DNA of 58,240 nt. It comes from a virus (lineage: Duplodnaviria > Caudoviricetes). The notes under the pieces were generated by a model. It ran no database searches. It was not told the DNA's origin and saw nothing but the letters and a program-made list of their open reading frames with translations. The stretch is taken from IMG/VR virus record IMGVR_UViG_3300005326_000051, positions 1 to 58,240 of that record; one strand, 5' to 3'. Of the stretch, positions 1 through 58,240 are shown in pieces (within the stretch, counting starts at the first letter, position 1; the number at the start of each line of letters is the position of its first letter). The position numbers and the translations under genes are program-made.

Positions 1-1780
1 CGCTGTAACACTGAATGGTAATAACGCATCAGCGCTCACCTTAAGGGTACTGCACGACGATAGCACATTTAACGGTCTCGGTATTACCTGTCCGGGCGCA
101 GCGTATGCGGCAGTTACCATAGCGAAGACACGAGCCACATTTAATGATCTTAGCATATCTTTAGGAAATGGAAGCACGTCATCATGGGGAATTGATGGAA
201 CCTGTGCGGCAGAATGTACTGCGGTTTTTAACAGATTGGTTATCAGTGGACAAAATGCTTGGGTTACTGCATCTGGAGCAAACACAAATTACTCTCCGAC
301 ATTTAATTATAGCAAATTCATTGGGGTTGGCTCTACCACATACAATCGTGCGGCAATCTTCAATAATTGCTTATGGGCTGGTAACAGTGTGGGGCCGGTA
401 ATGAAAACATCTGGTAATACCGGACAGGCAGTAACATTTAATAATCCAATATTAATAGCAAATTCTCTAACGAATGCGTCGCAGCATATACTTAATAACG
501 CCTACGATCAGACGTGGGTTATTAACAATGGGATATTACAAGGAAACCCTATTGCCAATGATAATTATAATTTTTCTGGCGTAACTATAAATAATTCAGT
601 CAGAGATAAAGACCCGTTATTTATTCAAGGGAAATACTCGGCTATATTTGCATTTATTATTGATGATGTTTCGACAAGCGGAACTCTGGATTGGGTGCAT
701 GATACGGTAGGGCCTGCTCTAGTGGCTCATGGAATGCGCGGGACATTTGCCGTTTATATGACTCCTGGAATGTCTCAGGATATGATAACAAAACTACTTG
801 CGTTAGAAGCAGCGAGTCACGAAATAGCAGTACATACAAGAAGCCACACAGCCGTAGGCACATTAGCATCACCTTATACTATTGCGAAAGCAGGATACAC
901 CTGCGAACTGGCAAGTGGTGTTTTAACCTGCACAAATGGCTCGCCGATTTCTTTTACGTTGGCTGATTATACAGTGTCGTCTTTGAAGACAGCACTAACA
1001 GCGGCGGGATATACGATGAATGGCGATGGAGGTGGTTGGTACACAGCTCCGGCAACCGTCCTGAAGGATATACCGGCAGGGACATCAATCAACTCTGCTT
1101 ATAGCATTTTGGTCGATGATACACTGGGACGCGCGTGGGTGATAGACGGTTGCTGGCAAGACTTGACCGATGCAGGGTTACATCCTACATCTTTTGTCTG
1201 TCCATATGATGATACATCTGCTGGCCTTCAGACATATTTATATAATTCCGGGAAATTTCTTGGCGCACGAGGTACGGTTAACTCGTCTGGGCTATTATCA
1301 TCAATCAATGCGTATGCAATGCGTGGCATATCGTACACATATTTTAGTGATTATAACGCCTGCACAACATCCGGCGAAACCACAGCAAACTGCATTAAGC
1401 GGAATGTTGCATCATTTATCCAGTATATGAGGATTACCGGAAGCGTCATATCGTTTTATGCTCACGGCGCAAACGAATGGGATGCTGACCAATGGAATGC
1501 AATGTTGGATGCCGTTCAGCAGTCGCAGATGCCTGTTATGACGTTGGGTCAAATAGGAACGTATGTAAAAACATATGATCCATCTGGGGACTTAGCTACC
1601 ACTGACAGTATGACATACACCAGAACGATGGTTGATAGTAGCGATTACCACCTTAAATCCGGTTCACCTGCAGTCAATGCTGGGGTGGATGTGGGACTAA
1701 CCAGAGACTATGCAGGTAAGTCTATCGTTGGGAAACCTGAAATTGGACTATACGAACGGGCGTCAAAGTCGTTTTTCTAG
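1..1780 (+). CDS. C-terminal part of an origin-spanning virion-associated protein (~709 aa with 57738-58087) containing a polysaccharide deacetylase (NodB/CE4)-like domain
   Basis: Frame is open from nt 2 to the stop at 1780 and is continuous with the ATG at 57738 across the circular join. CE4-like motifs FIIDD, GMRGTF, HEIAVHTRSH, FVCPY, FYAHG. C-terminal DYHLKSGSPAVNAG...PEIGLYE. Confidence 0.75.
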   Translation, partial: AVTLNGNNASALTLRVLHDDSTFNGLGITCPGAAYAAVTIAKTRATFNDLSISLGNGSTSSWGIDGTCAAECTAVFNRLVISGQNAWVTASGANTNYSPTFNYSKFIGVGSTTYNRAAIFNNCLWAGNSVGPVMKTSGNTGQAVTFNNPILIANSLTNASQHILNNAYDQTWVINNGILQGNPIANDNYNFSGVTINNSVRDKDPLFIQGKYSAIFAFIIDDVSTSGTLDWVHDTVGPALVAHGMRGTFAVYMTPGMSQDMITKLLALEAASHEIAVHTRSHTAVGTLASPYTIAKAGYTCELASGVLTCTNGSPISFTLADYTVSSLKTALTAAGYTMNGDGGGWYTAPATVLKDIPAGTSINSAYSILVDDTLGRAWVIDGCWQDLTDAGLHPTSFVCPYDDTSAGLQTYLYNSGKFLGARGTVNSSGLLSSINAYAMRGISYTYFSDYNACTTSGETTANCIKRNVASFIQYMRITGSVISFYAHGANEWDADQWNAMLDAVQQSQMPVMTLGQIGTYVKTYDPSGDLATTDSMTYTRTMVDSSDYHLKSGSPAVNAGVDVGLTRDYAGKSIVGKPEIGLYERASKSFF

Positions 1781-1826
1781 CAAGTACGTAGCTGTCTGAT
1801 TTACCTGGAAAATGGAGGAATAAAAC

Positions 1827-3239
1827 TTGGAAATACCTTTTGTAGGTGGAGCATATCTTAACAGGTCAAGTAATATTAATGCACAAGAATGTACTAACTT
1901 ATTTGTGTCTGTTGATAACAAAGATGCTAAAGCAGCACTATCTCTTCTAGGAACACCTGGCTGCAAGTCATTTAGTCAACTTGGTACTGTTGGTAGTGTT
2001 AGGCGCTTGTTCGCAGTACTAACTAAATTGTACGTAGTTGTAGATAACTCTATTTATACAGTAAATACTAATGGAGAGTGCGTACTCTTAGGTACAATTA
2101 CAACTTCTGCTGGAAATGTGTTCATGGAAAGTAATGGAGTAGAGGTTCTCATTGTAGATGGTACAGAGTATGGATACTTTATTGACGCGACTGATACAGT
2201 TACTGCAGTGACTTTACCGTGCAAAGCTGGATGCTTAACATTCCAGGATGGATACTTTATAGTTACAGAAGTGGGTACTGGAAATTTCTTTATATCTGGA
2301 CTGTATGATGCTTCATCCTGGGATTCTCTTGATTTTGGCTCTACTGAAGCTTCTCCTGATAGTGCAAGTGCTATAATATCAAATACGCATGACTTGTGGA
2401 TTATTGGAAAGCAGACTTCAGAGGTCTTCTACAACTCTGGTGACGCAGATTTTCCATTTACAAGAATTTCCGGAGCTGTTCTTGAGGTTGGTACTAATGC
2501 TCCTGCCTCTGTTGTAAAGATTGATAACTTAATTTACTGGCTTTCTGATAAAGGTCAGATTGTGCGAAGTGAAGGATACCAGTATGCTATTATTTCTACT
2601 CCGCATATTGAGTATATGTTATCAAAGTTTACCACACTTTCAGATGCAAAAGCATATCTTGCAGTTATAGAGGGACTTCACTGGTATGTTATAACTTTTC
2701 CTACAGATGCAAGAACTCTTATCTATAATGTAAACACTGGTTTTTGGAGTGAACTAAAGAGTTATAGTAATAAAGATGATGCGATTCCTTGGAGTAAACA
2801 TAGAAGTAATTGCGGAGTATACTTTAATACAAAAACTGTTGTCGGGGATTACGAGAATGGTAAACTGTATACTCTTGATATGGATACTTATGCTGATGAT
2901 GATTACGAGATTCAACGAAGAAGAACATCACAGACTATCAGTAAAGAAAGGGTTCTACTTCTTTTCCACAACCTTGAGGTTGAGTTTGAAGCTGGTGTAG
3001 GTTTAGACGAAGGTCTGCAGGGTGAAAATCCACAAGTATGTCTTGATTGGTCAGATGATGGTGGGCATACTTGGAGTAATGAACACTGGAGAAGTATAGG
3101 AAGAATTGGCAAGTATAAGTATAGAACAGTGTGGAAGAGACTTGGTAAATCTAGAAATAGAATTTTTCGTTTAACTATGACTGATAAAGTTAAAGTTGTC
3201 ATTCTTGGAGCAACAGCTAATATTGAGGAGTGCAAATAG
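1827..3239 (+). CDS. packaged-DNA stabilization / tail hub protein (P22 gp10-like)
   Basis: 470 aa, beta-rich. Motifs FQDGYF, EASPD, WSDDGGHTWSNEHW...GKYKYRTVWKRLG..RNRIFRL. Lies in the tail module. Confidence 0.85.
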   Translation: MEIPFVGGAYLNRSSNINAQECTNLFVSVDNKDAKAALSLLGTPGCKSFSQLGTVGSVRRLFAVLTKLYVVVDNSIYTVNTNGECVLLGTITTSAGNVFMESNGVEVLIVDGTEYGYFIDATDTVTAVTLPCKAGCLTFQDGYFIVTEVGTGNFFISGLYDASSWDSLDFGSTEASPDSASAIISNTHDLWIIGKQTSEVFYNSGDADFPFTRISGAVLEVGTNAPASVVKIDNLIYWLSDKGQIVRSEGYQYAIISTPHIEYMLSKFTTLSDAKAYLAVIEGLHWYVITFPTDARTLIYNVNTGFWSELKSYSNKDDAIPWSKHRSNCGVYFNTKTVVGDYENGKLYTLDMDTYADDDYEIQRRRTSQTISKERVLLLFHNLEVEFEAGVGLDEGLQGENPQVCLDWSDDGGHTWSNEHWRSIGRIGKYKYRTVWKRLGKSRNRIFRLTMTDKVKVVILGATANIEECK

Positions 3240-4138
3240 TAGTGAGTAATAATATCTCTCCGCCACCAATTAAAGAACAGATGTTTCATACTACTGGAAT
3301 ACTATCAAGAGTATGGATTATGTTCTTTCAGGAAGTGCAAACTAAGCTTAAAAAAGCACTCGATAATGGGCCTGAAAATGCAGAGTTAATGGCGTCAGTT
3401 ATGGATTCGCCTAAAGATGTGTCTAGACTTTTAGCGGAGGTTGATGCACTAATAAGATTCGCAGAAGGTAAAGTTGATTACTCAAAACAGCTTAGTGACC
3501 TTGAGAGACTAGTTGCAGTTATTGAAAAATCTAAGGTTATTCCAAGTGAATTTAATGAGTTAAGTATTCGTACATCCTTTGATACTCCTCAGACAATAGC
3601 TAAAGTTAGTCTGTGGGATGATGTGCGAATTATTCCAGGAGCACTTGTATTTGCTGGTTCAAGCGATCCAACGTTACAGGATTGGCGTCCTGGTGGTGCT
3701 GGCGCTACGTTTAAAGTATGGAAGTTTGATAGTGGAGATGAGGCATTTTTTACTTGTCAACTTCCTCATGGATACAAAGAAGGAAGTGATATATATCCTC
3801 ATGTGCATTGGACTCCAGGTGGTAGAGGTACAACAGAAGGAACTGCAACTGTAGGATGGAAAATTGATTATTCTTGGGCAAGTGTAGATGGGGTCTTTGC
3901 TGCTAGTAGTACAGTGGATTGTACTGATGCGTGCAAGTCAGCTAATGACCAGCACCTTATTTCACCAGAAACCGCAATTTCTGGGGCAGGTAAAACAATG
4001 TCGTCAATGTTAGTATGCAGAGTTTATAGGGATGGTGGTACGTGGGCAGGTACTTTAGCAAATGCGCCAGCGCTACTTGAAGTAGATATTCATTACCAAC
4101 TTGATGGGTTGGGAAGCAGAACAACTGATTTAAAATAA
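3230..4138 (+). CDS. putative virion/tail protein
   Basis: Follows the gp10-like gene. N-terminal SRVWIMFFQ helix, coiled coil, then a beta-rich C-terminal domain. Confidence 0.5.
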   Translation: MQIVVSNNISPPPIKEQMFHTTGILSRVWIMFFQEVQTKLKKALDNGPENAELMASVMDSPKDVSRLLAEVDALIRFAEGKVDYSKQLSDLERLVAVIEKSKVIPSEFNELSIRTSFDTPQTIAKVSLWDDVRIIPGALVFAGSSDPTLQDWRPGGAGATFKVWKFDSGDEAFFTCQLPHGYKEGSDIYPHVHWTPGGRGTTEGTATVGWKIDYSWASVDGVFAASSTVDCTDACKSANDQHLISPETAISGAGKTMSSMLVCRVYRDGGTWAGTLANAPALLEVDIHYQLDGLGSRTTDLK

Positions 4139-4147
4139 GGAGATATT

Positions 4148-4483
4148 ATGTTATCATATAAAGCACTTGTTGATGGGGTAAATCTTACAAATGCAGCAGC
4201 AACGTATTATACTGCTCCAACAGGAACAAAAGCTTTGGTTAAGAAAGCTACATTTACTAACGATCATACGTCGGTAGTAACAGTTACTATTAATCTTGTT
4301 CCAACTGGCGGTACTGCAGCGTATGCAAATCAAGTAACTAAGGCAAAAGCTTTAGCAGCTGGAGAAACATGGTCATGTCCAGATATTGAGAATCATGTTC
4401 TAGAGGCTGGTGGATTTATTTCTATGCTTGCATCTGTTGATGCTAAAATTGGTGTAAGAATATCTGGACTTGAGTCTGTATAA
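4148..4483 (+). CDS. small virion structural protein (hypothetical)
   Basis: RBS AGGAG. 111 aa, beta-rich, in the tail module. Confidence 0.5.
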   Translation: MLSYKALVDGVNLTNAAATYYTAPTGTKALVKKATFTNDHTSVVTVTINLVPTGGTAAYANQVTKAKALAAGETWSCPDIENHVLEAGGFISMLASVDAKIGVRISGLESV

Positions 4484-4495
4484 AGGAGATTAAAT

Positions 4496-6829
4496 ATGAA
4501 AGTATTTATAAAAGCTATTACAGTTTTACTTGTTTTGTTACTAACTTGTAGTTTTGCTAATGCTGCAGCTTTATTTAACTACCCTAAGTTTAAAGCTGTT
4601 ACTTCTACTGGAGCTGCTTTAACTGGTGGTCTTGTGTATACGTATAATTCTGGTTCTACTACACCTAAAGCGACATATAGTGATAGAGCAATGACTACTC
4701 CAAATACTAATCCTGTTGTGCTAGACTCAAGAGGCGAAGCAACAATCTACTTTAATGGTACTTATAAAGTTGTACTTAAAAGTTCGACAGGTGTTACTCA
4801 GTGGACAATGGACAAAGTTGCTGGAATAACTCCTACTGGTGAGTCGTACGAAGTGCAAGCAATAGATTACGGAAGCAGTACTTGTACTGGTGCAACTATA
4901 TCAGCAGCTTTAACTGCAATAGGAGTTTCTACAAAAACTACTTTAATTCTTACTTCTTGTACATGGGTGATAAGTGCTAATACTGATTGGTCTACTTACA
5001 CAAATGTAGCACTCAAGTTTGCTCCAGGTGCAGTTATTTCTAATGGAGCGTATACAGTTAAATGGGGTGGATCAGTTGAAGCTTTACCTGACCAACAAAT
5101 AGCTGACGGTACTGGATCATGGACACTTAATCCAGCAAAAGTTACTACAGCTTATATCAACTGGTTTGGAGCTAATACTACTCCTGGAACAACAGATATG
5201 ACAGCAGCTATTAAATCTGCGCTTTTATCTCTACGTGATGTAACTTTCTTGCGACAAAATTATCTTGTTACAGATACTCTTTTAATTGTTCCTTATCAGC
5301 ATGTGCGTGGCCAGAATAAAACAATGGTTCCTTCGTGGCGTACAGTTAGTCTTGACGAAACTGCAATAACTTTTGCTCCGACGAGTGAAAAGGACTTGTT
5401 TGACATAGTAAATACAGGTGGTGGAAGTCCTACTGTTCCAGGGTATAAGTATAACATACATATTAGTGGAATACGAGTAGTTGGAAATACTACAGGTGCT
5501 GTAACTAATTCTCGGTATGGTATTTATTGTGCTGCAGCTGAAAGTACATTTGAAAATCTTAGTTTTATGTACTTTCAAGTAGGTATATATACTCGATACA
5601 CACTTACTAATCATTACTCTAATATCAACTTAGCAGAAATGAGTACTGCATGTATAGAGACTGATGCTGATACTACTTACTACAGTACGACAGATATATT
5701 TACTAACGTGGTATGTCAGTTATCACCTTGGGGTGCTATTCTACGTAAAGGGTATGACTTTAAATTCCAAAATTGTTTATGGGAACACCTGACTACAGGT
5801 GGTGTAAATATCTACAAAGATTTTATTGGAGCAGAATTTACTGATGGGTACGCTGAAGAAGTTCCAAGTACAGTAGCTGGAGATAGCTATGCTATGTTCT
5901 ATATTAACAAAGATGGAACTACTGCTTCAAACAGAGGAACAATTAAAATCTCTGGTGGTTACTACATGGGCGGAGCAACTAACTGGGGAAGTTTTGTAGA
6001 TGTTGGTGTAGCAAATGGTGGGCAGAATGTGGTAGTTACAGGTGCAAACTATTCTCGATATAAGTACAGAATTAAAAGAGATTCAACATTAACTCTTTTT
6101 ATGGGAGTGGTGGAAAGAGATACAGGTTGGGCTAATGTTACTAATGCTGCTGATACTAATGTTGGAACAGTAATGCTTAATAACGGTACGTATACAGATA
6201 ATTACCCACTAATGTATCCATTACTAACTCTTCAAATTTTCGGTAACACTATAAATGAAATGGGGATACTTAGTGTTATTCAAAATGCGGATACAATACG
6301 GCCTAAGTTGATAACAACTAGCTCTACACCACTGATCGAGATAGGTGCAACAGCAGGGAAATTAGGAATATCTATTAGTGCAACCTCTGATCTTATTGGT
6401 GGAAGAGGATTTTTTACAGGTTCTGCTACTGGCTGGACACTCGGTGCTGGCTGGGCTTATGGAACTAATAACATTGTAAAAACAGCTGGAACAGGTACTG
6501 CTGGTGATACTACTTGGGCAGCTACAGTTGGGTATATCTATGAACTGACATTTACTGTATCCGGCTGGTCGACTGGTGCAAACAGAACCTTAACTCCAAG
6601 TGTTGGTGGAGTTAATGGAACTGCTATTTCAGCTGATGGTACTTATGTACAATATATTACAGCAACAACTACAGGTGGCTTACTGTTTACTCCTACTGGA
6701 ACTGACGCAACCAATGTTGGACTTACTCTTGATGGAGTCTATATTAAGAGAAGTCTACAAGGTATTACATATACAAACAGAACAGGTGAGACTATTACAC
6801 TTATGAGAAGTTTAATAAGATCTAATTAG
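4496..6829 (+). CDS. tail fibre/tailspike with beta-helix (pectate-lyase-like) region and N-terminal signal-peptide-like segment
   Basis: Head-binding-type motif GGLVYTY..G.TTPKATYSD...NTNPVVLDSRGEA. WFGA...TDMTAAI tailspike motif followed by beta-helix-like repeats. Confidence 0.8.
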   Translation: MKVFIKAITVLLVLLLTCSFANAAALFNYPKFKAVTSTGAALTGGLVYTYNSGSTTPKATYSDRAMTTPNTNPVVLDSRGEATIYFNGTYKVVLKSSTGVTQWTMDKVAGITPTGESYEVQAIDYGSSTCTGATISAALTAIGVSTKTTLILTSCTWVISANTDWSTYTNVALKFAPGAVISNGAYTVKWGGSVEALPDQQIADGTGSWTLNPAKVTTAYINWFGANTTPGTTDMTAAIKSALLSLRDVTFLRQNYLVTDTLLIVPYQHVRGQNKTMVPSWRTVSLDETAITFAPTSEKDLFDIVNTGGGSPTVPGYKYNIHISGIRVVGNTTGAVTNSRYGIYCAAAESTFENLSFMYFQVGIYTRYTLTNHYSNINLAEMSTACIETDADTTYYSTTDIFTNVVCQLSPWGAILRKGYDFKFQNCLWEHLTTGGVNIYKDFIGAEFTDGYAEEVPSTVAGDSYAMFYINKDGTTASNRGTIKISGGYYMGGATNWGSFVDVGVANGGQNVVVTGANYSRYKYRIKRDSTLTLFMGVVERDTGWANVTNAADTNVGTVMLNNGTYTDNYPLMYPLLTLQIFGNTINEMGILSVIQNADTIRPKLITTSSTPLIEIGATAGKLGISISATSDLIGGRGFFTGSATGWTLGAGWAYGTNNIVKTAGTGTAGDTTWAATVGYIYELTFTVSGWSTGANRTLTPSVGGVNGTAISADGTYVQYITATTTGGLLFTPTGTDATNVGLTLDGVYIKRSLQGITYTNRTGETITLMRSLIRSN

Positions 6830-6843
6830 GAGTTACAGAACTA

Positions 6844-7434
6844 ATGATAGATGTGCATTGCTTAGTATATAAAATTGAAGATAAGTTTTTCCCGCAAATT
6901 CTTTCACAGATTGAAAGGGAAGCTGATGTAAACTTCTTTATTGTTCGCAATGGAGATAATATAGGAGAAGGCAGAATAAAAGGATTTTTAACTGGTAGTA
7001 ATCCATACGTAAGTTTTGTTGACTATGACGACTTAATTGAGCCTGGTATATTTACGAAGATAAATAGTGTAATGGAAACAGGAGTACCTTGGTGCTATAC
7101 TGATGAAGTGCTGATTGATGAGGAAGGTAAAGTGTTGCAGCCTGGGTGGAGTAGTAATCCAGAACTTTACAGAGAAAGTGTTCTTACGTATGTAAGACTT
7201 AAGAAGGGAGTATACCCGCATCATATACTGACATTTCGTAGAGAACTACTTACTCCCAGAATAGTTTACATCATGCGTCAGTTGAAAGAGTTACCAGAAG
7301 AGTACTTGAAGATGGAGCTGATTCAGTACGATTTCAAGCATATACATGAAGTCGGTTATTATTGGAGACAGCATAAAGACAATGGAATGAAGCAGTATAA
7401 ATGCTACAAAGATGGAGAAAGGCTAGGACTATGA
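6844..7434 (+). CDS. glycosyltransferase family 2-like protein
   Basis: YVSFVDYDD (DxD), WCYTDE, C-terminal GYYWRQH. Confidence 0.7.
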   Translation: MIDVHCLVYKIEDKFFPQILSQIEREADVNFFIVRNGDNIGEGRIKGFLTGSNPYVSFVDYDDLIEPGIFTKINSVMETGVPWCYTDEVLIDEEGKVLQPGWSSNPELYRESVLTYVRLKKGVYPHHILTFRRELLTPRIVYIMRQLKELPEEYLKMELIQYDFKHIHEVGYYWRQHKDNGMKQYKCYKDGERLGL

Positions 7435-7871
7435 TTAGAGAATGGAAAGGTGAAGAGATCTATACAGATCGTTTAGCGTTATTTATGGAGCGTTTTGATC
7501 AGGCTACTGAATTTGTTAAAACTAAGGCAGAGTATGCTAAGAATGCGTACATTCCGCTGCTTGAAAAAGGTGTTGCGCATATTCTTGTTGCGGAAGAGGA
7601 TGGTGTACTTCAGGGAGCAATTGCTTTTATTGTCAGTTCTGATTTATCATCTCCGGGATTGTACGCTGTAGAAACTTTCTGGTTTGTTGCACCTGAGTAT
7701 GCTGGAGTTGGTAAGCAGTTATTTAAAGCTTTTGAAGCAAAAGCTAAAGAATTAGGATGTACTAAAACTTCTATGACGCATCTTACTGACTCATATCCTG
7801 ATTCATTGAAGTTGTTCTACGAGAAGAATGGGTATAAACTTACGGAATTGCACTATATAAAGGAGTTATAA
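7431..7871 (+). CDS. GNAT-family acetyltransferase
   Basis: ETFWFVAPEYAGVGKQL and FYEKNGY motifs. Probable start is the ATG at 7431. Confidence 0.8.
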   Translation: MIREWKGEEIYTDRLALFMERFDQATEFVKTKAEYAKNAYIPLLEKGVAHILVAEEDGVLQGAIAFIVSSDLSSPGLYAVETFWFVAPEYAGVGKQLFKAFEAKAKELGCTKTSMTHLTDSYPDSLKLFYEKNGYKLTELHYIKEL

Positions 7872-7873
7872 CT

Positions 7874-8587
7874 ATGGCTATTCTTGGAAGTATTCTAAGT
7901 GCTGTAATGGGAAGTCAATCATCGGATAAAGCTTCTGAAGCACAGGCTAATTCTGCTGCCGCTAGCCTTGGACTACAGAAAGAAATGTGGCAGCAAAGCA
8001 GAGAAGATACAGCGCCATGGAGAGAAGAAGGAGCGAATGCGCTTAGTAAACTTGCAGATTTAGTCTACTCTGGCCCAGGAGATTATACTAAAAGTCCTGG
8101 ATACGATTTTCGACTTTCTGAAGGCAATAAAGCTATTGAGCGTTCTGCTGCAGCAAGAGGTAATGTTCTTGGTGGTAAGACTTTAAAGGCTTTAACTAAG
8201 TACGGGCAGGAATACGCGACTAATGACTACGATAATTTTCTTCGTAGGTACTATGAGAGTATGACTCCGTTGCAATCTCTTGCTGGTCTTGGCCAATCTA
8301 CTGCTGCGCAGACAGCAGCTCTTGGTGGAAATGCTGCAAATGGTATGGCTAATGCTATAACGCAGATGGGCAATGCGCAAGCTGCTGGAACTATTAATTC
8401 TGCTAATGCAGTTACAGGGGCACTGAATTCTGGTATAAATAATGCTATTGCAGGATATAGTGCTTGGAAGAATTACTCAACACCGGCGAATACTGCAAAC
8501 TACAGCGGATATGATGGGTATATACCATCTGTTAGTGATGATATTGACTACAGTGGCGGCGGCTACAGTATGTATGGAATGCAGTAA
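7874..8587 (+). CDS. DNA ejection / pilot protein (P22 gp7-like)
   Basis: Gly/Ala/Gln-rich. SPGYDFRLSEG..AIERSAAARG motif typical of podovirus DNA transfer proteins. Confidence 0.75.
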   Translation: MAILGSILSAVMGSQSSDKASEAQANSAAASLGLQKEMWQQSREDTAPWREEGANALSKLADLVYSGPGDYTKSPGYDFRLSEGNKAIERSAAARGNVLGGKTLKALTKYGQEYATNDYDNFLRRYYESMTPLQSLAGLGQSTAAQTAALGGNAANGMANAITQMGNAQAAGTINSANAVTGALNSGINNAIAGYSAWKNYSTPANTANYSGYDGYIPSVSDDIDYSGGGYSMYGMQ

Positions 8588-8600
8588 GGAGAATTGAATT

Positions 8601-9689
8601 ATGCCATTACCTCAGTTAAACACAAATGGACTAGATTACTCGGATGCAATATACAAGGCTATTGAAAGTGATAGATTGAATCGGCAGGAATCTCGTCTTC
8701 AGGCTGATGAAGATAGAAGGAATAGACTTACTGATAAACAGATGCAGATATATGATGAGGAGTTGAATCCTGAAAGTACGCAGAATCAACTCCGTAAATA
8801 TCAGATGCAGAAGTATAAAGCATCAGCCGAAGAAGATACTGCGAAAGCTAAAACTACGCTTATAGGAATGTATGCAAAGTCTTTGCCTACTGTGCAAGCA
8901 GGTAATTACGAAGACATGCAGAAGTTTCATAAATACTTTCTTTCACAAGGTATGGATGAAGGACTTATGCGTAATCCAGATAGTTTCTTTTCTGCTGCAC
9001 CAGACCTCAATGGTAAGACCTTTAAGCAGGCTGATTGGGATGCGTATAGAGCTGCCTGGCAGAATGCTATTGGAGCAGCAGTTAAACCAGCTGACTACCG
9101 TGCAGTTAAAGTTATGACAAAGGGTAAGTTGATTGAACTGGCTGTACCAAAAACGCAGGATGTTGATAGAGCATACCTTGCAAAAGTTACAGGTGACCCA
9201 TCAGCCACTGTCTACGAAAAGCCAAGTGACGCTGAAAGACGCAAAGTAGTAGCTACTGATAAAGGCTATATGTACGAAGATGAAGCAGTTAAAACTGGAG
9301 CTAAGCCTGCAGTAAAGGAAACAGTGCCACGTAAGCTTTCTGAAATGGATTTACTTAATATTGGAACTGCTATAAATAAAAAGCCGGAGGATATAGAAGG
9401 CATGGCAGAAGCTGCTGATACCTACAACAGTGCAGACTCTGGAAGCTTTTATATTCCTGTTGATGCTCCTATGGAAAGAAACTTTGGTTTGTTTACTACA
9501 AAAGCAGACCCAGAAAAACGATACAAGAAAATTGTGGTTCTTCCAAATCCAAGAAATCCTGAAGGTAAGCCTACAAGTTACGCAAAGTTTAAAGCATATT
9601 CGGAGAAGACTGGTAAACCACTTGAACAAGTTATTAAAGAATACAACGCTGAGATTCGCGCACTGCATGGTAAAGGAGCCAAAAGATAA
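8601..9689 (+). CDS. putative internal virion / ejection protein
   Basis: Lies between the pilot and the large ejection gene. Helical and charged. Confidence 0.55.
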   Translation: MPLPQLNTNGLDYSDAIYKAIESDRLNRQESRLQADEDRRNRLTDKQMQIYDEELNPESTQNQLRKYQMQKYKASAEEDTAKAKTTLIGMYAKSLPTVQAGNYEDMQKFHKYFLSQGMDEGLMRNPDSFFSAAPDLNGKTFKQADWDAYRAAWQNAIGAAVKPADYRAVKVMTKGKLIELAVPKTQDVDRAYLAKVTGDPSATVYEKPSDAERRKVVATDKGYMYEDEAVKTGAKPAVKETVPRKLSEMDLLNIGTAINKKPEDIEGMAEAADTYNSADSGSFYIPVDAPMERNFGLFTTKADPEKRYKKIVVLPNPRNPEGKPTSYAKFKAYSEKTGKPLEQVIKEYNAEIRALHGKGAKR

Positions 9690-12600
9690 ATGAGTATTCT
9701 TGATGATGTAGAAGAAGTAGGAAGTGATGCTACTAAGATTGACCCACGCGAAGTTCCTCCATTTGATATCACTGTTCCCAAAGGTACATCAGATGAAAAG
9801 CTGAAAACTATCGCTGAAGATGTACATAAAACTGGTTACCTTGATCAAGATAAGTACGGACAGAACTTGAAGTTGAAACCAGTAGTACTGAAGACTTCAA
9901 GTCTACTTGATGATATTGAGAGTGGAGAGGTGTCTTCGCCAACAGAAAAAACTACTCCAGTTACTACTGAGCCAAAAAAATCTTCTCCGTTTATAAAGTT
10001 TATGGAGGGTGCAGGTAACGCACTTGGAGATCAGACTCCTCCGGAATCTTTGTACGGTGATACAAGTTCTCTTCGTAAGGGAACTATGTCTGCTGCAACA
10101 GGACTTGCCTCGTACATACCAGCTGGCTTATCCATGTCTGTACCAACACTTGAAGAACTTTCTAGTTGGTTATTTCCAGCTGAGACTGCTGGACGTCCAC
10201 TAAAAACACAGTTAGGAGAACGTGCTGAAAGATCTAAAGGTGTTCAAGAAACCTTTACTTACACTCCAAAAGATAAAGAAGCTCAAAGAGTAGCAGAAGT
10301 ATATGGAAGACCATTTACATGGCTTGCAGATAAAGGTCACGAAAGTGAAAAGTACTGGCTAAAGAAAGCTGAAACTGCTGATATGTACGGAGATAATCTG
10401 ACAAGTAAGTACTACAATGCTGTTGCGTTTCTTTCTGGATTTGGCGGTGAAGCACTTCCATTTATAGCTCCGTACGGTTTTAAAGCTGTTAAAGGTGGCA
10501 TAAAGGACGTATGGAATGACCTACCAAGAAACAAGCGAATTCAGGTGGTAAGTGCTGTAGATAACATGCGTATAAACCTTGAAACAGATAAGCTTACTCC
10601 AAAACAAGTACGTGAACTTTGGAAGAATGGTGATGCTGCTACAAGAGATTCTCTTCGTAATAGGTACACTATGGGAAGAGAAGCAAATCCAAAGGCTGAT
10701 ACTACTACTCCAGAAAGCATGGCTCCGCCAGAACCTAAGCCCGAAACAATTCTTGCCAGTGGAGCAAGTGAACAGGCGCAACTTCCTCTTGATAGAATGG
10801 GTAGAGTTGTAGCAGAACATCCAGTAACTAAGATGGTAAAGGATAGTATTAACTTTAAGAATCCGTTGCTTCCGTCACCACCAAATCTGGGAGAAGGTTT
10901 TACTATGGTTGATGTTCCTCCAGTTGTAAAGAAGATTCCTTCATATACAGCTGGGCAGGAGCAGGATATTGATGTTGACTTTAATCCAACTGTACAGAAA
11001 AATGGTAATCCGTTTGCAACAGAAACTGCTGCACTCAGAGCTGCAGAGAAAAAAGGAATATCCGCAAAGCTTGTTGAAATAGTTAAAGTTAGTGGTGGCT
11101 TCGGGTATAAAAGGCCTGGAATTCCTTCACAAAAGACGAAGAGTATCCTCGATGAGATCGAGCAGATTGATCAGGCCGAAACTGCAATGCCAAAAGTTTC
11201 TGAGTTTGCTGAACCTCCTGCTCCTCGGATGATTGACAAGACTGCTGAAGAAATCAATGCCGAGGGCAATCACGAAGGTCTTACTGTCGCAATGCGTGAT
11301 GAGGGGGAAGTCTATACTGGAGAACCTGGAAACATTCACGCAGATGTGATTGAGGCTAATAACCTTCCTTGGAACTCTGAGCGTGGGTGGGTAGACAAGA
11401 AAGGTAACTTCATTCCTGCTGATCAAGCTGCCGCGGAAGCTCGAGTTGAATCCATCTTTGCGGAAGGCAAAAAGGCTCGTGAACTTGCCGAATCAGAAAG
11501 GTCAAAAAGTGACCCGGCAGTAGAGTACAAACGTCAAGCTGAAGAAGCTGGTGTCTCCTTTGATGGAATGCAGGAACGTCCGGGCAAGCCACCTATCCCA
11601 ACCTTTCGTGATCCTGAGACCAACGCGAATATCTACCTCAACGAAGGTGAGAATCTTCCAGAAGCTGTTGCAAGGAAACGTGCTGAGTTTAAAGCTACAG
11701 AAGAGCCAGAGAAGAAGCTTGTTCCAGCAATAAAGGTCGGGGATGAAGTCTATATAGCTGAAGTTCCGGAAGGAAGTATTCATGGAATGATCTGGAATGA
11801 TATGCCTGACTTTGCTAAAGCTAAGGCAGAGAACACACCTCCTAAAAGTGGCTGGGCATATCCAGATAAAACTGGATTCACTACGGAGAAGCCTGTCCAG
11901 GTAGAACCTACATATACGGCTGGTACACCTGTTGTCAACCCAAAAATTCCTCGAACCGAAGCCAAGAAGACCAGTATACCAGTGGAGCAGGAAGGTAAGT
12001 TAGTTGAGCAGAATGCCAATGCTGCTCCAGTAAAAACTGATATTACTATTTACTCAGGTATTCCAATCCACGAAACTCTAAACGTCCTTCGTGACCTGAA
12101 AGCAAATGCAGAGGAGGCAATACCGTACCTTGAGTCTATTGGCAAGCGAGCCTATGAGAATGGTAAGCAAACTTTCAAAGACTGGTCATCAGAAATGCAG
12201 CGAGTACTTGGAGATCTGTGGGGTAAGTTTACTGACTTTCTTAAAGACATCTATTATAGTTTTGAAGAAATTCTCAACAACGAGCGCGGAGATACTGGCG
12301 GACTTTACAAAGGTGAGAAGATAGCCAAACACAGAATTATCCGTAAGTCTGAAAAGACTAAGCTTAACAAAGCAATAAACAAGCATGAGATTATTCAGGA
12401 CAAGATTCGTGCAGAACTTTCTGAACTTACTGGAAAGAATGGTACAGGCAAATTCGAAGAACTTAAAGCAAAACGCATAGCTGAGTACGAGCAGCGTCTT
12501 GCAAGACTTAAGAGTGATGCTGCAAAGTTCAGACGTGAAGGTTGGCAGAAAGCAATTGAGACTGTAAAGAAGAAAGAGTACAACAGTCATGTCAAGCATC

Positions 12601-14684
12601 TCGAAGCAGCAGACCGTAGGCTTAGCAAAACTATTGACAGACTCAAGACAAAGGCCGAAACCACCTATGACAAGAACGATGTACTTGCACCAGTTATAAC
12701 TGTGCCAGAACGTGATGCTGTTATGAGTCTTCCTGATATGGATTGGAAACCTGCGGGTGGTATTACACAGAATCCTATTTATACACTGGAAGCATGGGGA
12801 AGGAACCTTGGTGACAAGGGAAAGAAAGTAAAGGAGCTATTCTACTATCCTGTACGTGAGGCAACAGATAGGGCAGATAGGCATTTCGCCAGTATTCATA
12901 AACAGTCTGAAGCGCTAGAAAAGTCCTTACCTTCCGGCTCTTCGAAGCGCATATACCTTCACGCGCTTGCACAGCAAGGCGAGCATGGTGCTGCAATTCT
13001 TAAGGAGATGGGTATTGATAAGATTCCTACACTTACTCCAGAAGAAATGAAAGCATACAACTGGATGCGAAGAGGTTTCGAGGTTCTCTACGACAAGATT
13101 AATACTGGCAGATGTGCAGCAGGTCTTGACGAATTTGGAAAAGTGGATAACTACTTTACCTTTGGGCGAGAACTTTCTATGTCTGAGCTTCTTGGATTCG
13201 GGATTGAAGATCCGTTTCTGAGTGACTACCTGCATCCGAAGGGCACAGACTTCAAGTCTGCTCTTCGGCGTGTTGGTGGACTGAAGAAAGCAAAGTTAGA
13301 CGCTTTCAACATCTTCAATATGTATGTTCAGTCTGCAGTGAAGCACATGTATCTCTCCCCAGAGATTGCTAAGATGCGAGAACTGACTGGAAAGTTTGAG
13401 CTAGACAAAGTCGACAGCATTGGCAGGAAGTACAAAGAATCTTGGAAGATGCAGGAGAAGCTTCCTCGTTCCTACAAAATGCTTACAGACTACATTGACT
13501 TTGTTGCTGGTAAGAAGAAACGCTTATTCCCAAGAAATGTTGAAAGAGTCGTTGATACACTTGGAACAAATATTACCTTTGCTACACTGTCAGGTAACAT
13601 GCGAAGTGCAAGTATTCAGCCAACTGCTTTACTGAATACTTACGTAGAGATCGGACCGAAGTATACTGTTAAGGGCGTTGCAGATTTGTTTACTGACGAG
13701 CGGTACAAAGCAATGCAGAAATCTTTAGTCCTGTTCAACAGAGAGTTCGACGTAAATGTCAAGCCCACAATGGAAGGTGCGCTTGGTAAAGTTGGAAAAG
13801 CGCGTGAAGCATTTAACAAAAGCTGGTTAGGAATGAAAACACTCAAGGCCCTCGACATGGAAACAGCTACTGCTACATGGCTTGGAGCGTATGAGAAGGG
13901 TAAAACAGTTGATGGACTTTCTGAGAAGGACGCAATTTACTATGCTGACGATGTGGTTATTAAGACGCAGGGTTCTGCTGCAAAGCAGGACATTGCTCCA
14001 ATTCAGCGCAGTACTGTTGGTAAGTTCTTTACTACCTTCCAGACCTTTGTTATCAACAACTGGAATTGGTTGTGTAAAGAAGTTGCCGGACTGAAGAATG
14101 CAGATATAAAAAATCCTGCTGCAGTAAAGAAAGTTCTTCGGTATGTTATAGGAGCGGCACTGATTAATACCTTCTTCGAAGATATACTTGGTTGGAATTC
14201 TCCACTTCCTTCACCAATAGGTTCTGCGTATAAGGCCTATAATAAGCAGATGGTAAAGAATCTGCATGCTCGTAAGGAGGAGAACAAGAAGAGTCCACTA
14301 AGAGTTGCAGCATTTACAGCAGGTCTTGAATTCCTACAATTGATTCCTGGCCTCGGCAATGCAAGATACGGCTCGAGTTTCCTTGGTGCGCCAACTGAGT
14401 TTATCGGTGACGTTAGTTCTAAACTTGCCGCAGAGAGTGGAATGTACAACGGGTTTACTCCATCATGGCTAGAGATTGGTGGAAAAACTATGGGACTTCC
14501 TGGAACTGTGCAGGCTCGTAAAGCAATTAACTTCTTTGCCCCGAGTGATTCAAAAGTGAAGAGGCAAGAACGAGAAAAGAAGCAAGAGGAGGAGTACGAT
14601 AAAGGATTTAAGTCATTTGACAGTGGCAATTCCTTTAGAACATTCAGCAGTGATAAAACATTTAAAACCTTTAAAGGTCAATAA
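9690..14684 (+). CDS. large internal virion / ejection protein (1664 aa)
   Basis: Size and position. C-terminal helical region ADDVVIKTQG...KFFTTFQTF resembles large podovirus ejection proteins. Confidence 0.65.
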   Translation: MSILDDVEEVGSDATKIDPREVPPFDITVPKGTSDEKLKTIAEDVHKTGYLDQDKYGQNLKLKPVVLKTSSLLDDIESGEVSSPTEKTTPVTTEPKKSSPFIKFMEGAGNALGDQTPPESLYGDTSSLRKGTMSAATGLASYIPAGLSMSVPTLEELSSWLFPAETAGRPLKTQLGERAERSKGVQETFTYTPKDKEAQRVAEVYGRPFTWLADKGHESEKYWLKKAETADMYGDNLTSKYYNAVAFLSGFGGEALPFIAPYGFKAVKGGIKDVWNDLPRNKRIQVVSAVDNMRINLETDKLTPKQVRELWKNGDAATRDSLRNRYTMGREANPKADTTTPESMAPPEPKPETILASGASEQAQLPLDRMGRVVAEHPVTKMVKDSINFKNPLLPSPPNLGEGFTMVDVPPVVKKIPSYTAGQEQDIDVDFNPTVQKNGNPFATETAALRAAEKKGISAKLVEIVKVSGGFGYKRPGIPSQKTKSILDEIEQIDQAETAMPKVSEFAEPPAPRMIDKTAEEINAEGNHEGLTVAMRDEGEVYTGEPGNIHADVIEANNLPWNSERGWVDKKGNFIPADQAAAEARVESIFAEGKKARELAESERSKSDPAVEYKRQAEEAGVSFDGMQERPGKPPIPTFRDPETNANIYLNEGENLPEAVARKRAEFKATEEPEKKLVPAIKVGDEVYIAEVPEGSIHGMIWNDMPDFAKAKAENTPPKSGWAYPDKTGFTTEKPVQVEPTYTAGTPVVNPKIPRTEAKKTSIPVEQEGKLVEQNANAAPVKTDITIYSGIPIHETLNVLRDLKANAEEAIPYLESIGKRAYENGKQTFKDWSSEMQRVLGDLWGKFTDFLKDIYYSFEEILNNERGDTGGLYKGEKIAKHRIIRKSEKTKLNKAINKHEIIQDKIRAELSELTGKNGTGKFEELKAKRIAEYEQRLARLKSDAAKFRREGWQKAIETVKKKEYNSHVKHLEAADRRLSKTIDRLKTKAETTYDKNDVLAPVITVPERDAVMSLPDMDWKPAGGITQNPIYTLEAWGRNLGDKGKKVKELFYYPVREATDRADRHFASIHKQSEALEKSLPSGSSKRIYLHALAQQGEHGAAILKEMGIDKIPTLTPEEMKAYNWMRRGFEVLYDKINTGRCAAGLDEFGKVDNYFTFGRELSMSELLGFGIEDPFLSDYLHPKGTDFKSALRRVGGLKKAKLDAFNIFNMYVQSAVKHMYLSPEIAKMRELTGKFELDKVDSIGRKYKESWKMQEKLPRSYKMLTDYIDFVAGKKKRLFPRNVERVVDTLGTNITFATLSGNMRSASIQPTALLNTYVEIGPKYTVKGVADLFTDERYKAMQKSLVLFNREFDVNVKPTMEGALGKVGKAREAFNKSWLGMKTLKALDMETATATWLGAYEKGKTVDGLSEKDAIYYADDVVIKTQGSAAKQDIAPIQRSTVGKFFTTFQTFVINNWNWLCKEVAGLKNADIKNPAAVKKVLRYVIGAALINTFFEDILGWNSPLPSPIGSAYKAYNKQMVKNLHARKEENKKSPLRVAAFTAGLEFLQLIPGLGNARYGSSFLGAPTEFIGDVSSKLAAESGMYNGFTPSWLEIGGKTMGLPGTVQARKAINFFAPSDSKVKRQEREKKQEEEYDKGFKSFDSGNSFRTFSSDKTFKTFKGQ
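11495..11514. repeat. dispersed palindromic site 1/11 (AGAAAGGTCA-AAAAG-TGACC)
   Basis: Read directly. Intragenic. Confidence 0.85.
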
Positions 14685-14695
14685 ATGACCTTTCT
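14673..14695. repeat. dispersed palindromic site 2/11 (AAAGGTCA-ATAAA-TGACCTTTCT)
   Basis: Read directly. Overlaps the stop codon of the ejection gene. Confidence 0.9.
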
Positions 14696-14722
14696 GGGAA
14701 TACAAATACTAAGGGGAATTTC

Positions 14723-15151
14723 ATGTCGGTAAAGATCAGATTACGATTGATGAAGGTTATGATTGTAGGTGCGCTACTTCTAGTTATTGGATTAACTGTA
14801 TATCCAATTGCGGTAAACATTGTATTTAACTCTCCAATAGAAAGTATTACTTTAGATAAAGCTGTAGCTTTAGCAGCAAATATGTCACCACAAAGCAGTT
14901 CTGTGACTCTGCAAGCTGAGCATCATCACTCAGTCTTTGAGGAAGTGGATTTAATCAAAGCAATACTTGCTATGCTGTTTGCTATTATTGGCTGGTTTTT
15001 TGTACACACTGCCTGCAAAATTGACAAGAGCCAGAATCTTTTATTCGACAAGCTCAGTACCTTACGAAGCGATTTTGACCACTTAAAAGGTGAGCATGAT
15101 GTACTCAGTTCTGATTGTCAGCATAGAAGAAAGGAAGATTATTCATGCTAG
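14723..15151 (+). CDS. membrane protein, holin candidate
   Basis: Two hydrophobic segments. Directly upstream of the putative lysin. Confidence 0.45.
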   Translation: MSVKIRLRLMKVMIVGALLLVIGLTVYPIAVNIVFNSPIESITLDKAVALAANMSPQSSSVTLQAEHHHSVFEEVDLIKAILAMLFAIIGWFFVHTACKIDKSQNLLFDKLSTLRSDFDHLKGEHDVLSSDCQHRRKEDYSC

Positions 15152-15558
15152 TTCTTGAAGTATACCGAACATGGAAAACAGATAAATCTACTATCGGAGA
15201 ACTTTACGTAAACTTCAAGCGTTTTTGTTTTACACTTGAAGACGTTGTACGAACGCAGAAGATCTTTGGTGTAACTGCCGTACCGGCTGGAACGTATAAG
15301 GTAAAGATTACGGACTCCAAGAGATTTAAGAAACCAATGCCAGAGATCATGAACGTTCCTGGGTACGCGGGGATTAGGATTCATGTCTTGAATACAGCAG
15401 AAGAAACAGAAGGTTGTATAGGAGTTGGTTTGACTCGCGGTAAAGACTTTATTGGTAAGAGTAAACCAGCATTTGATATGCTGTTTACTATACTTAAACT
15501 CAGCGACGAAACGGAGATCAGAATTTATGACCGAGCTAAAAGTGAAGAAAGTGCCTGA
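15145..15558 (+). CDS. DUF5675-family protein, putative endolysin
   Basis: STIGELY...FCFTLED...AVPAGTYKV...S.RF...VPGYAGIRIH..NT...TEGCI.VG signature. Confidence 0.75.
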   Translation: MLVLEVYRTWKTDKSTIGELYVNFKRFCFTLEDVVRTQKIFGVTAVPAGTYKVKITDSKRFKKPMPEIMNVPGYAGIRIHVLNTAEETEGCIGVGLTRGKDFIGKSKPAFDMLFTILKLSDETEIRIYDRAKSEESA

Positions 15559-15967
15559 TAGTATTAAAATCGAACGAATACTTGGAGACCCAAAGGTTGT
15601 ACGTACGATTGAGAATTTCTGGTTCTACTCAGAAGTTCTTGGGCAGTGGTGTTGTATACGAAGTGGATTTGTCTATGATGAAGAGTCCTCACCATGCGGC
15701 AGAAATAATCCCGAGGCTGGAGCTATCCATGATTACTTCTGCAGAAAGAATAGTTTTCCAGTAGTAACAAAGGAAGTTGCCATGTTGATTTACTACGAAT
15801 TTCAAGCTTACTTCGACGAGATGGAAGGCGGTAACTTCTTTAACAGATGTTTCGATAACCTGTGGCGAAAGGTTAAGTGCTTTGTTGTTGAGGTTGTACC
15901 TGATGATGTGTACTGGCATAAGTATACTGTTGAAGCAACGTACGAAGAAATGTATGGAGGAGATTAA
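15527..15967 (+). CDS. DUF1353-like protein
   Basis: GFVYDEES...AGAIHDYF motif. Probable start is the ATG at 15527 after GGAG. Confidence 0.6.
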   Translation: MTELKVKKVPDSIKIERILGDPKVVRTIENFWFYSEVLGQWCCIRSGFVYDEESSPCGRNNPEAGAIHDYFCRKNSFPVVTKEVAMLIYYEFQAYFDEMEGGNFFNRCFDNLWRKVKCFVVEVVPDDVYWHKYTVEATYEEMYGGD

Positions 15968-15972
15968 ACTAC

Positions 15973-16140
15973 ATGGACTTTTTATCAAACGACTGGATTA
16001 ATGCAATGTTAAGTAAATACTCAGTGCTAATTGGTGCTATACCTTACATTGCATACAAAATACTTAAGATCATCGCAATCCTTAACCCCAACGTACCCAC
16101 AGATCAAATCAAAGACTTGTTTACTTGGAATGCTAAATAA
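15973..16140 (+). CDS. small membrane protein (55 aa, not in ORF track)
   Basis: MDFLSNDWINAMLSKYSVLIGAIPYIAYKILKIIAILNPNVPTDQIKDLFTWNAK. GGAGGAG upstream. Last gene of the + arm. Confidence 0.6.
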   Translation: MDFLSNDWINAMLSKYSVLIGAIPYIAYKILKIIAILNPNVPTDQIKDLFTWNAK

Positions 16141-16187
16141 CTCATGGGGTGATGGGTTTCAGAGCCCCGCATGATACCAGTAAAGAT

Positions 16188-16218
16188 AGAGCCAAGGTTT
16201 TTTGCCTTGGCTCTTTTT
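16188..16218 (+). terminator. intrinsic terminator at the convergence of the two genome arms
   Basis: AGAGCCAAGG-7 nt-CCTTGGCTCT followed by a T run. Confidence 0.85.
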
Positions 16219-16222
16219 GTTC

Positions 16223-16648
16223 TTAAGAAAATATATTGAGTGCCGCATTTGCTCTACTTACGACATAAGCAATTTTCTGGTCTCCTTCTCTTACATTTTT
16301 AGGTAGACTAGGATTATTAAACATTGCTGTAAAACTTGTATGCCTAGTAACCGTTATAGACCTATACTTTACTGGAAAGATTCTTTTTAGCCAGGTAGGA
16401 AAATGTTTTTCCTTAAACATATCTACCCATGTTAGTGGAACATCTTGCTTAGTTTCTGTGTTTTTGTTGGCAGTATACGAGTCAAGAAAAACTCTTAGTC
16501 TGTATACAATAGAATCACTTTCGACTTTGTAAGCTGCGTTGAAGTCATAAGTATCTATTTCTCCAGCAAAATTTGCGACCATAGTAGTTATTACTACTCT
16601 GTTTAAGTTCTGAACCATAGTGTTTATTGAAGTATCTGCAGTTCTCAC
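16223..16648 (-). CDS. hypothetical protein
   Basis: 141 aa ORF with AAGGA RBS. Last gene of the - arm. Confidence 0.55.
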   Translation of the reverse strand: MRTADTSINTMVQNLNRVVITTMVANFAGEIDTYDFNAAYKVESDSIVYRLRVFLDSYTANKNTETKQDVPLTWVDMFKEKHFPTWLKRIFPVKYRSITVTRHTSFTAMFNNPSLPKNVREGDQKIAYVVSRANAALNIFS

Positions 16649-16811
16649 AGTGTTTGTCCTTTCGTTGTTTTTGGTTTACGGTTTAACCGTTTGAAGTACG
16701 TTAAAATTTGCCGTAAATTTCATTCGACGTTTGCCGTGGCGACGTTTTAATTTGTGTTCGTACCAAAATGAACCCATAAAAATAAAAGTCCACCATGCCA
16801 AACGTCGCACG

Positions 16812-18029
16812 TTATACGGTATACGATGTATCAGTGACTCTATACCACACTCCCTTTTCACCTTTTGGCCCCTTAAATTCCCGAGCAACTTTACCAGTCT
16901 TAAGCAAGGTATCTATAACGTTGTCAAACTTTGCTCCGTCTATATCTCTCCAGATCTCAGACATGAGTTGTTTCTCAGATACCCATCGCTTAGCTTTGAT
17001 TATGCTCAGAACAATATCAACCTCAGCAGAAATTTCAGATCTCCCAATAGCTTTAAACGCGTTGCCCATCAGATACTCAACGTCTTTGATCTCTGACATA
17101 GCCTTCTCTACTTGGTACCAGTGCAGTAGAAGCTGGTTTGTCTCTGCTGCTGCGCACAACATAGCAACTTTCAGTATGTACGTTGGTTTTCTTGAGTACC
17201 AACCACTAAAAGATTTGTCTGTGCAAACGCGTATACCAGACTCGTCTTCGTCATAAGTATCGTACCAATCTGTCCAGCGTTTTAAACAGTCCGCTGTCAT
17301 AGCATAGTTTCCACCCATGCGACTAATCTGAAACAAATCCCTTTCAAGTTTATCCTTAAGTTTAACTTCATCTTCCGTCATTGCTGGTACAGCAACGGAC
17401 TTCTTTTTCTTATCTGCCCAGATGAAAAGTATTCGGCTTGTCAAACCACCGCCAACTGCTGTAGCTGGAAGTGAACTTGCAAGACTGTCTGGTGTTGTTG
17501 CAGCAAGCAAATTTACCCACGGCCTAACAATAGCATTAGAAGTCCCGTGTCTTGTCCTGCTCTTCCACTCATCTGGGCAGTCGAATAAATCTGTAAGCGC
17601 AGTCAGCATCCTTGTATTCTCTTTCTTCTGTCCAAGGAATGATTCGAACTCCTTTGAAATAATGTTCAAGGAACTATGCATCAGTGTCTCTCCACTATCC
17701 ATCAGCGCTTCGCCCTTTGCAAGTTCAATATCATCTGTCATAGCCTCCTTTGTTGCCGAGTCTGCACTCATTCGTATATCTGGGATTGTATTTAAAAAGT
17801 TAACTCCGTACTTTATTGCTTGCGTTTTCCTGGCTACACCGGGTTCTGCAACGAAGACTACATATATGTTCGGGTAGTATGTAAGTCGTCCAAGTTGCAG
17901 ACATACCTTTCTTCTCAGTGCCGCAGCTATTACTGCATACCCAGTCCATTTATCAAACGCTCTAGCTGGCTCTGTCTCCTCCATCAAGAGTTGATAACCC
18001 TCTAACCAGTTCTTCAATAACCTGCTCAT
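16812..18029 (-). CDS. DUF3987/YfjI-like P-loop NTPase (replicative helicase candidate)
   Basis: YPNIYVVFVAEPGVARKT (Walker A-like), SKEFESFL, GGGLTSRILF, C-terminal winged-helix-like region. Confidence 0.75.
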   Translation of the reverse strand: MSRLLKNWLEGYQLLMEETEPARAFDKWTGYAVIAAALRRKVCLQLGRLTYYPNIYVVFVAEPGVARKTQAIKYGVNFLNTIPDIRMSADSATKEAMTDDIELAKGEALMDSGETLMHSSLNIISKEFESFLGQKKENTRMLTALTDLFDCPDEWKSRTRHGTSNAIVRPWVNLLAATTPDSLASSLPATAVGGGLTSRILFIWADKKKKSVAVPAMTEDEVKLKDKLERDLFQISRMGGNYAMTADCLKRWTDWYDTYDEDESGIRVCTDKSFSGWYSRKPTYILKVAMLCAAAETNQLLLHWYQVEKAMSEIKDVEYLMGNAFKAIGRSEISAEVDIVLSIIKAKRWVSEKQLMSEIWRDIDGAKFDNVIDTLLKTGKVAREFKGPKGEKGVWYRVTDTSYTV

Positions 18030-18699
18030 TACTACTTCCTTTCAGTACCTTCTGTCCATTAAGAGATTGAAGTTTTTTAATCAGAGTTAAAAGTTCGTCT
18101 ATAGTATTGTCAAGGTAGTAGTTTACTGTACCATAAAGTCCTTTGAGAGAATCAAGATTTACTTGAATAGATATAACAATTACGAGGTAGACTCGGATAA
18201 GTACCTTTACTTTACCTGTATTATGAAATACCTTTATTTTATTTGGAGTATCTTGCACGACAGTAAGTGTAACATCCTGTCCACTTGTAAGCTGCGTATA
18301 AATAGACTTGATAAGTCTATCTCTCTCGTGTAAGTTTGGTACAGAAACTACAACGTAGTTAGTCTTGTCTTTGTTGTCTGTCATTGTCAATCCTTTGGAG
18401 TAGTAGTTGTTCCATTAAGTCTTGTGTGCTAAGATGTAATCTTTCTGCCAGTATAAACTTTTTGTGCTCAGATTCAGATAAATAACTTGTGCAGGATAGT
18501 GGAATAATTGCTCCATCTACTACTTTAACAAGCCAAAGATTTCCTCCGAGTCCTTTGGTTTCAGTAGCACCAATTTCGTAGTAGTTGTCTATGATTGGCC
18601 TTACCCAGTTAATGTTATAGGTAGATAATTCTCCTTTAAAGTTAGGAAGGTCTACTGTTTGACGAGGGCTCATGCCGTACATAGAAATTATTCCTACGC

Positions 18700-19170
18700 T
18701 CATATATACATCTCCAGCAAAGTTGCTAGTTCCTCTACGTTTCTTACGCGCTGATGAGAAAGCTGAATACATCTGTTGTAAGGTCTATCTATGACGATTA
18801 CCTTAGAGTAATCTGCAAACAGTGGATAATCATCGACAAGTACATCGTCTTCACTAAGTAGTTGAAGTTTATGTGCATCATAGATAACGTGTCCAGTAGG
18901 TAAGTGTTGCTGCAACCATATTTTAGTATGCTTAATCCATGACTCTGGCTGAGAAGTTATAACGTGTACAGGATTAAATCTGCTTACTATGTAGTTGAAG
19001 TACTCTGTTACTGGTGCAACTTCAAGAAGTTTTGGATGCTTAGAGTAGTACTTTACTACACTTAAACCACTTATTTTCTCTGTCCAAGCTAGTGGACAGT
19101 ACCCAAGATGACCGTGCAAGTCTCTTAATACCTGATCAAGATCAAAATAAATCATACAACATTCCTCCAA
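18700..19170 (-). CDS. HAD-family 5'(3')-deoxyribonucleotidase-like protein
   Basis: YFDLDQVL (HAD motif I), VITSQP, LVDDYP, IDRPYNR. Confidence 0.75.
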   Translation of the reverse strand: MEECCMIYFDLDQVLRDLHGHLGYCPLAWTEKISGLSVVKYYSKHPKLLEVAPVTEYFNYIVSRFNPVHVITSQPESWIKHTKIWLQQHLPTGHVIYDAHKLQLLSEDDVLVDDYPLFADYSKVIVIDRPYNRCIQLSHQRVRNVEELATLLEMYI

Positions 19171-21539
19171 CTAATATCAACATCCTTACCTTCACCCCAA
19201 GAATCTCCAACTTTAAAGTCAACGTCGATGTAGAATTCTTCTCCTCTGAATGGAATAGGAATTAACATTTTCGAGCGCATGAACTTAATAGTATCCATAA
19301 CATTCTCTTCACGGCAAAGAACGTATACTGCATCGTGAAGCTGAAGTAGAATGTGTAATTCGTAGAGCAGATCATCTAATGAGTCGTACATACTAAGTAA
19401 AGCCTTGTTTAACAAATCGCCAATACTTGATTGAGGTATATACGAGTACGCACTACGGAAAAGCTCATCACCCCACCTATCAAGAAATCTATGCTTCCTT
19501 CCAAACAAGTTTGTCAAAGTCTTAGTAGTCTTCAACTCACGCTGAATATTCTCGTACCATACACGAAGCTGAGGATTGATAGCATGGTAGGCCTCCATCA
19601 AATTCTTTGCTTTATTTATCTTGATACCAAGTCTGTTCGCAAGAACTGTTGGGCCAGCTGAATAACTTGCAGCATGGCGAATTGTCTTACCAATCTTTCG
19701 TAACTCGTCTGTCACTTCTGCGATAGTTATTCCCATCATCTGTGCAATAGTTAACTTGTGAATATCGTAGTTAGTTTTTTCTGTCTTTGACATTCCAAAT
19801 GAGTCATTAAACATCTTGATAAGTTTATAATCACCAGTCAGGTATGCAACCGCAACAGCTTCAGCTTGGCAATAGTCACCTTGTACTATCTTCCAACCAG
19901 CTGGTGCACGGTACATCTTCCTTGCTTCAGAAGGTATGTTCTGCAGATTTCCACTACCAAACGGCATAATAATTGAAGCGCTTGAACTCCATCGACCAAA
20001 GCTACGCTTCGTTTTCTTTGTGTCTTCCTCGTCGTCGCTAGATGCTCCAGTAATGTTGTAACTTGTATATACTTTATCTTCTGGAGAAAGCTCTATATCA
20101 AGGAAGTTCTCAATCAAAGTATTCGCCTTTTTATAGTCAAGAATCAGGTTGAATACCGGATTGTCTGGTACAAGTCTTGCCAGTGTACGAAGCGCATTAG
20201 CATCTGCTGTCATTGTTCTTGCATCTTCCTTAGCCTTTCGACGTTTATACTGCACTGGAAGTTTTAAGTCAATGTAAAGAAGCTGGCACATTTGCTTCGG
20301 AGAGTTGAAGTTGATTTCCCTCTTAAGTATCTTGTCAAGTTCAGCTTTGTACTTAGTACGCTTGTCCTTCCACAAGTCAGTCAACTTTGTTTGAGTTTCT
20401 CTGTCTACCTTAATACCTTGCAACTGCAGCATAAGTGCAACTGGAATCAAGCTCATCTCGAACTCAAAGGTCTTCATAATGTTCTGACGTTCAAGCTCAG
20501 CACGAAGAACTCTTGCAATACCGAGAGTATTTGCTGCATCAGCAGGATTGTAGTCCTGCGACTTAACAGACTTTGCTTTCCACGGAGCAACATTGAGGCA
20601 TACACTGCCGAGGAACCCTAAATCACGCGGAAGTTCTGGCCAGCAAACATGCGCAGCAATAAGCGTGTCCATATATATTTTTGAAATCAGTATATGGTTA
20701 TTAGCCCACAAGACTCCAGTATCGTATGCACCATTCTGCATAACAATTTTCTTACGTGCTACAAGTTCTGCAAACGTTTGCCAGACAAGAAGTTCATCCT
20801 TCTCTGGTAACGCAGCAGCGCGTCCTTTAATTAAGAATAAAGACATACCAAAGTTTGGGTCATGACTGAGACCAAGTTCTTCGATATGACTACCAGGTTG
20901 AATAGTCTCAACATCGACAGATAGCTCCTTAAACTCTTCATGCTCAATCAGAAAACGCATATAGTCTATGAAAGTCTTTGCATTTACATTTGGCTTAAAT
21001 ACTTGACAACACTCAGGCATTTCAGAAGTATCTGCATTTCTTCCTGCTTTGCGTAAGTCAAGTACAGTCTGGAAGTATAGCTTCCAATCACGATTAATTG
21101 CTGCTGGATGATAGGTTCCTATAACCTTCTTTCCAGGTACAAGCGTGCAAGGAAGTATATACCCACGGAAGTCAGAGATATGCTTCTCCCCAGTCAAAGC
21201 CCATAGTGCTGTTGCACCGAGAGCTACAATGATATTTGGCTGGTATAGTTCAATGTCATGTTTCAGCATTGCAATCCATGCAATAAGTTTTGGCTTAGGA
21301 ATTGTACAGGCTTTATCCTCAAAGTATAAGGATATTCTGTTATCTGGCGGACGCTCTCTTGCCACGTTTGTAACAAGGCATTGATAACGAGATATACCAG
21401 CCTGAGAAAGCAAGTTGTCAAGAGTCTGTCCAGCATACCCAACAAAAGGCTTACCAGCATCATCCTCTTCTCGTCCAGGTGCTTCGCCAACGAACATGAT
21501 CTTAGCATCCATCGGGCCTTCGGTATTTACTAACATCAT
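19152..21539 (-). CDS. polA: uracil-DNA glycosylase (family 4-like) fused to a family A DNA polymerase with 3'-5' exonuclease
   Basis: UDG motifs GEAPG, PFVG.AG, RPPDNR, TYHPAA. Exo motifs DVET, NGAYD. Pol motifs GRWSS, NLQNIP, DYCQAE, RKIGKTIRHAASY, QLHDA. Confidence 0.92.
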   Translation of the reverse strand: MMLVNTEGPMDAKIMFVGEAPGREEDDAGKPFVGYAGQTLDNLLSQAGISRYQCLVTNVARERPPDNRISLYFEDKACTIPKPKLIAWIAMLKHDIELYQPNIIVALGATALWALTGEKHISDFRGYILPCTLVPGKKVIGTYHPAAINRDWKLYFQTVLDLRKAGRNADTSEMPECCQVFKPNVNAKTFIDYMRFLIEHEEFKELSVDVETIQPGSHIEELGLSHDPNFGMSLFLIKGRAAALPEKDELLVWQTFAELVARKKIVMQNGAYDTGVLWANNHILISKIYMDTLIAAHVCWPELPRDLGFLGSVCLNVAPWKAKSVKSQDYNPADAANTLGIARVLRAELERQNIMKTFEFEMSLIPVALMLQLQGIKVDRETQTKLTDLWKDKRTKYKAELDKILKREINFNSPKQMCQLLYIDLKLPVQYKRRKAKEDARTMTADANALRTLARLVPDNPVFNLILDYKKANTLIENFLDIELSPEDKVYTSYNITGASSDDEEDTKKTKRSFGRWSSSASIIMPFGSGNLQNIPSEARKMYRAPAGWKIVQGDYCQAEAVAVAYLTGDYKLIKMFNDSFGMSKTEKTNYDIHKLTIAQMMGITIAEVTDELRKIGKTIRHAASYSAGPTVLANRLGIKINKAKNLMEAYHAINPQLRVWYENIQRELKTTKTLTNLFGRKHRFLDRWGDELFRSAYSYIPQSSIGDLLNKALLSMYDSLDDLLYELHILLQLHDAVYVLCREENVMDTIKFMRSKMLIPIPFRGEEFYIDVDFKVGDSWGEGKDVDISWRNVV

Positions 21540-21922
21540 TTAACCTCATCGAAATCGAAAGTTTTTACGCACGGTGGAACAACTGCAACATCAGTGGATT
21601 CCTTATCAGGCTTTAACAATTTGCATCCCTTGATATCAACAATATCTTTCTTAATACTTTGATTTGGCTTGTGCCAGATGAAGCGAACAACACGACTCTC
21701 TGCAACAGCCATGTTAATGGCTTGTTGAATTGTCCAGATCTGTTCGTAGACTACTGGCTTTCTGTTCGCCTTGTTCAAGGCGTTCTCATGCTCAACAGCG
21801 GCCTCGAGTTCATCAAACTCTTCCTTGTCTGCAGTAGTCACATACTTCCAGATAGGAAGATTCTTTCCTTGAATGAGTCGTTTAACTGGAATGATTGGCA
21901 TCAGTATCCTCCTTTACTGGTT

Positions 21923-21942
21923 GGTCAATTTTTGACGTTTCT
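21923..21942. repeat. dispersed palindromic site 3/11 (GGTCA-ATTTT-TGACGTTTCT)
   Basis: Read directly. About 165 bp downstream of the ParB-MTase gene. Confidence 0.85.
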
Positions 21943-22105
21943 GAGAAAAGTTGCAGTGCTTCTATCAACTCACGCATAGTAGAAGTATGCAGATCAAGTG
22001 ACTGCTGTAAGTACCTTGAAGAATCTTGAAACATTTCCATTGCAGACTGAATCATAGACCCTCCACGATACACATCATCTGCACCAACAAGAATTATTCT
22101 TTCAC

Positions 22106-23437
22106 TCATTTCACACCTCTCAACTTAGCCATTCTTGAAACAGCAAGTGCGTAGTTCTCAATGCTCTTCTCGCATCCAAGACTCAATACCTTCATCTGTA
22201 ATCCCGCCTCAACCAGTGCACCACTACCCATGCAAGGATCAATCATGTACTGTCCAGGTAGACACACTCTCGATATCAGCTCCTTGCAAAGCTCTACTGG
22301 CTTTTCGGCCTGATGTACCCGTTCGGAGGGCAGTACTGGGTCACACTGAATCCAGTCGGGTCTTCCTTGCAGGACAAGACTAGAGTTTGGTTTTCTTCCG
22401 AATAGCACAAACTCATACGCAGAGCTGAACCATCTCTCAGGTTGATTGTTCTGTCCAGTTGTTCGCTTAATCCAGACGATGGGGCGCGGGGCGACAAGCC
22501 AACCAGCAAGCTCCATTCTTTCTTTAAGCCACCAGAAGTGACTTGGCGCACAGAAAATGAGCGCATGGCCTGTGTCTTTTGTGACTCGGTAAGATTCAGT
22601 GACGAGTCTTTCAAGAAGAGCTTTAGCATAGCCTTCACTGTCGTCATAGGTAGTTCCAGTTCCTGTAATGCTTCCACCTGTTTCTCCTCCAACTGTCATA
22701 GCAACGTCATGAATGTCTATACCGTAGGGCGGGTCAGTAAAGAATAAGTCTACTGTGCCTGTTCCAATACCGGCAAGATATTCTTCAGCTGCTTTGTTTA
22801 CAAGAATGCACTCGTCAGATTTCTTAATGATATCTTCATAAGATGTGAGTGCTTGCATCTGCCGCTGTACATTTTCAATTCCCTTCACAGCTTTTTTAAT
22901 ATCTGACTTTGATTTACACTCACTGAGGTTCGGGAACTGTTTAATCGCCGCGGCAATCTGAAGTTCTTCAATGACTGAACCTTTTGTCTTACCAAGCATT
23001 TCTGCAGCATCTTCAAGTGTGAACCCACCTTCCTTACCCTGGACAGGCGTACCATGAAGCTTACGTTTCAGTGCAACCATTTCGTCTACTGCAAGAGCGT
23101 ACTCAGCTGGAGTAAGTTCCTCACGCTGAAGATTCTCTTCAAGCTCAAGCTCACGTAAAGTAAGCGGATCAAGCACATCCTTGTAACATACGCGAGCCTT
23201 ACGGCCAAGCAGCATACATGCCGCAAGCCTACGTCCACCGGCAATCAACGTGTTGTCTCTTGCTATCAGGATTGGCAGAAGTTGACCGTACTTCTTTATC
23301 GACTCCACCATCTTCTCAATCTTTACAAGATCTTTTCTTTGCCGAGGTCGTTCTGTACTGATGATAACATCAGTAGGTTCCATCTCGAAAATAAGTTCTT
23401 CGCTAATTTGTGTCTGTACTTTCTGTTCCTCATTCAT
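22106..23437 (-). CDS. ParB/Srx domain + HTH + N6A/N4C DNA methyltransferase fusion
   Basis: GQLLPILI...IAGGRRLAA...EENLQRE (ParB). TLEDAAEMLGKTKGSV (HTH). TDPPY, HQAEKP, DPCMGSG (beta-class MTase). Confidence 0.9.
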   Translation of the reverse strand: MNEEQKVQTQISEELIFEMEPTDVIISTERPRQRKDLVKIEKMVESIKKYGQLLPILIARDNTLIAGGRRLAACMLLGRKARVCYKDVLDPLTLRELELEENLQREELTPAEYALAVDEMVALKRKLHGTPVQGKEGGFTLEDAAEMLGKTKGSVIEELQIAAAIKQFPNLSECKSKSDIKKAVKGIENVQRQMQALTSYEDIIKKSDECILVNKAAEEYLAGIGTGTVDLFFTDPPYGIDIHDVAMTVGGETGGSITGTGTTYDDSEGYAKALLERLVTESYRVTKDTGHALIFCAPSHFWWLKERMELAGWLVAPRPIVWIKRTTGQNNQPERWFSSAYEFVLFGRKPNSSLVLQGRPDWIQCDPVLPSERVHQAEKPVELCKELISRVCLPGQYMIDPCMGSGALVEAGLQMKVLSLGCEKSIENYALAVSRMAKLRGVK

Positions 23438-24008
23438 CCTTTACTTCCTCTTCGTCCTTAGGAGCTTCAATAGGGTGCATTCGACTGAATGTTTTATCAG
23501 CAGAATCTTCGTAACACAACTTAACTCCAAACATCGCCATACAAGTATTTCCGTTAGAGTCAGTACCAAGTACCTGATAGTATCGAAGGCCGTTTACTGT
23601 TCCGGCCTTGGCTATACCAAGTGCTGAAAGAATCTTAACTTCAACTGGCATCAGCTTCCTCCACAGATTCCATAAATGTAATAACCACTTTATCAGGCAT
23701 GGGCATACCAGCTTTAAGGTACAGGCCACCTGATACTTCATCTCCTACCTTACCGATAGTGTAGTGATCGTGCTCCACTTTCCGAATCACTTCGCCGTCT
23801 TCGTTGTAAATAGGTGTTGAAATTAACTGATCAAATCTTGCTCGTATATTCATGAGTCTTCTCCTATTTCATAAGTGTCATCTTTGAATAAGTCAACGTC
23901 GTCAGACGCTGGTAGTTCCGCATCTACTGACTGTGGGCTTAAAGCTCGTAGCGATTCAATGTCTTTCTTTTTAAGACCAAGAAGTTTCATCATAACTTTC
24001 TCGTCCTC

Positions 24009-24031
24009 AGAAAGGTCGCATTTTGACTTTT
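24009..24031. repeat. dispersed palindromic site 4/11 (AGAAAGGTCG-CATTT-TGACTTTT)
   Basis: Read directly. Intragenic. Confidence 0.75.
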
Positions 24032-24176
24032 TGGCTGATGAGCTTTTTTTCGCTACTGGGATTCTTTCCAAATCCTGTGCCCGTTTAAGTCTATATTCTA
24101 CTATAAATTTTAATTGCTCTTCTGGTGAAGACCTTCCGAAGTTCTGGTACAGGTTTTCTAACCGCACAAATTCCTC

Positions 24177-24512
24177 CTAGAGTAAAAGTTTAAAGGTAGT
24201 GATCAGTATGCTGGTGTGCAGTAACTGGTCAAACCCGATCATTGCAAAGAACCAGTGTCTGTGAGACTGGTGCAAACGTGAGTTGATACGGGACGTAACT
24301 GCGTCGATAAGAAAATGTGTCCCGAAGGTGATTAAGATAAACATGAGACTGAACACCCAGAAGAAACAGACGGAGTAGACAAGACTGTGAGCAAAAAGTA
24401 TTAACCAACTCTTGCTCTTGTTAATCACCATTTCATCTGACTGCATGAGGAAGTCTGCAATGAAGTGAGTAAGGAGAAGGAGCAGGATTGAGTAAGTATA
24501 TAAGTCCATCAA
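24177..24512 (-). CDS. DUF3307-like membrane protein
   Basis: HFIADFLMQ, HSLVY, THFLID, GFDQLLH. Confidence 0.8.
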   Translation of the reverse strand: MMDLYTYSILLLLLTHFIADFLMQSDEMVINKSKSWLILFAHSLVYSVCFFWVFSLMFILITFGTHFLIDAVTSRINSRLHQSHRHWFFAMIGFDQLLHTSILITTFKLLL

Positions 24513-24898
24513 CCTTCTCCTAGTTGCTCTTTCAGGTACTTGTCAATATCCGGTGGCTGCCAGCCAGCAGGTTTCAACAGCTTCCCATCTGCTCGTTTTA
24601 CTCCACCCTTCTTAGCCATGTTTGTTCTGTGGACTTCATCCCAGATCGGACGTATGTCTATCCCGTAGGTAACGGCTGTGCCGAGCAGGACTACAATGGA
24701 GTCAGCAATACCATCTGCGATCTTAACAAGATCATCCTTTTCCATTGCTTCGAATAATTCTCGGTTGACCTCTTCGCCTATTAACTCCATTCGTAGACAG
24801 ACTTCGTCATCTGTAGGAACGTGTGGCTTCGTACTGAACTTATCCCCAACTACCTGTTCATGAAAATCCTTTACATCTTGATACCAGTCTTGGCTCAT
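24509..24898 (-). CDS. MazG-like nucleotide pyrophosphohydrolase
   Basis: LIGEEV.RE, IADGIADSIVV, EVHRTNMAK, DGKLLKPAGWQPP. Confidence 0.85.
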   Translation of the reverse strand: MSQDWYQDVKDFHEQVVGDKFSTKPHVPTDDEVCLRMELIGEEVNRELFEAMEKDDLVKIADGIADSIVVLLGTAVTYGIDIRPIWDEVHRTNMAKKGGVKRADGKLLKPAGWQPPDIDKYLKEQLGEG

Positions 24899-25174
24899 TT
24901 TACACCTCCTATAAAGCCTGCTCGCCTTTCTTCTCCGGCTAATGTACTACCAGTATTAACACTTGCTCTACATGCGTTTTGCGCTAAGTCGTATAGCTCT
25001 ACTGCTGGTATAATACCTATAGTTTTGTTAGCAAACTCTATCTTTATTCCTGCTCCATTACTATGTTTAGTTTTTAGCACTGTAGTAAGTTTAACTATAC
25101 CGCTTAAAGTTGTTATAGTATAGCTTAGTAAGTTACTAGTTTTACTCTTATTCATTTTACTTTCCTTTCTTTAC

Positions 25175-25250
25175 TGGTCGGAGCAGGAGGATTTGAACCT
25201 CCGACCTCTCGCTCCCAAAGCGAGCGCGCTACCAACTGCGCCATGCTCCG
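25175..25250 (-). tRNA. tRNA-Pro(TGG)
   Basis: 76-nt cloverleaf: CGGAGCA/TGCTCCG acceptor stem, CTCGC-TT-TGG-GA-GCGAG anticodon arm, GGTTCAAATCC T arm, encoded ACCA. Confidence 0.97.
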
Positions 25251-25254
25251 TAAA

Positions 25255-25373
25255 GAACAGCATCCTGACTCCTGCACATTCCCCAATATATAGGTATGAG
25301 AGACAAACACTTTTCAATCAAGCCCTTTAGACTTAAGTGTTTAATTGTTTGTTCTACTATCAGGATGCTGTTC
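25255..25373 (-). ncRNA. candidate 119-nt structured RNA immediately 5' of tRNA-Pro
   Basis: Perfect 14-bp closing stem GAACAGCATCCTGA/TCAGGATGCTGTTC. Inner 8-bp stem AAACACTT/AAGTGTTT. Intergenic. Confidence 0.5.
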
Positions 25374-25886
25374 ATAGATTGTTTGCTTTCTACTCGTCTT
25401 CAAGAACCTTCTTTTCAAGAAGTGTACGCTCCCGTTTCAGTTCGACAAGTTTCTTTTCCGTGTTTGCAATCTCCTCATCTAGTGCAGAGATGAGTTCCTT
25501 TGTTGCATCAAGCAACTGTCCTCTACGTCTCTTCATTTGAAATCTCCTTTTTAAGCAGCGATTGAATGCTAGACTTAAGTCCTTCAGCCTTCGCAATGTT
25601 ATCTTTATGCTGATCGTTATCTTCGATAAGACTTTTAATTGTTGCTTCGTTGTAGCTAACCTCACCAACAAGAGCATTGATACCAATCTCGAGATCTTGA
25701 ATCATTACCTCGAACTTATCAAACACTCCTTGAATCTTTCTCACCGCTGACTGGACTGGTGTCTCCGTTTTGAAAAACTCCACTTTGAATTCTCCTCTCG
25801 TAGTAAAGGGGGAGCAGGACATTTGGCGCTGCCCTACTCCCCACAAAAGGTAGTGTAAAATCACATCACTGAAAAACCACTACCTG

Positions 25887-26429
25887 CTAGTACATTGCAC
25901 TCTTCTTCGCTCTGTTTACAGAGTTTCTGAACTTTCCCTGATACTCGTCAACATCTACATCCAAATCTGCTTCCGTGCCTTCCCAGATATGGTTAGCAAG
26001 AGCTTCTGCAATCTTTTGCGGAGTAGACATATCAATACCAAGTTTATCTTCGAAGTCCTTGAGCATGTTGATCTTACTCTGCCGTTTCGTTGACGTACCG
26101 TTCTTAGTCATTTCATTCTCGTCACCAGGTTTAGGCAGCCAGTTCCTAAAGAATACATGCGCTCCATCAATAGGAGTCTCACCATCGTTCTTTACTCCGC
26201 CGTTGTCGTGCAAGCAGAAATCCCAGACAATGCAATACTGTCCTGCGTTGAATTTAATAGCAGTGGCAACGCCGTGATAAGTTCCTTTGGGAATCAGGGG
26301 ATCAGGTTTGAACTCGTCTTCAACATTGAAGTCAAGACCACCGAGTGCTTCTCCTGCTTCTGCTCCGTCCATCAAAGGCTCGTTTTCTACTTCTGCCGCT
26401 TCCGAATTTACCGCATTCTTTTTAGCCAT
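25887..26429 (-). CDS. single-stranded DNA-binding protein candidate (DUF669-like)
   Basis: PLIPKGTYH...VDEYQGKFRNSV. Directly downstream of the Sak4-like ATPase. Confidence 0.65.
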   Translation of the reverse strand: MAKKNAVNSEAAEVENEPLMDGAEAGEALGGLDFNVEDEFKPDPLIPKGTYHGVATAIKFNAGQYCIVWDFCLHDNGGVKNDGETPIDGAHVFFRNWLPKPGDENEMTKNGTSTKRQSKINMLKDFEDKLGIDMSTPQKIAEALANHIWEGTEADLDVDVDEYQGKFRNSVNRAKKSAMY

Positions 26430-26430
26430 A

Positions 26431-27240
26431 CTACTTTACTCCTTCTTTTGTTGTTGTACTTGTTGGTTGTTTCGCTGTCGTCTTTGTCTTCTTGCCAGTC
26501 AAGTAATCCATAATTTCGTTGTAGTTATTCTCGACAAGATCAGGTAACAGTCTATCCTTTCCGCTCAAACGAGATCGTCCGTGGTTTCTTCCGATAGGAA
26601 TTGTCTGGACGAACCATTTAGTTTCTCCACCAACCACCTTCGAAGTGTGGTAGTAGACTTCATCAAAGTAGCTTGGAACATCTGCCGACAGTTTGCCTGT
26701 GAGAGACGGCTCAACCCCAATAACTGCACCCTCCTCATCTTTGATAGTATCAAGGTGAGCGATGAGTACTAGGTTACAGTTCAAGTTTAACATTTGACGA
26801 AGTCTACCTTCCATAAGATTCTTTACCATCTGGTAATGAACATTCCACAGTGGGCCATTGGTAGCTGATCGTTTCGGGTCAAGCTGCATAGCTTTCTCCA
26901 TACAGATGTCTGTCATGGCAGATAGGTTATCCACGATAACAGTCTGTATCTGTCCAGGCAACTGGACACCCTCTTCATTCGGCCAGAGCTTTCCTTCCTT
27001 CAAACACTTCTGAAGTTGAACAAAGTCCTTTTCATACTTTGCCCAACCAGCAGCACTCACAGGATACTGCTCGTAGTCAAAAGCTTTTCCTCGGTAAGAA
27101 ATAATCTCCATACCGAAGTCGAAGATGAAGCCGGGGGTTGGAAAGCTTGAGGCGAAGATGCTCTTGCCTGTGCCCGATTCTCCGACACTCATCACTTTCA
27201 GAAATTCTGAAACTACTGTTACATCTTTTGCACTTGGCAT
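26431..27240 (-). CDS. AAA_24 / Sak4-like ssDNA-annealing ATPase
   Basis: GESGTGKS, VIVDNLS, VLIAH, PSYFDEVY. Confidence 0.85.
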   Translation of the reverse strand: MPSAKDVTVVSEFLKVMSVGESGTGKSIFASSFPTPGFIFDFGMEIISYRGKAFDYEQYPVSAAGWAKYEKDFVQLQKCLKEGKLWPNEEGVQLPGQIQTVIVDNLSAMTDICMEKAMQLDPKRSATNGPLWNVHYQMVKNLMEGRLRQMLNLNCNLVLIAHLDTIKDEEGAVIGVEPSLTGKLSADVPSYFDEVYYHTSKVVGGETKWFVQTIPIGRNHGRSRLSGKDRLLPDLVENNYNEIMDYLTGKKTKTTAKQPTSTTTKEGVK

Positions 27241-27541
27241 CTTTCTTCTCCTTTTATATACCCAAGCTTAAACCACTCAAATTCTTCTTTTAAACTACGT
27301 AGCAAAAGAAACGCTTCATGATCTGGCTCTCTTTCTTTTACTTGGCAATACGCTTCCCAGATTTCTGTATTGTCTGTCCAGGGTTCTTGCATTGAGTTTT
27401 CTTTTCCTTTATTTTCTTAAGCTCGAACTTAGCGTAGAGCTCAATCCTTTCAACCTTGTCTGTACTTGCCGCATAGATATCGCAGATTGTAATTATGTGC
27501 TTCAGTACAGACTCAACTGTTTCTTCTTTTTCTTTTGACAT

Positions 27542-28489
27542 TTAATCTTCCTCGACAAGCACATCCCAAAAATCTTGGTGAAATCCATCAAAGTTTAACT
27601 GTTCATACGGACGATGCTGTTGACAGATTCGCAGGTATGGACAAGCTCCATACTGGTAACAGTTATCAAAACTCTCTGGCCAGAAATCATACTGCATGGC
27701 GTAGTAGATGTCCTTGCAGGTATCAATAAAGCTAAGTTTCCACGCTGCAATATCTCCGGCAGTATAAATCTGCGGCACACGCTTGAAGTCAAACTTGGAC
27801 TCCCCGTACTCCCCAGTCTTCTTAGACTTATACGCTCCGACGTAGTGGAAAGAAGCAAGACACCCGTTAGGCTTGAAGTCAAGTACCTTGTCTCCAGCAT
27901 AGGAATACCCAATGAACTGAGGACTCCGATTCGCCTTCGCAATTACCTGATCAAGAATCCATCCTGTAGTCTTGAAATCGAACATCCATTTCTGACTGTC
28001 CATTTCAACTGACAAGTCGATCTTACCAGTAAAAATTACCGGCGGGAGCTTGGAGAGTACACGCTCTTCCAGTTCACTGTCCGGTAGCATCGGGCACTCA
28101 AATTTTGTTTCAGTTGAAATGATCTTGATATAGTCTTTATCCTGCTCAAAGAAAGCAAGGTACGCAGCGAATGCTGCAACAGCTGTATTGAAGTTCTTGT
28201 AATCATCAACGAAAGTCTTTTTCTTCCGTTCCGAATCCCACTTCTTCTTACCAAGTTCAAGTCCAGCTGTCAATGCTGCCATATGTTCGTCTGGAGCTTT
28301 CGGCCAGCCATGCTCCTTCACCCAGTTGTGGTATCCTTCCTGAATCCCGTGCCAAACTACACCATAAAGTATTGCAGTAGAGCCATAATCTGACTGCCAA
28401 CCCTTCACATGCTGAAGGTAGTACTTCATCTTGCACTGGCGGAAGGTACTGCGTTTTGTGTTATCTAAAATTAATTTTTCATCTGACAT
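27542..28489 (-). CDS. PD-(D/E)XK Cas4/RecB-like exonuclease
   Basis: GKIDL...DFKTTG, Q..GY, N-terminal Cys plus C-terminal C....ACPY..IC cluster. Probable start is the ATG at 28489. Confidence 0.85.
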   Translation of the reverse strand: MSDEKLILDNTKRSTFRQCKMKYYLQHVKGWQSDYGSTAILYGVVWHGIQEGYHNWVKEHGWPKAPDEHMAALTAGLELGKKKWDSERKKKTFVDDYKNFNTAVAAFAAYLAFFEQDKDYIKIISTETKFECPMLPDSELEERVLSKLPPVIFTGKIDLSVEMDSQKWMFDFKTTGWILDQVIAKANRSPQFIGYSYAGDKVLDFKPNGCLASFHYVGAYKSKKTGEYGESKFDFKRVPQIYTAGDIAAWKLSFIDTCKDIYYAMQYDFWPESFDNCYQYGACPYLRICQQHRPYEQLNFDGFHQDFWDVLVEED

Positions 28490-28548
28490 TCGTTGCCTCC
28501 AAAGCAAAAAATTCTGGCTGGTGGAAGTCCCACGAAAATCCACCAACC

Positions 28549-28568
28549 AGAAAGGTCATTTATTGACT
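28549..28568. repeat. dispersed palindromic site 5/11 (AGAAAGGTCA-TTTAT-TGACT)
   Basis: Read directly. Intergenic. Confidence 0.85.
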
Positions 28569-28585
28569 ACGTTGCTGATCAACTC

Positions 28586-29005
28586 CTATTTCAGGAGGCC
28601 AACACTCTTCAGCCACTCGGTAGCTTTGTCTTTCAGCTTACCATCAGGCATGGCGTTGTAGTTCGCCAGGATTCCGTTGACATCAATCTTCGGAGCCGCC
28701 GGAGCACGAACAGACCAGTCACCTTTGAGCAGGCCTTCCCAGACTTTGTTGATAGCATCAACAGCGTCTTTACCTTCACGACCAGCAGCCGCATCACCCA
28801 GCTTCTGGGACAGGCCGTACGGCATAAGGTTTTTCTGAATCGATTCGGGCAGAGTACCTGCGTCGAACGTCAACGTAGTTCCGGTAATACTTTCGGTAAT
28901 AGTCAGCACATTGCCAACAATACCCTTCGACAACTTCTTTTTCTTTTTCTCTGCGGGGGCTTCAGCCAGTTCCGCACCTTCAACTGGTGTTTCATTTTCA
29001 GCCAT
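28586..29005 (-). CDS. hypothetical protein, paralog of 43309-43800
   Basis: RBS AGGAG. YGLSQKLGDAAA...WEGLLKGDW motif. Confidence 0.65.
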   Translation of the reverse strand: MAENETPVEGAELAEAPAEKKKKKLSKGIVGNVLTITESITGTTLTFDAGTLPESIQKNLMPYGLSQKLGDAAAGREGKDAVDAINKVWEGLLKGDWSVRAPAAPKIDVNGILANYNAMPDGKLKDKATEWLKSVGLLK

Positions 29006-29080
29006 AACAAACTCCTTTTCTTTTTAGCGGTAGGTCGCAACCCTAGTTTTGCAAAACAAAGGAATGTAGTTGCACTCCTT

Positions 29081-30424
29081 TTAAATATAAACCGTCTTAA
29101 TCTTTTCATACTCCTGGATAAATCGAATGACTGCTTCCGACCAGCCACTAATATGCACCCAGCCGTTGTCGTACCCGACTCCATTCTGATACCCAGCTAC
29201 GTTTATAATGTAGCCTTTATCATACGGAGCACAGGGTCGATCTGCAGATTGCTCATCAGTAATAACAATAAGTCTTTCGCACTGTGGAAATACTTTGTAA
29301 ATATAGTCTACGGCTTTGCCGAGCTTAGTCCGCGTTGGATTAATCTTTTCCTTTACTGCTGCAAGCATAGCAAAACCTTTTCGCGGAGCAATCTCAACGC
29401 AGTCTTCAGCAAAAGTAAACAGCCGGAAACCTCTATCTTCACAAAGCTCTCTACATAGAATGCCAACTGCACCGGCTGCATCGAAGCGAGTGATCTCGGA
29501 CTTTGCTGAGATCGTGTTCTGCATTGAGCCGGAGTGATCAATCAGCAGAGCAGTCTTCCCACTCAGCTTCTCCATGCTTTGTACTGCTTTTAGCATAGGA
29601 ACTTCAAGGTGTATTTCAAGGTGCGGAGCATACTTGGCGGCTGAAATGAAACGGAAAGGAAGAATATTACTTGTCTTCATAGTAGAGAGTGCTTCAATAA
29701 TTAAGTCCTCATCTACATCAGCCTGAGTCATGTTCCTTAGATTCCGCAGGAGAGCCAGCCCGCCAAGTTTACGCTCACGCAGTAAACGCTCAAATGTTTC
29801 TTTCTTATCTTTACCAGCTGACAGTGCAACTTCCCATGTATCAGGTACAGCAAGCTGGTCGTCTTTAAGACGCCGAAACAACTCACCCTGCTCAGCAGTC
29901 AGTGGTTTCGGATGACATATTTTCAGCACGTCCTTCAGTTTAATCTCGTTCGGCTTGTTGTATTTGGCCAGTTGATACTCATTAAACTTAGTGAAAGCCT
30001 TTGCCAGCCCACGTTTTACCTGTCCAGATACAGGAGATTTCTTAAAGGTCTTCTCACCTTCCCAGTAAATAGCAAGGAACTCAGCAAGTTCATCTGGTCT
30101 CTGAACAATTTGCGCAAGCGTATCAGCAACAACATGCTTATGTGAGTCAAGTGCTGCCATGGTTCTGGTGATGTAAAGTGGAGTATGTCGAAGGTTGTAA
30201 ATACTTCGTACATCTACAGCAATCTGCGCGACAATTTCAGGTTTAACTAACGGAATGAGATTTTTAATTCTTTCGGCTTGTGACTCTCCATCCTCGTAGA
30301 AGTTATTCTCCCACAACAGACAGCAACAAACTGTGCGTCTAAGCATTTGCTCCGGTGTAATTCTTGAAGCAACTGCTCCTTCATACGTTCGGATAGGTTC
30401 TGCAGGTACATTTTTTCTTGCCAT
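29081..30424 (-). CDS. rsr: Ro60/Rsr-like TROVE-domain RNA-binding protein with C-terminal vWA domain
   Basis: TYEGA...LRR...LWENNFYEDG, RPDELAEFLA, FNEYQLAKY, HPKP, TWEVALS, ALLRNLRNM, LPFRFISA. MIDAS motifs DHSGSM and ITDEQ. C-terminal HISGWSE. Confidence 0.95.
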   Translation of the reverse strand: MARKNVPAEPIRTYEGAVASRITPEQMLRRTVCCCLLWENNFYEDGESQAERIKNLIPLVKPEIVAQIAVDVRSIYNLRHTPLYITRTMAALDSHKHVVADTLAQIVQRPDELAEFLAIYWEGEKTFKKSPVSGQVKRGLAKAFTKFNEYQLAKYNKPNEIKLKDVLKICHPKPLTAEQGELFRRLKDDQLAVPDTWEVALSAGKDKKETFERLLRERKLGGLALLRNLRNMTQADVDEDLIIEALSTMKTSNILPFRFISAAKYAPHLEIHLEVPMLKAVQSMEKLSGKTALLIDHSGSMQNTISAKSEITRFDAAGAVGILCRELCEDRGFRLFTFAEDCVEIAPRKGFAMLAAVKEKINPTRTKLGKAVDYIYKVFPQCERLIVITDEQSADRPCAPYDKGYIINVAGYQNGVGYDNGWVHISGWSEAVIRFIQEYEKIKTVYI

Positions 30425-30453
30425 GTTTCTCTTCTCCTTTAAGTTTTATTTGA

Positions 30454-30625
30454 TTCTAGGGTACAATCGCTTACAGTTTCAAGGTAGCCTTACTGCTACC
30501 ACGGTTGTCAGCTCTCGATAAAACTGCTGCATGTTTTACAGGATTTGAACCTGCTCGTCCGGCATATTTCAGCTGGACTTAATCCAAGTTTTATTATGAA
30601 GTAACTGTAAACTACACCACTAGAA
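30454..30625 (-). ncRNA. Y RNA (YrlA-like, 172 nt) with internal T-arm
   Basis: Ends pair (TTCTAG/CTAGAA). 5' GGTGTAG-TTTACAG-TTACTTC and 3' CTGTAAG-CGATTGTACC module. Internal GCAGG-TTCAAAT-CCTGT and three more hairpins. Adjacent to the TROVE gene. Confidence 0.8.
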
Positions 30626-30640
30626 CTTGTTAGCAAAATC

Positions 30641-30830
30641 TTGGCAGCAGTAAATCTACCATACTTTCTTCACCCGTTAACGCTACCATACTGAGTCAAG
30701 GTTCTGACCATCTACTCTACGTCCGTTGCTTGCCACAATCTAAAAACTCTAGAACTCTTCTCACGTACTTCTCGAGAACTCGTAAGGTAGTAATTAAGGT
30801 GGCAACCCCGTTTCGGTTTACTGCTACCAA
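30641..30830 (-). ncRNA. unassigned ~190-nt structured RNA within the Ro60 RNA array
   Basis: 16-bp closing stem TTGGTAGCAGTAAACC/GATTTACTGCTGCCAA (one G-U, one mismatch). Inner stems TTGCCAC/GTGGCAA and GGTCAG/TTGACT. No ORF. Confidence 0.6.
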
Positions 30831-30839
30831 AGTAAAAAC

Positions 30840-30916
30840 TACTGTAGAGTATAATCGTAATCAGCATTTGTCATACACCATAGAATGAAGTAACTGATTA
30901 CTACGCTACTACAGTA
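30840..30916 (-). ncRNA. minimal Y RNA (77 nt; putative Ro-binding module only)
   Basis: TACTGTAG-TAGCGTAG-TAATCAG-TTACTTC-loop-CTGATTA-CGATTATACT-CTACAGTA. Confidence 0.8.
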
Positions 30917-30926
30917 AATTGTTAAG

Positions 30927-31061
30927 TGGACAGGGTATAGGATTCGAACCTATGCTTAAAAGTGCCTGGTGAAGTATCTCTTTTGTACGGCATAGTTTTC
31001 ACTAGCGAAAATCCAAAAAAGTCTTTTCTAACTTTTGCCTTACCACTTGGCTAACCCTGTC
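30927..31061 (-). ncRNA. tRNA-shaped RNA (135 nt) with the anticodon loop replaced by a 67-nt permuted Y-RNA module
   Basis: G-ACAGGGT/ACCCTGT-CCA acceptor, D arm GCCAAGTGGTAAGGC, anticodon stem AAAGT/ACTTT, T arm ATAGG-TTCGAAT-CCTAT. Insert CTTTTTTG-GATTTTCG...GCCGTA-CAAAAGAG-ATACTTC. Confidence 0.82.
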
Positions 31062-31062
31062 A

Positions 31063-31192
31063 TGGGGACGGAGGCAGGATTCGAACCTGCGGCCTCGTCA
31101 TTAGTAGTGAAGTAACTGTGATCTACGCTACATTTCTGAGAGTAATCGAGCACAGAAATTTTCGCGCTCTAACCAACTGAGCTACTCCGTCC
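31063..31192 (-). ncRNA. tRNA-shaped RNA (130 nt) with the anticodon arm replaced by a permuted Y-RNA module
   Basis: G-GACGGAG/CTCCGTC-C-CCA acceptor, D arm GCTC-AGTTGGTTA-GAGC, T arm GCAGG-TTCGAAT-CCTGC. Insert CTGTG-CT-CGATTACTCT-CAGAAATG-TAGCGTAG-AT-CACAG-TTACTTC. Confidence 0.88.
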
Positions 31193-31236
31193 ATTGTTCA
31201 AAGATCGTAACACCTTTTCTTATTGTTTATGTGTGT

Positions 31237-31265
31237 ATCATACACCCGTTTTTTAAAGTTGTCAA
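31237..31265 (-). promoter_or_regulatory. sigma70-type promoter for the RNA array / Ro60 operon
   Basis: TTGACA-17 nt-TATGAT, about 45 nt upstream of the first RNA. Confidence 0.85.
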
Positions 31266-31927
31266 TAAAAATATCATAGACTTCAAGATTCTTTTTTATC
31301 TTTGTTTTTATTTTTATTTGCATAAGAAATATACAAGATTCCAACATACACGCCGAAAGCACTTATTAGTATAAATGCGGCAAAAACAGCACTTAAACTA
31401 ATAATGTAGTAAGTCCATGCTGCTGCTACTATGAGTATTATACTCCACCCAATAGCTCTCATATCTCTTCTCCTTCTTCTGTAGTATATTCTTCTATTCT
31501 TTTTTATCCTTATTTCCCCAGTATACAAGTACTAATCCCATAACAATCACAGTAATGCTTGCAAGTATAAGCCAAATAAAGGGGTACTCAGCCGCAATCC
31601 AGAAACTCCAAGCTGACAACACAACATAAACCATCATCCAGCCAACTACTTTCATACCTTCTTCATCCTCCTCAATCTTCGTTCCATTCTCTTTACCTGT
31701 TCAACAGTTCTACCACGTTTTATCTGCCGTAGTCCCTTGTTATTATGATGCCTGCGCGTTTTCATTTACTTCACCAAGGCAGTCGACTGTACCAGTAAGT
31801 ACATCGTTTACTTTGTTCATTGGGCAGAGATCGCATCCAATACTACCAACGAAGTGCGGCTTTCCATGAGGACACTTAGTCATACAAAGAAGATGAATGC
31901 CCTCGCTTACTACCACATACTTTATCT

Positions 31928-32368
31928 TCATACTCCCTCCACTTGTTCTGGATAGAACTCAGCAATCTCATAATCAGTCAAGCCGTTAAGAATTTCTTCT
32001 ATCTCTTTCCTCGACTTCCCGTCCTTCAACATAAGCTTGAGAGTTCTCTCTCTGTCTGGATCAACAGAAAGTTTAGAAAACTTTCCATCTGTATCCCGAA
32101 GGAAGGCAGTAAAAATTGCTCTGTACTTTCGCTCCAGTACAACGTACTGTTTGCGCTCGAGCAAAGTCTTGTTGATGAAGACTTGACTTGCGAGTACAGG
32201 TTCAATCACTGCCCACTCATCCTTCTCCTCTTCCAGTTCGTTGGCAAGCTGTGTCTGCTCCTTCTTGTTCTGAACACGGATGAAGATAGCTTGATTTACC
32301 TCAAGTCTCTTCGCTTGCTCAAACCAGATGCGGGCGATTTCACTTGGCACAGTCATCACTCCTTTCAA
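31928..32368 (-). CDS. hypothetical protein, paralog family with LMxxDGK tail
   Basis: Similar layout to 39151-39546 and 42222-42650. Confidence 0.6.
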   Translation of the reverse strand: MKGVMTVPSEIARIWFEQAKRLEVNQAIFIRVQNKKEQTQLANELEEEKDEWAVIEPVLASQVFINKTLLERKQYVVLERKYRAIFTAFLRDTDGKFSKLSVDPDRERTLKLMLKDGKSRKEIEEILNGLTDYEIAEFYPEQVEGV

Positions 32369-33621
32369 GTTTGAGTTTTAAAATTTTTGGAGTTGGTAGG
32401 CACACTCCCTCAATCAACGCGACTGCTGGGAGTAGTATACACTCATAAATTTCTTTATCTGGTAGTTGCCTGTTAAACTCAGCAAACCAGTTCGTATGCG
32501 CTTGCTCTACCGTAGTCTTGTCATGCACTACGCAGTACTTAAACTTGCTTCCAGCAGTTAAATCATTTAGCTCGATAATAGCAAAGTCTGGATAGTCTGG
32601 GAATACTATCTGGTGGTAGATTCCTTTAAGTACTCGTTCTGACATAGTCATGATTTTCCTTTCTGTGTTAGCTTAAGATCTAAAAGCTCTTGAGTCATTC
32701 GAAGAATCTGTGCTCGTTGAGCTCTGTATACCTTTACTAATGCTGGTGTTGTGTTGTGATATATTTCTAAAGCCTCGTCATCAAAGATAACAAGCGCATC
32801 CTTCCTCCACTGCTTTAAAGTTCTTTCAGATATCATGATTGAACTCCTTTAGGAAATAGATAAAACTCTATTTCACCTACACAAAAATTTATACCTTCCC
32901 CTAGGTTTATATCTTTTCCACTTTTACCAATTTGAGCAAGCTGCTCATTACTTATGCCATGAATATAGATTGTTATTCTATCTTTAGTACTTAAACTTAT
33001 GTCCATAATTTTTCTCCTTTCAGTTAACCAACGCTTTTAAAAGTCTTGTCACAAGTTCTTCCTTTGTCAATGACATAAGGTACTCCTTACATTCTGTGCA
33101 AGTACTGCTCTGCCTGTTGTTATCAGTATAGATACTCCTCTCCTCATCTACTGAAACCTTCACTGACACAAGGCCTACGTTATCCTTGTCTGGAACCATA
33201 TCGTAGAACGTGGTTTTGCTGCTCCCGCAAGTCTTGCAGAAGTTCACGACTCTAATTGTATAAGGCTTTAGCGTATTCTTTACTACTGTCTTTTTCTTTC
33301 CTGTTTTCGCAGCCAGTTTTGCCTCAACCTGCGCGAATAGAATGTTGTAGATAGTTAGCTCATCTTCAGTAAGCTTTGATACATCAATTACTGGTACCGC
33401 ACTTGTCACGAAGTCACTCTCCCTTCTTCTCAAATGAGTTAAACCCTTCAAGCTTGAACTGCTTCAGAACTTGCAGTGCCTTTCCATAACGTCTGTTCTT
33501 CAGCAGTCTCTCACATTCTTCTACTGCCCATTCAGAAGAGACTGGGTAGGTGTACTCCTTGTTGCCAAGTAGTATGCACACCTCCCAGACTCCATTGAAG
33601 TCCTTGACCTTTGATGTAATC

Positions 33622-33646
33622 AGAAAGGTCAATTTATGACGTTTCT
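33622..33646. repeat. dispersed palindromic site 6/11 (AGAAAGGTCA-ATTTA-TGACGTTTCT)
   Basis: Near-perfect 10-5-10 palindrome. Intragenic. Confidence 0.92.
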
Positions 33647-33656
33647 TGTTTGGCAT

Positions 33657-34715
33657 TTAAGTCCTGGTAATGGCAGTTCTTAGTGCACCTTTAAGTCTAT
33701 CAATAGCTGCCCGAATTTCTACATAGTCCGAGCCGTTAGCAGTACAGATTCCGTGCTTCTTACCATACTCACATGACGAGCACGCGGCTGTTACTCCAAC
33801 AGTAGGGAACTTATTCTTTATACAGAATGGGCAGACGTTCGGGCTGATTGGATAAGACTCAAGCAGTGAGTGAAGTAGCTTAAACTTTAAGGCTACAAAC
33901 TCATTGGAGGTTTTAGCATCAGTAAGCTGGCAAACGTACTTGTTGAGAATTGCTTGCATATTTCCAATGTTGTACTTAAGGTTGCCTAACGCTGACTTAA
34001 CTTCTGCTGACTCATCTGCCCGCGCTCCAAGGATATTATACTCCTTTACAGCAATTTCAAAGTCTTTGAACATCTTAGATGGCATCACCAGCAACTTGGA
34101 GTCATACTGTAAATCACCACGTAGGAAAACTGTGTTTTCAATTTTATCTACATCCGGCCAATAATCTGACTCTAGTCGAAGCCTATTTGATGCGGTAAAG
34201 ACGCGTTTGTTCGAAGTAGTAACACTACCATCATTAAACCCGAACTCATATCTTCTGTGTGATTGCTCAGTAATTTCAACAATGACTGACTCATCACCTG
34301 TTTTGCCGACAACTTCATACTTAATGTACTTTCTTTTTGAAACTTCTTTTTTCTTAGCTTCTTCCATAACTTTGTTCTCCTTTTCTTCTTTTAATAAAAA
34401 CTGTTTTGCGAACAGTAGACAATCTTCTTTACACGTTTTAAGTGTGCTTGTCTTTCTCTCCATATTAGCAAGATCTGTAAAGTAATTCTGGTAGTATTCG
34501 TACACCATGTTTGTCATATCATCCTTTTGCAGATATTTTCGTGGAGGTCTTGGCTTACTAGTAAATACCCTGTTGTCACGCATCTTCACCTTGTCTGTCA
34601 TTTCTTTTAGGCCATAAAATTCTCCATACAGATTGCTGCACATAGAAACTATGTCTACTGTACTCATTTTACCTGGGTCAATTCCGTACCAATTAACTAT
34701 ACTATCCTTACTCAT
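33657..34715 (-). CDS. hypothetical protein with C-terminal Cys cluster
   Basis: 352 aa. CPFC...CSSC.YGKKHGIC. Confidence 0.55.
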   Translation of the reverse strand: MSKDSIVNWYGIDPGKMSTVDIVSMCSNLYGEFYGLKEMTDKVKMRDNRVFTSKPRPPRKYLQKDDMTNMVYEYYQNYFTDLANMERKTSTLKTCKEDCLLFAKQFLLKEEKENKVMEEAKKKEVSKRKYIKYEVVGKTGDESVIVEITEQSHRRYEFGFNDGSVTTSNKRVFTASNRLRLESDYWPDVDKIENTVFLRGDLQYDSKLLVMPSKMFKDFEIAVKEYNILGARADESAEVKSALGNLKYNIGNMQAILNKYVCQLTDAKTSNEFVALKFKLLHSLLESYPISPNVCPFCIKNKFPTVGVTAACSSCEYGKKHGICTANGSDYVEIRAAIDRLKGALRTAITRT

Positions 34716-35685
34716 ACTTCTTTCTCCTTATTACACGTACAATAGAAAACAAGCACGTTTCTTCCGTGTCTTCTAGGCCTTGGTTTGATCTTCTTAAATA
34801 CCAAAGTCGATCGCTTGTCTCCGCACCAGCATTTGCATCGTAGTCTTTTGTATCGTGAACACTCCCTTAGTCGACGGGGAATGGCTGCTTTTACTACATC
34901 TATCTTTCCACCTCTTGCAAGGAATTCTTCAACGGATTCGTGAGTATTAGCCATAGCGTTACTCCCCTTTCTTCTCAAATTCCTCCACGATCTGCTTACC
35001 TTTACCGTTGACTACTTCGTAGAGATCGTCCGACACTTTGTCAAGTGCAGCTTTATCCAGCATATTGAGCTTTTCAAGAGCAGCAGAGATTGCTATGAGT
35101 GCAGTATAAGTAAGCTCTTGGTCAGTAATAGCCTGCATTACTGTAGAAAGAAGTGATCGAATGTTTCGAGCGTGGTTGTTTACCTTACCATAGTCCTTAC
35201 CACACTCCTCAAGTAGTAACTTACCAATCTTATCTATAAGCTCAAATAGTCCTGCTAAATCTTCAGCAATATCCTTGTTTCCTGGATAAGTAACAAAAGA
35301 CGCCCCACGATTCTTTGTCTCGTTTATAATTATCTCAACTACTTTTACTTCATTTAAAGCTTTATTTTTTGTTGCTCCTTTTTCTTCCATACCAGTTTCC
35401 TCCTTTTTCTTTCTCCAATTTTCTGTTTATCCTTTTCAGTAAAGAAGCACCGCTCATTTCCGTCAGCATCCATGACGGTGCTTCCACCACAACGCTTTAC
35501 AAGTTTCCTTGCTTGCTCCTCAGTAAGTTTAGATACTGGCAGCCTTGCTGGAATAGGTACGTTCAGCCTATCCAGTATAACAACAAATACCAGCGTGAAC
35601 AGAACGAGAACTAGAGAAATTAGGATGAGTATTTTTAAAACCTGCATAACTCCTCCATTTTTTGTACAGCATAGCGGTACTTCCC

Positions 35686-36507
35686 TCAGATAGTAATTGT
35701 GTGAATAGTATTTGCGCGAGCCTCAGCATCTGCCTTCAGTTTTGCTTCGGCAGCTTTACGCTCCTCTTTTTTCTTCTTGTCCTTCCGTACGATGTTGGTA
35801 AAGATCTCACCAGCTTCGCGCATGTAGTTAATAAGTTTGGCAAACATACTAGTGGACAGTATATACGGAAGCTTAGTAATTCCTTGATGGCCAAGAATAC
35901 TACTATCCTTGAGTAGAAGAACAAACTGACTCTCGCGCCGGCTAATACGCTTTGCTGCGGTATACCCGTACTCATCCCAGACGTTGAAGCCGTACTTGTC
36001 GTGTATCTCCGGCGCAGAGAGTAAGTTGCGAATAGCAGTAATAGTGACGTAATTACCATCTTGTGACTCCTTATAGTCTACTTCAATCAGGCGTGTCTTT
36101 TTCTTTTCGGGCACGATAGTTTTGTTTACTGTAGGTTCAACAACCTTCTTAAGCCATGAGGGATGGAAATTCCAGGAATCGAAAAGTCCGCTACTAAACT
36201 TGACGCGTACGTAGAATGCATTAACAATACTAACAGTGCCATTTAAGCCAACATACTTACCAAGGATTGGGGCATAGTCTTTCCAATCTGTGTCCACACT
36301 GACAACCTTAACTTTATCCCCCATAGAAAACTCGTTGGTAGCATTAACAATCTGAAGGTACTCATCATATATGTTGAACACGTTACCATCAGGCATTGCT
36401 ACATTACTGGATAAGATTATACTAATTCCTGTGCTAGTAACTCTTCCCAGTTCACCATAGTACTTATTACTTCTGTCAACCACTCTCACCAAATCATCTT
36501 TCTTCAT
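35686..36507 (-). CDS. hypothetical protein with two KOW/SH3-like repeats
   Basis: KKDDLVRVV...YYGELGRVT and SMGDKVKVV...YVGLNGTV. Confidence 0.5.
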   Translation of the reverse strand: MKKDDLVRVVDRSNKYYGELGRVTSTGISIILSSNVAMPDGNVFNIYDEYLQIVNATNEFSMGDKVKVVSVDTDWKDYAPILGKYVGLNGTVSIVNAFYVRVKFSSGLFDSWNFHPSWLKKVVEPTVNKTIVPEKKKTRLIEVDYKESQDGNYVTITAIRNLLSAPEIHDKYGFNVWDEYGYTAAKRISRRESQFVLLLKDSSILGHQGITKLPYILSTSMFAKLINYMREAGEIFTNIVRKDKKKKEERKAAEAKLKADAEARANTIHTITI

Positions 36508-38421
36508 CTTTCACTCCTTTTCATTTAAGTTCTGTCCAACCCCAACGCTCGGACATAGTTTGACCTTTGTACGATGTAGTCCACTCCTTTTCAGAATACT
36601 GCATTGACCAATACTTCTCGTACCTTCTAAACATTTCATCTCTGGTTTCAGTAACTGTTCCGAAGATTTTTACAAACCTTCCAGCATGTCCTTGTCCGCA
36701 ACCAAAGGTAAAATACCACCACTGTTTTTCACCTACTCTTTTTTCACTTTCCTCACCCACAACCCACTCCTTTCTAAAGTAAGAATTCTATATCCAACCC
36801 AAATTTTTTCTTTACAGCCCTCGATGTAACTCTGTTCAAGTAATCCTGAGCTTTTTCCCTTAGATCAGTCTTGTCTTTATCAGATACGAAAACTTTTTTA
36901 CTGAACGAAGACTTAATCTTTCCTCTTCTGTAGCTTTTCATTATCCCTTTCCTTTCAGCCAGTCGGCCATTAAGCCTATCCTCTTCCGGTCTTCGGGGGT
37001 CATACCCTCTCCTGTTCGCAAAGTGTCGTGAGTAAGGCGGTGAAGGGGTCGGCGGCATCAAATTCTTTATAAGTTGGGTCGATACCAACAGTAATAATAG
37101 TCTTGCGGGGGAAGGTTTCTATTGTTTTATAGCTTGAAGTGATCATCCCCCACAGTCCCCTCTCAGGATTCTGCCAGTCGATAGGCTTGGGGATGCGAAG
37201 TAATTTATTGTCTATATTCCTATAACCAATAAATCCTACACCACCTTCATAATAGAAGCATTCTAACCCATCAGCGTGAATTTTATGCACAGCGCCAAGT
37301 TCTCCAACAACTTCGTTGTAAAATTCATCACCAACCTGCCACTCTCCCATCTTCTCCTTGAAGAATGGCTGCAATCGCTTAATCATGTCCAATTGTTCTG
37401 GTGTTAAGGTGCTCATCACTTCCTCCTCTGCTCGGCTGTTAGGGCGTCGGATTGCCAGCCGTTTTCACAGACATATGGAGAAATCCCGACTTCAGCCATT
37501 AGATACTTCCGTGTTGGCGGTTTCATCTTATTCTCCTTCGACACTCGATTAGTCCGTGGTTATGAAACGATTTAGGTTTTGTCAACCCCTTTCTAAATTC
37601 ACCAAACTTACGCCCAATCCAGTAGGCTGTTATGGGAGTCCAACGTACTCTCTCATCATCTAAGGACTCGTCACAATATTGCTGCAATGTCGATCTTCTT
37701 GTAGAAAACCGAATCTCGTCTCCCTGCTGCATGATATCTTCATCATCAAGACGCCCGTAAGGTGATAGTCTCATTTCCCTGCCTCCTTCGCGGCCTGCTG
37801 AAAATCAGAACAAATATTGTCTACACATTTAATGAATAGGTAGTCGATTAACTGCCCGGCCCTGTAATTGTTAAGGCATATCGTCAATTCCTTCATCGCC
37901 TCCACCGCTGCCTGTGCGGATTCGGCTTGCTGCCTGTATAAATCACGGTCTTTCTTAATTTCTTCAAACTCTTCCAGCACGATTATTGAAGACGTTTTGT
38001 GCTTTTCAATTTCAAGTTGTGTCTCCAGTTTCTTTATATGATTTGCTCGATCAAATAGCGTTTCATTTCGGCTCTTGTTTATTGTTTCCAGTTCCTTCAC
38101 GCACTGCTTGAGAAACTTTATAGCGTTTTTTAAGTCCTCAAGTGGATTAATGCACGATCTGGTGACACCTTCATCATCAATCACTCTATCATCCTTCACC
38201 CGTTGGCGAAGTTTAACAATCTCCCCCACCCAGCGCTTGCAATCCTCAGCAGTAACATCCTCTGCTAATTCAAATGAGGACTCTCCCTGCTCAAAGGTAG
38301 GTACTTCGTCTACATACGCCACTGATACTACCCGCTTACGAAGTGTTGAAATTTCATCCTCATAGTTATCAAGTATTTCTCCTATTCCAGACATGTGACT
38401 TCTCCTTTCACTTTTTCCTTT

Positions 38422-38450
38422 ATTATATCACAATAGTTTTCAGTGATCAA
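38422..38450 (-). promoter_or_regulatory. sigma70-type promoter
   Basis: TTGATC-17 nt-TATAAT with extended -10 TG. Upstream of RBS and ORF 37771-38394. Confidence 0.65.
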
Positions 38451-38482
38451 TAAGTATTTGCAAGTGTTTGTATTTTTAACAT

Positions 38483-38502
38483 GGTCATTAATTGACCTTT
38501 CT
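38483..38502. repeat. dispersed palindromic site 7/11 (GGTCA-TTAAT-TGACCTTTCT)
   Basis: Read directly. Intergenic, just upstream of a promoter. Confidence 0.9.
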
Positions 38503-38518
38503 TACTTGATTTAAACAG

Positions 38519-38547
38519 TCAGAGTAGGTAGGTTTCACCTACTCTGA
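38519..38547 (-). terminator. hairpin / possible terminator
   Basis: TCAGAGTAGGT-7 nt-ACCTACTCTGA. Weak T tract. Confidence 0.45.
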
Positions 38548-38956
38548 TTGGTAAAGCCAAGTAAATATATGCAGCCTAGTTCGCTCTCACAGCAATCCTG
38601 AATCCGCCGAAGTGGTTGAAGGTGAATACAAAGCCAGCATTGTACAAACCAGTAAGCATCTTCACTGCTTTGTTTTTCGTATCCGTAGTCAGGTCAACTA
38701 CGCGTACCCGCAGATGAAACTTGTTCGGTTCGTACATCGGACCAAGAGCACGTCTGGCAGCAAAGATCGGTTGTTCCTTGGTGTCATACATATCAAAGTA
38801 TTCCTTGCTCACTACTCGCTTTTTCTTCTTGCCAGCTTCTGCGTTCCTGTTCTTCATTTTTCACTCTCCTTTACTTTACTAGTTGTCTGGTCTTGCTAGT
38901 CTTGATACGAAGCATGAAGACCAAGGTTGGGCAGGATAATACCTGCCACCGATTCC

Positions 38957-38976
38957 AGAAAGGTCATTTTTCGACC
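38957..38976. repeat. dispersed palindromic site 8/11 (AGAAAGGTCA-TTTTT-CGACC)
   Basis: Read directly. Confidence 0.85.
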
Positions 38977-39150
38977 ATTTCACTTACACTTCATCCAAGC
39001 AGTGCTGGTTGTTCCACTTAACTGGTACTCGCAATATCCCGCCTTCGCCATGTTGTCTATGTGGCCACAAGCAATCAGTACAATTAACACTACTGCTACT
39101 GCAAATACAGTAAACGCGATTAACCAACCTAAAGCTTCTTCAAACATTTT

Positions 39151-39546
39151 CTACTCCTCCAAAAACTGTTTAATTTCCTCTTCCGTCTTCCCGTCCTGTC
39201 GCATAAGCTCGACAATCCGGGCAGTCTCCATGCCAGACTCGGGCGCGGGGATGAGCTTCCCCGACTCCGAGTCTTTCACCCACATTTCTGCTCCATCAAT
39301 TTTCCTGTCAAATATGCGAAGGAAGTGGGAGCAGAGCTCGGTGTCGTAGTAAACCTGAATCCCAACATTCCCTGCAAACTGCTCAGGCATCTTCCGCTTG
39401 TAGTTAAAGGCCGTGACACGCATAGACTCCGCGTGGCCTTTATCCCTTGCTTTGAGGAATGTTTCGCCTCCCTCGTTGGCAATCTTTTCAATTACTTCTC
39501 TGATTTGCATTAGTGCTCCCTTTATACTCTTTCGGATGCTCCGCAT
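39151..39546 (-). CDS. hypothetical protein, paralog family with LMxxDGK tail
   Basis: C-terminus RIVELMRQDGKTEEEIKQFLEE. Confidence 0.6.
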   Translation of the reverse strand: MRSIRKSIKGALMQIREVIEKIANEGGETFLKARDKGHAESMRVTAFNYKRKMPEQFAGNVGIQVYYDTELCSHFLRIFDRKIDGAEMWVKDSESGKLIPAPESGMETARIVELMRQDGKTEEEIKQFLEE

Positions 39547-39714
39547 TTAGTGCAGCCAAGTTGAATTTTTGCTCCAAAATCTACTACTGCCATTTCTACA
39601 AAATCTTTCTTTCCATAGTTACTGCACTGAATTTGAAAGGTTCTTGGTTTTATATAGTGAGCTCCTTTTTCTTTCCAGGTATTGCTTTCCTTACCCATTT
39701 TTCCTTTCCTCCAT

Positions 39715-40182
39715 TTATCTATTATAGCCATCAATCAACTCTTCCAGAACAATAAGTTTTGGAAGATGTATATCGTTGCTACTGAACTTTTCTTGTAGTT
39801 TGTAAAAGTCGCACTCCATATGCCCAACAAGTGCATACTTCACTTTATCACCACGATACTCAAGGACTCCTTTACATGCAGCAAGCATAGACTTACCACT
39901 ATTTATAAAATCATCAACAAAACAATAAATCTCCTTTGCCTTGAGATGGGGAAATCCAGCACATATGGAAGAATGGGAGTGTTTGCTTTCATCTTCTTTC
40001 CTGATGTAAAGATGGTGAAGTTCTTTTTCAGAAACCATCATCAAAGCAGTGGCAAAAGCACAACCACTACTGCCCCTTGAAACCAAACATGTCACATCTT
40101 CCGGAATAAGAGGAGCTGCCGCATGAGCCATTTCCTTCAAGCTTTTTTGGTTGTACAAAGTGGTACAATATTCCATTTGCAT
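39715..40182 (-). CDS. type I phosphoribosyltransferase-like protein
   Basis: VSRGSSG, YIRKEDESKH, PRPP-binding loop FVDDFINSGKS. Confidence 0.8.
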   Translation of the reverse strand: MQMEYCTTLYNQKSLKEMAHAAAPLIPEDVTCLVSRGSSGCAFATALMMVSEKELHHLYIRKEDESKHSHSSICAGFPHLKAKEIYCFVDDFINSGKSMLAACKGVLEYRGDKVKYALVGHMECDFYKLQEKFSSNDIHLPKLIVLEELIDGYNR

Positions 40183-40956
40183 ATACCTTCCTCCTTTCTC
40201 GCTATTTTCAGTCCTTAATTTATTGATAGCCGAGTCTGCTTCGCAGCAGTCTCACAGGACTTTTTACAGCTTAATGTCCTCAAACTCCTTGTAATCAAGG
40301 CTGGACAATTCAGCTTTAAGCTCCTCATTATCTTTGAGTAGGTCTTGTATCTTTGCATTGTTGTCTGAGATAGCACGAATTACTTTTTTTACTTGAGCTT
40401 TAAACTGCCTGTCCTTTTCTTCACGGAGTTCCTGATTTGACTCCTCTATAGCTTCTTTTAACATTTCCTGTAAATTCATTTTACTTTCCTCCTGTGAATG
40501 TTTTGGTTAACTCTTTAGCGATTTCTGCGGTTAATGCTTCCGCTTTTGCCATAAGCTCAGTTGAGAACAGTACTTTGCTTGCGTTATAACCACTGTTAAA
40601 CTCCTGATTTGCTACTTCGACTACGCCAGCTTTAACTACAAACGTACCAGCAATGTTTCGTTCTGTTTCTGTCTGTACAAACTTCCAAGTTTTTAATTCT
40701 ACACTAACTTCCATCGTCTTCCTCCTTTCTTAAAAGTTTTTCAGCACCCTCCGCACTTCCTTGGCTTGTGGATGTCGCCAGTGCGTGATGTTGTTAAGAA
40801 TGTAGAGGCACTGCGTGCGCAGGTCTTCTCCCTTCAACCGCTTTGCTGCAAGGCAGTAGGCTACTGCCCAATTAAGGCTAGTCTTGTAATGCTCCTTGTC
40901 AGAGAGAATTACATCCACTGCATTTTGAACGTCTTGCTCAATGATTACTGTTGGCA

Positions 40957-41162
40957 TTAGCCTTCCCTTTCCTGAAACATCTTGTCAAAACACTGTTCAC
41001 AGAGTCCACTAATCTTGTACTCTTTCCTACCAGCCTCCGAATAACACTTGGGCAGCGCGAGTTCTTTGCATTCTACGCAGATACCTTTTTAAGGGCTTCT
41101 GTCTTAGACAAGCTGTAAATTTCTACTGACAAATCGTCGATAAACTTTTCTAGTACGGTCAA
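40957..41162 (-). pseudogene. frameshifted small Cys-rich (Zn-binding) protein
   Basis: AGGAGG + TTG start gives MTVLEKFIDDLSVEIYSLSKTEALKK. One extra A in the A5 run (41086-41090) would continue into GICVECKELALPKCYSEAGRKEYKISGLCEQCFDKMF. Confidence 0.6.
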
Positions 41163-41724
41163 CTCTCTTACCTCCTTTTTAAATACCTAGTGCTTGGACT
41201 TCCTTAACTATCAGCCAAGCTGCGATTGTTGCGGACACTGCTCCGATTACAAAGCCCCAGAACGCGGCTTCAATTACTGTTGTGCTGGTGTATTTTTTCA
41301 TTTTGGTCTTTCCTCCTTTAATCCCATATTGCGCAGACGTGCAGGCTACCATCAGCTTTCCTGCCGATAGCAACATGCTGGCCTTCGTGGCCTTTCTGTC
41401 TGTTACAGATAAAAAGTGGGTGAGGGCCTTCAGCAAATATGCCGCAAATGTTTTCCTCTTCCTTGTACAGCGCAGTCAGTTCTTTGCCGTTAAATCTTGG
41501 GTCAGTTCCTTTTACCATCTCAAACATTGTTCTTTCCTCCTTTAAGTTTATTTTTTACTCCCTCGCCAGTATTTCTACCTGGGAGTCTATCCTGTTTGCC
41601 GGATGCTTTCACCCTCCGGCGGGGTATGGTTAGTGTCGTACTTTAGGCAGCTTTGTGTAGCTGGTTTGCCGCATAAGATTACCTCCCTTCACTCTCCTTC
41701 CGTTGGTTTTCTGGTTTTTCTCTT

Positions 41725-41753
41725 ATCATACACCATTGCGTGGCAGTTGTCAA
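41725..41753 (-). promoter_or_regulatory. sigma70-type early promoter
   Basis: TTGACA-17 nt-TATGAT. Confidence 0.85.
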
Positions 41754-41807
41754 TGAGTTTATGAAAGTGTGTAAAAGTTTATGAAAGTATGTAATTTTTG
41801 TAATTAC

Positions 41808-42215
41808 TTACACTTCACTCAGGTACTCCAAAATCTCTTCCTCTGTTTTACCATCTTTATACATAAGCTCAATAAGTCTTTTCTGCTCTTTAGAATATTT
41901 TGCACTGTAGCAAAGTCCAGTCGTCGGAGACAGAATATTCTTGTGCTTGTTTGCTGAGTTTTCTTTTTGTGAGACTAGTCTAAGATTCTCTCTTGTATTG
42001 TTCTGCCTATTCCCATCTATATGGTCTATGACTAGACCTTCGTCAGGATAGCCTGCAACTAAGTGATGCATATAGATCTTTTTACTCCCATAGTTAGTGG
42101 AAACATAACCACTATCTAAGATATGCCAACGTATTTTCCTTAGGGAGAGGAAATCTTCATCTGAGACTAGCACTGGATAACTTTTCTTTCCCTTTTTAGC
42201 GTAAACTATACTCAC
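41808..42215 (-). CDS. HNH endonuclease (HNH_3 type) with LMxxDGK tail
   Basis: YMHHLV...IDHIDGNRQNNTRENLRLVS..EN..N. Confidence 0.85.
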   Translation of the reverse strand: MSIVYAKKGKKSYPVLVSDEDFLSLRKIRWHILDSGYVSTNYGSKKIYMHHLVAGYPDEGLVIDHIDGNRQNNTRENLRLVSQKENSANKHKNILSPTTGLCYSAKYSKEQKRLIELMYKDGKTEEEILEYLSEV

Positions 42216-42221
42216 AGTGCT

Positions 42222-42650
42222 TTACTCCTGTTCTTTCTCTCTTCGCAGCTTTTCAATTTCTTCCTTAATTGAAAACGGGGTTTCGTCGCGGGTGAGCAGT
42301 GTTTCTATAACCAGCTCGTCTGGCAGGCCTTGCTCAAGCATTTCTCTTATCATGGTCTTACTACTTTCCCTCAGTGGGTTCTTATTCTCAATTCCTACAA
42401 GTCTCCCGTCTACTACTTCAAAGACATTATTTTTTGCCTTGGAAATGAATACGAACCAGTCTCCGTCCACCTGCTTCTTTTCTATACAGACTTTCCTTTG
42501 CTCTTCCAGACTCATTGCTCTCCTGGCATTGTAGAGGCTAACACGTTTACTATTACAATCTTTCTCATCATTACACTTTACAGCAAACGTCTTGTCTTCC
42601 TGAATTGCTTTCACCAGGTACTCATCATTCTGAATTACTCCCTTTAACAT
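42222..42650 (-). CDS. hypothetical protein, paralog family
   Basis: Probable start is the ATG at 42650 after AAGGAG. KTFAVKCNDEKDCNSKRVSLYN aligns with ETFLKARDKGHAESMRVTAFN of 39151-39546. Confidence 0.55.
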   Translation of the reverse strand: MLKGVIQNDEYLVKAIQEDKTFAVKCNDEKDCNSKRVSLYNARRAMSLEEQRKVCIEKKQVDGDWFVFISKAKNNVFEVVDGRLVGIENKNPLRESSKTMIREMLEQGLPDELVIETLLTRDETPFSIKEEIEKLRREKEQE

Positions 42651-42739
42651 GGCATACTGCTCCTTTTCTTTTTCATTATTACCAGAACTATACCACGTTT
42701 TTTCAAAGTATTCAAGCTGTTTTGCGTAGTTTGGCAATT

Positions 42740-43300
42740 TATTTAATAGTGTGAATGGTGTAAACACGTTAAATACGTGAAACGTGTTGAGACGCAAATT
42801 GCAAATCGAAAATTGCGTACGGCTTCCACCCATTTCTATTTACACTCTTTACACTCTTTACACTCTTTTAAGCGTTTCTATTTCTTTTCTCAGCTTTCCT
42901 TCTCTCAGTGTTTTGCTAAGTGTTTTTCTTTTTCTTTATCTTTTCTATTCATTACTATTATTTTATATTAATAATATTATTATAAGTATAAAAGAACAAA
43001 GACAAGACAGAGAAAGACTGAACAAAACACTGACAAAGACAGAACTAAGAAGACAAGAAACACTGGGACAAAGGCATCTAAGATAGTCAGAAAATATGGG
43101 CAAAAATGGGGACGCCTATTCAAATTTGCGATTTGCGATTTGCGACGATGATTCTTTACACTATTTACATTATTTAATCCGTTTAAATGGTCATTTTTTG
43201 ACCTTTCTTAATTAATTTTAAATCAGGTTTAAAAAGCTTCAGCTTTTTGATTTTTCGTGCTTTCTGCAATACCCCAGACTTTTGGTTAATCTGCTTTAAA
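42740..43300. other. candidate replication origin
   Basis: Non-coding. Near A/T-only core at ~42950-42990, pyrimidine-to-purine switch, tandem TTTACACTC x3 and TTTGCGA x3. Confidence 0.5.
43189..43208. repeat. dispersed palindromic site 9/11 (GGTCA-TTTTT-TGACCTTTCT)
   Basis: Read directly. In the candidate origin. Confidence 0.9.
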
Positions 43301-43308
43301 TCCCAAAA

Positions 43309-43800
43309 CTACTGCGCTTTTTTCTTCAGGCTTTTGGCTGCTTCCTGAATGAACTCGTTCAGCTTGGCCTGATCAGCTTCCGTGAACAATTCAGGCGTCA
43401 AGGCCTGTTTCATCATAAGGCTGGTCATGCTGACGACTTCGGAGTTCATCTTTTCCTTAATCGTAGCCAACAGCTTTTTATTCTCCGCCGCACCAGTCGC
43501 GTTTGTCCGCTCACCAGTCCACTTTCCAGCCAGCAACTCTGCCCATTTTTCCTTCGCTGCTTTGACCTTCCCATTCAGGTCGCCCTTTTCGCTCGCGCCC
43601 GTGTCCATCAGCTTTTGCTTCACAGCAAATATTACGAGCTGCTGCTGAACATCGGACAGGTCTTTCAGGTTCGGAAAAAGTTCCGGCAGGCTGAAGTCAG
43701 CCTGTGCAACGGCCTCTTTGTTTGTTTCTGTGATTTGATTTGCCATTGTCAGCTTGAAGGTCTCTTTTTCCAACATCCACTTCACAATTCTTTTTGCCAT
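43309..43800 (-). CDS. first gene of the - arm; hypothetical, paralog of 28586-29005
   Basis: FAVKQKLMDTGA...WAELLAGKW motif. Probable start is the ATG at 43800. Confidence 0.65.
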   Translation of the reverse strand: MAKRIVKWMLEKETFKLTMANQITETNKEAVAQADFSLPELFPNLKDLSDVQQQLVIFAVKQKLMDTGASEKGDLNGKVKAAKEKWAELLAGKWTGERTNATGAAENKKLLATIKEKMNSEVVSMTSLMMKQALTPELFTEADQAKLNEFIQEAAKSLKKKAQ

Positions 43801-43989
43801 AATACTCACCAACTTTCTGGAGGTCATAACCTCCGGTTTGTAAAAGTCTGCGGTATTACGGAAGGCACGAAAAAATTTACCACTCAATTTTGCAATATTC
43901 AGTTGTCAATGTACATGTTCAGGGTTTGAACCCTGCCCCGTAATGCGGGGTTTGTTTAATGACTGTGTTCGTCATTCACCAGTATTCAA

Positions 43990-44005
43990 TGCAGGCTTCG
44001 TGCCA
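43990..44005 (-). promoter_or_regulatory. sigma54 (-24/-12) promoter candidate
   Basis: TGGCACG-AAGC-CTGCA, exact GG-N10-GC spacing. Confidence 0.6.
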
Positions 44006-44049
44006 AAAACTGACGCAAGCTAACCCCCCGGATTTGTTCAGGTTTTTTC

Positions 44050-44065
44050 TGGCATGAACATTGCT
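44050..44065 (+). promoter_or_regulatory. sigma54 (-24/-12) promoter candidate
   Basis: TGGCATG-AACA-TTGCT. Confidence 0.6.
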
Positions 44066-44068
44066 GCT

Positions 44069-44175
44069 TCGACAAAAATGTCGGGGTGTAAACAATGTTT
44101 ACTGGCAAAAGCTGAATGAAATCGCGGGTTTACCCGCTTCGACAAATGTGTCGAGCACTCGACAAAAATGTCGAG
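44069..44175. promoter_or_regulatory. three TCGACA-N4-TGTCG(A) palindromes (operator/enhancer candidates)
   Basis: Copies at 44069-44083, 44139-44154 and 44158-44175. Confidence 0.7.
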
Positions 44176-44222
44176 ATGGAACGTGGATAAACATCTGGCC
44201 CATCGGGATATTATCATCCTGC

Positions 44223-44238
44223 TGGCATGGTTTATGCT
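44223..44238 (+). promoter_or_regulatory. sigma54 (-24/-12) promoter candidate
   Basis: TGGCATG-GTTT-ATGCT. Confidence 0.5.
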
Positions 44239-44516
44239 TCGGACAGTTTCCGGCATTACCGCACCAGCGTCATCAAACCACCACTGTTGCCATATTGACG
44301 CTGGCTCTGCCCTCAGTCAAACCTTTGACGACTGCCAGTCATTGCCTGACCACTGGTCAGCCCAACATGAAAATCTTTGGGATGGGGAGGTACCTGGGCC
44401 ATAGATACTACCGGCGACCGTGAAGAAGGCCCCATTTTCCCCAAGAGAGAATTTTCCAAAAGTTCCACTGAGAAGAAGTGTAGTAATAAAAAGTTTGTGT
44501 AGACAAAAAATATTTG

Positions 44517-44545
44517 TTGACAACTATCGAAAAATGTGTTATGGT
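44517..44545 (+). promoter_or_regulatory. sigma70-type promoter for the packaging/structural arm
   Basis: TTGACA-17 nt-TATGGT with extended -10 TG. Upstream of GGAGG + ATG 44582. Confidence 0.75.
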
Positions 44546-44838
44546 ACGGGCTAGAAGATAGAAGAGTACCGACGGAGGCAGATGAAAAGCGACGCAGAGT
44601 TAAGTAAGCAGGAAGCGGAGGAAAGGTTATTACTGGCACTAAGTAATGGTGCGGGTAATTCTTCCCCGACCCCAGATTTACCAGCTATGTTGCTGGTGGA
44701 CTACCGAAAGCTTGAGGCCCGGTATGTCTGTACTGCGGGGGATAAGGATTTCATCTGTTCGCTACCTGGAGCTGGAAGCAACTGCGCATTCCGAGATGAG
44801 ACTGGTACGTGTCATAATACTGAGAGGCTTGGGCTATA

Positions 44839-45363
44839 ATGGGTGGACAAGGAAGTGGAAGAGTACCAATCCCCGTTGACCTCGCTGCCGCGTTGGACTT
44901 AATTGATCGCGGGGAGAAGGTTCCGGCAATTGCTGAAGAACTTGGTATCAGTGCTCCAACACTTCGTACTCGGATTGCGGAGATGCAGAAGAAGCAGGGA
45001 TTGCTCCTTCAGTACCGCGCAATTCAGTCCCTCCAACTTACCGCTCTCCAGGCACGAATTCTGGAAGCAATCACACCTGAAAAAATTAATGAAGCCCCGT
45101 TGCGAGACCTGATCGCGGGGTTCAAGATACTCAAGGATAAAGAACTGAACATTGAAGGAAAACCAAGTGAGATCAAGGGCCTGGTTGCTCATCTCATCTA
45201 CCTTGAAAAGCAAGAGTCTGCCTTGAAGAACGGGGAGCCACTCCCGGCGGACTTTGAAGACGCGGAGTTTGATGACAGCCGGAACGAGGGCATGCCTGAG
45301 GAAGATGACTGCCCTCCTGGTAAAGCAAACTCAATTTCCGAATTAGACAAGCAGGAACTATAA
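44839..45363 (+). CDS. terminase small subunit candidate (HTH)
   Basis: MGGQGSGR N-terminus, HTH VPAIAEELGISAPTLRTRI, acidic tail. Upstream of TerL. Confidence 0.6.
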   Translation: MGGQGSGRVPIPVDLAAALDLIDRGEKVPAIAEELGISAPTLRTRIAEMQKKQGLLLQYRAIQSLQLTALQARILEAITPEKINEAPLRDLIAGFKILKDKELNIEGKPSEIKGLVAHLIYLEKQESALKNGEPLPADFEDAEFDDSRNEGMPEEDDCPPGKANSISELDKQEL

Positions 45364-45366
45364 GCA

Positions 45367-45792
45367 ATGGCAGAAATTTCTACTGGAATGGATTTTGCGG
45401 ATACGCCTGTACTTACGGAGAAACCGCGTAAGCCCTCCTTCAAGGAATACTATAAAACTGTTCCAGCAGAAAAGAATAACGTAGAAGACTTTGATCTTGA
45501 AGCTGCGTATAATGACTTACCTTACGCTACAATGAAAGAGTTTGCTGAAACGGATAAACATCTTGATCGCGGAGACAAGTACAAGAAACCTAACCACAAG
45601 ACATTTAGCACCGAGTCAATTTATCACTCAAAGGAAACTCCTGGTGGTAAGTGGGAAAAGAAGAATAACAAGTGGATATTTAAGGCTTCAAAACATAATG
45701 TCAAGAATGCTGGCGGAGCAGATGCTTTGAAAAAGTATTTTGCAGAACATGATAAGGACTCTGAACTTGTCCTTCCAGAAGATGATGAGTAA
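45367..45792 (+). CDS. conserved phage protein of unknown function
   Basis: DKYKKPNHKTFSTESIYH...GGKW motif. Confidence 0.55.
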   Translation: MAEISTGMDFADTPVLTEKPRKPSFKEYYKTVPAEKNNVEDFDLEAAYNDLPYATMKEFAETDKHLDRGDKYKKPNHKTFSTESIYHSKETPGGKWEKKNNKWIFKASKHNVKNAGGADALKKYFAEHDKDSELVLPEDDE

Positions 45793-46060
45793 GCCGAAAA
45801 GTCATAAATTGACCTTTCTTGGACGGCGGGGGAAATGCAGGAAATGCAGACGCAACACACACTTGGAGAGACACCACGTTACCTACTCTCCAGTAAAGAT
45901 CGCGCGAATCTGCCGATTCTGCCATAAGAAGATAACGGAAATCAATACGCTGATGTCGCAGAGCACCCGGCCCTTCCATCAGCTTTCAAATAGTGAACGG
46001 GTCTTAATCTGGACTGCGTTCTTGAAGCATAGACCAAAGGCCAGGACTTCTGAAGAGTAA
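45782..46060 (+). CDS. HNH-like Zn-binding protein next to terminase
   Basis: CRKC...LERHH..Y...ICRFCH. Confidence 0.65.
   Translation: MMSKPKSHKLTFLGRRGKCRKCRRNTHLERHHVTYSPVKIARICRFCHKKITEINTLMSQSTRPFHQLSNSERVLIWTAFLKHRPKARTSEE
45800..45819. repeat. dispersed palindromic site 10/11 (AGTCA-TAAAT-TGACCTTTCT)
   Basis: Read directly. Confidence 0.85.
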
Positions 46061-46189
46061 ATTCGAGCACTGTCTTCTGCGGGGCTGACATCTCGAGACC
46101 ATCACACTTCGGAAGCCCTGGCCAACCTCGCGGGTGATGGGTTCCAAAGCCCCGCAGTAGGCCAGTAAACCAGTATAGCAAAGGGAAGT

Positions 46190-48661
46190 ATGGAATTAAC
46201 AGGAAGTAACATTAACAAGGCAGTCTTGAATAGATTGAAAGAGTGGAAGAATTCTCCACTTCAGTTTGTTAAAGAATGTCTTCATGCTACTCCATCTGAG
46301 CAACAGATTGATTTCCTTCTTAAACTAGCAAAAGAAAAGCGTATTACGATTAGGTCAGGGCATGGTTGTCATGCAGCAGGTACTATAATTCATCTTTATC
46401 CATACGGGTTTAAAGCTGTGGAAGATGTAGAAGTTGGAGATCTTCTTATGGGTGACGATAATACTCCTAGAAGAGTTCTTGAACTGTACCGTGGCAAAGA
46501 AGAAATGGCGCGAGTCAAGTATTCTGATAATACTTATTACGATGTAAATATGAGCCACAAACTTGCACTAGTTTGTACTGGAAGTAAAGGTAAGTATAAA
46601 TCTGGTGATATGTTTGAGATGTCTGTACGAGAATTTTTAACTTGGCCTGAATGGAAAAGAAAAAGATTTGCTGGTTATAAAGTAGCAATAGACTATCCAG
46701 AAATTCCTGTGATGATTCCTCCATATATTCTTGGTATGTGGCTTGGAGATGGGTCACATAACGCTATTGAAATAACTAATATTGATACTATGTTAATAGG
46801 TATATGGCAGTTATTTGGTGAAGCTAATGGTTTGAGCATGACTACGACTTCTGATAAACTGCATAGACTTGTAGGAGATAAAAGTATTGTTAATGATGCT
46901 TTTAAACATTATGGCTTGTTTGGTAATAAGCATATTCCAAAAGAATATTTGTTTAATTCTAAAGATGTGAGACTTAAGTTACTTGCTGGTCTTATAGATA
47001 CAGATGGGTATGCTGATACTAGAAGTGGACTACAGTTTCAGATAATTCAGAAGAGAAAAGATTTAGCAGAAGATATACTATTTCTTGCTCAGTCATGCGG
47101 TATTCACGCTACTCTTACATCCAAAATAAAAAGTTGGGAGTACAAAGGGCAAGTAAATTATGATACTTACTACGAAGTTCATATGTCTCGGAATACTGAA
47201 CAAATTCCTACACAGTTAAAACGTAAGCAGTCTACTGAAGATTATAACAAGCAAAGAAGTAATCTGCATTTTGGAATATCTATTGAAAAATTACCAGAGA
47301 ATAGTTATTATGGATTTGAAGTAGATGGAAATCATCTGTATGTTCTTGGTGACTTTACTGTAACACGAAATACTGGTAAGGATGCCAGTGCCGCATGGGC
47401 AATCTTGTGGTTTTCGACCACTCGCGCCTACGCTAAAGTTGCCTGCACCGCTCCAACAAATCGGCAGTTGAAGGACGTTTTAGTTTCCGAGATTTCAAAG
47501 TGGTTACGTGGGTCAGAAATTGCTGATGAGTTCGTAATTCGCAAGGAAATAATCTTTCACAAAGAAGCTCCACGTGAATGGTGGATAAGGTTTATCTCTC
47601 CATCAGTTCGTGCTACAAAGGAAGAACAGGCCGAAACTCTGGCTGGGTTGCATGGCGATCATTTACTTATAGTTTGTGACGAGGCCAGCGGTATTCCTGA
47701 CCCCACATTTATCCCACTTGAAGGAGCTATGACCCAGCCAGACAATAAAGTTTTGCTTATTGGAAATATGACTAAGAACACTGGTTATTTCTATGATACC
47801 CATTTTCATAGTGAGATTTCCAAAGACTGGTGCAAACTTCACTGGGATAGTAGGCAGTCGTCTAACGTTGATAAGTCAATGCCTGAGTACTTTGCAAAGA
47901 AGTATGGTATTGACTCTGACGTATACAGAATTCGTGTTATGGGTGATCCTCCTGTGCAGAACACGAACAGCCTTATTCAGTTGTGGACTGCTGAGCAGTG
48001 CATTGGAAACGAGATACTGGTTGCGGAGGATGAGCCACTTTATCTTGGTGTTGACGTTGCAAGATATGGCGATGATGCTTCTATTATCCTCCCACGACAG
48101 GGCCTGATTATCCATCCTTGGGAAGAGTTTAGAAAACTTAATACCATTGATCTTGGTGGATTTATTATGCAGACGTACCAGGAAGTTGGAGCACATGGCT
48201 GTGCTATTGACTCTATTGGAGTTGGTGCTGGAGTTGCTGACTGGCTTGAGAAGCATAACCTTGAGAACCTGTTTCAGATTAATGTTTCTACTTCTTCTAG
48301 TGATATTAAGAAATACAACCGTCTTCGTGATGAGTTGTGGTGTAGAGTTCGTGATAATTGCTTATTAGGTAAATACTCTTTCCCAGATGTCATTATAGAC
48401 GGAGAGAAGGAATCGTTGGGAAGACAGCTTGCGAATGAGCTTGCCACTGTGCGGTATAAGTTTAATGGGCATGGAGGCTATGTTGTTGAGTCTAAGAAGG
48501 ATATGCGGGCTCGTGGTGTTGCCTCTCCGAACATAGCTGATGCGCTCTGTCTTACGGAGTACTTCTCCAACGATGCTACAAGAGTTTTCGCTAAACCAAA
48601 AGAAGAGCCAAAAAGAAACTATAGTGACAGACAGTGTTCTGCGCAGTCATGGATGAGTTAA
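46190..48661 (+). CDS. terL: terminase large subunit containing an intein
   Basis: Spliced Walker A SGHG/TGKD, CTAPT, LAGLHG, VCDEASG, IGNMT. Nuclease motifs LGVDVARYGDD, IDSIGVG, SPNIADAL. 488 aa after splicing. Confidence 0.95.
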   Translation: MELTGSNINKAVLNRLKEWKNSPLQFVKECLHATPSEQQIDFLLKLAKEKRITIRSGHGCHAAGTIIHLYPYGFKAVEDVEVGDLLMGDDNTPRRVLELYRGKEEMARVKYSDNTYYDVNMSHKLALVCTGSKGKYKSGDMFEMSVREFLTWPEWKRKRFAGYKVAIDYPEIPVMIPPYILGMWLGDGSHNAIEITNIDTMLIGIWQLFGEANGLSMTTTSDKLHRLVGDKSIVNDAFKHYGLFGNKHIPKEYLFNSKDVRLKLLAGLIDTDGYADTRSGLQFQIIQKRKDLAEDILFLAQSCGIHATLTSKIKSWEYKGQVNYDTYYEVHMSRNTEQIPTQLKRKQSTEDYNKQRSNLHFGISIEKLPENSYYGFEVDGNHLYVLGDFTVTRNTGKDASAAWAILWFSTTRAYAKVACTAPTNRQLKDVLVSEISKWLRGSEIADEFVIRKEIIFHKEAPREWWIRFISPSVRATKEEQAETLAGLHGDHLLIVCDEASGIPDPTFIPLEGAMTQPDNKVLLIGNMTKNTGYFYDTHFHSEISKDWCKLHWDSRQSSNVDKSMPEYFAKKYGIDSDVYRIRVMGDPPVQNTNSLIQLWTAEQCIGNEILVAEDEPLYLGVDVARYGDDASIILPRQGLIIHPWEEFRKLNTIDLGGFIMQTYQEVGAHGCAIDSIGVGAGVADWLEKHNLENLFQINVSTSSSDIKKYNRLRDELWCRVRDNCLLGKYSFPDVIIDGEKESLGRQLANELATVRYKFNGHGGYVVESKKDMRARGVASPNIADALCLTEYFSNDATRVFAKPKEEPKRNYSDRQCSAQSWMS
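46367..47371 (+). mobile_element. intein with LAGLIDADG homing endonuclease in the TerL P-loop (335 aa)
   Basis: Starts CHAAGT, ends DFTVTRN with +1 Thr. LGMWLGDG and LAGLIDTDG motifs. Confidence 0.93.
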
Positions 48662-48882
48662 TGAGTGACGAAGTAGTAAAACTTAAAGATGGGAATATAG
48701 AAACTATTTCATTCTACGATCTTGATGAGGATAGTTACATGATTATACTTTTTGGTGGTGGATCAAGGTGGCGATATAACAATGTTACACTTCCAGAATT
48801 TAAGCGTATTACTAGTGTGCTAACCGCTAGTCAAATACTTAAAAATATAAGAACCCTTAATCTTGTTGGAGTAAAAGTATAG
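48661..48882 (+). CDS. KTSC-domain-like small protein
   Basis: NIETISFY...IILFGGGSRWRYNNVT..EF pattern. Confidence 0.45.
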   Translation: MSDEVVKLKDGNIETISFYDLDEDSYMIILFGGGSRWRYNNVTLPEFKRITSVLTASQILKNIRTLNLVGVKV

Positions 48883-48884
48883 TA

Positions 48885-51842
48885 ATGACTAGTGAAAAAG
48901 AGCAGAAAATTTTAACAGAAGCTAGAGATAGACTTAAAAAAGCTATAACAGATGATGATGAGAATCGTCGTCTTGCGTATAATGATCTAGAGTTTATTGC
49001 TATTGAAGGTAAGCAATGGCCAGACGCTATTCGAGTAGAGCGTGAAGCGAATAATCAACCATGCTTAACTATTAATAAACTTCCAGCATTTGTTGATCAG
49101 GTAGTTGGTGATCAGAGAATGAATAGGCCATCTATCAGAGTTGTTCCGGTTGACTCGTATGCGGATAAAAAGGTGGCAAGAATTCTTAGTGGCTGGATTA
49201 AGCATGTGCAGAATATCTCAAAGGCTGATATTGCAGTAGATCACGGTTTTGAACACGCAGTAACCTGTGGTTATGGAGCAATAAGAGTAGTTACGAAGTT
49301 CCTGTCTGATACTTCTGTTGATCAACAAGAGGCTTTTATTGAGAAAGTTGAAAACGCGCTCGCAGTTTACTGGGGCAAACATAAGGAGTATGACTGTTCT
49401 GATGCAAAGTATTGCTTTATAGTATCTGATATTGATAGAGAAGAGTTTGAAGATAAGTATAAAGTTCCTCCAATGCCGTTTAACTATACTGATAGTCAGT
49501 ATGTTGAAGGTTGGTGTACTAACGAAACAGTTAGAGTTGTTGAGTACTTTGTGAAAGAACCCACTGAAAGAATGATTTATCTGCTTTCGGATGGTAGAAC
49601 TGTAGATAAAGTCGAGACAACTGATATCGTTGTAAAGAAAAGAAATGTAAAGTCACATAAGATTATGTGGTATTTACTTTCTGGGAATAAAGTTCTTGAC
49701 AGTAAAGAGTGGGCAGGAAAGAAGTATATTCCTGTTATTCCTATCTGGGGCAAAGAACTTAACGTCGGTGGAAAGAAGGTTATTCGTGGACTTATAAGGA
49801 ATGGAAAAGATGCTCAAAGAATGTATAATTACTGGCAAGCTCTTGACTTAAATACGCCTATTCCAATTCCTGGTGGATGGACTACTATGAAAGATGTAGT
49901 AGTCGGCAGTCAGCTTTTTGACGAAGCTGGTAAAGTATGTGAAGTTACAAACATAAGTCCTGTTTTTCTTAATAGAAACTGTGCTGAAGTTCTGTTTGAT
50001 GACGGCTCTGTCATTACTGCTGACGTTAAACATCTATGGACTGTTGAAGAAAGAGGAAAGAGAACTTCCCGTTCCTATAGTTGGACTAAGCGTACTATTA
50101 CTACAGACCAATTAATTCCAGGAAAGCATTTTATCTATGTTGCTGATCCTTTAGATTTACCTGCTCAAGAACTTCCTATAGATCCATATGTGCTTGGTGT
50201 ATGGCTTGGCGATGGTTCTGTTAGAGATGTTGTTATAACACAAAGTAAGGATGATTGGTCAGAACTTTCACAGCATCTTAGTAAGTGTGGATGTCAGTTT
50301 GGTACTAGTACTATAAAGGATAATTGCGTAGCAACGACATTGCTTGGAATGCGTAGCAAGTTTAGTGAGTTAAGTTTACTTGATAATAAGCACATTCCAT
50401 ACTTGTATGTAAGAAGTTCAAAAGAGCAACGACTACAACTGCTGCAAGGTTTAATGGATACAGATGGTTCAGTAAATACTGTTAACGGGCAGTGTAGTTT
50501 TACTACTACAAGTGCAGAGATTGCTAAAGGATTTTCAGAGCTTATAAGAACTCTTGGTATTAAATCTAGTTTCTTGGTTAGAAATAGAAACGGAGCTAAT
50601 GTTTTTGATAATGCTAAGTTGCAATACCAGTTTAGCTTTACTACTAGATTAAATGTATTTAAATTATCAAGAAAGCTTAAAGGTATTGGAAATGTTAAAG
50701 AAGAAGTACGAAGAACTAAAAGGTACAAGATTAAAAGTGTTACTCCAGTTTTGTCTGTACCAGTTAAGTGTGTTACTGTTGATAGTGCGTCATGTTTGTA
50801 CCTTGCTGGAGTTGGTATGGTTCCTACGCATAATTCGTGCGATACTGAAGTGGTTGCACTTCAACCAAAGACTCCATACCTTATTACTCCGAAGCAAATT
50901 AAGGGTCATGAAGCACAGTGGAAAGATGCACACAGACGAAACTTCCCATATCTCTTAGTTAACTTTGATGAGAAGGCTCCGGGCTGGCCAAAAAGAGAAT
51001 CTCCTCCACAAGCTTCGAGTGCTATGGTTGAAAAGATTCAAATGGCTGATCAGGAAATGCGTGATACTATGGGCCTGCAGAAAGCAAGTCTTGGTATGCA
51101 GAGTAATGAAAGGTCTGGATCTGCAATAAGGGAACGTAAACTTGAAGGTGATGTTGGTACGTTTGCCTTTATTGATAACCTTTCACGCTCGATACAGCAG
51201 GTTGGAAGAATTTTGGTTGATATAGCTCCGGTAATTCTTGATACGCAGCGAATAGTACGACTTGGACTTGAAGATGGAGATTTTGAGTTTGAAGAAGTAA
51301 ATGTACAGGACAAAGAAAATCCTCAGCAGATTATGAATGATCTGTCTATTGGTACTTACGACGTTACTGTTACTGTTGGCCCAAGCTTCACTACACAAAG
51401 AACCGAAGCACGGCAGTCAATGCAGGAATTTATTCAGTACAATCCAAATGCAGCACCGTTGATTGGTGACTTGTACGCTAAGTTGATGGATTGGCCAGGA
51501 GCAGATGAGGTATCAAAGAGACTTGAGTACCTACTTCCTCCAGAAATACGTACTGAGATCATTACTAAGCGTGCATTGAAGGAAGGTAAAGAACCTCCTC
51601 CACAACCAGGAAGTGAATCTCAGCAACCTGACCCGACTATGGTGTTGAAGATTCAGACTGAACAAGTTAAACTTCAGGAAGCACAGATTAAGTTACAGCA
51701 GGAGCAAGCTAAGCTTGAGGAGATTAAGTTAAGGCAGCAGTTAGCTATTGCTGAATCTAGACAAAGAGTTTCTGATATGGTTGAAAAACTTATAGCAGAG
51801 AAACTTGGTGAAAGGGAAAAGGAAAATGCCGAAAGGGACTAA
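48885..51842 (+). CDS. portal protein (P22-like) containing an intein
   Basis: GKQWP, PCLTINKL, YIPVIPIWG, DAQRMYNYW, SGSAIRERK, GTYDVTVTVGPSFTTQR. 653 aa after splicing. Confidence 0.93.
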   Translation: MTSEKEQKILTEARDRLKKAITDDDENRRLAYNDLEFIAIEGKQWPDAIRVEREANNQPCLTINKLPAFVDQVVGDQRMNRPSIRVVPVDSYADKKVARILSGWIKHVQNISKADIAVDHGFEHAVTCGYGAIRVVTKFLSDTSVDQQEAFIEKVENALAVYWGKHKEYDCSDAKYCFIVSDIDREEFEDKYKVPPMPFNYTDSQYVEGWCTNETVRVVEYFVKEPTERMIYLLSDGRTVDKVETTDIVVKKRNVKSHKIMWYLLSGNKVLDSKEWAGKKYIPVIPIWGKELNVGGKKVIRGLIRNGKDAQRMYNYWQALDLNTPIPIPGGWTTMKDVVVGSQLFDEAGKVCEVTNISPVFLNRNCAEVLFDDGSVITADVKHLWTVEERGKRTSRSYSWTKRTITTDQLIPGKHFIYVADPLDLPAQELPIDPYVLGVWLGDGSVRDVVITQSKDDWSELSQHLSKCGCQFGTSTIKDNCVATTLLGMRSKFSELSLLDNKHIPYLYVRSSKEQRLQLLQGLMDTDGSVNTVNGQCSFTTTSAEIAKGFSELIRTLGIKSSFLVRNRNGANVFDNAKLQYQFSFTTRLNVFKLSRKLKGIGNVKEEVRRTKRYKIKSVTPVLSVPVKCVTVDSASCLYLAGVGMVPTHNSCDTEVVALQPKTPYLITPKQIKGHEAQWKDAHRRNFPYLLVNFDEKAPGWPKRESPPQASSAMVEKIQMADQEMRDTMGLQKASLGMQSNERSGSAIRERKLEGDVGTFAFIDNLSRSIQQVGRILVDIAPVILDTQRIVRLGLEDGDFEFEEVNVQDKENPQQIMNDLSIGTYDVTVTVGPSFTTQRTEARQSMQEFIQYNPNAAPLIGDLYAKLMDWPGADEVSKRLEYLLPPEIRTEIITKRALKEGKEPPPQPGSESQQPDPTMVLKIQTEQVKLQEAQIKLQQEQAKLEEIKLRQQLAIAESRQRVSDMVEKLIAEKLGEREKENAERD
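49839..50834 (+). mobile_element. class 3 (Ala1, W-C-T) intein with LAGLIDADG endonuclease in the portal (332 aa)
   Basis: Starts ALDLNTPIP. Block B HLW, block F VKCVTV, block G PTHN with +1 Ser. LGVWLGDG and LQGLMDTDG motifs. Confidence 0.92.
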
Positions 51843-51992
51843 GGTAGAGAAACTGTACGAGAAGTTGAAGGTAGAAGGTAAGAATAAAGCAAGTGCGGCA
51901 AAGATTTCTCAAGCTGCAACTGGACTATCTCTTGCAACTGGAAAGAAACCTAAGTATGGCAATGCGATAAGAAAGTTAATGGTAGGCTAAGT

Positions 51993-52337
51993 ATGGAGTA
52001 CGTAGACTTAAAATTACCTAAGAAGAAAAGTACAGAGCAAGAAAAGTGCTGTTGTTCAGTTGCTTTAACTGATAGGGATGCGTATCCTTATGGACTTCAA
52101 CTTCGACTTGAAGATGAGCAGGTAGCAAAGCTCAAAAATATTCTACTTTACAAAGGTGGAGACAAAGTACAGATTTCTGCGCTTGCGTCTATTATGAGTA
52201 TTGAATGCGTAGAGAAACAGGACGGTAAAAAGGACTATACTGTACGACTTCAGATTGAAAAGATGCAGGTAGACAAACCTGTTGAAAAGATGAGTATGAA
52301 GGAGTATAGAGCGATGCGTGAAGAAGGTAAGAAGTAG
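51993..52337 (+). CDS. conserved head-module protein of unknown function
   Basis: YPYGLQLRLEDEQVAKL. Between portal and scaffold. Confidence 0.5.
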   Translation: MEYVDLKLPKKKSTEQEKCCCSVALTDRDAYPYGLQLRLEDEQVAKLKNILLYKGGDKVQISALASIMSIECVEKQDGKKDYTVRLQIEKMQVDKPVEKMSMKEYRAMREEGKK

Positions 52338-52390
52338 CTAACCGTTTAACAACCAAGCTATGCTTGGGCTTCAGATTGAGGAGATCTGCT

Positions 52391-53446
52391 ATGCTAGAAA
52401 GTATGGAAAAGGTAAATGAAGTAAGAAAAGTTGTCAACGGAGTTGACGACCCAAATCTTTTATCGGTTGATTCTACTAATCCACTGCCAACAAATGTAGA
52501 TACACTGGAAGTGGTTGAAGAGAAGAAGCCGGAAGAAAAGAAAGAAGAGAAGAAGGATGAGAATTCTTCTGGTACTGTCGACGGGAAGCCAGCAAACGCT
52601 GAACAGTCTGTAAAGACGGTTCCTGATAATACCAATACTGATGACAAAGACGACAAAAAAGAAGATAAAAAAGAAGATAAAAAACCACCAGAGGAAGACA
52701 AGCCTCTGCGAAGTAAAGACCCTGTTCAGGAACGCATTGATAAGATTACTAAAAAGTTTCGTGCCGCCGAACGGGAAACAGAGTTTGAACGGAATAAAAA
52801 TGCTAAACTGGAAGAAGAGCTTGCAAAGCTAAAGAGTACAGTTGTAGCAGAAGACAAACCTAAGAGAGAAGACTTTGAAGATGTGGAGGAGTACGCACAG
52901 GCTCTTACAGCATGGACTGTTAAGAAAGAACTGGCAACTGCTGAAGCAAAGAAAGTTAAATCTACTGAAGTTGACAAGGATAAAGAAGTTTTTCAGCAGG
53001 TTGCAGAGAAGATGGACGCTGCGTTTGAAAGTGGTAAAGATAAGTATGACGACTTTGTTGAAGTCGTTACAGCAAAGGATCTTGCAGTACCTACTGCTAT
53101 GATTAATATTATCCTTGAAACTGAAGTTGCGGATGAAGTCATGTACTACTTAGGTAAAAACCCCGACGAAGCTCTTGATATTGCTGGGTTGTCTACAGCT
53201 GCAGCAACAAGAAGGATTATGAAGATTGAGGCTAAGTTAATAGCAGCGCGTGATGCAAAAGTTACGCCAGCTCCTGCAAAAAAAGATGATGGTACTCAGG
53301 AACCTGCTGCAAAACCTACGCCTAAGAAAGTGTCAAGTGCTCCCGAGCCTATTGAAACGGTGATTGCTGACGGAGCGATACAGAAAGACCCGAATGCAAT
53401 GAGTCCAAAAGAGTATCGTGCTTGGCGGGAGAGTCAGAAAAAATAA
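52391..53446 (+). CDS. scaffolding protein (P22-like)
   Basis: Highly charged. VQERIDKIT, PKREDFE, VMYYLGKNP, SAPEPI, MSPKEYRAWR. Precedes the coat gene. Confidence 0.8.
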   Translation: MLESMEKVNEVRKVVNGVDDPNLLSVDSTNPLPTNVDTLEVVEEKKPEEKKEEKKDENSSGTVDGKPANAEQSVKTVPDNTNTDDKDDKKEDKKEDKKPPEEDKPLRSKDPVQERIDKITKKFRAAERETEFERNKNAKLEEELAKLKSTVVAEDKPKREDFEDVEEYAQALTAWTVKKELATAEAKKVKSTEVDKDKEVFQQVAEKMDAAFESGKDKYDDFVEVVTAKDLAVPTAMINIILETEVADEVMYYLGKNPDEALDIAGLSTAAATRRIMKIEAKLIAARDAKVTPAPAKKDDGTQEPAAKPTPKKVSSAPEPIETVIADGAIQKDPNAMSPKEYRAWRESQKK

Positions 53447-53461
53447 AGAGGAAAATGATTT

Positions 53462-54670
53462 ATGGCTTCAAGTAACACTTTGTTAACACCTACGATTATT
53501 GCTAAAGAAGGATTGATGCAGCTTGTAAATTCTATGGCAATGGCGAGGCACGTACACACGGCTTATAAAAACGAGTTTGTGAAAGTTGGTCAGACTATCA
53601 CAATTCGTAAGCCTAATAAGTTCAGAGCAACGAAGACTCAGGCTCGTAGCAATACGAATCTTGCTGAGCCAAGTACTTCGATTACGATGTCTACTCAGGC
53701 GCATGTGTCCTGGGCATTCAGCTCTGTTGATCTGACTACAACTATCGAAGATTACAGCAAACGATACATTACTCCTGCTGCAGGCGCTCTTGCAAATCAG
53801 GTTGATGCTGATTTATGCGCACTGTATAAGGATGTATATAACTATGCTGGTACTCCTGGAACTGCTCCGGCAACGTTTGGTGTGCTGGGCGATGCGCAGC
53901 AGGCATTGGATGATGAGTGCGTACCGAGTGATACTCGTGTAGGTGTCTTGAATCCGAAAGCACACTGGGCATTGGCTGATGGTCTGAAAGGTACGTTTGC
54001 ACAGAATGTGGCTAAGGACATTATCACTAAAGGTTATCTGGGCACTATTGCAAATCTGAGTATGTACATGGATCAGAATGTTGTTCGACATACTACTGGT
54101 GTATTTACTACAAGCGCGACTCCGTTGGTTACTACGACTTCGGTTACTGGAGCAACTCAGATTGTTACTAAGGGCTGGAACGCTTCATCCAGTACAGTTA
54201 AAGCTGGCGATACGTTCGTGATTGCTGGTTGCTACGCAGTTAACCCAATGTCTGGCGCAAGTACTGGTGTTCTGCGTCGGTTTACAGTTACTGAGAATGC
54301 GGCTTCGGTTGGTGGGGCAATGACTATTAAGGTCACTCCTACTATCGTGTTCGCGGAAACTGGTAATCTGGCTTACAACAACGTGGATTCCCTGCCTGTG
54401 GCTGATGCTGCTCTGACCTTTGTTGGATCAGAGTCTACTGCGTATCCGCAGAACTTGATCTTCCATCCGAATGCTTTCGCGTTGGTTACTGTTCCTATCG
54501 AAATGCCTTCGAATGTGTGGGGAGCGCGTGAAACTGATCCTGATGCTGGTATCAGTATTCGTGTTGTTAAGCAGTACGACATCGATGCCGATGAGGAAAT
54601 TATCCGTCTGGATATCCTGTACGGTACGAAAACGCTGTACGCTGAGTTAGCTGCTCGTCTGTGGGGCTAA
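53462..54670 (+). CDS. major capsid protein (P22 gp5 family)
   Basis: NTLLTPTII, KVGQTITIRKP, AGDTFVIAG.YAVNP, QNLIFHPNAFAL, RLDILYG. Confidence 0.93.
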   Translation: MASSNTLLTPTIIAKEGLMQLVNSMAMARHVHTAYKNEFVKVGQTITIRKPNKFRATKTQARSNTNLAEPSTSITMSTQAHVSWAFSSVDLTTTIEDYSKRYITPAAGALANQVDADLCALYKDVYNYAGTPGTAPATFGVLGDAQQALDDECVPSDTRVGVLNPKAHWALADGLKGTFAQNVAKDIITKGYLGTIANLSMYMDQNVVRHTTGVFTTSATPLVTTTSVTGATQIVTKGWNASSSTVKAGDTFVIAGCYAVNPMSGASTGVLRRFTVTENAASVGGAMTIKVTPTIVFAETGNLAYNNVDSLPVADAALTFVGSESTAYPQNLIFHPNAFALVTVPIEMPSNVWGARETDPDAGISIRVVKQYDIDADEEIIRLDILYGTKTLYAELAARLWG

Positions 54671-54737
54671 GAGTGATTTTAACTTCTACCAGTAGTGATA
54701 ACAACCTACTGGTAGAGTTACCTTGGAGGTAAAGGAA

Positions 54738-55469
54738 ATGTCGTACTTAGAAAGAATTTTTGAAAACGCGAATGAGGTAATTTCAATTCCTAACCCAATT
54801 ACTCTGATTGGCGCATTTAATGTCAGAGGAAGTTTTACAGTTGGGCAGCTGGATGCGAATCCTACTTCGCAGTTGTATCTTAAGGGTTCACTGAAGCTTC
54901 ATGCGCACGCACTTACTGGTGATTATGCGTATCAGCTTCGTACAGAGTCCAACAAAGCAACTGGAAACTTCTTTGGAGAAGATTTGGAAGTTCATCAGAT
55001 GCTGAATAGAACTGCTGATGGTGTACGTGGCTTGTCCATGTGTGGTAGACTTAAAGCTGGTATCACAATGTCTGGAACTTCTAACCTGATTCCAGGACAT
55101 TTCCTGCTGGATGTTGATGGTACTATTAACGGTACAGGGCTGTTTGCAGCACTTGTTGCGAAGGTTGATGCTGGTGGGACGTTCACTGCTCTCAGTCACC
55201 TTGCGTCACTGTGGGTTGATAGTTTACAGGAAGGTACTGTTAACGGTAGTCATGAGTTAGTTTATATGACTAACAACGGCGCGTCTGTTATGGATCAAGC
55301 GTTCTACATCTACGGTGGAAACAAGATAAGTAAGTTGATGGAACTTAACACCTGTGGTACTATGGTTGGTGATAAAGTCGATGCGGATATTGCCTACGCG
55401 CACTACAGAAAAGTTGCTGTATCTGTTGATGGTGCGGATGGCTGGGTGCTTGTTGGTTTCGACTCTTAA
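54738..55469 (+). CDS. putative virion protein
   Basis: Follows the coat gene. Gly-rich, beta-rich. Confidence 0.45.
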   Translation: MSYLERIFENANEVISIPNPITLIGAFNVRGSFTVGQLDANPTSQLYLKGSLKLHAHALTGDYAYQLRTESNKATGNFFGEDLEVHQMLNRTADGVRGLSMCGRLKAGITMSGTSNLIPGHFLLDVDGTINGTGLFAALVAKVDAGGTFTALSHLASLWVDSLQEGTVNGSHELVYMTNNGASVMDQAFYIYGGNKISKLMELNTCGTMVGDKVDADIAYAHYRKVAVSVDGADGWVLVGFDS

Positions 55470-55528
55470 ACATTTAACGGCTTAAGGGAGTGTGCCTTAA
55501 ACACTCCCACTAATTGTTGGAGGTTTAT

Positions 55529-55843
55529 ATGAAGGTGGATTTTAGTCAGAAGTTCAAAGACTTTGATGGGAAGGCAATTAAAGCCCTCAATGGAAAAGAT
55601 GCTGATCTGCGTGGGGCTGCAGTCGATGCGTTAAATGCTTTATTTATGGACGAGCAGGGTTTATCTGGAGAAGATAAAGTAAAAAGATATACACTTGCTA
55701 AGAAGGTATGTGCAAATGACGATCCAGTTGATGTGACTGTCGAAGAAGTTGCACTAATTAAAAAGCTTGTTGGCAAAGCGTTTGCTCCACTTATTGTTGC
55801 ACAAGCTTGGAACATGCTTGAAGGAGATACAAATGGCATCTAA
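55529..55843 (+). CDS. hypothetical protein
   Basis: GGAGG RBS. LSGEDKVKRY.LA...EEVALIKKLVGK. Confidence 0.5.
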   Translation: MKVDFSQKFKDFDGKAIKALNGKDADLRGAAVDALNALFMDEQGLSGEDKVKRYTLAKKVCANDDPVDVTVEEVALIKKLVGKAFAPLIVAQAWNMLEGDTNGI

Positions 55844-56028
55844 AAATGTATTACTTGGTTCAGGAAAAGTTGTTGTAGAAAAAGCTCCACCGGAACCAGA
55901 AGTAAGCTTATTTCCTCGGTGGATTTACCACAAAGAACTGGCTCCTGTTATTTGTAAAACAGAAGAAGAATTCAAAGGACTGAAAGCAAAGGGTTATGAC
56001 TTTCATGATGTTGTGTTTCCACCTGCCG

Positions 56029-56048
56029 GGTCAAAAATTGACCTTTCT
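56029..56048. repeat. dispersed palindromic site 11/11 (GGTCA-AAAAT-TGACCTTTCT)
   Basis: Read directly. Confidence 0.9.
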
Positions 56049-56063
56049 GAGGACGATGATTAA

Positions 56064-56771
56064 ATGACTGCTGGAGATTTGATTAGAGCTTCCATGCGAA
56101 AGTTGACACTGTACGCGAGTGGCGAAGAGCCAGAACCAGAAGAACTTATTGATGGTCTGGTTGCACTTAAAGGTATGCTTAAGTCATGGGGCAGTAACAG
56201 TATGATGGTATTTGCTTCCGTGAAGGAAAGTTTCTCTCTTGTCTCCGGAGTCTATCAGTATACATGGGGTTCTGGTGGTATGATAACTACTGCCAGACCT
56301 CATGCTTTACTTGGAGCATCTATAGTTGATAGTGGAGGTACAACACATACTGTAGATATTAGGTCAGAGGGAGAGTATAGACGAATTACTTCGAAGCTTT
56401 CTACTGGAAGACCGAACACCTTATTCTTTCATCCAGAGTACCCTTTGGCACTTATCTACGTACATCCAGTACCAACTGAAGTTGAACTTATGTATGTGGA
56501 CAGTAGAAAAGCGTTTGTTGAAGTTAGTTCATTCGACTTACTTGAAAGTGAACTACAGTTTCCAGATAACTATGAAGAAGCAATGATTTATAATCTTGCT
56601 GTAAGGCTTGCATCAGATTACGGCAAGTCTATTTCACAGGAGGTTGCTTCACTTGCAGTTAACTTGCATGATGAAATTATGAATCTTAATGCGTCAAACA
56701 GTGTAGAACCAGTAGCGATTTTACTTCCAGTAGGAAATAGAGGTTCTTTTAATATTAACACAGGAAGATAG
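56064..56771 (+). CDS. head-tail adaptor (P22 gp4-like)
   Basis: MTAGDLI..SMRKL...GEEP...DGL..L..ML.SW and PDNYEEAMIYNLAVRLA. Confidence 0.8.
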   Translation: MTAGDLIRASMRKLTLYASGEEPEPEELIDGLVALKGMLKSWGSNSMMVFASVKESFSLVSGVYQYTWGSGGMITTARPHALLGASIVDSGGTTHTVDIRSEGEYRRITSKLSTGRPNTLFFHPEYPLALIYVHPVPTEVELMYVDSRKAFVEVSSFDLLESELQFPDNYEEAMIYNLAVRLASDYGKSISQEVASLAVNLHDEIMNLNASNSVEPVAILLPVGNRGSFNINTGR

Positions 56772-56782
56772 GAGATACTTTA

Positions 56783-57079
56783 ATGATTGAAAAAACTTTT
56801 TCAGCTGCAACGCAGTTTTCTGGGCCAGTTCTTCTTCGTCAAGGTAGAACAATGGCTATTTCCATTTCTGGGACATTTGTAGGAACAGTACAGATTCAGA
56901 AAATTATACCAGAAGATGGTGATAATTCTTATCCACTGCACTCAGATGCAAGATGGAATGTGGTTCAGTCGTATACCGCACCAGTAGAAGAGCAGGTGCA
57001 ACAAGGTGATAATTGTTGGTATAGAGCGTATTGCTCTGCATATACGTCTGGCTCACCAGTAGCTAAGTTAAAGGTGTAA
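56783..57079 (+). CDS. small virion protein (hypothetical)
   Basis: ISGTFVGTVQIQ...WYRAYCSAYTSG. Confidence 0.5.
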   Translation: MIEKTFSAATQFSGPVLLRQGRTMAISISGTFVGTVQIQKIIPEDGDNSYPLHSDARWNVVQSYTAPVEEQVQQGDNCWYRAYCSAYTSGSPVAKLKV

Positions 57080-57081
57080 GT

Positions 57082-57726
57082 ATGCGTAATAAAATTTTAA
57101 TAAGTATTGTTGCTGTACTTATGCTGCTGGTGGTAAGTTCTCCAACTTTTGCTGACTTGTACCAGGAAGGTGGGATAACTACAGATACTAATTGTAATCA
57201 GGCAAAGTATTTTGCAATTGGAAAGATTTGCGCTGATATTGATGATGGGAAACTCTACAAAGGTACCGGGGCGGCAGTTGAAGAAGTTGGTGGAGCTATT
57301 GACCTTTCAGCTCCTGGAATAATTGGCAATACAACCCCGGCGGCAGGTACGTTCACAACACTGAAGGGGAAGTCTGACGAGATAATCAAATCAGCCACTG
57401 GTACCCTGACCGCTGCTGAAATGTCTGGTCAGATAATTAATAATTATGGTCAGACAGCTGATACGACTATGACGATGGATGCAGGTGTGAAAGGAGCCAC
57501 GTTTCCCGTACTTCTGGGGACAACCGTTGATAAATATTGGCGACTCGATCCTGACGCCTCAAACACAATTTATCTTGACGGAACAAGTTGTGGAGCCGGT
57601 AAATATGTTGGCATTGCTTCTGCCGTGGCTGGTGCTGCTGCATCCGTTAAAGCGTTTCAGACTGGAGCAACTACGTTCGATTTCTATTTTTCAGCTATTT
57701 CCGGTGCGTGGGCTTGTGAGCCTTAA
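57082..57726 (+). CDS. tail-fibre-like protein with N-terminal signal-peptide-like segment
   Basis: MRNKILISIVAVLMLLVVSSPTFA N-terminus. IGNTTPAAGTFTTL fibre motif. Confidence 0.6.
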   Translation: MRNKILISIVAVLMLLVVSSPTFADLYQEGGITTDTNCNQAKYFAIGKICADIDDGKLYKGTGAAVEEVGGAIDLSAPGIIGNTTPAAGTFTTLKGKSDEIIKSATGTLTAAEMSGQIINNYGQTADTTMTMDAGVKGATFPVLLGTTVDKYWRLDPDASNTIYLDGTSCGAGKYVGIASAVAGAAASVKAFQTGATTFDFYFSAISGAWACEP

Positions 57727-57737
57727 TTAAGGTGACT

Positions 57738-58087
57738 ATGAAACGATTACTTTTAATCTTTGCGATAGTGATGATGTCCTGTTTAACTGTGGATTCAGCG
57801 ACTATCTACGTCAAAGACGATCCAAATAATAGCGGTACAAAAATATGTTACAAATCGGCAGGATGGCCTGATGCAACATGCTCAGATGGGACTGGTAATA
57901 CTACTCTTACTGCGTCGCATACGGCAGCAGGGGCTAATGGTAGCCTTATTATCGCTGCTGGAACGTACGTTGGCACCCAGCTAGGGGCTGCTGGTACATT
58001 TGCGACTGGTGCGGCAGGAATAACGACTCGATCAGCGTCAACATTGCTAGACTCTGGTGTTGCTGGATGGAACTCGGCCTACGCTGG
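57738..58087 (+). CDS. N-terminal part of the origin-spanning deacetylase-domain protein
   Basis: ATG 57738 after AAGGTG. MKRLLLIFAIVMMSCLTVDSATIYVK... is open to the join and in frame with nt 2. Confidence 0.75.
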
Positions 58088-58201
58088 CGCTGTAACACTG
58101 AATGGTAATAACGCATCAGCGCTCACCTTAAGGGTACTGCACGACGATAGCACATTTAACGGTCTCGGTATTACCTGTCCGGGCGCAGCGTATGCGGCAG
58201 T
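58088..58201 (+). repeat. 114-bp terminal overlap identical to 1-114 (circular assembly)
   Basis: Direct comparison. Confidence 0.95.
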
Positions 58202-58240
58202 GCTGACCAATGGAATGCAATGTTGGATGCCGTTCAGCAG

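Follow-up and report, generated by a model that had tools for sequence, protein, structure and literature searches.

Dispersed palindromes in the genome of an uncultured tailed phage and a ParB-methyltransferase fusion as their candidate reader

Eleven copies of an oriented palindrome

The window, i.e. the whole stretch of 58,240 nucleotides of phage DNA that was analysed, carries eleven dispersed copies of an interrupted palindrome. Their positions, the neighbouring genes and the corresponding sites in related phages are collected in Table 1. The first-pass annotation had picked out these copies by eye, and all eleven were found again at its positions. We searched the window for the full 25-mer with up to three changes and identified five matches, where 0.01 are expected; none of 100 dinucleotide-preserving shuffles attained this number. 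With the shorter pattern GGTCA-N5-TGACC and at most one change, 13 matches were identified; 100 shuffles contained 1.16 on average and never more than 4. Ten of them belong to the initial list and the remaining three lie at 3936, 36551 and 44337, the core at 24015 being absent from this set because it has two changes. In addition, TGACCTTTCT is present in nine exact copies, each time preceded by GTC(A/G)-N5. The earlier judgement that the sites are unlikely to be due to chance is thus borne out, as both the 25-mer and the GGTCA-N5-TGACC counts exceed those of dinucleotide-preserving shuffles.

A weight matrix was then built from the sites of the relatives and of the window. It retrieved from the window precisely the eleven sites, with scores of 21-38 bits. 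All other scores were below 10 bits, except 12.5 bits at 45801 on the second strand, and the highest score in 50 mononucleotide shuffles was 14.9. Two weaker candidates proposed earlier, at 3936 and 36551, are therefore rejected.

The palindromic core, nGTCAA-W3-TTGACn, spans 13-15 bp, in line with the ~14-16 bp of ParB/parS-type sites. The initial description of a symmetric palindrome with an A/T-rich spacer of 5 nt holds for the core and for the general composition of the spacer, but the spacers of 11501 and 24015 contain a G and the AGAAA/TTTCT flank is normally one-sided in this lineage, TTTCT being found on both sides only at 33628. The element is therefore oriented and not a full 25-bp palindrome. 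According to the matrix, six sites of the window are read on the plus strand, four on the minus strand and one on both.

Table 1. Features of the window, with the start of the 13-bp core, the matrix score and the corresponding sites in related phages (G001-G009)
Feature	Position	Strand	Core start	Score (bits)	Context or description	Relatives
g10	9690-14684	+			giant gene
Site 1	11495..11519	-	11501	21.1	within g10, antisense to it	antisense, 1.0-2.1 kb into the g10 counterpart in six: G002, G003, G004, G006, G007, G008
Site 2	14671..14695	+	14677	29.4	across the g10 stop, 27 nt upstream of g11	sense, after the g10 counterpart: G001, G004, G007, G008, G009
g15	16812..18029	-			DUF3987-type primase; PHROG primase match 2.5e-54; PF13148
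Site 3	21918..21942	+	21924	26.1	in small ORF g19, between ParB-methylase g20 and g18, antisense	antisense: G001, G002, G007, G009
g20	22106-23437	-			ParB N-domain and HTH with a beta-class DNA methyltransferase as fusion partner; proposed site reader
Site 4	24009..24033	-	24015	25.9	in ORF call g22, sense, ~580 nt upstream of g20; one core half is CGAC	same location: G003, G006
Site 5	28549..28573	-	28555	33.4	gap between g32 and exonuclease g31, sense	same junction, sense: G002, G003, G004, G006, G007
Site 6	33622..33646	.	33628	30.3 (+), 31.7 (-)	g45/g44 junction; sole site with a two-sided TTTCT flank	in the g44 homologue: G001, G002
Sigma-70-like promoter	38450-38422	-			TTGATC-17-TATAAT with a preceding TG; the end of the site 7 core lies 32 nt upstream
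Site 7	38478..38502	+	38484	29.4	180-nt gap g55/g54, antisense, after a hairpin
Site 8	38957..38981	-	38963	32.5	gap g56/g55, sense; one core half is GTCG
Site 9	43184..43208	+	43190	34.1	185-nt gap g67/g66, antisense
g71	44839..45363	+			HTH protein resembling small terminase; HTH_23 E=1e-4; weak small-terminase PHROG match E=0.007
HNH-like ORF	45740-46060				small; weak matches; upstream of the large terminase
Site 10	45795..45819	+	45801	37.9	immediately after g72, overlaps the 5' part of the HNH-like ORF	sense, immediately after the g71 homologue: G001, G002, G003, G004, G006, G007, G009
Site 11	56024..56048	+	56030	35.1	15 nt upstream of adaptor gene g82, sense	sense: G002, G004, G006, G007

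Placement and conservation in related phages

From about 90 related phage contigs, we obtained the consensus MAG-N7-GTCAA-W3-TTGAC-N-TTTCT, of ~32 bp and mostly asymmetric (asymmetric flanks at 95 of 100 sites). The whole records of G001-G009 contain 6-14 copies of the motif each, and none of the reversed pattern used as a control. Near-complete close relatives have 9-14 sites, and the range across all near-complete genomes counted is 8-16. These sites are more evenly spaced than expected by chance, the CV of the spacing being below the simulated mean in 13 genomes out of 13 (Fisher p about 1e-5). While ORFs make up 94.6% of the DNA, 71 of the 95 sites fall in none of the ORF calls (binomial p 7e-69). 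Most of them immediately follow a stop codon, with a start codon about 3-35 nt downstream of the motif. Between genes of the same strand, 32 sites are sense and 27 antisense (p=0.6), in agreement with the lack of orientation bias to transcription noted earlier.

Conservation in relatives, a check proposed by the first-pass annotation, was found for both junction and orientation, which are kept at ~70% protein identity. The site within g10 is also conserved, and is antisense every time. The base beside the core is specific to the genome: the window has C, G001 and G007 have A, and G002 has G. Both the ParB-methylase gene and the motif are absent from G010-G014, relatives whose similarity is limited to the head module, and de novo k-mer and palindrome counts revealed no equivalent motif in motif-free head-module relatives. 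Judging from these sequence comparisons, selection is acting on the sites, and they look like a DNA-level signal read by a protein.

Their placement, mostly between a stop codon and the next Shine-Dalgarno sequence or start, would also suit a hairpin acting between cistrons at the RNA level, as a weak terminator, a processing site or a translational operator. TTTCT follows the hairpin, and sites 7 and 9 were flagged by a terminator scan; however, both flags are on the strand opposite the genes. About half of the sites have an antisense orientation relative to the neighbouring genes, so that the RNA sequence would differ, and the conserved antisense site within a 5-kb gene speaks against this explanation. 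Furthermore, the stem has 5 pairs, of which 2 are G-C (3 of 6 with the variable flanking base), its changes among the sites of the window are uncompensated, and further pairing extends the 5-bp core only weakly (Watson-Crick at -1:13 in 43 of 93 sites, for 30 expected). An extended hairpin was also considered and rejected: from -1:13 to -6:18 and in the shifted register, the frequency of pairing is close or equal to that expected by chance, the invariant AG/CT excepted. The stable G+C-rich stem with a U run, co-oriented with transcription, that defines an intrinsic terminator was not found. A hairpin in the RNA is therefore very unlikely.

TTGAC resembles a -35 box, and the sites might be promoters for the host RNA polymerase, possibly assisted by a phage factor. 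Nearly half of them are nevertheless directed against genes. We rejected promoters because no position is conserved outside the motif, hence no -10 box, and because start codons within 3-30 nt of the motif leave no room for one. Neither a -10 element 16-18 bp past the -35 box nor the space for a transcript start, both expected of sigma-70 promoters, was found. A small selfish mobile element would be compatible with the variable number of sites and with the patchy g77|g78 site, present in some relatives only, but the kept positions and orientations disfavour recent mobility. We regard promoters and mobile elements, taken together, as hardly probable.

The sites could also be targets of a nicking or cutting enzyme, or a packaging signal. 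The small HNH-like ORF separates site 10 from the large terminase. Moreover, nick sites in T5, phiKMV and tf have a short consensus present ~4-14 times per genome, conserved and at similar positions in relatives, and co-evolution of the sites with the phage, in tf with the nickase, has been proposed (available parts of PMC3517423). Those motifs are non-palindromic and placed on one strand only in the portions of that study at our disposal (PMC3517423), whereas the palindromic sites of the window occupy both strands. In addition, no homologue of the HNH-like ORF could be detected in the motif-bearing G024, G027 and G029. Nicking or packaging thus appears quite improbable.

Variant palindromes and the ParB-methylase g20

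Palindromes of similar build are present in other phage lineages, with the cores GTTTAA, CGTAA, GTACAA, TTCAA, GTGAA and GTCCCAA. Four of these genomes were counted whole (G047, G048, G053 and a Desulfofustis phage) and have 9-11 copies each. All core variants are centred on AA-W-TT, and the palindrome extends to 25-29 bp in some lineages. Desulfofustis phage MD01, whose host was assigned from CRISPR spacers, displays a similar pattern with a different palindrome, in nine copies ~7 kb apart. The paper describing MD01, which refers to long reads, never mentions ParB, and mentions palindromes only in the CRISPR sense.

The motif was searched in 596 Gb of bacterial and archaeal genomes (species representatives), where 33 matches were found. 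The cases with several matches correspond to a 49-kb contig and to short contigs belonging to two MAG bins. The first-pass annotation had considered that the motif might be an equally frequent site in the host chromosome; no scanned chromosome has piled-up copies, which also disfavours a host factor recruited by the phage. To our knowledge, none of the consensus sequences of IHF, LexA, CtsR and similar factors fits the element. The variation of the core by lineage and of the flanking base among close relatives fits a reader encoded by the phage, and binding of a host factor is very improbable.

A DNA search of GenBank phages with the window gave no match, and the best matches in protein searches were 36% identical for the capsid protein and, over the full length, 26% for g20. 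Full-text searches for the motif strings returned, among the matches listed, primer or nuclear-receptor contexts and no phage; a literature search for conserved intergenic palindromes in phages gave nothing matching among the results listed. Sequence searches against PDB with g10, g71 and g55 returned nothing useful.

The protein encoded by g20 had been named a ParB-MTase at the outset, and its canonical ParB N-domain and HTH are upheld by several methods. It scores 61 bits against TIGR00180 (cut-off 58.45) and has Box II (GxxR) and Box III (ENxxR) of the nucleotide-binding N-terminal fold of ParB. Residues 28-157 align to the structures of ParB, Spo0J and Noc, including GGRR, ENLQRE and the HTH, which directly follows the N-domain: the alignment to ParB chain 7o0n reaches residue 157 through it. 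The predicted structure agrees with Noc over 195 columns, and also matches CcrM and M.BceJIV. The methyltransferase (residues 219-439) matches PF01555. Across 14 homologues, no variation occurs at DPPY, G67, G68, R69, R70, E100, N102 and R105. g20 is without the C-terminal dimerisation domain, and no ParA-like match was found among the 90 ORFs scanned. With a methyltransferase as its C-terminus and no ParA match, g20 departs from the canonical ParB of partition systems.

g20 is the only HTH protein common to all palindrome-bearing genomes examined. A homologue is encoded in all five records at least 90% complete that were discovered from the motif only. It is conserved in the Desulfofustis phage (E 2e-41), where homologues of g71, g39, g32 and g28 were not detected. 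Moreover, each variant core comes with a distinct HTH recognition helix; this match follows the clades, with only about 6 changes, and the helix is highly variable within the GTCAA type. Six columns of g20 and none of g71 separate A-type from C-type genomes, in a residue-base covariation of nine genomes that are too few to weigh. Nevertheless, a whole replication module (PolA, primase, Sak4-like ATPase and exonuclease) accompanies the ParB-methylase, and co-occurrence therefore does not single the latter out. No site of similar build was found in the complete genome G049, whose ParB-methylase is 55% identical, and no dispersed palindrome family in Vibrio phage vB_VspS_VS-ABTNL-3 (homologue 24.6% identical). 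A total of 308 ParB-methylase loci were reported. Of a set of 80 ParB-methylase loci, 17 have no recognised motif; among them, L320, L327 and L332 were inspected, and L383 was assessed by a whole-record pattern count of G051. A 6+6 detector of dispersed palindromes was discarded as insensitive (at least 3 copies in 10 of 53 ParB-methylase sequences, 2 in the window and 4 in the ParB-less G012).

The reader might instead be a different phage protein: a transcription regulator, the small-terminase-like g71, or the primase g15, in which case the sites would be multiple replication origins. The protein g71 carries an HTH, and a site immediately follows its homologue in seven relatives (in the window, it follows g72). 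However, no g71 homologue was detected in the palindrome-bearing G047 (92% complete), G048 (99%) and G036 or in the complete Desulfofustis phage, and its recognition helix is nearly unchanged between GTCAA-type and GTTTAA-type phages. Homologues of g15 are present in 8 of 9 relatives, G027 and G024, and in the Desulfofustis phage a gene annotated as DNA primase adjoins the polymerase (annotation only, not compared with g15). A/T-centred origin palindromes exist in some viruses, and the AA-W-TT centre of all core variants would suit an origin, but eleven origins per 58 kb would be unusual and the profile match of g15 identified no DNA-binding domain. The position of site 7, upstream of a good sigma-70-like promoter, also speaks for a different reader. 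We consider a reader other than g20 among the phage proteins as rather unlikely.

The sites as candidate loading sites for g20

The best explanation, to which we give a probability of roughly 0.45, is that g20, the ParB-methylase encoded by the phage, reads the eleven candidate sites and uses them for loading in a parS/OB-like manner. The earlier proposal of genome-wide, parS-like sites rather than promoter operators gains support from the unbiased orientation, the lack of room for a -10 box, the uncompensated stems and the lineage-specific cores. A g20 dimer would recognise the nGTCAA-W3-TTGACn core through its ParB-type HTH. Nucleotide binding would close the N-domains into a clamp, as in ParB, KorB and Noc, and the closed clamp would leave the site and slide over the adjoining DNA. 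With one site per ~5 kb, g20 and its methylase could span the whole phage genome and would ignore host DNA devoid of sites. A symmetric dimer leaves unaccounted for the one-sided flank, with its AG displaced by 3 nt. We infer binding by g20, clamping and sliding, methylation in cis and effects on transcription or packaging from the comparisons above. The more specific proposal, that the clamp loads only at the lineage-specific palindromes every 5-7 kb and methylates the DNA that it passes, so that the phage would mark itself and leave the host unmarked, is speculative and on balance doubtful. In addition, bound g20 clamps might have a part in organising the genome or in insulating it.

Several known systems resemble this arrangement. 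In N15 (SopB) and P1 (C1), one protein is served by several to many dispersed centromere sites or operators; these are temperate plasmid-prophages, where the sites act in partition or immunity and no methylase is involved. Noc binds many palindromic sites spread along the chromosome. The ~200 N-terminal residues of g20 align with Noc, Spo0J and ParB in sequence and fold, including the DNA-binding domain, but Noc anchors DNA at the membrane and ParB acts with ParA in DNA segregation, neither has an enzymatic fusion, and their sites are unrelated to the phage palindrome. About a dozen OB operators are distributed over the ~60-kb replicon RK2 (IncP), a site number and a genome size similar to those of this phage. 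KorB belongs to the ParB family and is a CTP-dependent clamp, which loads at a 16-bp palindrome, slides up to ~1.5 kb and has sites from 4 bp to >1 kb away from the controlled promoters (PMC11790492, in its available parts). KorB keeps a C-terminal dimerisation domain and has KorA, IncC (ParA) and TrbA as partners, whereas g20 has a methyltransferase instead and no ParA was found; the phage replicon is also apparently lytic, and its site is longer, with an oriented flank.

Fusions of a ParB-CTPase fold with an N6_N4 methyltransferase are frequent in phages and prophages according to a 2025 PNAS survey, which, in the portions available to us, assigns them neither DNA site nor function and suggests anti-defence (PMC12704722). 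Set against the available portions of this survey, dispersed candidate sites would be new, and the palindromes described here provide concrete candidates for one such fusion (PMC12704722). As the sites differ among phage lineages, natural specificity swaps are on offer. If the link with g20 is true, it would account for the evenly spaced palindromes, about ten in number, that are retained in a large group of uncultured phages, and the load-then-slide principle would extend from segregation and silencing to the delivery of an enzyme along DNA. If the cis-methylating clamp is also true, it would represent a new means by which self is discriminated from non-self DNA, and the ParB fold would acquire a new function.

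Sequence, placement and anatomy of the dispersed element

The eleven palindromes described in the first-pass annotation were confirmed at their positions and refined with a weight matrix, shuffles and relatives. The full 25-mer with at most 3 changes has 5 matches in the window against 0.01 expected. GGTCA-N5-TGACC with at most 1 change has 13, versus a mean of 1.16 and a maximum of 4 in 100 shuffles, an enrichment over shuffles. In the weight matrix, the eleven sites score 21-38 bits (maximum over 50 shuffles, 14.9), and no other window position reaches 10 bits except the second strand at 45801 (12.5 bits). The weaker candidates at 3936 and 36551 that had also been put forward, as well as 44337, fall below 10 bits and are therefore chance look-alikes. 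All nine exact copies of TGACCTTTCT in the window are preceded by GTC(A/G)-N5.

The sample of relatives comprised 94 loci surrounding homologues of the capsid and the polymerase, 1.34 Mb in total. The (T/A)TTCT flank is one-sided in 95 out of 100 distinct GTCA-W5-TGAC sites and two-sided in 5; opposite it, MAG stands at a distance of 7 nt from the core, along with A-rich DNA. In the window lineage, the element is therefore an oriented unit of about 32 bp, MAG-N7-GTCAA-W3-TTGAC-N-TTTCT-K-R, the left AG and right CT being mirror images offset by 3 nt. These flank features are the same in every genic context. Elsewhere among the lineages, it forms a perfect palindrome of 25-29 bp (CCAGAAArGTCAAwwwTTGACyTTTCTGG); the symmetry first proposed applies only in part to the window lineage.

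Among relatives and window together, 71 of 95 distinct sites lie outside ORF calls, which cover 94.6% of the DNA (binomial p 7e-69). As a rule, a stop codon immediately precedes the site, and the ribosome-binding site and start codon of the following gene come 3-35 nt later. Of those flanked by genes on the same strand, 32 read in the sense direction and 27 in antisense. Whole relative records (G001-G009) contain 6-14 copies, and none of the reversed control pattern. Synteny and orientation are kept among relatives: conserved sites are sense after g71/g72, at the g32/g31 junction, after g10 and before g82, and antisense between g18 and g20 and, in every case, within g10, a gene of 5 kb. Sites are spaced more regularly than when placed at random: in all 13 of 13 genomes the CV is lower than the simulated mean, and the combined p is ~1e-5, a value that overstates independence because these genomes are related. 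At two loci of relatives, the end of a tRNA-like gene directly adjoins the motif (L228, 5309; L229, 3497).

Features of the window observed beside the sites
Feature	Position (strand)	Observation
DNA polymerase (family A)	19152-21539 (-)	N-terminal uracil-DNA-glycosylase-superfamily domain, residues 7-153
tRNA-Pro (TGG) gene	25175-25250 (-)	Among replication-arm genes
Ro60-like gene	29081-30424 (-)	TROVE and vWA domains; adjoins ORF-poor stretch
tRNA-model match, 126 nt	31066-31191 (-)	In that ORF-poor stretch; 47.7 bits; no ARAGORN tRNA call
Strong sigma-70-like promoter, extended -10	38422-38450 (-)	TTGATC-17-TATAAT preceded by TG; before g54
Long hairpin	38520-38550	Follows g55; site 7 lies between it and the promoter
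GCAAATC x3 short tandem repeat	43125-43150 (- strand reading)	In the gap downstream of site 9
Small unannotated ORF	45740-46060 (+)	Between site 10 and large terminase; motif overlaps its 5' part; CxxC...HH...CxxCH pattern; weak endonuclease and HNH-like matches; homologues in 7 of 9 close relatives, none found in G024, G027, G029
Large terminase	46190-48661 (+)	Homing-endonuclease domains (Hom_end, LAGLIDADG_3); additionally Hint
Portal	48885-51842 (+)	Homing-endonuclease domains (Hom_end, LAGLIDADG_3)

Readings that were rejected

No position is conserved outside the motif and a -10 box has no room, in agreement with the earlier view that these are not promoter operators. An RNA hairpin or terminator was rejected as well: the stem is 5 bp with an extension near chance (-1:13 pairs 43/93 vs. 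30 expected), variants within the window are uncompensated, and half of the sites read as the reverse complement. Nick sites of the known phage type were set aside, being confined to one strand (available part of PMC3517423).

Equal frequency in the host chromosome would have told against the first proposal. In the genomes scanned, 596 Gb from bacteria and archaea, the motif is not a chromosomal one, with 33 matches (L274-L306). Multiple matches occurred only in short contigs of two MAG bins (ten in a 'bacterium' bin, four in an 'archaeon' bin) and in one 49-kb contig labelled Micrarchaeota, all of them probably phage contigs that were binned together with cellular DNA. Isolated matches in MAG contigs of Desulfobacterales, Syntrophales and Geobacter are a possible clue to the host range.

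The phage genome and the candidate reader

The record (58,240 bp) is classed as linear by IMG/VR, with a completeness rating of 100%. It encodes P22-like head genes (portal PF16510, coat PF11651), a family-A DNA polymerase, a DUF3987 primase, a Sak4-like ATPase, a PD-(D/E)XK exonuclease and a ParB-methyltransferase fusion (g20). Genes lie on the + strand from 1 to ~16.1 kb, on the - strand over 16.2-43.9 kb and on the + strand again from 44.0 kb. No cultured close relative was found, the top capsid match having 36% identity. The large terminase and portal genes look like intein-containing genes. The tRNA-model match near the Ro60-like gene might represent a Y-RNA-like partner RNA that includes a tRNA-like domain.

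Within the replication and terminase module, g20 is the most conspicuous candidate. It scores above the cut-off of the curated ParB model (61 against 58.45 bits) and aligns to ParB, Spo0J and Noc structures across Box II (GGRR), Box III (ENLQRE) and the HTH. Its methyltransferase domain is intact, with DPPY, and in its predicted fold (pLDDT 78.6) the N-terminal part resembles Noc and the C-terminal part CcrM or M.BceJIV. Phages sharing only the head module with the window (G010-G014) have no sites and are missing that module altogether; distant motif-bearing phages (G024, G027, G029) share this module but not the head genes. All five near-complete records found via the motif alone encode the fusion.

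Such co-occurrence cannot single out g20, however, since the fusion is linked to PolA, primase and other module genes. No such palindromes are seen in the complete genome G049 (fusion 55% identical) or in a Vibrio phage (homologue 24.6% identical). Reading by another phage protein ranks next and seems unlikely. For the HTH protein g71, no homologue was detected in G047, G048, G036 or Desulfofustis phage MD01, and its helix is nearly unchanged between GTCAA-type and GTTTAA-type phages; among five small candidate proteins sought in MD01, g20 alone was found. An unbiased palindrome statistic was too insensitive and was set aside.

Variant palindromes and the nearest known system

From a g20 profile search, we considered the best 80 of 308 homologue-bearing loci (34-70% identity). 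At least one GTCAA-type site is present in 48 of these 80 and at least two in 37; among the remaining 32, 15 have another dispersed palindrome built in the same way and 17 no recognised motif. The variant cores are GTTTAA-W3-TTAAAC, AGGTAnCGTAA-W3-TTACG, GTCAACSGTTGAC, GTGAATAATTCAC, AGAAGGTACAA-W3-TTGTACTTTCT (10-11 per genome) and AGATAGTTCAA-W3-TTGAACTATCT (10 in 47 kb); G015 keeps the core with AGTAA flanks. Every core type is paired with its own HTH recognition helix, these pairs being clades and not independent events. MD01 (L403, GenBank OP947158.1, 232-43004), whose ParB-methylase is 27% identical, carries nine perfect 25-bp palindromes (GCTATGTCCCAAwTTGGGACATAGC) at gene junctions, with five successive gaps of 6.9-7.8 kb; the paper describing that phage does not mention them. 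Short tandem iteron clusters, which may be origins or operator arrays, were also seen in L329 (8-bp TGTAATGN units, 31-118 and 444-487) and L176 (TATTCACTAA units, 4364-4499).

The sites are undescribed in the literature searched on motif strings and intergenic phage palindromes, and in the available part of a ParB-fold survey (PMC12704722). The best-supported mechanism is that they would be parS/OB-like loading sites for the ParB-methyltransferase (probability of about 0.45). The nearest known system is KorB-OB on RK2, from which, by the available part of its description (PMC11790492), the phage case differs in its methylase fusion, absence of ParA, phage setting and oriented flank.

What the first reader, a model, noticed from the sequence alone, without database searches (positions are those of the whole stretch)
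29081..31265. Phage-encoded Ro60/TROVE operon with a five-RNA array and no RtcB
Seen: a near-consensus sigma70 promoter (31237-31265), then five back-to-back structured RNAs separated by 1-15 nt, then an RBS and the Ro60 gene 30 nt later. TGAAGTAACTG recurs on the + strand at 30597, 30886 and 31108, with the variant TGAAGTATCTC at 30970. Known: bacterial rsr-yrl loci often sit with rtcB/rtcA RNA repair genes, and a Y RNA tethers Rsr to PNPase in Deinococcus. Inference: one Ro60 ring with at least four interchangeable RNA adaptors (minimal, long YrlA-like, two tRNA-ended) forms a modular RNP toolkit. It may redirect host RNA decay or repair, or counter RNA-damaging defences. No RNA ligase is recognisable in this genome, so partners would be host-encoded.
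Basis: partly seen in the sequence, partly recalled or inferred. Interest (0 to 1): 0.88.

Follow-up and report, generated by a model that had tools for sequence, protein, structure and literature searches.

The report
Phage Ro60 gene with Y-RNA array
A groundwater phage carries a Ro60-type RNA-binding ring protein behind a row of four small Y RNAs, two of them built like complete tRNAs; the system is known in kind, but this tRNA-shaped form has not been described.

Summary
On the minus strand a TTGACA-17-TATGAT promoter (31265-31237) is followed by five closely spaced RNA-like units and a TROVE+vWA (Ro60) gene (30424-29081).

Four units carry a two-stranded Ro60-binding-type helix:
- 5' strand of GGYGWAG type followed by UUACUUC;
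- 3' strand of UGUUCC type.

My covariance model of this helix gave 113 matches in 35 TROVE loci. All were on the TROVE strand, and the pairs covaried strongly.

- RNA3 is a minimal hairpin.
- RNA5 has the YrlA order.
- RNA1 and RNA2 have the tRNA order: free 7-bp acceptor stem, D and T arms, with the Ro helix where the anticodon arm would be. RNA1 has an encoded CCA.
- RNA4 is an unclassified predicted stem-closed segment.

The tRNA-ordered form recurs in at least 9 other viral contigs and in cultured crAss001. Arrays of 2-8 modules are the rule among relatives, including Caulobacter phage CcrColossus and Xanthomonas phage Olaya.

The closest solved relative is Thermus phage phiLo Ro60, which binds two upstream Y RNAs and host PNPase. 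Absence of RtcB is real but typical of relatives.

Phage Ro60-Y RNA loci are already published, so this is a new variant of a known kind. Expression could not be tested.

The parts
31237..31265 (-). Sigma-70-type promoter, TTGACA-17-TATGAT
   Evidence: 11 of 12 matches. One of two such sites in the genome, and it shares an extended identity with the site at 41753. Activity was not tested.
31063..31191 (-). RNA1, a tRNA-ordered Y RNA. Acceptor 5' strand 31191-31185; D arm; 3'-type strand of the Ro helix about 31155-31138; loop; 5'-type strand 31131-31108 ending in UUACUUCA; short hairpin; T arm; acceptor 3' strand; C73; encoded CCA 31065-31063. G at -1 (31192).
   Evidence: Rfam tRNA model 47.7 bits with a long insert. 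ARAGORN calls it only when introns are allowed. Model R2 gives 110 bits, E 8e-23. Acceptor stem is 100% paired and covaries in 14 sequences. 5-bp upper stem CUGUG:CACAG.
30927..31060 (-). RNA2, a second tRNA-ordered Y RNA with a divergent Ro motif (GCCGUAC ... AUACUUCA). 7-bp acceptor, C73, then CA.
   Evidence: Rfam tRNA model 49 bits. R2 gives 81.6 bits. 8-bp upper stem CUUUUUUG:CAAAAGAG. Its GC:GC pair replaces the usual GG:CC pair.
30841..30916 (-). RNA3, a minimal Y RNA: lower stem, internal loop, upper stem, apical loop. It is followed by a run of five U (30838-30834).
   Evidence: R1 gives 62.7 bits, E 8e-12. MFE z -2.91.
30640..30831 (-). RNA4, an unclassified predicted structured segment closed by a stem of about 15 pairs. 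It has no Ro motif and is followed by a U-rich tract.
   Evidence: MFE z -1.83. Terminator-like hit at 30661-30642. No Rfam match up to E 10. No nhmmer or blastn homologue in the 134 loci then held. No R1 hit.
30453..30627 (-). RNA5, a long Y RNA in YrlA order: 5' strand, then a T-arm-like hairpin (loop UUCAAAU), two further hairpins, then the 3' strand.
   Evidence: R1 gives 48.1 bits, E 1.5e-8, with a 111-nt insert. MFE z -4.64, 0 of 200 shuffles as good.
30434..30439 (-). Ribosome-binding site AAGGAG, 9 nt before the ATG
   Evidence: Read from the sequence.
29081..30424 (-). Ro60-type gene: TROVE ring domain plus vWA domain with MIDAS DHSGS, 447 aa
   Evidence: Pfam TROVE 6.7e-21; VWA_2 24 bits, below its 27-bit cut-off. 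phrog_850 at 7e-48. Full-length match to Thermus phage phiLo Ro60 (9KOP/9L5Y), E 4e-26. Translation.

Best explanation
This is a phage Ro60-Y RNA locus.

Shown by sequence and comparison:
- A TROVE+vWA (Ro60) gene is preceded on the same strand by four RNAs.
- Each RNA carries the same two-stranded helix: a lower stem including GG:CC; an internal loop with YGWAG on the 5' strand and UGUUC on the 3' strand; a covarying upper stem; then UUACUUC.
- RNA3 is the bare helix. RNA5 has the YrlA arrangement, with both ends at the helix.
- RNA1 and RNA2 are the circular permutation of that arrangement. The ends lie at a 7-bp acceptor stem, D and T arms are in tRNA order, and the Ro helix is closed by a loop where the anticodon arm would be.

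Inferred mechanism:
- The promoter gives a precursor, perhaps attenuated at the U runs after RNA3 and RNA4.
- Host RNase P, 3' trimming and the CCA enzyme cut out RNA1 and RNA2 as they would tRNAs.
- The phage Ro60 ring binds the conserved helix of each RNA.
- The variable ends (tRNA elbow and acceptor, or plain loops) tether the ring to host proteins. PNPase is the best-documented candidate.
- In this way the phage would redirect or dampen host RNA decay, or a defence that depends on it, early in infection.
For: Protein:
- Pfam TROVE and phrog_850 matches.
- Full-length match to phiLo Ro60 with the MIDAS motif aligned.

Conserved helix:
- Model R1 was built from 20 compact units.
- It gave 113 matches at E<=1 in 35 sources searched on both strands: 109 upstream of TROVE, 4 downstream, 0 on the other strand.
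- 31 of 35 sources have at least 2 upstream modules; the maximum is 8.
- 93.3% of cells are paired against 57.9% in shuffles and 46-51% when slid. All 16 pairs show two-sided changes.
- In the whole window with filters off, only RNA3 and RNA5 score (62.7 and 48.1 bits); the next best is 12.4 bits.

tRNA-ordered form:
- RNAalifold on a plain MAFFT alignment predicts the acceptor and T stems, with compensatory changes in 11 of 14 pairs.
- R2 gives 14 matches of at least 68 bits in 11 sources, 4 of them not in the seed.
- 90.7% of cells are paired against 63.4% in shuffles, and the acceptor stem is 100% paired.
- crAss001 scores 82.1 and 57.2 bits just downstream of its TROVE gene.

Motif kinship and mechanism by analogy:
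- Chen 2014 describes GNCGAAN0-1G and YUAY in YrlA, and RNase P cleavage plus CCA addition of the M. smegmatis YrlA, which has a 7-bp acceptor-like stem.
- phiLo Ro60 binds two upstream Y-like RNAs through a CGAA motif and forms complexes with host PNPase that slow it.
- TROVE is an early gene in crAss001.
- The phage encodes no PNPase-type RNase PH domain, CCA enzyme, RtcB, RtcA or Rnl2.
Against: - There are no expression or binding data. No RNA run holds the sequence, so one precursor, discrete RNAs and Ro60 binding are all inferred.
- The strict published motif is not met in the window: the modules read CGUA or UGUA where YrlA has CGAA, and RNA2 reads GCCGUAC.
- The Rfam YrlA model fails: 17.4 bits against a threshold of 69 in the window, and no match at gathering score in 18 related loci.
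- Single-sequence folds of RNA1 and RNA2 are not better than shuffles by much (z -1.89 and -1.14) and do not reproduce the whole proposed shape.
- Alignments A2 and A6 were fitted to the models, which favours the structures. 10 of the 14 rows of A6 were seeds, and 4 rows are near-identical relatives.
- A U run after RNA3, a terminator-like site after RNA4 and a 10-of-12 promoter-like site inside RNA5 may split the locus into several transcripts.
- The promoter count is not above chance on its own.
- The host is unknown.
- RNA4 is unexplained.
Confidence: 0.72

Rival explanations
1. The RNP is the same, but its job is to block a host anti-phage defence rather than to act on PNPase-dependent RNA decay. 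It would do so either directly or by offering tRNA-shaped decoys.
For: In E. coli phage Bas63 the Ro60-like gp130 was found to counter the Ppl defence, and its authors suspect that neighbouring 'tRNA' genes are Y RNAs (passages). In 10 of 16 related loci, ordinary tRNA genes lie within 3 kb of TROVE. RNA1 and RNA2 keep the tRNA elbow and acceptor.
Against: The window encodes no known defence target or sensor. RNA1 and RNA2 lack an anticodon loop, so they cannot decoy anticodon nucleases in the usual way. Kinship between Bas63 gp130 and this protein was not tested here.
Confidence: 0.2
2. RNA1 and RNA2 are real tRNA genes interrupted by introns of 52-62 nt, and the array is a tRNA cluster.
For: The Rfam tRNA model scores 47.7 and 49 bits. 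ARAGORN with introns allowed names them tRNA-Ser.
Against: The 'intron' is the same conserved helix found in units that have no tRNA parts (RNA3, and 113 R1 matches). It always lies next to TROVE. No regular anticodon stem-loop is left after its removal. ARAGORN without introns does not call them.
Confidence: 0.03
3. The units, above all RNA5 just before the ribosome-binding site, are mainly a cis-acting leader through which Ro60 controls its own translation, not trans-acting RNAs.
For: RNA5 ends 28 nt before the ATG. Modules lie 15-110 nt before TROVE in most loci.
Against: In crAss001, L121 and L128 the modules lie downstream of TROVE. tRNA-type ends point to excision. Published Y RNAs act in trans.
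Confidence: 0.08
4. The repeated motif is a DNA-level element, such as protein-binding sites or recombination repeats, and not RNA.
For: Exact 11-mers recur three times.
Against: Two-sided compensatory changes occur in all 16 helix pairs. All 113 matches are on one strand although both strands were searched.
Confidence: 0.02

Closest known systems
Thermus phage phiLo Ro60 with Yrl1 and Yrl2 (PDB 9KOP, 9L5Y; NAR 2025, PMC12135203, passages seen)
   Same: A phage-encoded TROVE+vWA ring, and the best PDB match (E 4e-26, full length). Y-like RNAs lie directly upstream on the same strand, each a stem-bulge-stem with a CGAA-type motif. The phage has no PNPase or RtcB, and host PNPase is recruited.
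   Different: phiLo has two RNAs described as plain hairpins. Here there are four modules plus one unknown RNA, and two have complete tRNA-like bodies with free acceptor ends. The motif here reads CGUA or UGUA. I did not run my models on the phiLo RNAs, because the record was not among the rows I fetched.
YrlA/YrlB of Salmonella Typhimurium and Mycobacterium smegmatis (Rfam RF02553; Chen 2014, PMC4201824)
   Same: Encoded beside Ro60 on its strand. The 5'-strand motif resembles GNCGAAN0-1G and is followed by YUAY. T and D arms are tRNA-like. Several Y RNAs come from one precursor in M. smegmatis. [quoted passage not shown]
   Different: In YrlA both ends sit at the Ro helix and the acceptor stem is a closed hairpin, making it a circularly permuted tRNA. 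RNA1 and RNA2 have the unpermuted order. The 3' strand (UGUUCC) is also conserved here, whereas Chen 2014 found only the 5' strand recognisable. RF02553 does not reach its threshold.
Deinococcus radiodurans Rsr-Yrn1-PNPase (RYPER)
   Same: A Y RNA tethers the Ro60 ring to PNPase. Yrn1 has a T-arm-like hairpin, and both helix strands are conserved.
   Different: This is a cellular, stress-induced system. In Yrn1 the Ro helix takes the place of the acceptor stem, an order I saw in L009, L011 and L015 but not in the window.
Bas63 gp130 (Ro60-like) countering the Ppl defence (bioRxiv 10.1101/2024.10.10.617714, passages seen)
   Same: A phage Ro60-like gene next to tRNA-like genes that the authors suspect to be Y RNAs, with a tested role in infection.
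   Different: Similarity to Ro60 was by structure only. Sequence kinship to this protein was not tested here, and no Y RNA has been shown.

Membership tests
Ro60 / Rsr (TROVE) protein | TROVE (HEAT-repeat ring) domain | tested here: met
   Pfam PF05731, E 6.7e-21, 75.4 bits against a cut-off of 23. Residues 11-440 align with 21-483 of phiLo Ro60.
Ro60 / Rsr (TROVE) protein | C-terminal vWA domain with MIDAS motif DxSxS | tested here: met
   DHSGS in LLIDHSGSM aligns with DVSGS of 9L5Y. Pfam VWA_2 scores only 24 bits, under its 27-bit cut-off.
Ro60 / Rsr (TROVE) protein | Closed ring fold | not tested
   No structure prediction was run. The fold is inferred from full-length sequence similarity to a solved ring.
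Bacterial/phage Y RNA (YrlA type) | Encoded within 4 kb of Ro60 on the same strand | tested here: met
   All four modules lie 29-770 nt upstream on the minus strand. This matches the criterion given in Chen 2014.
Bacterial/phage Y RNA (YrlA type) | 5'-strand motif GNCGAAN0-1G | tested here: not met
   The window reads AGCGUAG (RNA1, RNA3), GGUGUAG (RNA5) and GCCGUAC (RNA2). Relatives read GGYGWAG, which includes GGCGAAG. This is a related motif, not the strict one.
Bacterial/phage Y RNA (YrlA type) | Conserved YUAY after the helix | tested here: met
   UUAC in RNA1, RNA3 and RNA5; AUAC in RNA2. YUAY is described.
Bacterial/phage Y RNA (YrlA type) | Ends at the Ro helix, closed acceptor hairpin between T and D arms | tested here: not met
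   RNA1 and RNA2 have open acceptor stems and a closed Ro helix. RNA5 has the YrlA order but no D-arm-like hairpin. RNA3 has no tRNA parts.
Bacterial/phage Y RNA (YrlA type) | Rfam RF02553 gathering score (69 bits) | tested here: not met
   17.4 bits, E 1.2, and the match spans the RNA1-RNA2 junction. There were 0 matches in 15 and in 3 related loci.
Bacterial/phage Y RNA (YrlA type) | Bound by Ro60 | not testable with these tools
   Needs RIP or gel shift.
tRNA | Acceptor, D and T arms | tested here: met
   RF00005 scores 47.7 and 49 bits. The acceptor stem is 100% paired with covariation.
tRNA | Anticodon arm with a 7-nt loop at the usual place | tested here: not met
   Inserts of 52-66 nt that hold the Ro helix take its place.

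The most novel reading that the evidence does not exclude
RNA1 and RNA2 belong to an undescribed class of Y RNA, which I call tRNA-ordered Y RNAs. The class is found in this phage, in crAss001 and in at least nine other viral contigs.

The host tRNA machinery (RNase P, 3' trimming, CCA addition) would mature these RNAs. They would give the phage Ro60 ring a handle with a free, CCA-ended acceptor arm.

They would also be the unpermuted form from which the circularly permuted YrlA arose, by tandem duplication inside such arrays. In support, the weak YrlA match in the window runs exactly across the RNA1-RNA2 junction.

RNA1, with G-1, C73 and an encoded CCA, might even be charged like tRNA-His.
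Probability: 0.35. Interest if true: 0.75.

Novelty: new variant of a known kind. Interest (0 to 1): 0.6.

Why it matters
Ro60-Y RNA particles are conserved from bacteria to humans, yet it is still unclear what the tRNA-like part of bacterial Y RNAs is for and how it arose.

This locus and its relatives show three things:
1. Phage Ro60 genes usually come with whole arrays of 2-8 Y modules. The literature I could search describes one to three.
2. The modules exist in three topologies. One is a true tRNA order with free acceptor ends, which makes processing by RNase P and CCA addition a testable general route.
3. The same unannotated RNAs sit in cultured phages: crAss001, CcrColossus and Xanthomonas phage Olaya. 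The questions can therefore be taken to the bench.

Two recent papers link phage Ro60 to host PNPase and to counter-defence. The arrays may therefore be a common and overlooked part of the phage takeover or anti-defence repertoire. They are also a source of mis-annotated 'tRNA' genes.

Tried and rejected
Expression. The look-up of sequencing runs listed no RNA holder. Only two DNA runs from groundwater metagenomes were listed, both possible sources of the contig.

RNA4. I found no Rfam match up to E 10. nhmmer and blastn-short found no homologue among the 134 loci then held. R1 gave no hit with filters off. The DNA inverted-repeat scan does not list its stem because of G-U pairs. I looked by eye for degenerate Ro motifs in it and found only unconvincing fragments. 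It stays unclassified.

The nearest TROVE in IMG/VR is 53% identical, so there was no near relative with which to test RNA4 or the spacers.

Pattern scans of IMG/VR.
- Most hits of both patterns are chance matches. Only 20 of 118 loci carry TROVE in the stretch fetched.
- Of the 120 hits examined, 22 had a T-loop-like motif and 13 a perfect acceptor complement.
- Several of those 13 lie in a protein-coding gene family (L148, L235 and others) and were dropped.

My automatic finder for the 3' strand was noisy. I chose the 20 seed units for A1 by eye from its output.

The ARAGORN call at L037:1238-1360 is a reading across two adjacent YrlA-ordered units, with a poor acceptor stem, and was dropped. 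R2 matches of 50-62 bits in L004, L106 and L111 are readings of the same kind.

An anticodon-like hairpin after UUACUUCA (4 bp, 7-nt loop) occurs in only 16 of 121 units, so it is not a general feature.

The idea that the window is a crAss-like phage, raised by the first blastn hit, was dropped. The capsid protein is P22-like and nearest to phages of Proteobacteria at 32-36% identity.

The review PMC10870794 is not held. Supplementary tables of Chen 2014, which list the phage hits and may show several hits per genome, could not be seen. My statement that arrays and tRNA-ordered Y RNAs are not described rests on the paper searches, and on the passages I read.
Full report
CONTEXT

The window is a whole IMG/VR virus record of 58,240 bp, rated 100% complete by CheckV. 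It is a tailed phage. It has terminase-like, portal, P22-type major head, head-closure, DNA polymerase, primase, Sak4-like and PD-(D/E)XK exonuclease genes.

The nearest cultured capsid relatives are phages of Proteobacteria at 32-36% identity, so the host is unknown. The only DNA holders are groundwater metagenome runs.

THE OBSERVATION

- Promoter: TTGACA-17-TATGAT at 31265-31237, 11 of 12 matches. Only two sites of this quality exist in the genome, which is not more than chance in number (1.1 +/- 0.95 in Markov shuffles). The two share identity beyond the hexamers, ATTGACAACT and GGTGTATGATA, which suggests a real promoter type.
- Motif: the 11-mer occurs exactly three times in 58 kb, always inside the array, with the variant at 30970.
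- Non-coding gap: between the stop of the upstream small ORF (31283) and the ATG at 30424 lie 858 nt. No ORF in that stretch is longer than 52 aa.

THE PROTEIN

The 447-aa product matches Pfam TROVE (E 6.7e-21) and, weakly, VWA_2. It also matches the phage family phrog_850 'RNA-binding protein' (7e-48).

It aligns over its full length with the Ro60 of Thermus phage phiLo (PDB 9KOP/9L5Y, E 4e-26), including the MIDAS motif. No other PDB chain matched at E<=0.001.

THE RNAS

RNA1 and RNA2 score 47.7 and 49 bits with the Rfam tRNA model, but each has a 60-66-nt insert where the anticodon loop should be. ARAGORN finds them only when introns are allowed.

I aligned the sequence around every TACTTC upstream of the TROVE genes in 16 IMG/VR relatives (42-53% protein identity). 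This revealed a longer conserved 5' strand, roughly GUGGYGWAG, 5-8 nt, RG, UUACUUC. There is a matching conserved 3' strand ending in UGUUCC followed by the complement of the first bases.

The GGYGWAG core resembles the GNCGAAN0-1G motif, and UUAC is the YUAY element. Chen et al. 2014 described both for YrlA (sections 5 and 6 read in full).

A pattern scan of IMG/VR for the 5' strand returned 118 loci, mostly chance hits. Even so, 20 of them carry a TROVE gene next to the hit.

MODEL R1: THE CONSERVED HELIX

I built covariance model R1 from 20 hand-picked compact units.
- It found 113 matches at E<=1 in 35 sources searched on both strands.
- All 113 are on the TROVE strand: 109 upstream, 4 downstream, none opposite.
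- Modules per source range from 0 to 8, and 31 of 35 sources have at least two.
- On the resulting alignment, 93.3% of cells pair, against 57.9% in shuffles and 46-51% when partners are slid. All 16 pairs show two-sided changes.
- That alignment is fitted to the model, so these numbers lean towards the structure. The gap is nevertheless large.
- In the window with filters off, only RNA3 (62.7 bits) and RNA5 (48.1 bits) score. The next best match is 12.4 bits.

The helix consists of a lower stem that includes a GG:CC pair, an internal loop with YGWAG opposite UGUUC, and an upper stem of 7-8 pairs.

The GG:CC pair itself changes in a compensatory way in some lineages. It is GC:GC in L015 and in the window's RNA2, GA:UC in L012, and GU:AC in L014.

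THREE TOPOLOGIES

(i) YrlA order: 5' strand, T arm, closed acceptor-like hairpin, D arm, 3' strand. Examples are the last units of L003 and L004, and CcrColossus. RNA5 has this order with a T-arm-like hairpin but no D-arm-like one.

(ii) The Ro helix takes the place of the acceptor stem around a D arm, anticodon-like arm and T arm. Examples are L009, L011 and L015. This is the order Chen 2014 describe for D. radiodurans Yrn1.

(iii) tRNA order, as in RNA1 and RNA2: acceptor 5' strand, D arm, 3'-type strand, loop, 5'-type strand with UUACUUCA, short hairpin, T arm, acceptor 3' strand.

Evidence for type (iii):
- A pattern scan, ARAGORN with introns and pairing checks found it in L121 (two copies), L124, L128 with its close relatives L212, L221 and L231, L160 (two copies), L196, L236 and L243.
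- RNAalifold on a plain MAFFT alignment of ten such RNAs predicts the acceptor and T stems with compensatory changes.
- Every one of the ten has a 4-9-bp upper stem between the two strands, with different sequences.
- Model R2 separates 14 such RNAs (68-115 bits) from readings across adjacent units (50-62 bits) and from ordinary tRNAs (25-46 bits).
- On those 14, 90.7% of cells pair against 63.4% in shuffles. The acceptor stem is paired in all 14, and all seven of its pairs covary.
- Caveat: ten of the 14 rows were seeds and four are near-identical.

Ends of the window RNAs: RNA1 ends in C73 plus an encoded CCA. RNA2 ends in C73 plus CA. Both have G at position -1.

KNOWN PHAGES

The same models find unannotated modules in cultured phages.
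- Caulobacter phage CcrColossus: eight modules upstream of its TROVE gene.
- Xanthomonas phage Olaya: five modules upstream.
- crAss001: one A-to-B module plus two tRNA-ordered RNAs (82.1 and 57.2 bits), in the 900-nt gap downstream of its TROVE gene.

The Rfam YrlA model reaches its threshold in none of these, nor in 15 IMG/VR loci.

Bacterial MAG contigs of Acidobacteriota, Cellvibrionaceae and Alphaproteobacteria carry TROVE genes 46-51% identical to this one. Eight of nine have 3-5 modules upstream; the ninth has no upstream sequence.

WHAT IS ALREADY IN PRINT

- Chen 2014 reported YrlA-like RNAs near Ro60 in 254 bacteria and 22 phages. They also reported two Y RNAs cut from one precursor in M. 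smegmatis, and RNase P cleavage plus CCA addition of the YrlA that has a 7-bp acceptor-like stem.
- Wang et al. 2018 call YrlA a circularly permuted tRNA-like RNA and discuss an origin from a dimeric tRNA (passages).
- The phiLo paper shows a phage Ro60 binding two upstream Y-like RNAs through a CGAA motif. With host PNPase it forms complexes that slow PNPase (passages).
- A Listeria phage study suspects three abundant RNAs upstream of an Rsr-like gene to be Y RNAs.
- PhageMaP reports that Bas63 gp130, Ro60-like by structure, counters the Ppl defence.
- In crAss001 the TROVE gene is an early gene. Neither crAss paper that I searched mentions Y RNAs.
- I found no description of multi-module arrays or of tRNA-ordered Y RNAs in seven searches. 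The supplements of Chen 2014 and the 2020 review could not be read.

MECHANISM

Shown: the gene, the four modules, their shared covarying helix, their topologies, and the absence from the phage of RtcB, RtcA, an Rnl2-type ligase, a PNPase-type domain and a CCA enzyme.

Inferred:
- Transcription starts at the promoter.
- RNA1 and RNA2 are excised by host RNase P and 3' trimming. The 2-nt spacer between the CCA of RNA1 and position +1 of RNA2 is what a polycistronic tRNA precursor looks like.
- Ro60 binds the helix.
- The variable ends tether host factors.

The absence of RtcB is not special, since 0 of 4 related viral records have it.

A by-product concerns evolution. The weak YrlA match in the window (17.4 bits) runs from the 5' strand of RNA1, through its T arm, across the junction, into the D arm and 3' strand of RNA2. 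R2 likewise reads across adjacent YrlA-ordered units in L004, L106 and L111. Tandem arrays thus contain both orders in overlapping registers. This is the classic route of circular permutation by duplication. It is an inference, not a test.

VERDICT

This is a real and well-supported phage Ro60-Y RNA locus. The kind is known. The tRNA-ordered Y RNAs and the generality of arrays are new variants worth a specialist's attention, and cultured systems exist to test them. Function and expression remain untested.

Noticed in passing
window 31192 and 31066; 31061 and 30929: Both tRNA-ordered RNAs have G at position -1 and C at the discriminator position. RNA1 also has an encoded CCA. From my own recall, this is the acceptor signature of bacterial tRNA-His. 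The other tRNA-ordered RNAs I looked at (crAss001, L121, L128, L160, L236, L243) do not share it.
   Followed up: partly
L262 (Bacteroides phage crAss001, NC_049977) 3946-4030, 4124-4268, 4379-4518: The unannotated 900-nt gap downstream of the TROVE gene gp96 holds one minimal Y module and two tRNA-ordered Y RNAs. Scores are R1 31.9 bits, and R2 82.1 and 57.2 bits. The Rfam tRNA model gives 46.6 bits over 144 nt.
   Followed up: partly
L260 (Caulobacter phage CcrColossus) 1218-2414; annotated tRNA-Gln at 1631-1698: Eight R1 modules lie upstream of the TROVE gene. The annotated tRNA-Gln lies inside one of them (R1 match 1625-1792) and starts at the conserved 5' strand, so it is probably a mis-annotated piece of a Y RNA.
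   Followed up: partly
L009 2759-2890, L011 2753-2891, L015 2775-2912: A third topology: the Ro helix encloses a D arm, an anticodon-like arm and a T arm, taking the place of the acceptor stem. The Rfam tRNA model matches positions 5-66 only.
   Followed up: partly
window 41725-41753 (minus strand): A second copy of the same promoter type (TTGACA-17-TATGAT), sharing flanking identity with the array promoter. It may mark another early transcription unit.
   Followed up: partly
window 30832-30820 and about 30508-30496 (minus strand): The string GGUAGCAGUAA occurs both in the 5' strand of RNA4's closing stem and in a hairpin of RNA5. The 3' strand of RNA4 could therefore pair with either copy. 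AGUAUGGUAG is also repeated inside RNA4.
   Followed up: no
window 25175-25250 and 25255-25268 / 25360-25373: The phage's only ordinary tRNA (Pro, TGG) is followed by a perfect 14-nt inverted repeat with 91 nt between the arms.
   Followed up: no
window 46190-48661 and 48885-51842: Two large neighbouring ORFs both match terminase-large-subunit families. The second (985 aa) matches a portal family at residues 3-319 and terminase-like families at about 318-652. This is an unusual arrangement that I did not examine further.
   Followed up: no
window 22106-23437 (minus strand): A single 443-aa ORF combines ParB-like and DNA methyltransferase matches.
   Followed up: no
L001, L003, L005, L009-L011, L013, L014: In many related phages the TROVE-Y RNA block sits inside large tRNA gene clusters, with up to 15 tRNAs in 7 kb. 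In all, 10 of 16 loci have at least one tRNA within 3 kb.
   Followed up: no

Follow-up and report, generated by a model that had tools for sequence, protein, structure and literature searches.

The window, by which we mean the whole stretch of DNA analysed here, is a complete virus record of 58,240 bases that encodes a P22-like portal and coat protein, a family A DNA polymerase and other phage genes. On its minus strand two tRNA-like RNAs stand in tandem between a sigma-70-like promoter and a gene for a Ro60/Rsr-type protein (Table 1), and each of them has a G at position -1 opposite C73. Copy 1 reads AATG-GACGGAG...CTCCGTC-C-CCA-TG, and copy 2, which starts one base after it, reads CCATG-ACAGGGT...ACCCTGT-C-CA-CTT. 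A first-pass annotation had claimed the G-1:C73 pair for both copies and had described copy 2 as one C short of a CCA end; all of the coordinates were re-read by script and both statements hold, since copy 2 ends in CA. The Rfam tRNA model matches both copies end to end (model positions 1-71, at 31066-31191 in copy 1 and 30929-31060 in copy 2), and in this alignment 66 nt replace the anticodon loop of copy 2. ARAGORN called neither copy in a default run on the window; with its intron option it calls both, the position of the "intron" and the "Ser" anticodons being arbitrary. An intron-containing tRNA gene was considered and rejected, because the insert is a conserved, covarying Y RNA stem (see below) and the 20 aligned members of the family show no conserved anticodon loop. 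The minimum-energy folds of both copies close with an 8-bp terminal helix that includes G-1:C73, at modest z-scores (-2.23 and -1.84).

Table 1. Positions of the promoter, the two tRNA-like elements and their parts, and the Ro60-type gene in the window.
Feature	Position	Strand	Basis
Sigma-70-like promoter, TTGACA-17-TATGAT, ~45 nt upstream of copy 1	31237..31265	-	11/12 matches
Copy 1, putative Y RNA in tRNA order (G-1 to CCA)	31063..31192	-	Rfam tRNA 47.7 bits; model R1 130.9 bits; 8-bp terminal helix in fold
Copy 1 G-1, preceded by A-3 and U-2	31192	-	sequence re-read by script
Copy 1 position +1	31191	-	sequence re-read by script
Copy 1 acceptor 5' strand GACGGAG	31185..31191	-	7/7 pairs with 31067-31073
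Copy 1 D arm	31166..31182	-	Rfam tRNA match; ARAGORN intron option; alignment columns 13-29
Copy 1 strand CTGTGCTCGATTACTCTCA, equivalent to the 3' strand of the normal Y RNA stem	31137..31155	-	aligned with the CGCTTATTCC-type strand of relatives
Copy 1 GAAA loop closing the Y stem, where normal Y RNAs end	31133..31136	-	alignment
Copy 1 strand TGTAGCGTAG....CAGTTACTTCA, equivalent to the 5' strand of the normal Y RNA stem	31108..31132	-	recurring motif; covariation
Copy 1 T arm	31074..31090	-	Rfam tRNA match
Copy 1 acceptor 3' strand CTCCGTC	31067..31073	-	sequence
Copy 1 C73 (31066), then encoded CCA (31065..31063)	31063..31066	-	sequence
Copy 2, putative Y RNA in tRNA order (G-1 to CA)	30927..31061	-	Rfam tRNA 49.0 bits; training row of alignment A2
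Copy 2 G-1 and position +1	31061 and 31060	-	sequence re-read by script
Copy 2 acceptor strands	31054-31060 and 30930-30936	-	sequence
Copy 2 D arm	31037-31051	-	
Copy 2 Y-stem strands	31001-31021 and 30971-30994	-	
Copy 2 T arm	30937-30953	-	
Copy 2 C73, then CA	30929, then 30928..30927	-	sequence
Ro60/Rsr-type gene (TROVE + VWA), next gene downstream on the same strand	29081..30424	-	Pfam PF05731, E 6.7e-21

Along its full length (residues 11-440) the window's TROVE protein matches that of PDB 9KOP/9L5Y (E 4e-26), entries that PMC12135203 gives as Thermus phage phiLo Ro60 structures. Its gene lies about 500 nt downstream of copy 2, and the interval contains further Y-like RNAs. Promoter-like sites number 4 in this region against a mean of 5.1 in shuffles, so that the promoter match is weak evidence alone; identical hexamers with identical spacing precede a related element at locus L339.

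Several smaller features were seen in the same interval, all on the minus strand. Directly after copy 2, at 30841-30915, lies a minimal Y-like hairpin without tRNA-like arms, in which the strand TAGCGTAG....CAGTTACTTCA, as in copy 1, is paired with CTGATTAC...CTACAGT. At 30641-30830 a 14-bp long-range helix of TTGGTAGCAGTAAA with TTTACTGCTGCCAA, including one G:T pair, encloses about 160 nt between Y RNAs, and an Rfam search of this region returned no match. A third Y RNA stands just before the Ro60 gene at 30456-30623; its strands follow the normal order, with the RNA ends at the Y stem, and it carries a T arm (30538-30554) with no clear D arm or acceptor hairpin, and a weak promoter-like site (30482..30453) overlaps its 3' strand. 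Elsewhere in the window, two large genes of the structural region (46190-48661 and 48885-51842, plus strand) carry homing-endonuclease and Hint domains. An 823-aa protein of this region has Hint and LAGLIDADG domains, the P22-like portal protein has a LAGLIDADG insert that separates two portal stretches, and both endonuclease-bearing genes are likely inteins. The family A DNA polymerase (19152-21539, minus strand) has an N-terminal domain of the uracil-DNA-glycosylase superfamily.

Strand order of the Y RNA stem

Loci around relatives of the Ro60 protein were fetched in three sets (16, then 80 of the 180 relatives found, then 17), with some contigs repeated. Upstream of the related phage TROVE genes stand rows of RNAs that have their 5' and 3' strands in common: the 5' strand consists of a GGYGWAG-like motif, 6-7 bases and GWTACTTC, and the 3' strand of 6-7 bases followed by a CGCTTGTTCC-like motif. 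In many of these RNAs a T arm, a closed acceptor hairpin and a D arm lie between the two strands, which is the published YrlA plan, and a normal-order copy at L002 matches the Rfam YrlA model at 40.4 bits (E 1.3e-7), a significant score below the cut-off of 69. Both window copies reverse the order of the two Y-stem strands, connect them by a small loop and hold them between the D arm and the T arm. The insert of copy 1 runs CTGTGCTCGATTACTCTCA, GAAA, TGTAGCGTAGATCACAGTTACTTCA, and its elements follow one another as acceptor 5' strand, D arm, Y stem closed by GAAA, T arm, acceptor 3' strand, C73 and CCA. Since the strand order is reversed, the copies are circular permutations of YrlA, with the parts in tRNA order, the acceptor stem open and the Ro stem closed. 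The term "tRNA-Y chimera", which the locus had been given from its letters alone, has proved apt, as the insert holds both strands of the conserved, covarying phage Y RNA stem found upstream of TROVE genes, and we regard it as very likely that the two RNAs are Y RNAs in tRNA order. The window holds three instances of the 5'-strand motif, and 12 other viral stretches contain it as well. The corresponding strand of the Ro60-binding stem of YrlA is given as GNCGAAN0-1G (PMC4201824); by eye, copy 1 has AGCGTAG and copy 2 GCCGTAC at this place, each off at about two fixed positions, and the relatives have GGCGAAG or AGCGAAG.

YrlA (Rfam RF02553; Chen et al. 2014, PMC4201824) resembles the window elements in its place beside a Ro60/TROVE gene, in its tandem copies, in a stem, Ro60-binding in YrlA and putatively so here, with a conserved purine-rich 5'-strand motif that the two copies match in part, and in a tRNA-like body made of T arm, D arm and acceptor stem. 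The window elements differ in that they have their termini at the acceptor stem, where C73 is followed by CCA or CA, and have a loop-closed Ro stem, whereas the acceptor of YrlA is closed and offers no free CCA. Moreover, their best match to the Rfam YrlA model scores only 17.4 bits against the gathering cut-off, in the wrong register and across the junction of the two copies. A single normal YrlA made of the copy 1 T arm and the copy 2 D arm, as that match would have it, was rejected, since it would require the 3' acceptor strand of copy 1 to pair with the 5' acceptor strand of copy 2, to which it is not complementary. As the elements thus fail on both the closed acceptor end and the Rfam score, we file them as a permuted variant of YrlA and not as a member. 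YrlA is described in bioRxiv 10.1101/312249 as lacking a free CCA end and as like a circularly permuted tRNA with a closed acceptor loop, and that paper speculates that some YrlA might be processed toward a more tRNA-like form. In the published accounts that we drew on, Y RNAs are described only in this reverse, closed-acceptor arrangement, and none is in tRNA order, histidine-type or charged, although the supplements of PMC4201824, which treat phage YrlAs, could include tRNA-order cases; relative to these accounts the encoded, open tRNA order is a permuted variant.

Other arrangements of the same modules were seen among the related loci. At L009:2786-2848, L010:2785-2848 and L011:2822-2881 there is a third mode of joining, in which the Y stem replaces the acceptor stem of a tRNA core that keeps the order D, anticodon, T (Rfam tRNA positions 5-66 or 7-64). 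Some closed-order Y RNAs have an acceptor "loop" that resembles a tRNA 3' end followed by a leader, for instance C-CCA-ATTTTAT-G at L036:2210-2260, C-CTCAT-G at L102:2351-2390 and A-CCA-AT at L045:1298-1340, with further cases at L051:2105, L057:2147, L012:901 and L088:2237. These again fall into His-like and ordinary end classes, and by their loops they look as though they were built to be opened by RNase P in the manner of the Mycobacterium smegmatis YrlA.

The tRNA-order family and its -1:73 pair

Relatives were sought with a scanner that was blind to positions -1 and 73 and required the ACTTC motif along with a D arm, a T arm and an acceptor stem paired at 7/7 positions, with a covariance model (R1) built from 14 elements, and with two motif scans on the Y stem. 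The combined result was 21 tRNA-order Y elements on 15 contigs, the training sequences of R1 and of the alignment being mostly G-1:C73 members. For three of these contigs the RNA motif was the sole means of detection, and in each of them a Ro60/TROVE gene lies beside the element. The element at L014 (203 nt), which was found by the scanner and ARAGORN and missed by the model, is kept in the count; without it the G-1:C73 fraction given below becomes 13/20. Left out were L046 (G-1/A73) and L088 (U-1/A73), because they have no normal D arm and no model match there; L339, which scores 91.6 bits with 5/7 acceptor pairs and a G-1/A73-CCA end; and L036, L044/L317 and L071/L319, which are parts of closed-order arrays. 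Eleven of the model matches of 20-80 bits were inspected and are closed-order Y RNA junctions or other non-members, and the remaining matches in this range were judged by acceptor pairing only.

The alignment of 20 sequences supports the proposed structure. In it 96.5% of the cells are paired, a share that falls to 40-47% if the 3' partners are displaced by 1-3 columns, and 24 of the 27 pairs, including those of both Y-stem helices, vary on both sides; 0/500 shuffles reach the observed values. RNAalifold, unprompted, pairs -1 with 73 as an eighth acceptor pair. Full-length elements were absent from 80 TROVE loci of bacterial and archaeal genome assemblies, where the scanner matched only sequences without a normal D arm and R1 gave 2 partial matches (model positions 10-124), and a blastn search of window 30500-31700 against the phage collection returned no match. 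In metagenomes the pattern TTCYCCGAAAGGTRGCG occurs in at least 119 stretches; 80 were fetched and model matches were present in 2 loci (L221, which is new, and L235, which is the L041 contig), so most of these pattern matches are due to chance. A second scan with a Y-stem pattern gave 14 stretches.

The bases at -1 and 73 of the 21 elements are G/C in 14, T/A in 4, T/G in 2 and C/A in 1. As a control we used the tRNAs that ARAGORN calls in the window and in loci L002-L109 (223 calls, 172 of them distinct, 164 of these with at least 6/7 acceptor pairs, 157 of which are not tRNA-His). Among the 157, G is at -1 in 4, C73 is present in 8, T is at -1 in 86, and G-1 and C73 occur together in a single gene, a tRNA-Thr(TGT) ending in CCA at L002:1847-1922. 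The difference between 14/21 and 1/157 has a Fisher p of 7.7e-15, a value that must be read in the light of the relatedness of the phages, the 14 elements not being independent of one another. The suggestion carried over from the first reading, that homologues should keep the pair, is thereby borne out, and the relatives' bases at these two positions, far from random, divide into a His-like type and an ordinary type, the latter having U-1 and A73 or G73 and, in one case, C-1 and A73. Because T/A, T/G and C/A rank first, third and fifth among the ordinary tRNAs, the elements that lack G-1:C73 match ordinary tRNA ends, and the family looks two-state, His-like or ordinary, which is not what a general need for an eighth pair would give. 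A generic eighth base pair as the rule of the family was accordingly rejected: the C-1/A73 member is unpaired, and U-1 in the other six is the background state.

The G-1:C73 pair is kept while its surroundings change. The 13 aligned G-1:C73 elements are 47-85% identical (median 59%), and the 14 elements of this class have 13 different acceptor stems, only L034 and L058 sharing one. The elements L320 and L092b have the same acceptor stem and differ at -1/73 (T/A vs G/C), a coordinated change, and the phages at L041 and L330 each have one His-like and one ordinary-ended element, a pairing that fits with the ends being read as identities. The full CCA is encoded in 5 of the 14 and is absent from copy 2 and 8 others, so the C missing from copy 2 probably means little. 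On the other side, G:C stands at -1:73 in 13/20 and at two ordinary acceptor pairs in 12/20, which is no higher than at some of the pairs of the stem, and the conservation could for this reason reflect a G:C-rich 8-bp stem and not an identity mark. We nevertheless consider it highly probable that G-1:C73 is under selection.

The leader of the G-1 class is distinctive as well. It has U at -2 in 14/14 and A at -3 in 12/14, whereas ordinary tRNA leaders at the same loci have U at -1 in 90/164, A at -2 in 88/164 and ATG before +1 in 0/164. This displacement of the ordinary tRNA profile by one position suggests cleavage by RNase P ahead of G-1, which is probably kept in the mature form; in prokaryotic tRNA-His, G-1 is encoded by the gene and retained (PMC2995067). 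The ATG that is formed before +1 was also considered as a start codon and rejected, since the frames that it opens run for 5 to 46 codons and have no shared stop in 13 members.

These observations bear on the idea that G-1:C73 is a relic with no present role, inherited from a tRNA-His donor or from the closing C:G of the capped acceptor hairpin of a normal-order Y RNA. The members of the family are indeed related to one another, and among closed-order Y RNAs at the same loci G/C flanks the 7-bp acceptor stem in 9 of 74 matches with at least 6/7 acceptor pairs, a count that includes two CTTCGG loops and a few false matches at junctions of tRNA-order elements. A relic would hardly be expected, however, to persist while the seven adjacent pairs turn over as they do here, to stay together with U-2 and A-3, or to change in a coordinated way on one acceptor stem as in L320 and L092b, and we regard this explanation as very improbable.

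The tRNA-His genes of the related phages are themselves varied at these positions. Those with a GTG anticodon have G/C at -1/73 in L057:4974-5047, G/T in L082:5804-5877, T/C in L004:127-201, C/A in L013:4366-4438 and L096:4265-4337, and T/A in L088:1863-1938. Only 1 of the 7 distinct genes (8 genes when the identical L013 and L109 are both counted) clearly has G-1:C73. The mixture suggests that the rules of histidine identity may differ among the hosts; G-1:C73 is not used by all bacteria.

Proposed processing of the acceptor end and possible charging with histidine

The architecture of the RNAs, their link to the Ro60 gene, and a G-1:C73 pair that is enriched, conserved and preceded by a shifted leader lead us to propose the following pathway, of which the charging step is the most conditional. 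The two RNAs would be phage Y RNAs, partners of the Ro60 protein encoded just downstream, whose tRNA-like body consists of a D arm, a T arm and a 7-bp acceptor stem with open ends, and in which a loop-closed Ro60-binding stem replaces the anticodon arm. The promoter at 31265..31237 would drive their transcription, giving a leader of about 45 nt, and the transcript would also cover the further Y RNAs and, probably, the Ro60 gene. The pairing of G-1 with C73 would lead host RNase P to cleave after U-2, on the 5' side of G-1 and so one base ahead of the usual site, as happens with bacterial tRNA-His, and the 3' end would be trimmed or extended to CCA. The product would have the 8-bp acceptor end of the tRNA-His type that is the main mark for bacterial histidyl-tRNA synthetase (HisRS), and through this end it would be bound by HisRS and charged with histidine. 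We put the whole chain, from permuted Y RNA to histidine charging, at roughly 40%, and judge the odds of histidylation in the cell to be about the same.

What is known of HisRS bears on this pathway in both directions. According to PMC9976931, the enzyme charges 13-bp and 8-bp helices with G-1:C73, and moving this pair into an alanine minihelix confers histidine acceptance; the anticodon also matters for histidine charging in vivo, on the same authority. The end of copy 1 is complete (G-1:C73-CCA), and in copy 2 and the 8 other G-1:C73 relatives without an encoded CCA it would need to be completed or added. The absence of the anticodon, the second HisRS determinant, and the presence in its place of a long stem, possibly occupied by Ro60, count against charging. 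So do the mixed -1/73 bases of the tRNA-His genes in related phages, the existence of bacteria that do not use G-1:C73, the seven of 21 family members without the pair, and the nine of 14 G-1:C73 members in which a complete CCA is not encoded.

A His-type end might instead serve processing and stability only. It would set the RNase P cut and yield an 8-bp helix with a 3-nt CCA overhang that is never charged; such an end could keep exonucleases, and also other synthetases or EF-Tu, away from the Y RNA, and the tRNA-like body could tether Ro60 to some tRNA-binding factor, as has been proposed for YrlA. The M. smegmatis YrlA is a precedent, as it is cut by RNase P and receives CCA in vivo, an addition that the authors propose to be protective while raising aminoacylation as a possibility (PMC4201824). 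Neither this precedent nor the -1:73 pairing and the shifted leader needs charging, and the facts that G:C is no commoner at -1:73 than at other stem pairs and that CCA is encoded in a minority of the class also fit this reading. Against it, the eighth pair is not general in the family, the one C-1/A73 member and the background U-1 of the other six elements being what ordinary tRNAs show. If pairing alone were needed, C:G or A:U should also occur at -1:73, and they are seen in 0/21, which is a weak test because pairs with a 5' purine dominate the whole stem. A 7-bp acceptor stem, moreover, sufficed for RNase P in the M. smegmatis YrlA, the one closed-order Y RNA known from that account (PMC4201824) to be cut. 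Taken as the complete explanation, processing without charging is the main rival to the pathway above and seems to us somewhat unlikely. An 8-bp stem that sets the RNase P site, which the first-pass annotation had offered as an alternative to charging, is a step of the same pathway.

The His-like end could also act as a lure, binding HisRS unproductively or binding another reader of tRNA-His ends such as a host nuclease or a tRNA-His sensor, so as to bring Ro60 and its nuclease partners to the bound factor or to titrate that factor during infection. Y RNAs have been described as tethers between Ro60 and an effector (bioRxiv 10.1101/312249), a phage Ro60 with Y-like RNAs has been reported to bind host PNPase (PMC12135203), and phage TROVE genes are located within tRNA gene arrays. 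No candidate partner was seen among the window's genes, however, and the idea derives purely from architecture; we think it improbable.

Comparison with known RNAs shows where a histidine-accepting Y RNA would stand. The M. smegmatis YrlA is likewise a Y RNA that gains a tRNA-like acceptor end, but there the end is made by cutting a closed loop, which leaves two base-paired pieces, while here the open end is encoded and the RNA would be one piece. Bacterial tRNA-His has G-1:C73 followed by CCA (as in copy 1), a 7-bp acceptor stem, a D arm and a T arm; the elements differ from it in having no anticodon stem-loop or GUG, with a Y stem of 55-66 nt in its place, and they cannot decode. tmRNA offers a parallel in principle: it is a bacterial RNA that does not decode, and for the charging of its tRNA-like end a single acceptor-stem mark suffices, the G3:U70 pair, which PMC9976931 lists under alanine. 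The elements have neither G3:U70 nor a tag reading frame, and their partner would be Ro60, not SmpB. That they might be tmRNAs was rejected: ARAGORN made no tmRNA call, the 3:70 pairs are C:G and A:T, and the only Rfam tmRNA match is an 18-nt piece of the T arm at 10.9 bits. The histidine-accepting tRNA-like structures of plant RNA viruses are also viral RNAs other than tRNAs, and they are charged by HisRS, several of them without a histidine anticodon (PMC8127992). They differ, by the same account, in being the 3' ends of eukaryotic RNA virus genomes with a pseudoknotted acceptor arm in which an internal base substitutes for N-1, whereas the elements described here belong to a DNA phage and could have a real 5' G-1.

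The preferred reading, in which a permuted Y RNA is processed and charged like tRNA-His, would matter for the following reasons. Y RNAs of the YrlA type are known tRNA mimics, described with a closed acceptor, and the free acceptor end that is directly encoded here bears on what their tRNA-like half is for. Two thirds of the family carry the acceptor-stem mark reported to be sufficient for the charging of a small helix by HisRS, and since most relatives keep G-1:C73, the RNAs may be cut, and perhaps charged, like tRNA-His. In its strongest form, which we hold to be doubtful, Ro60-bound Y RNAs would be genuine HisRS substrates and a second class of aminoacylated non-decoding bacterial RNAs after tmRNA, with the A73 and G73 ends of their sister elements serving as other identities. 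A histidyl-tRNA-like end could then couple the Ro60 RNA-surveillance particle to EF-Tu, the ribosome or host amino-acid sensing, and Ro60 particles would be linked to translation or amino-acid sensing in phage infection. Even without charging, the family shows that tRNA and Y RNA modules have been joined in at least three gene orders.
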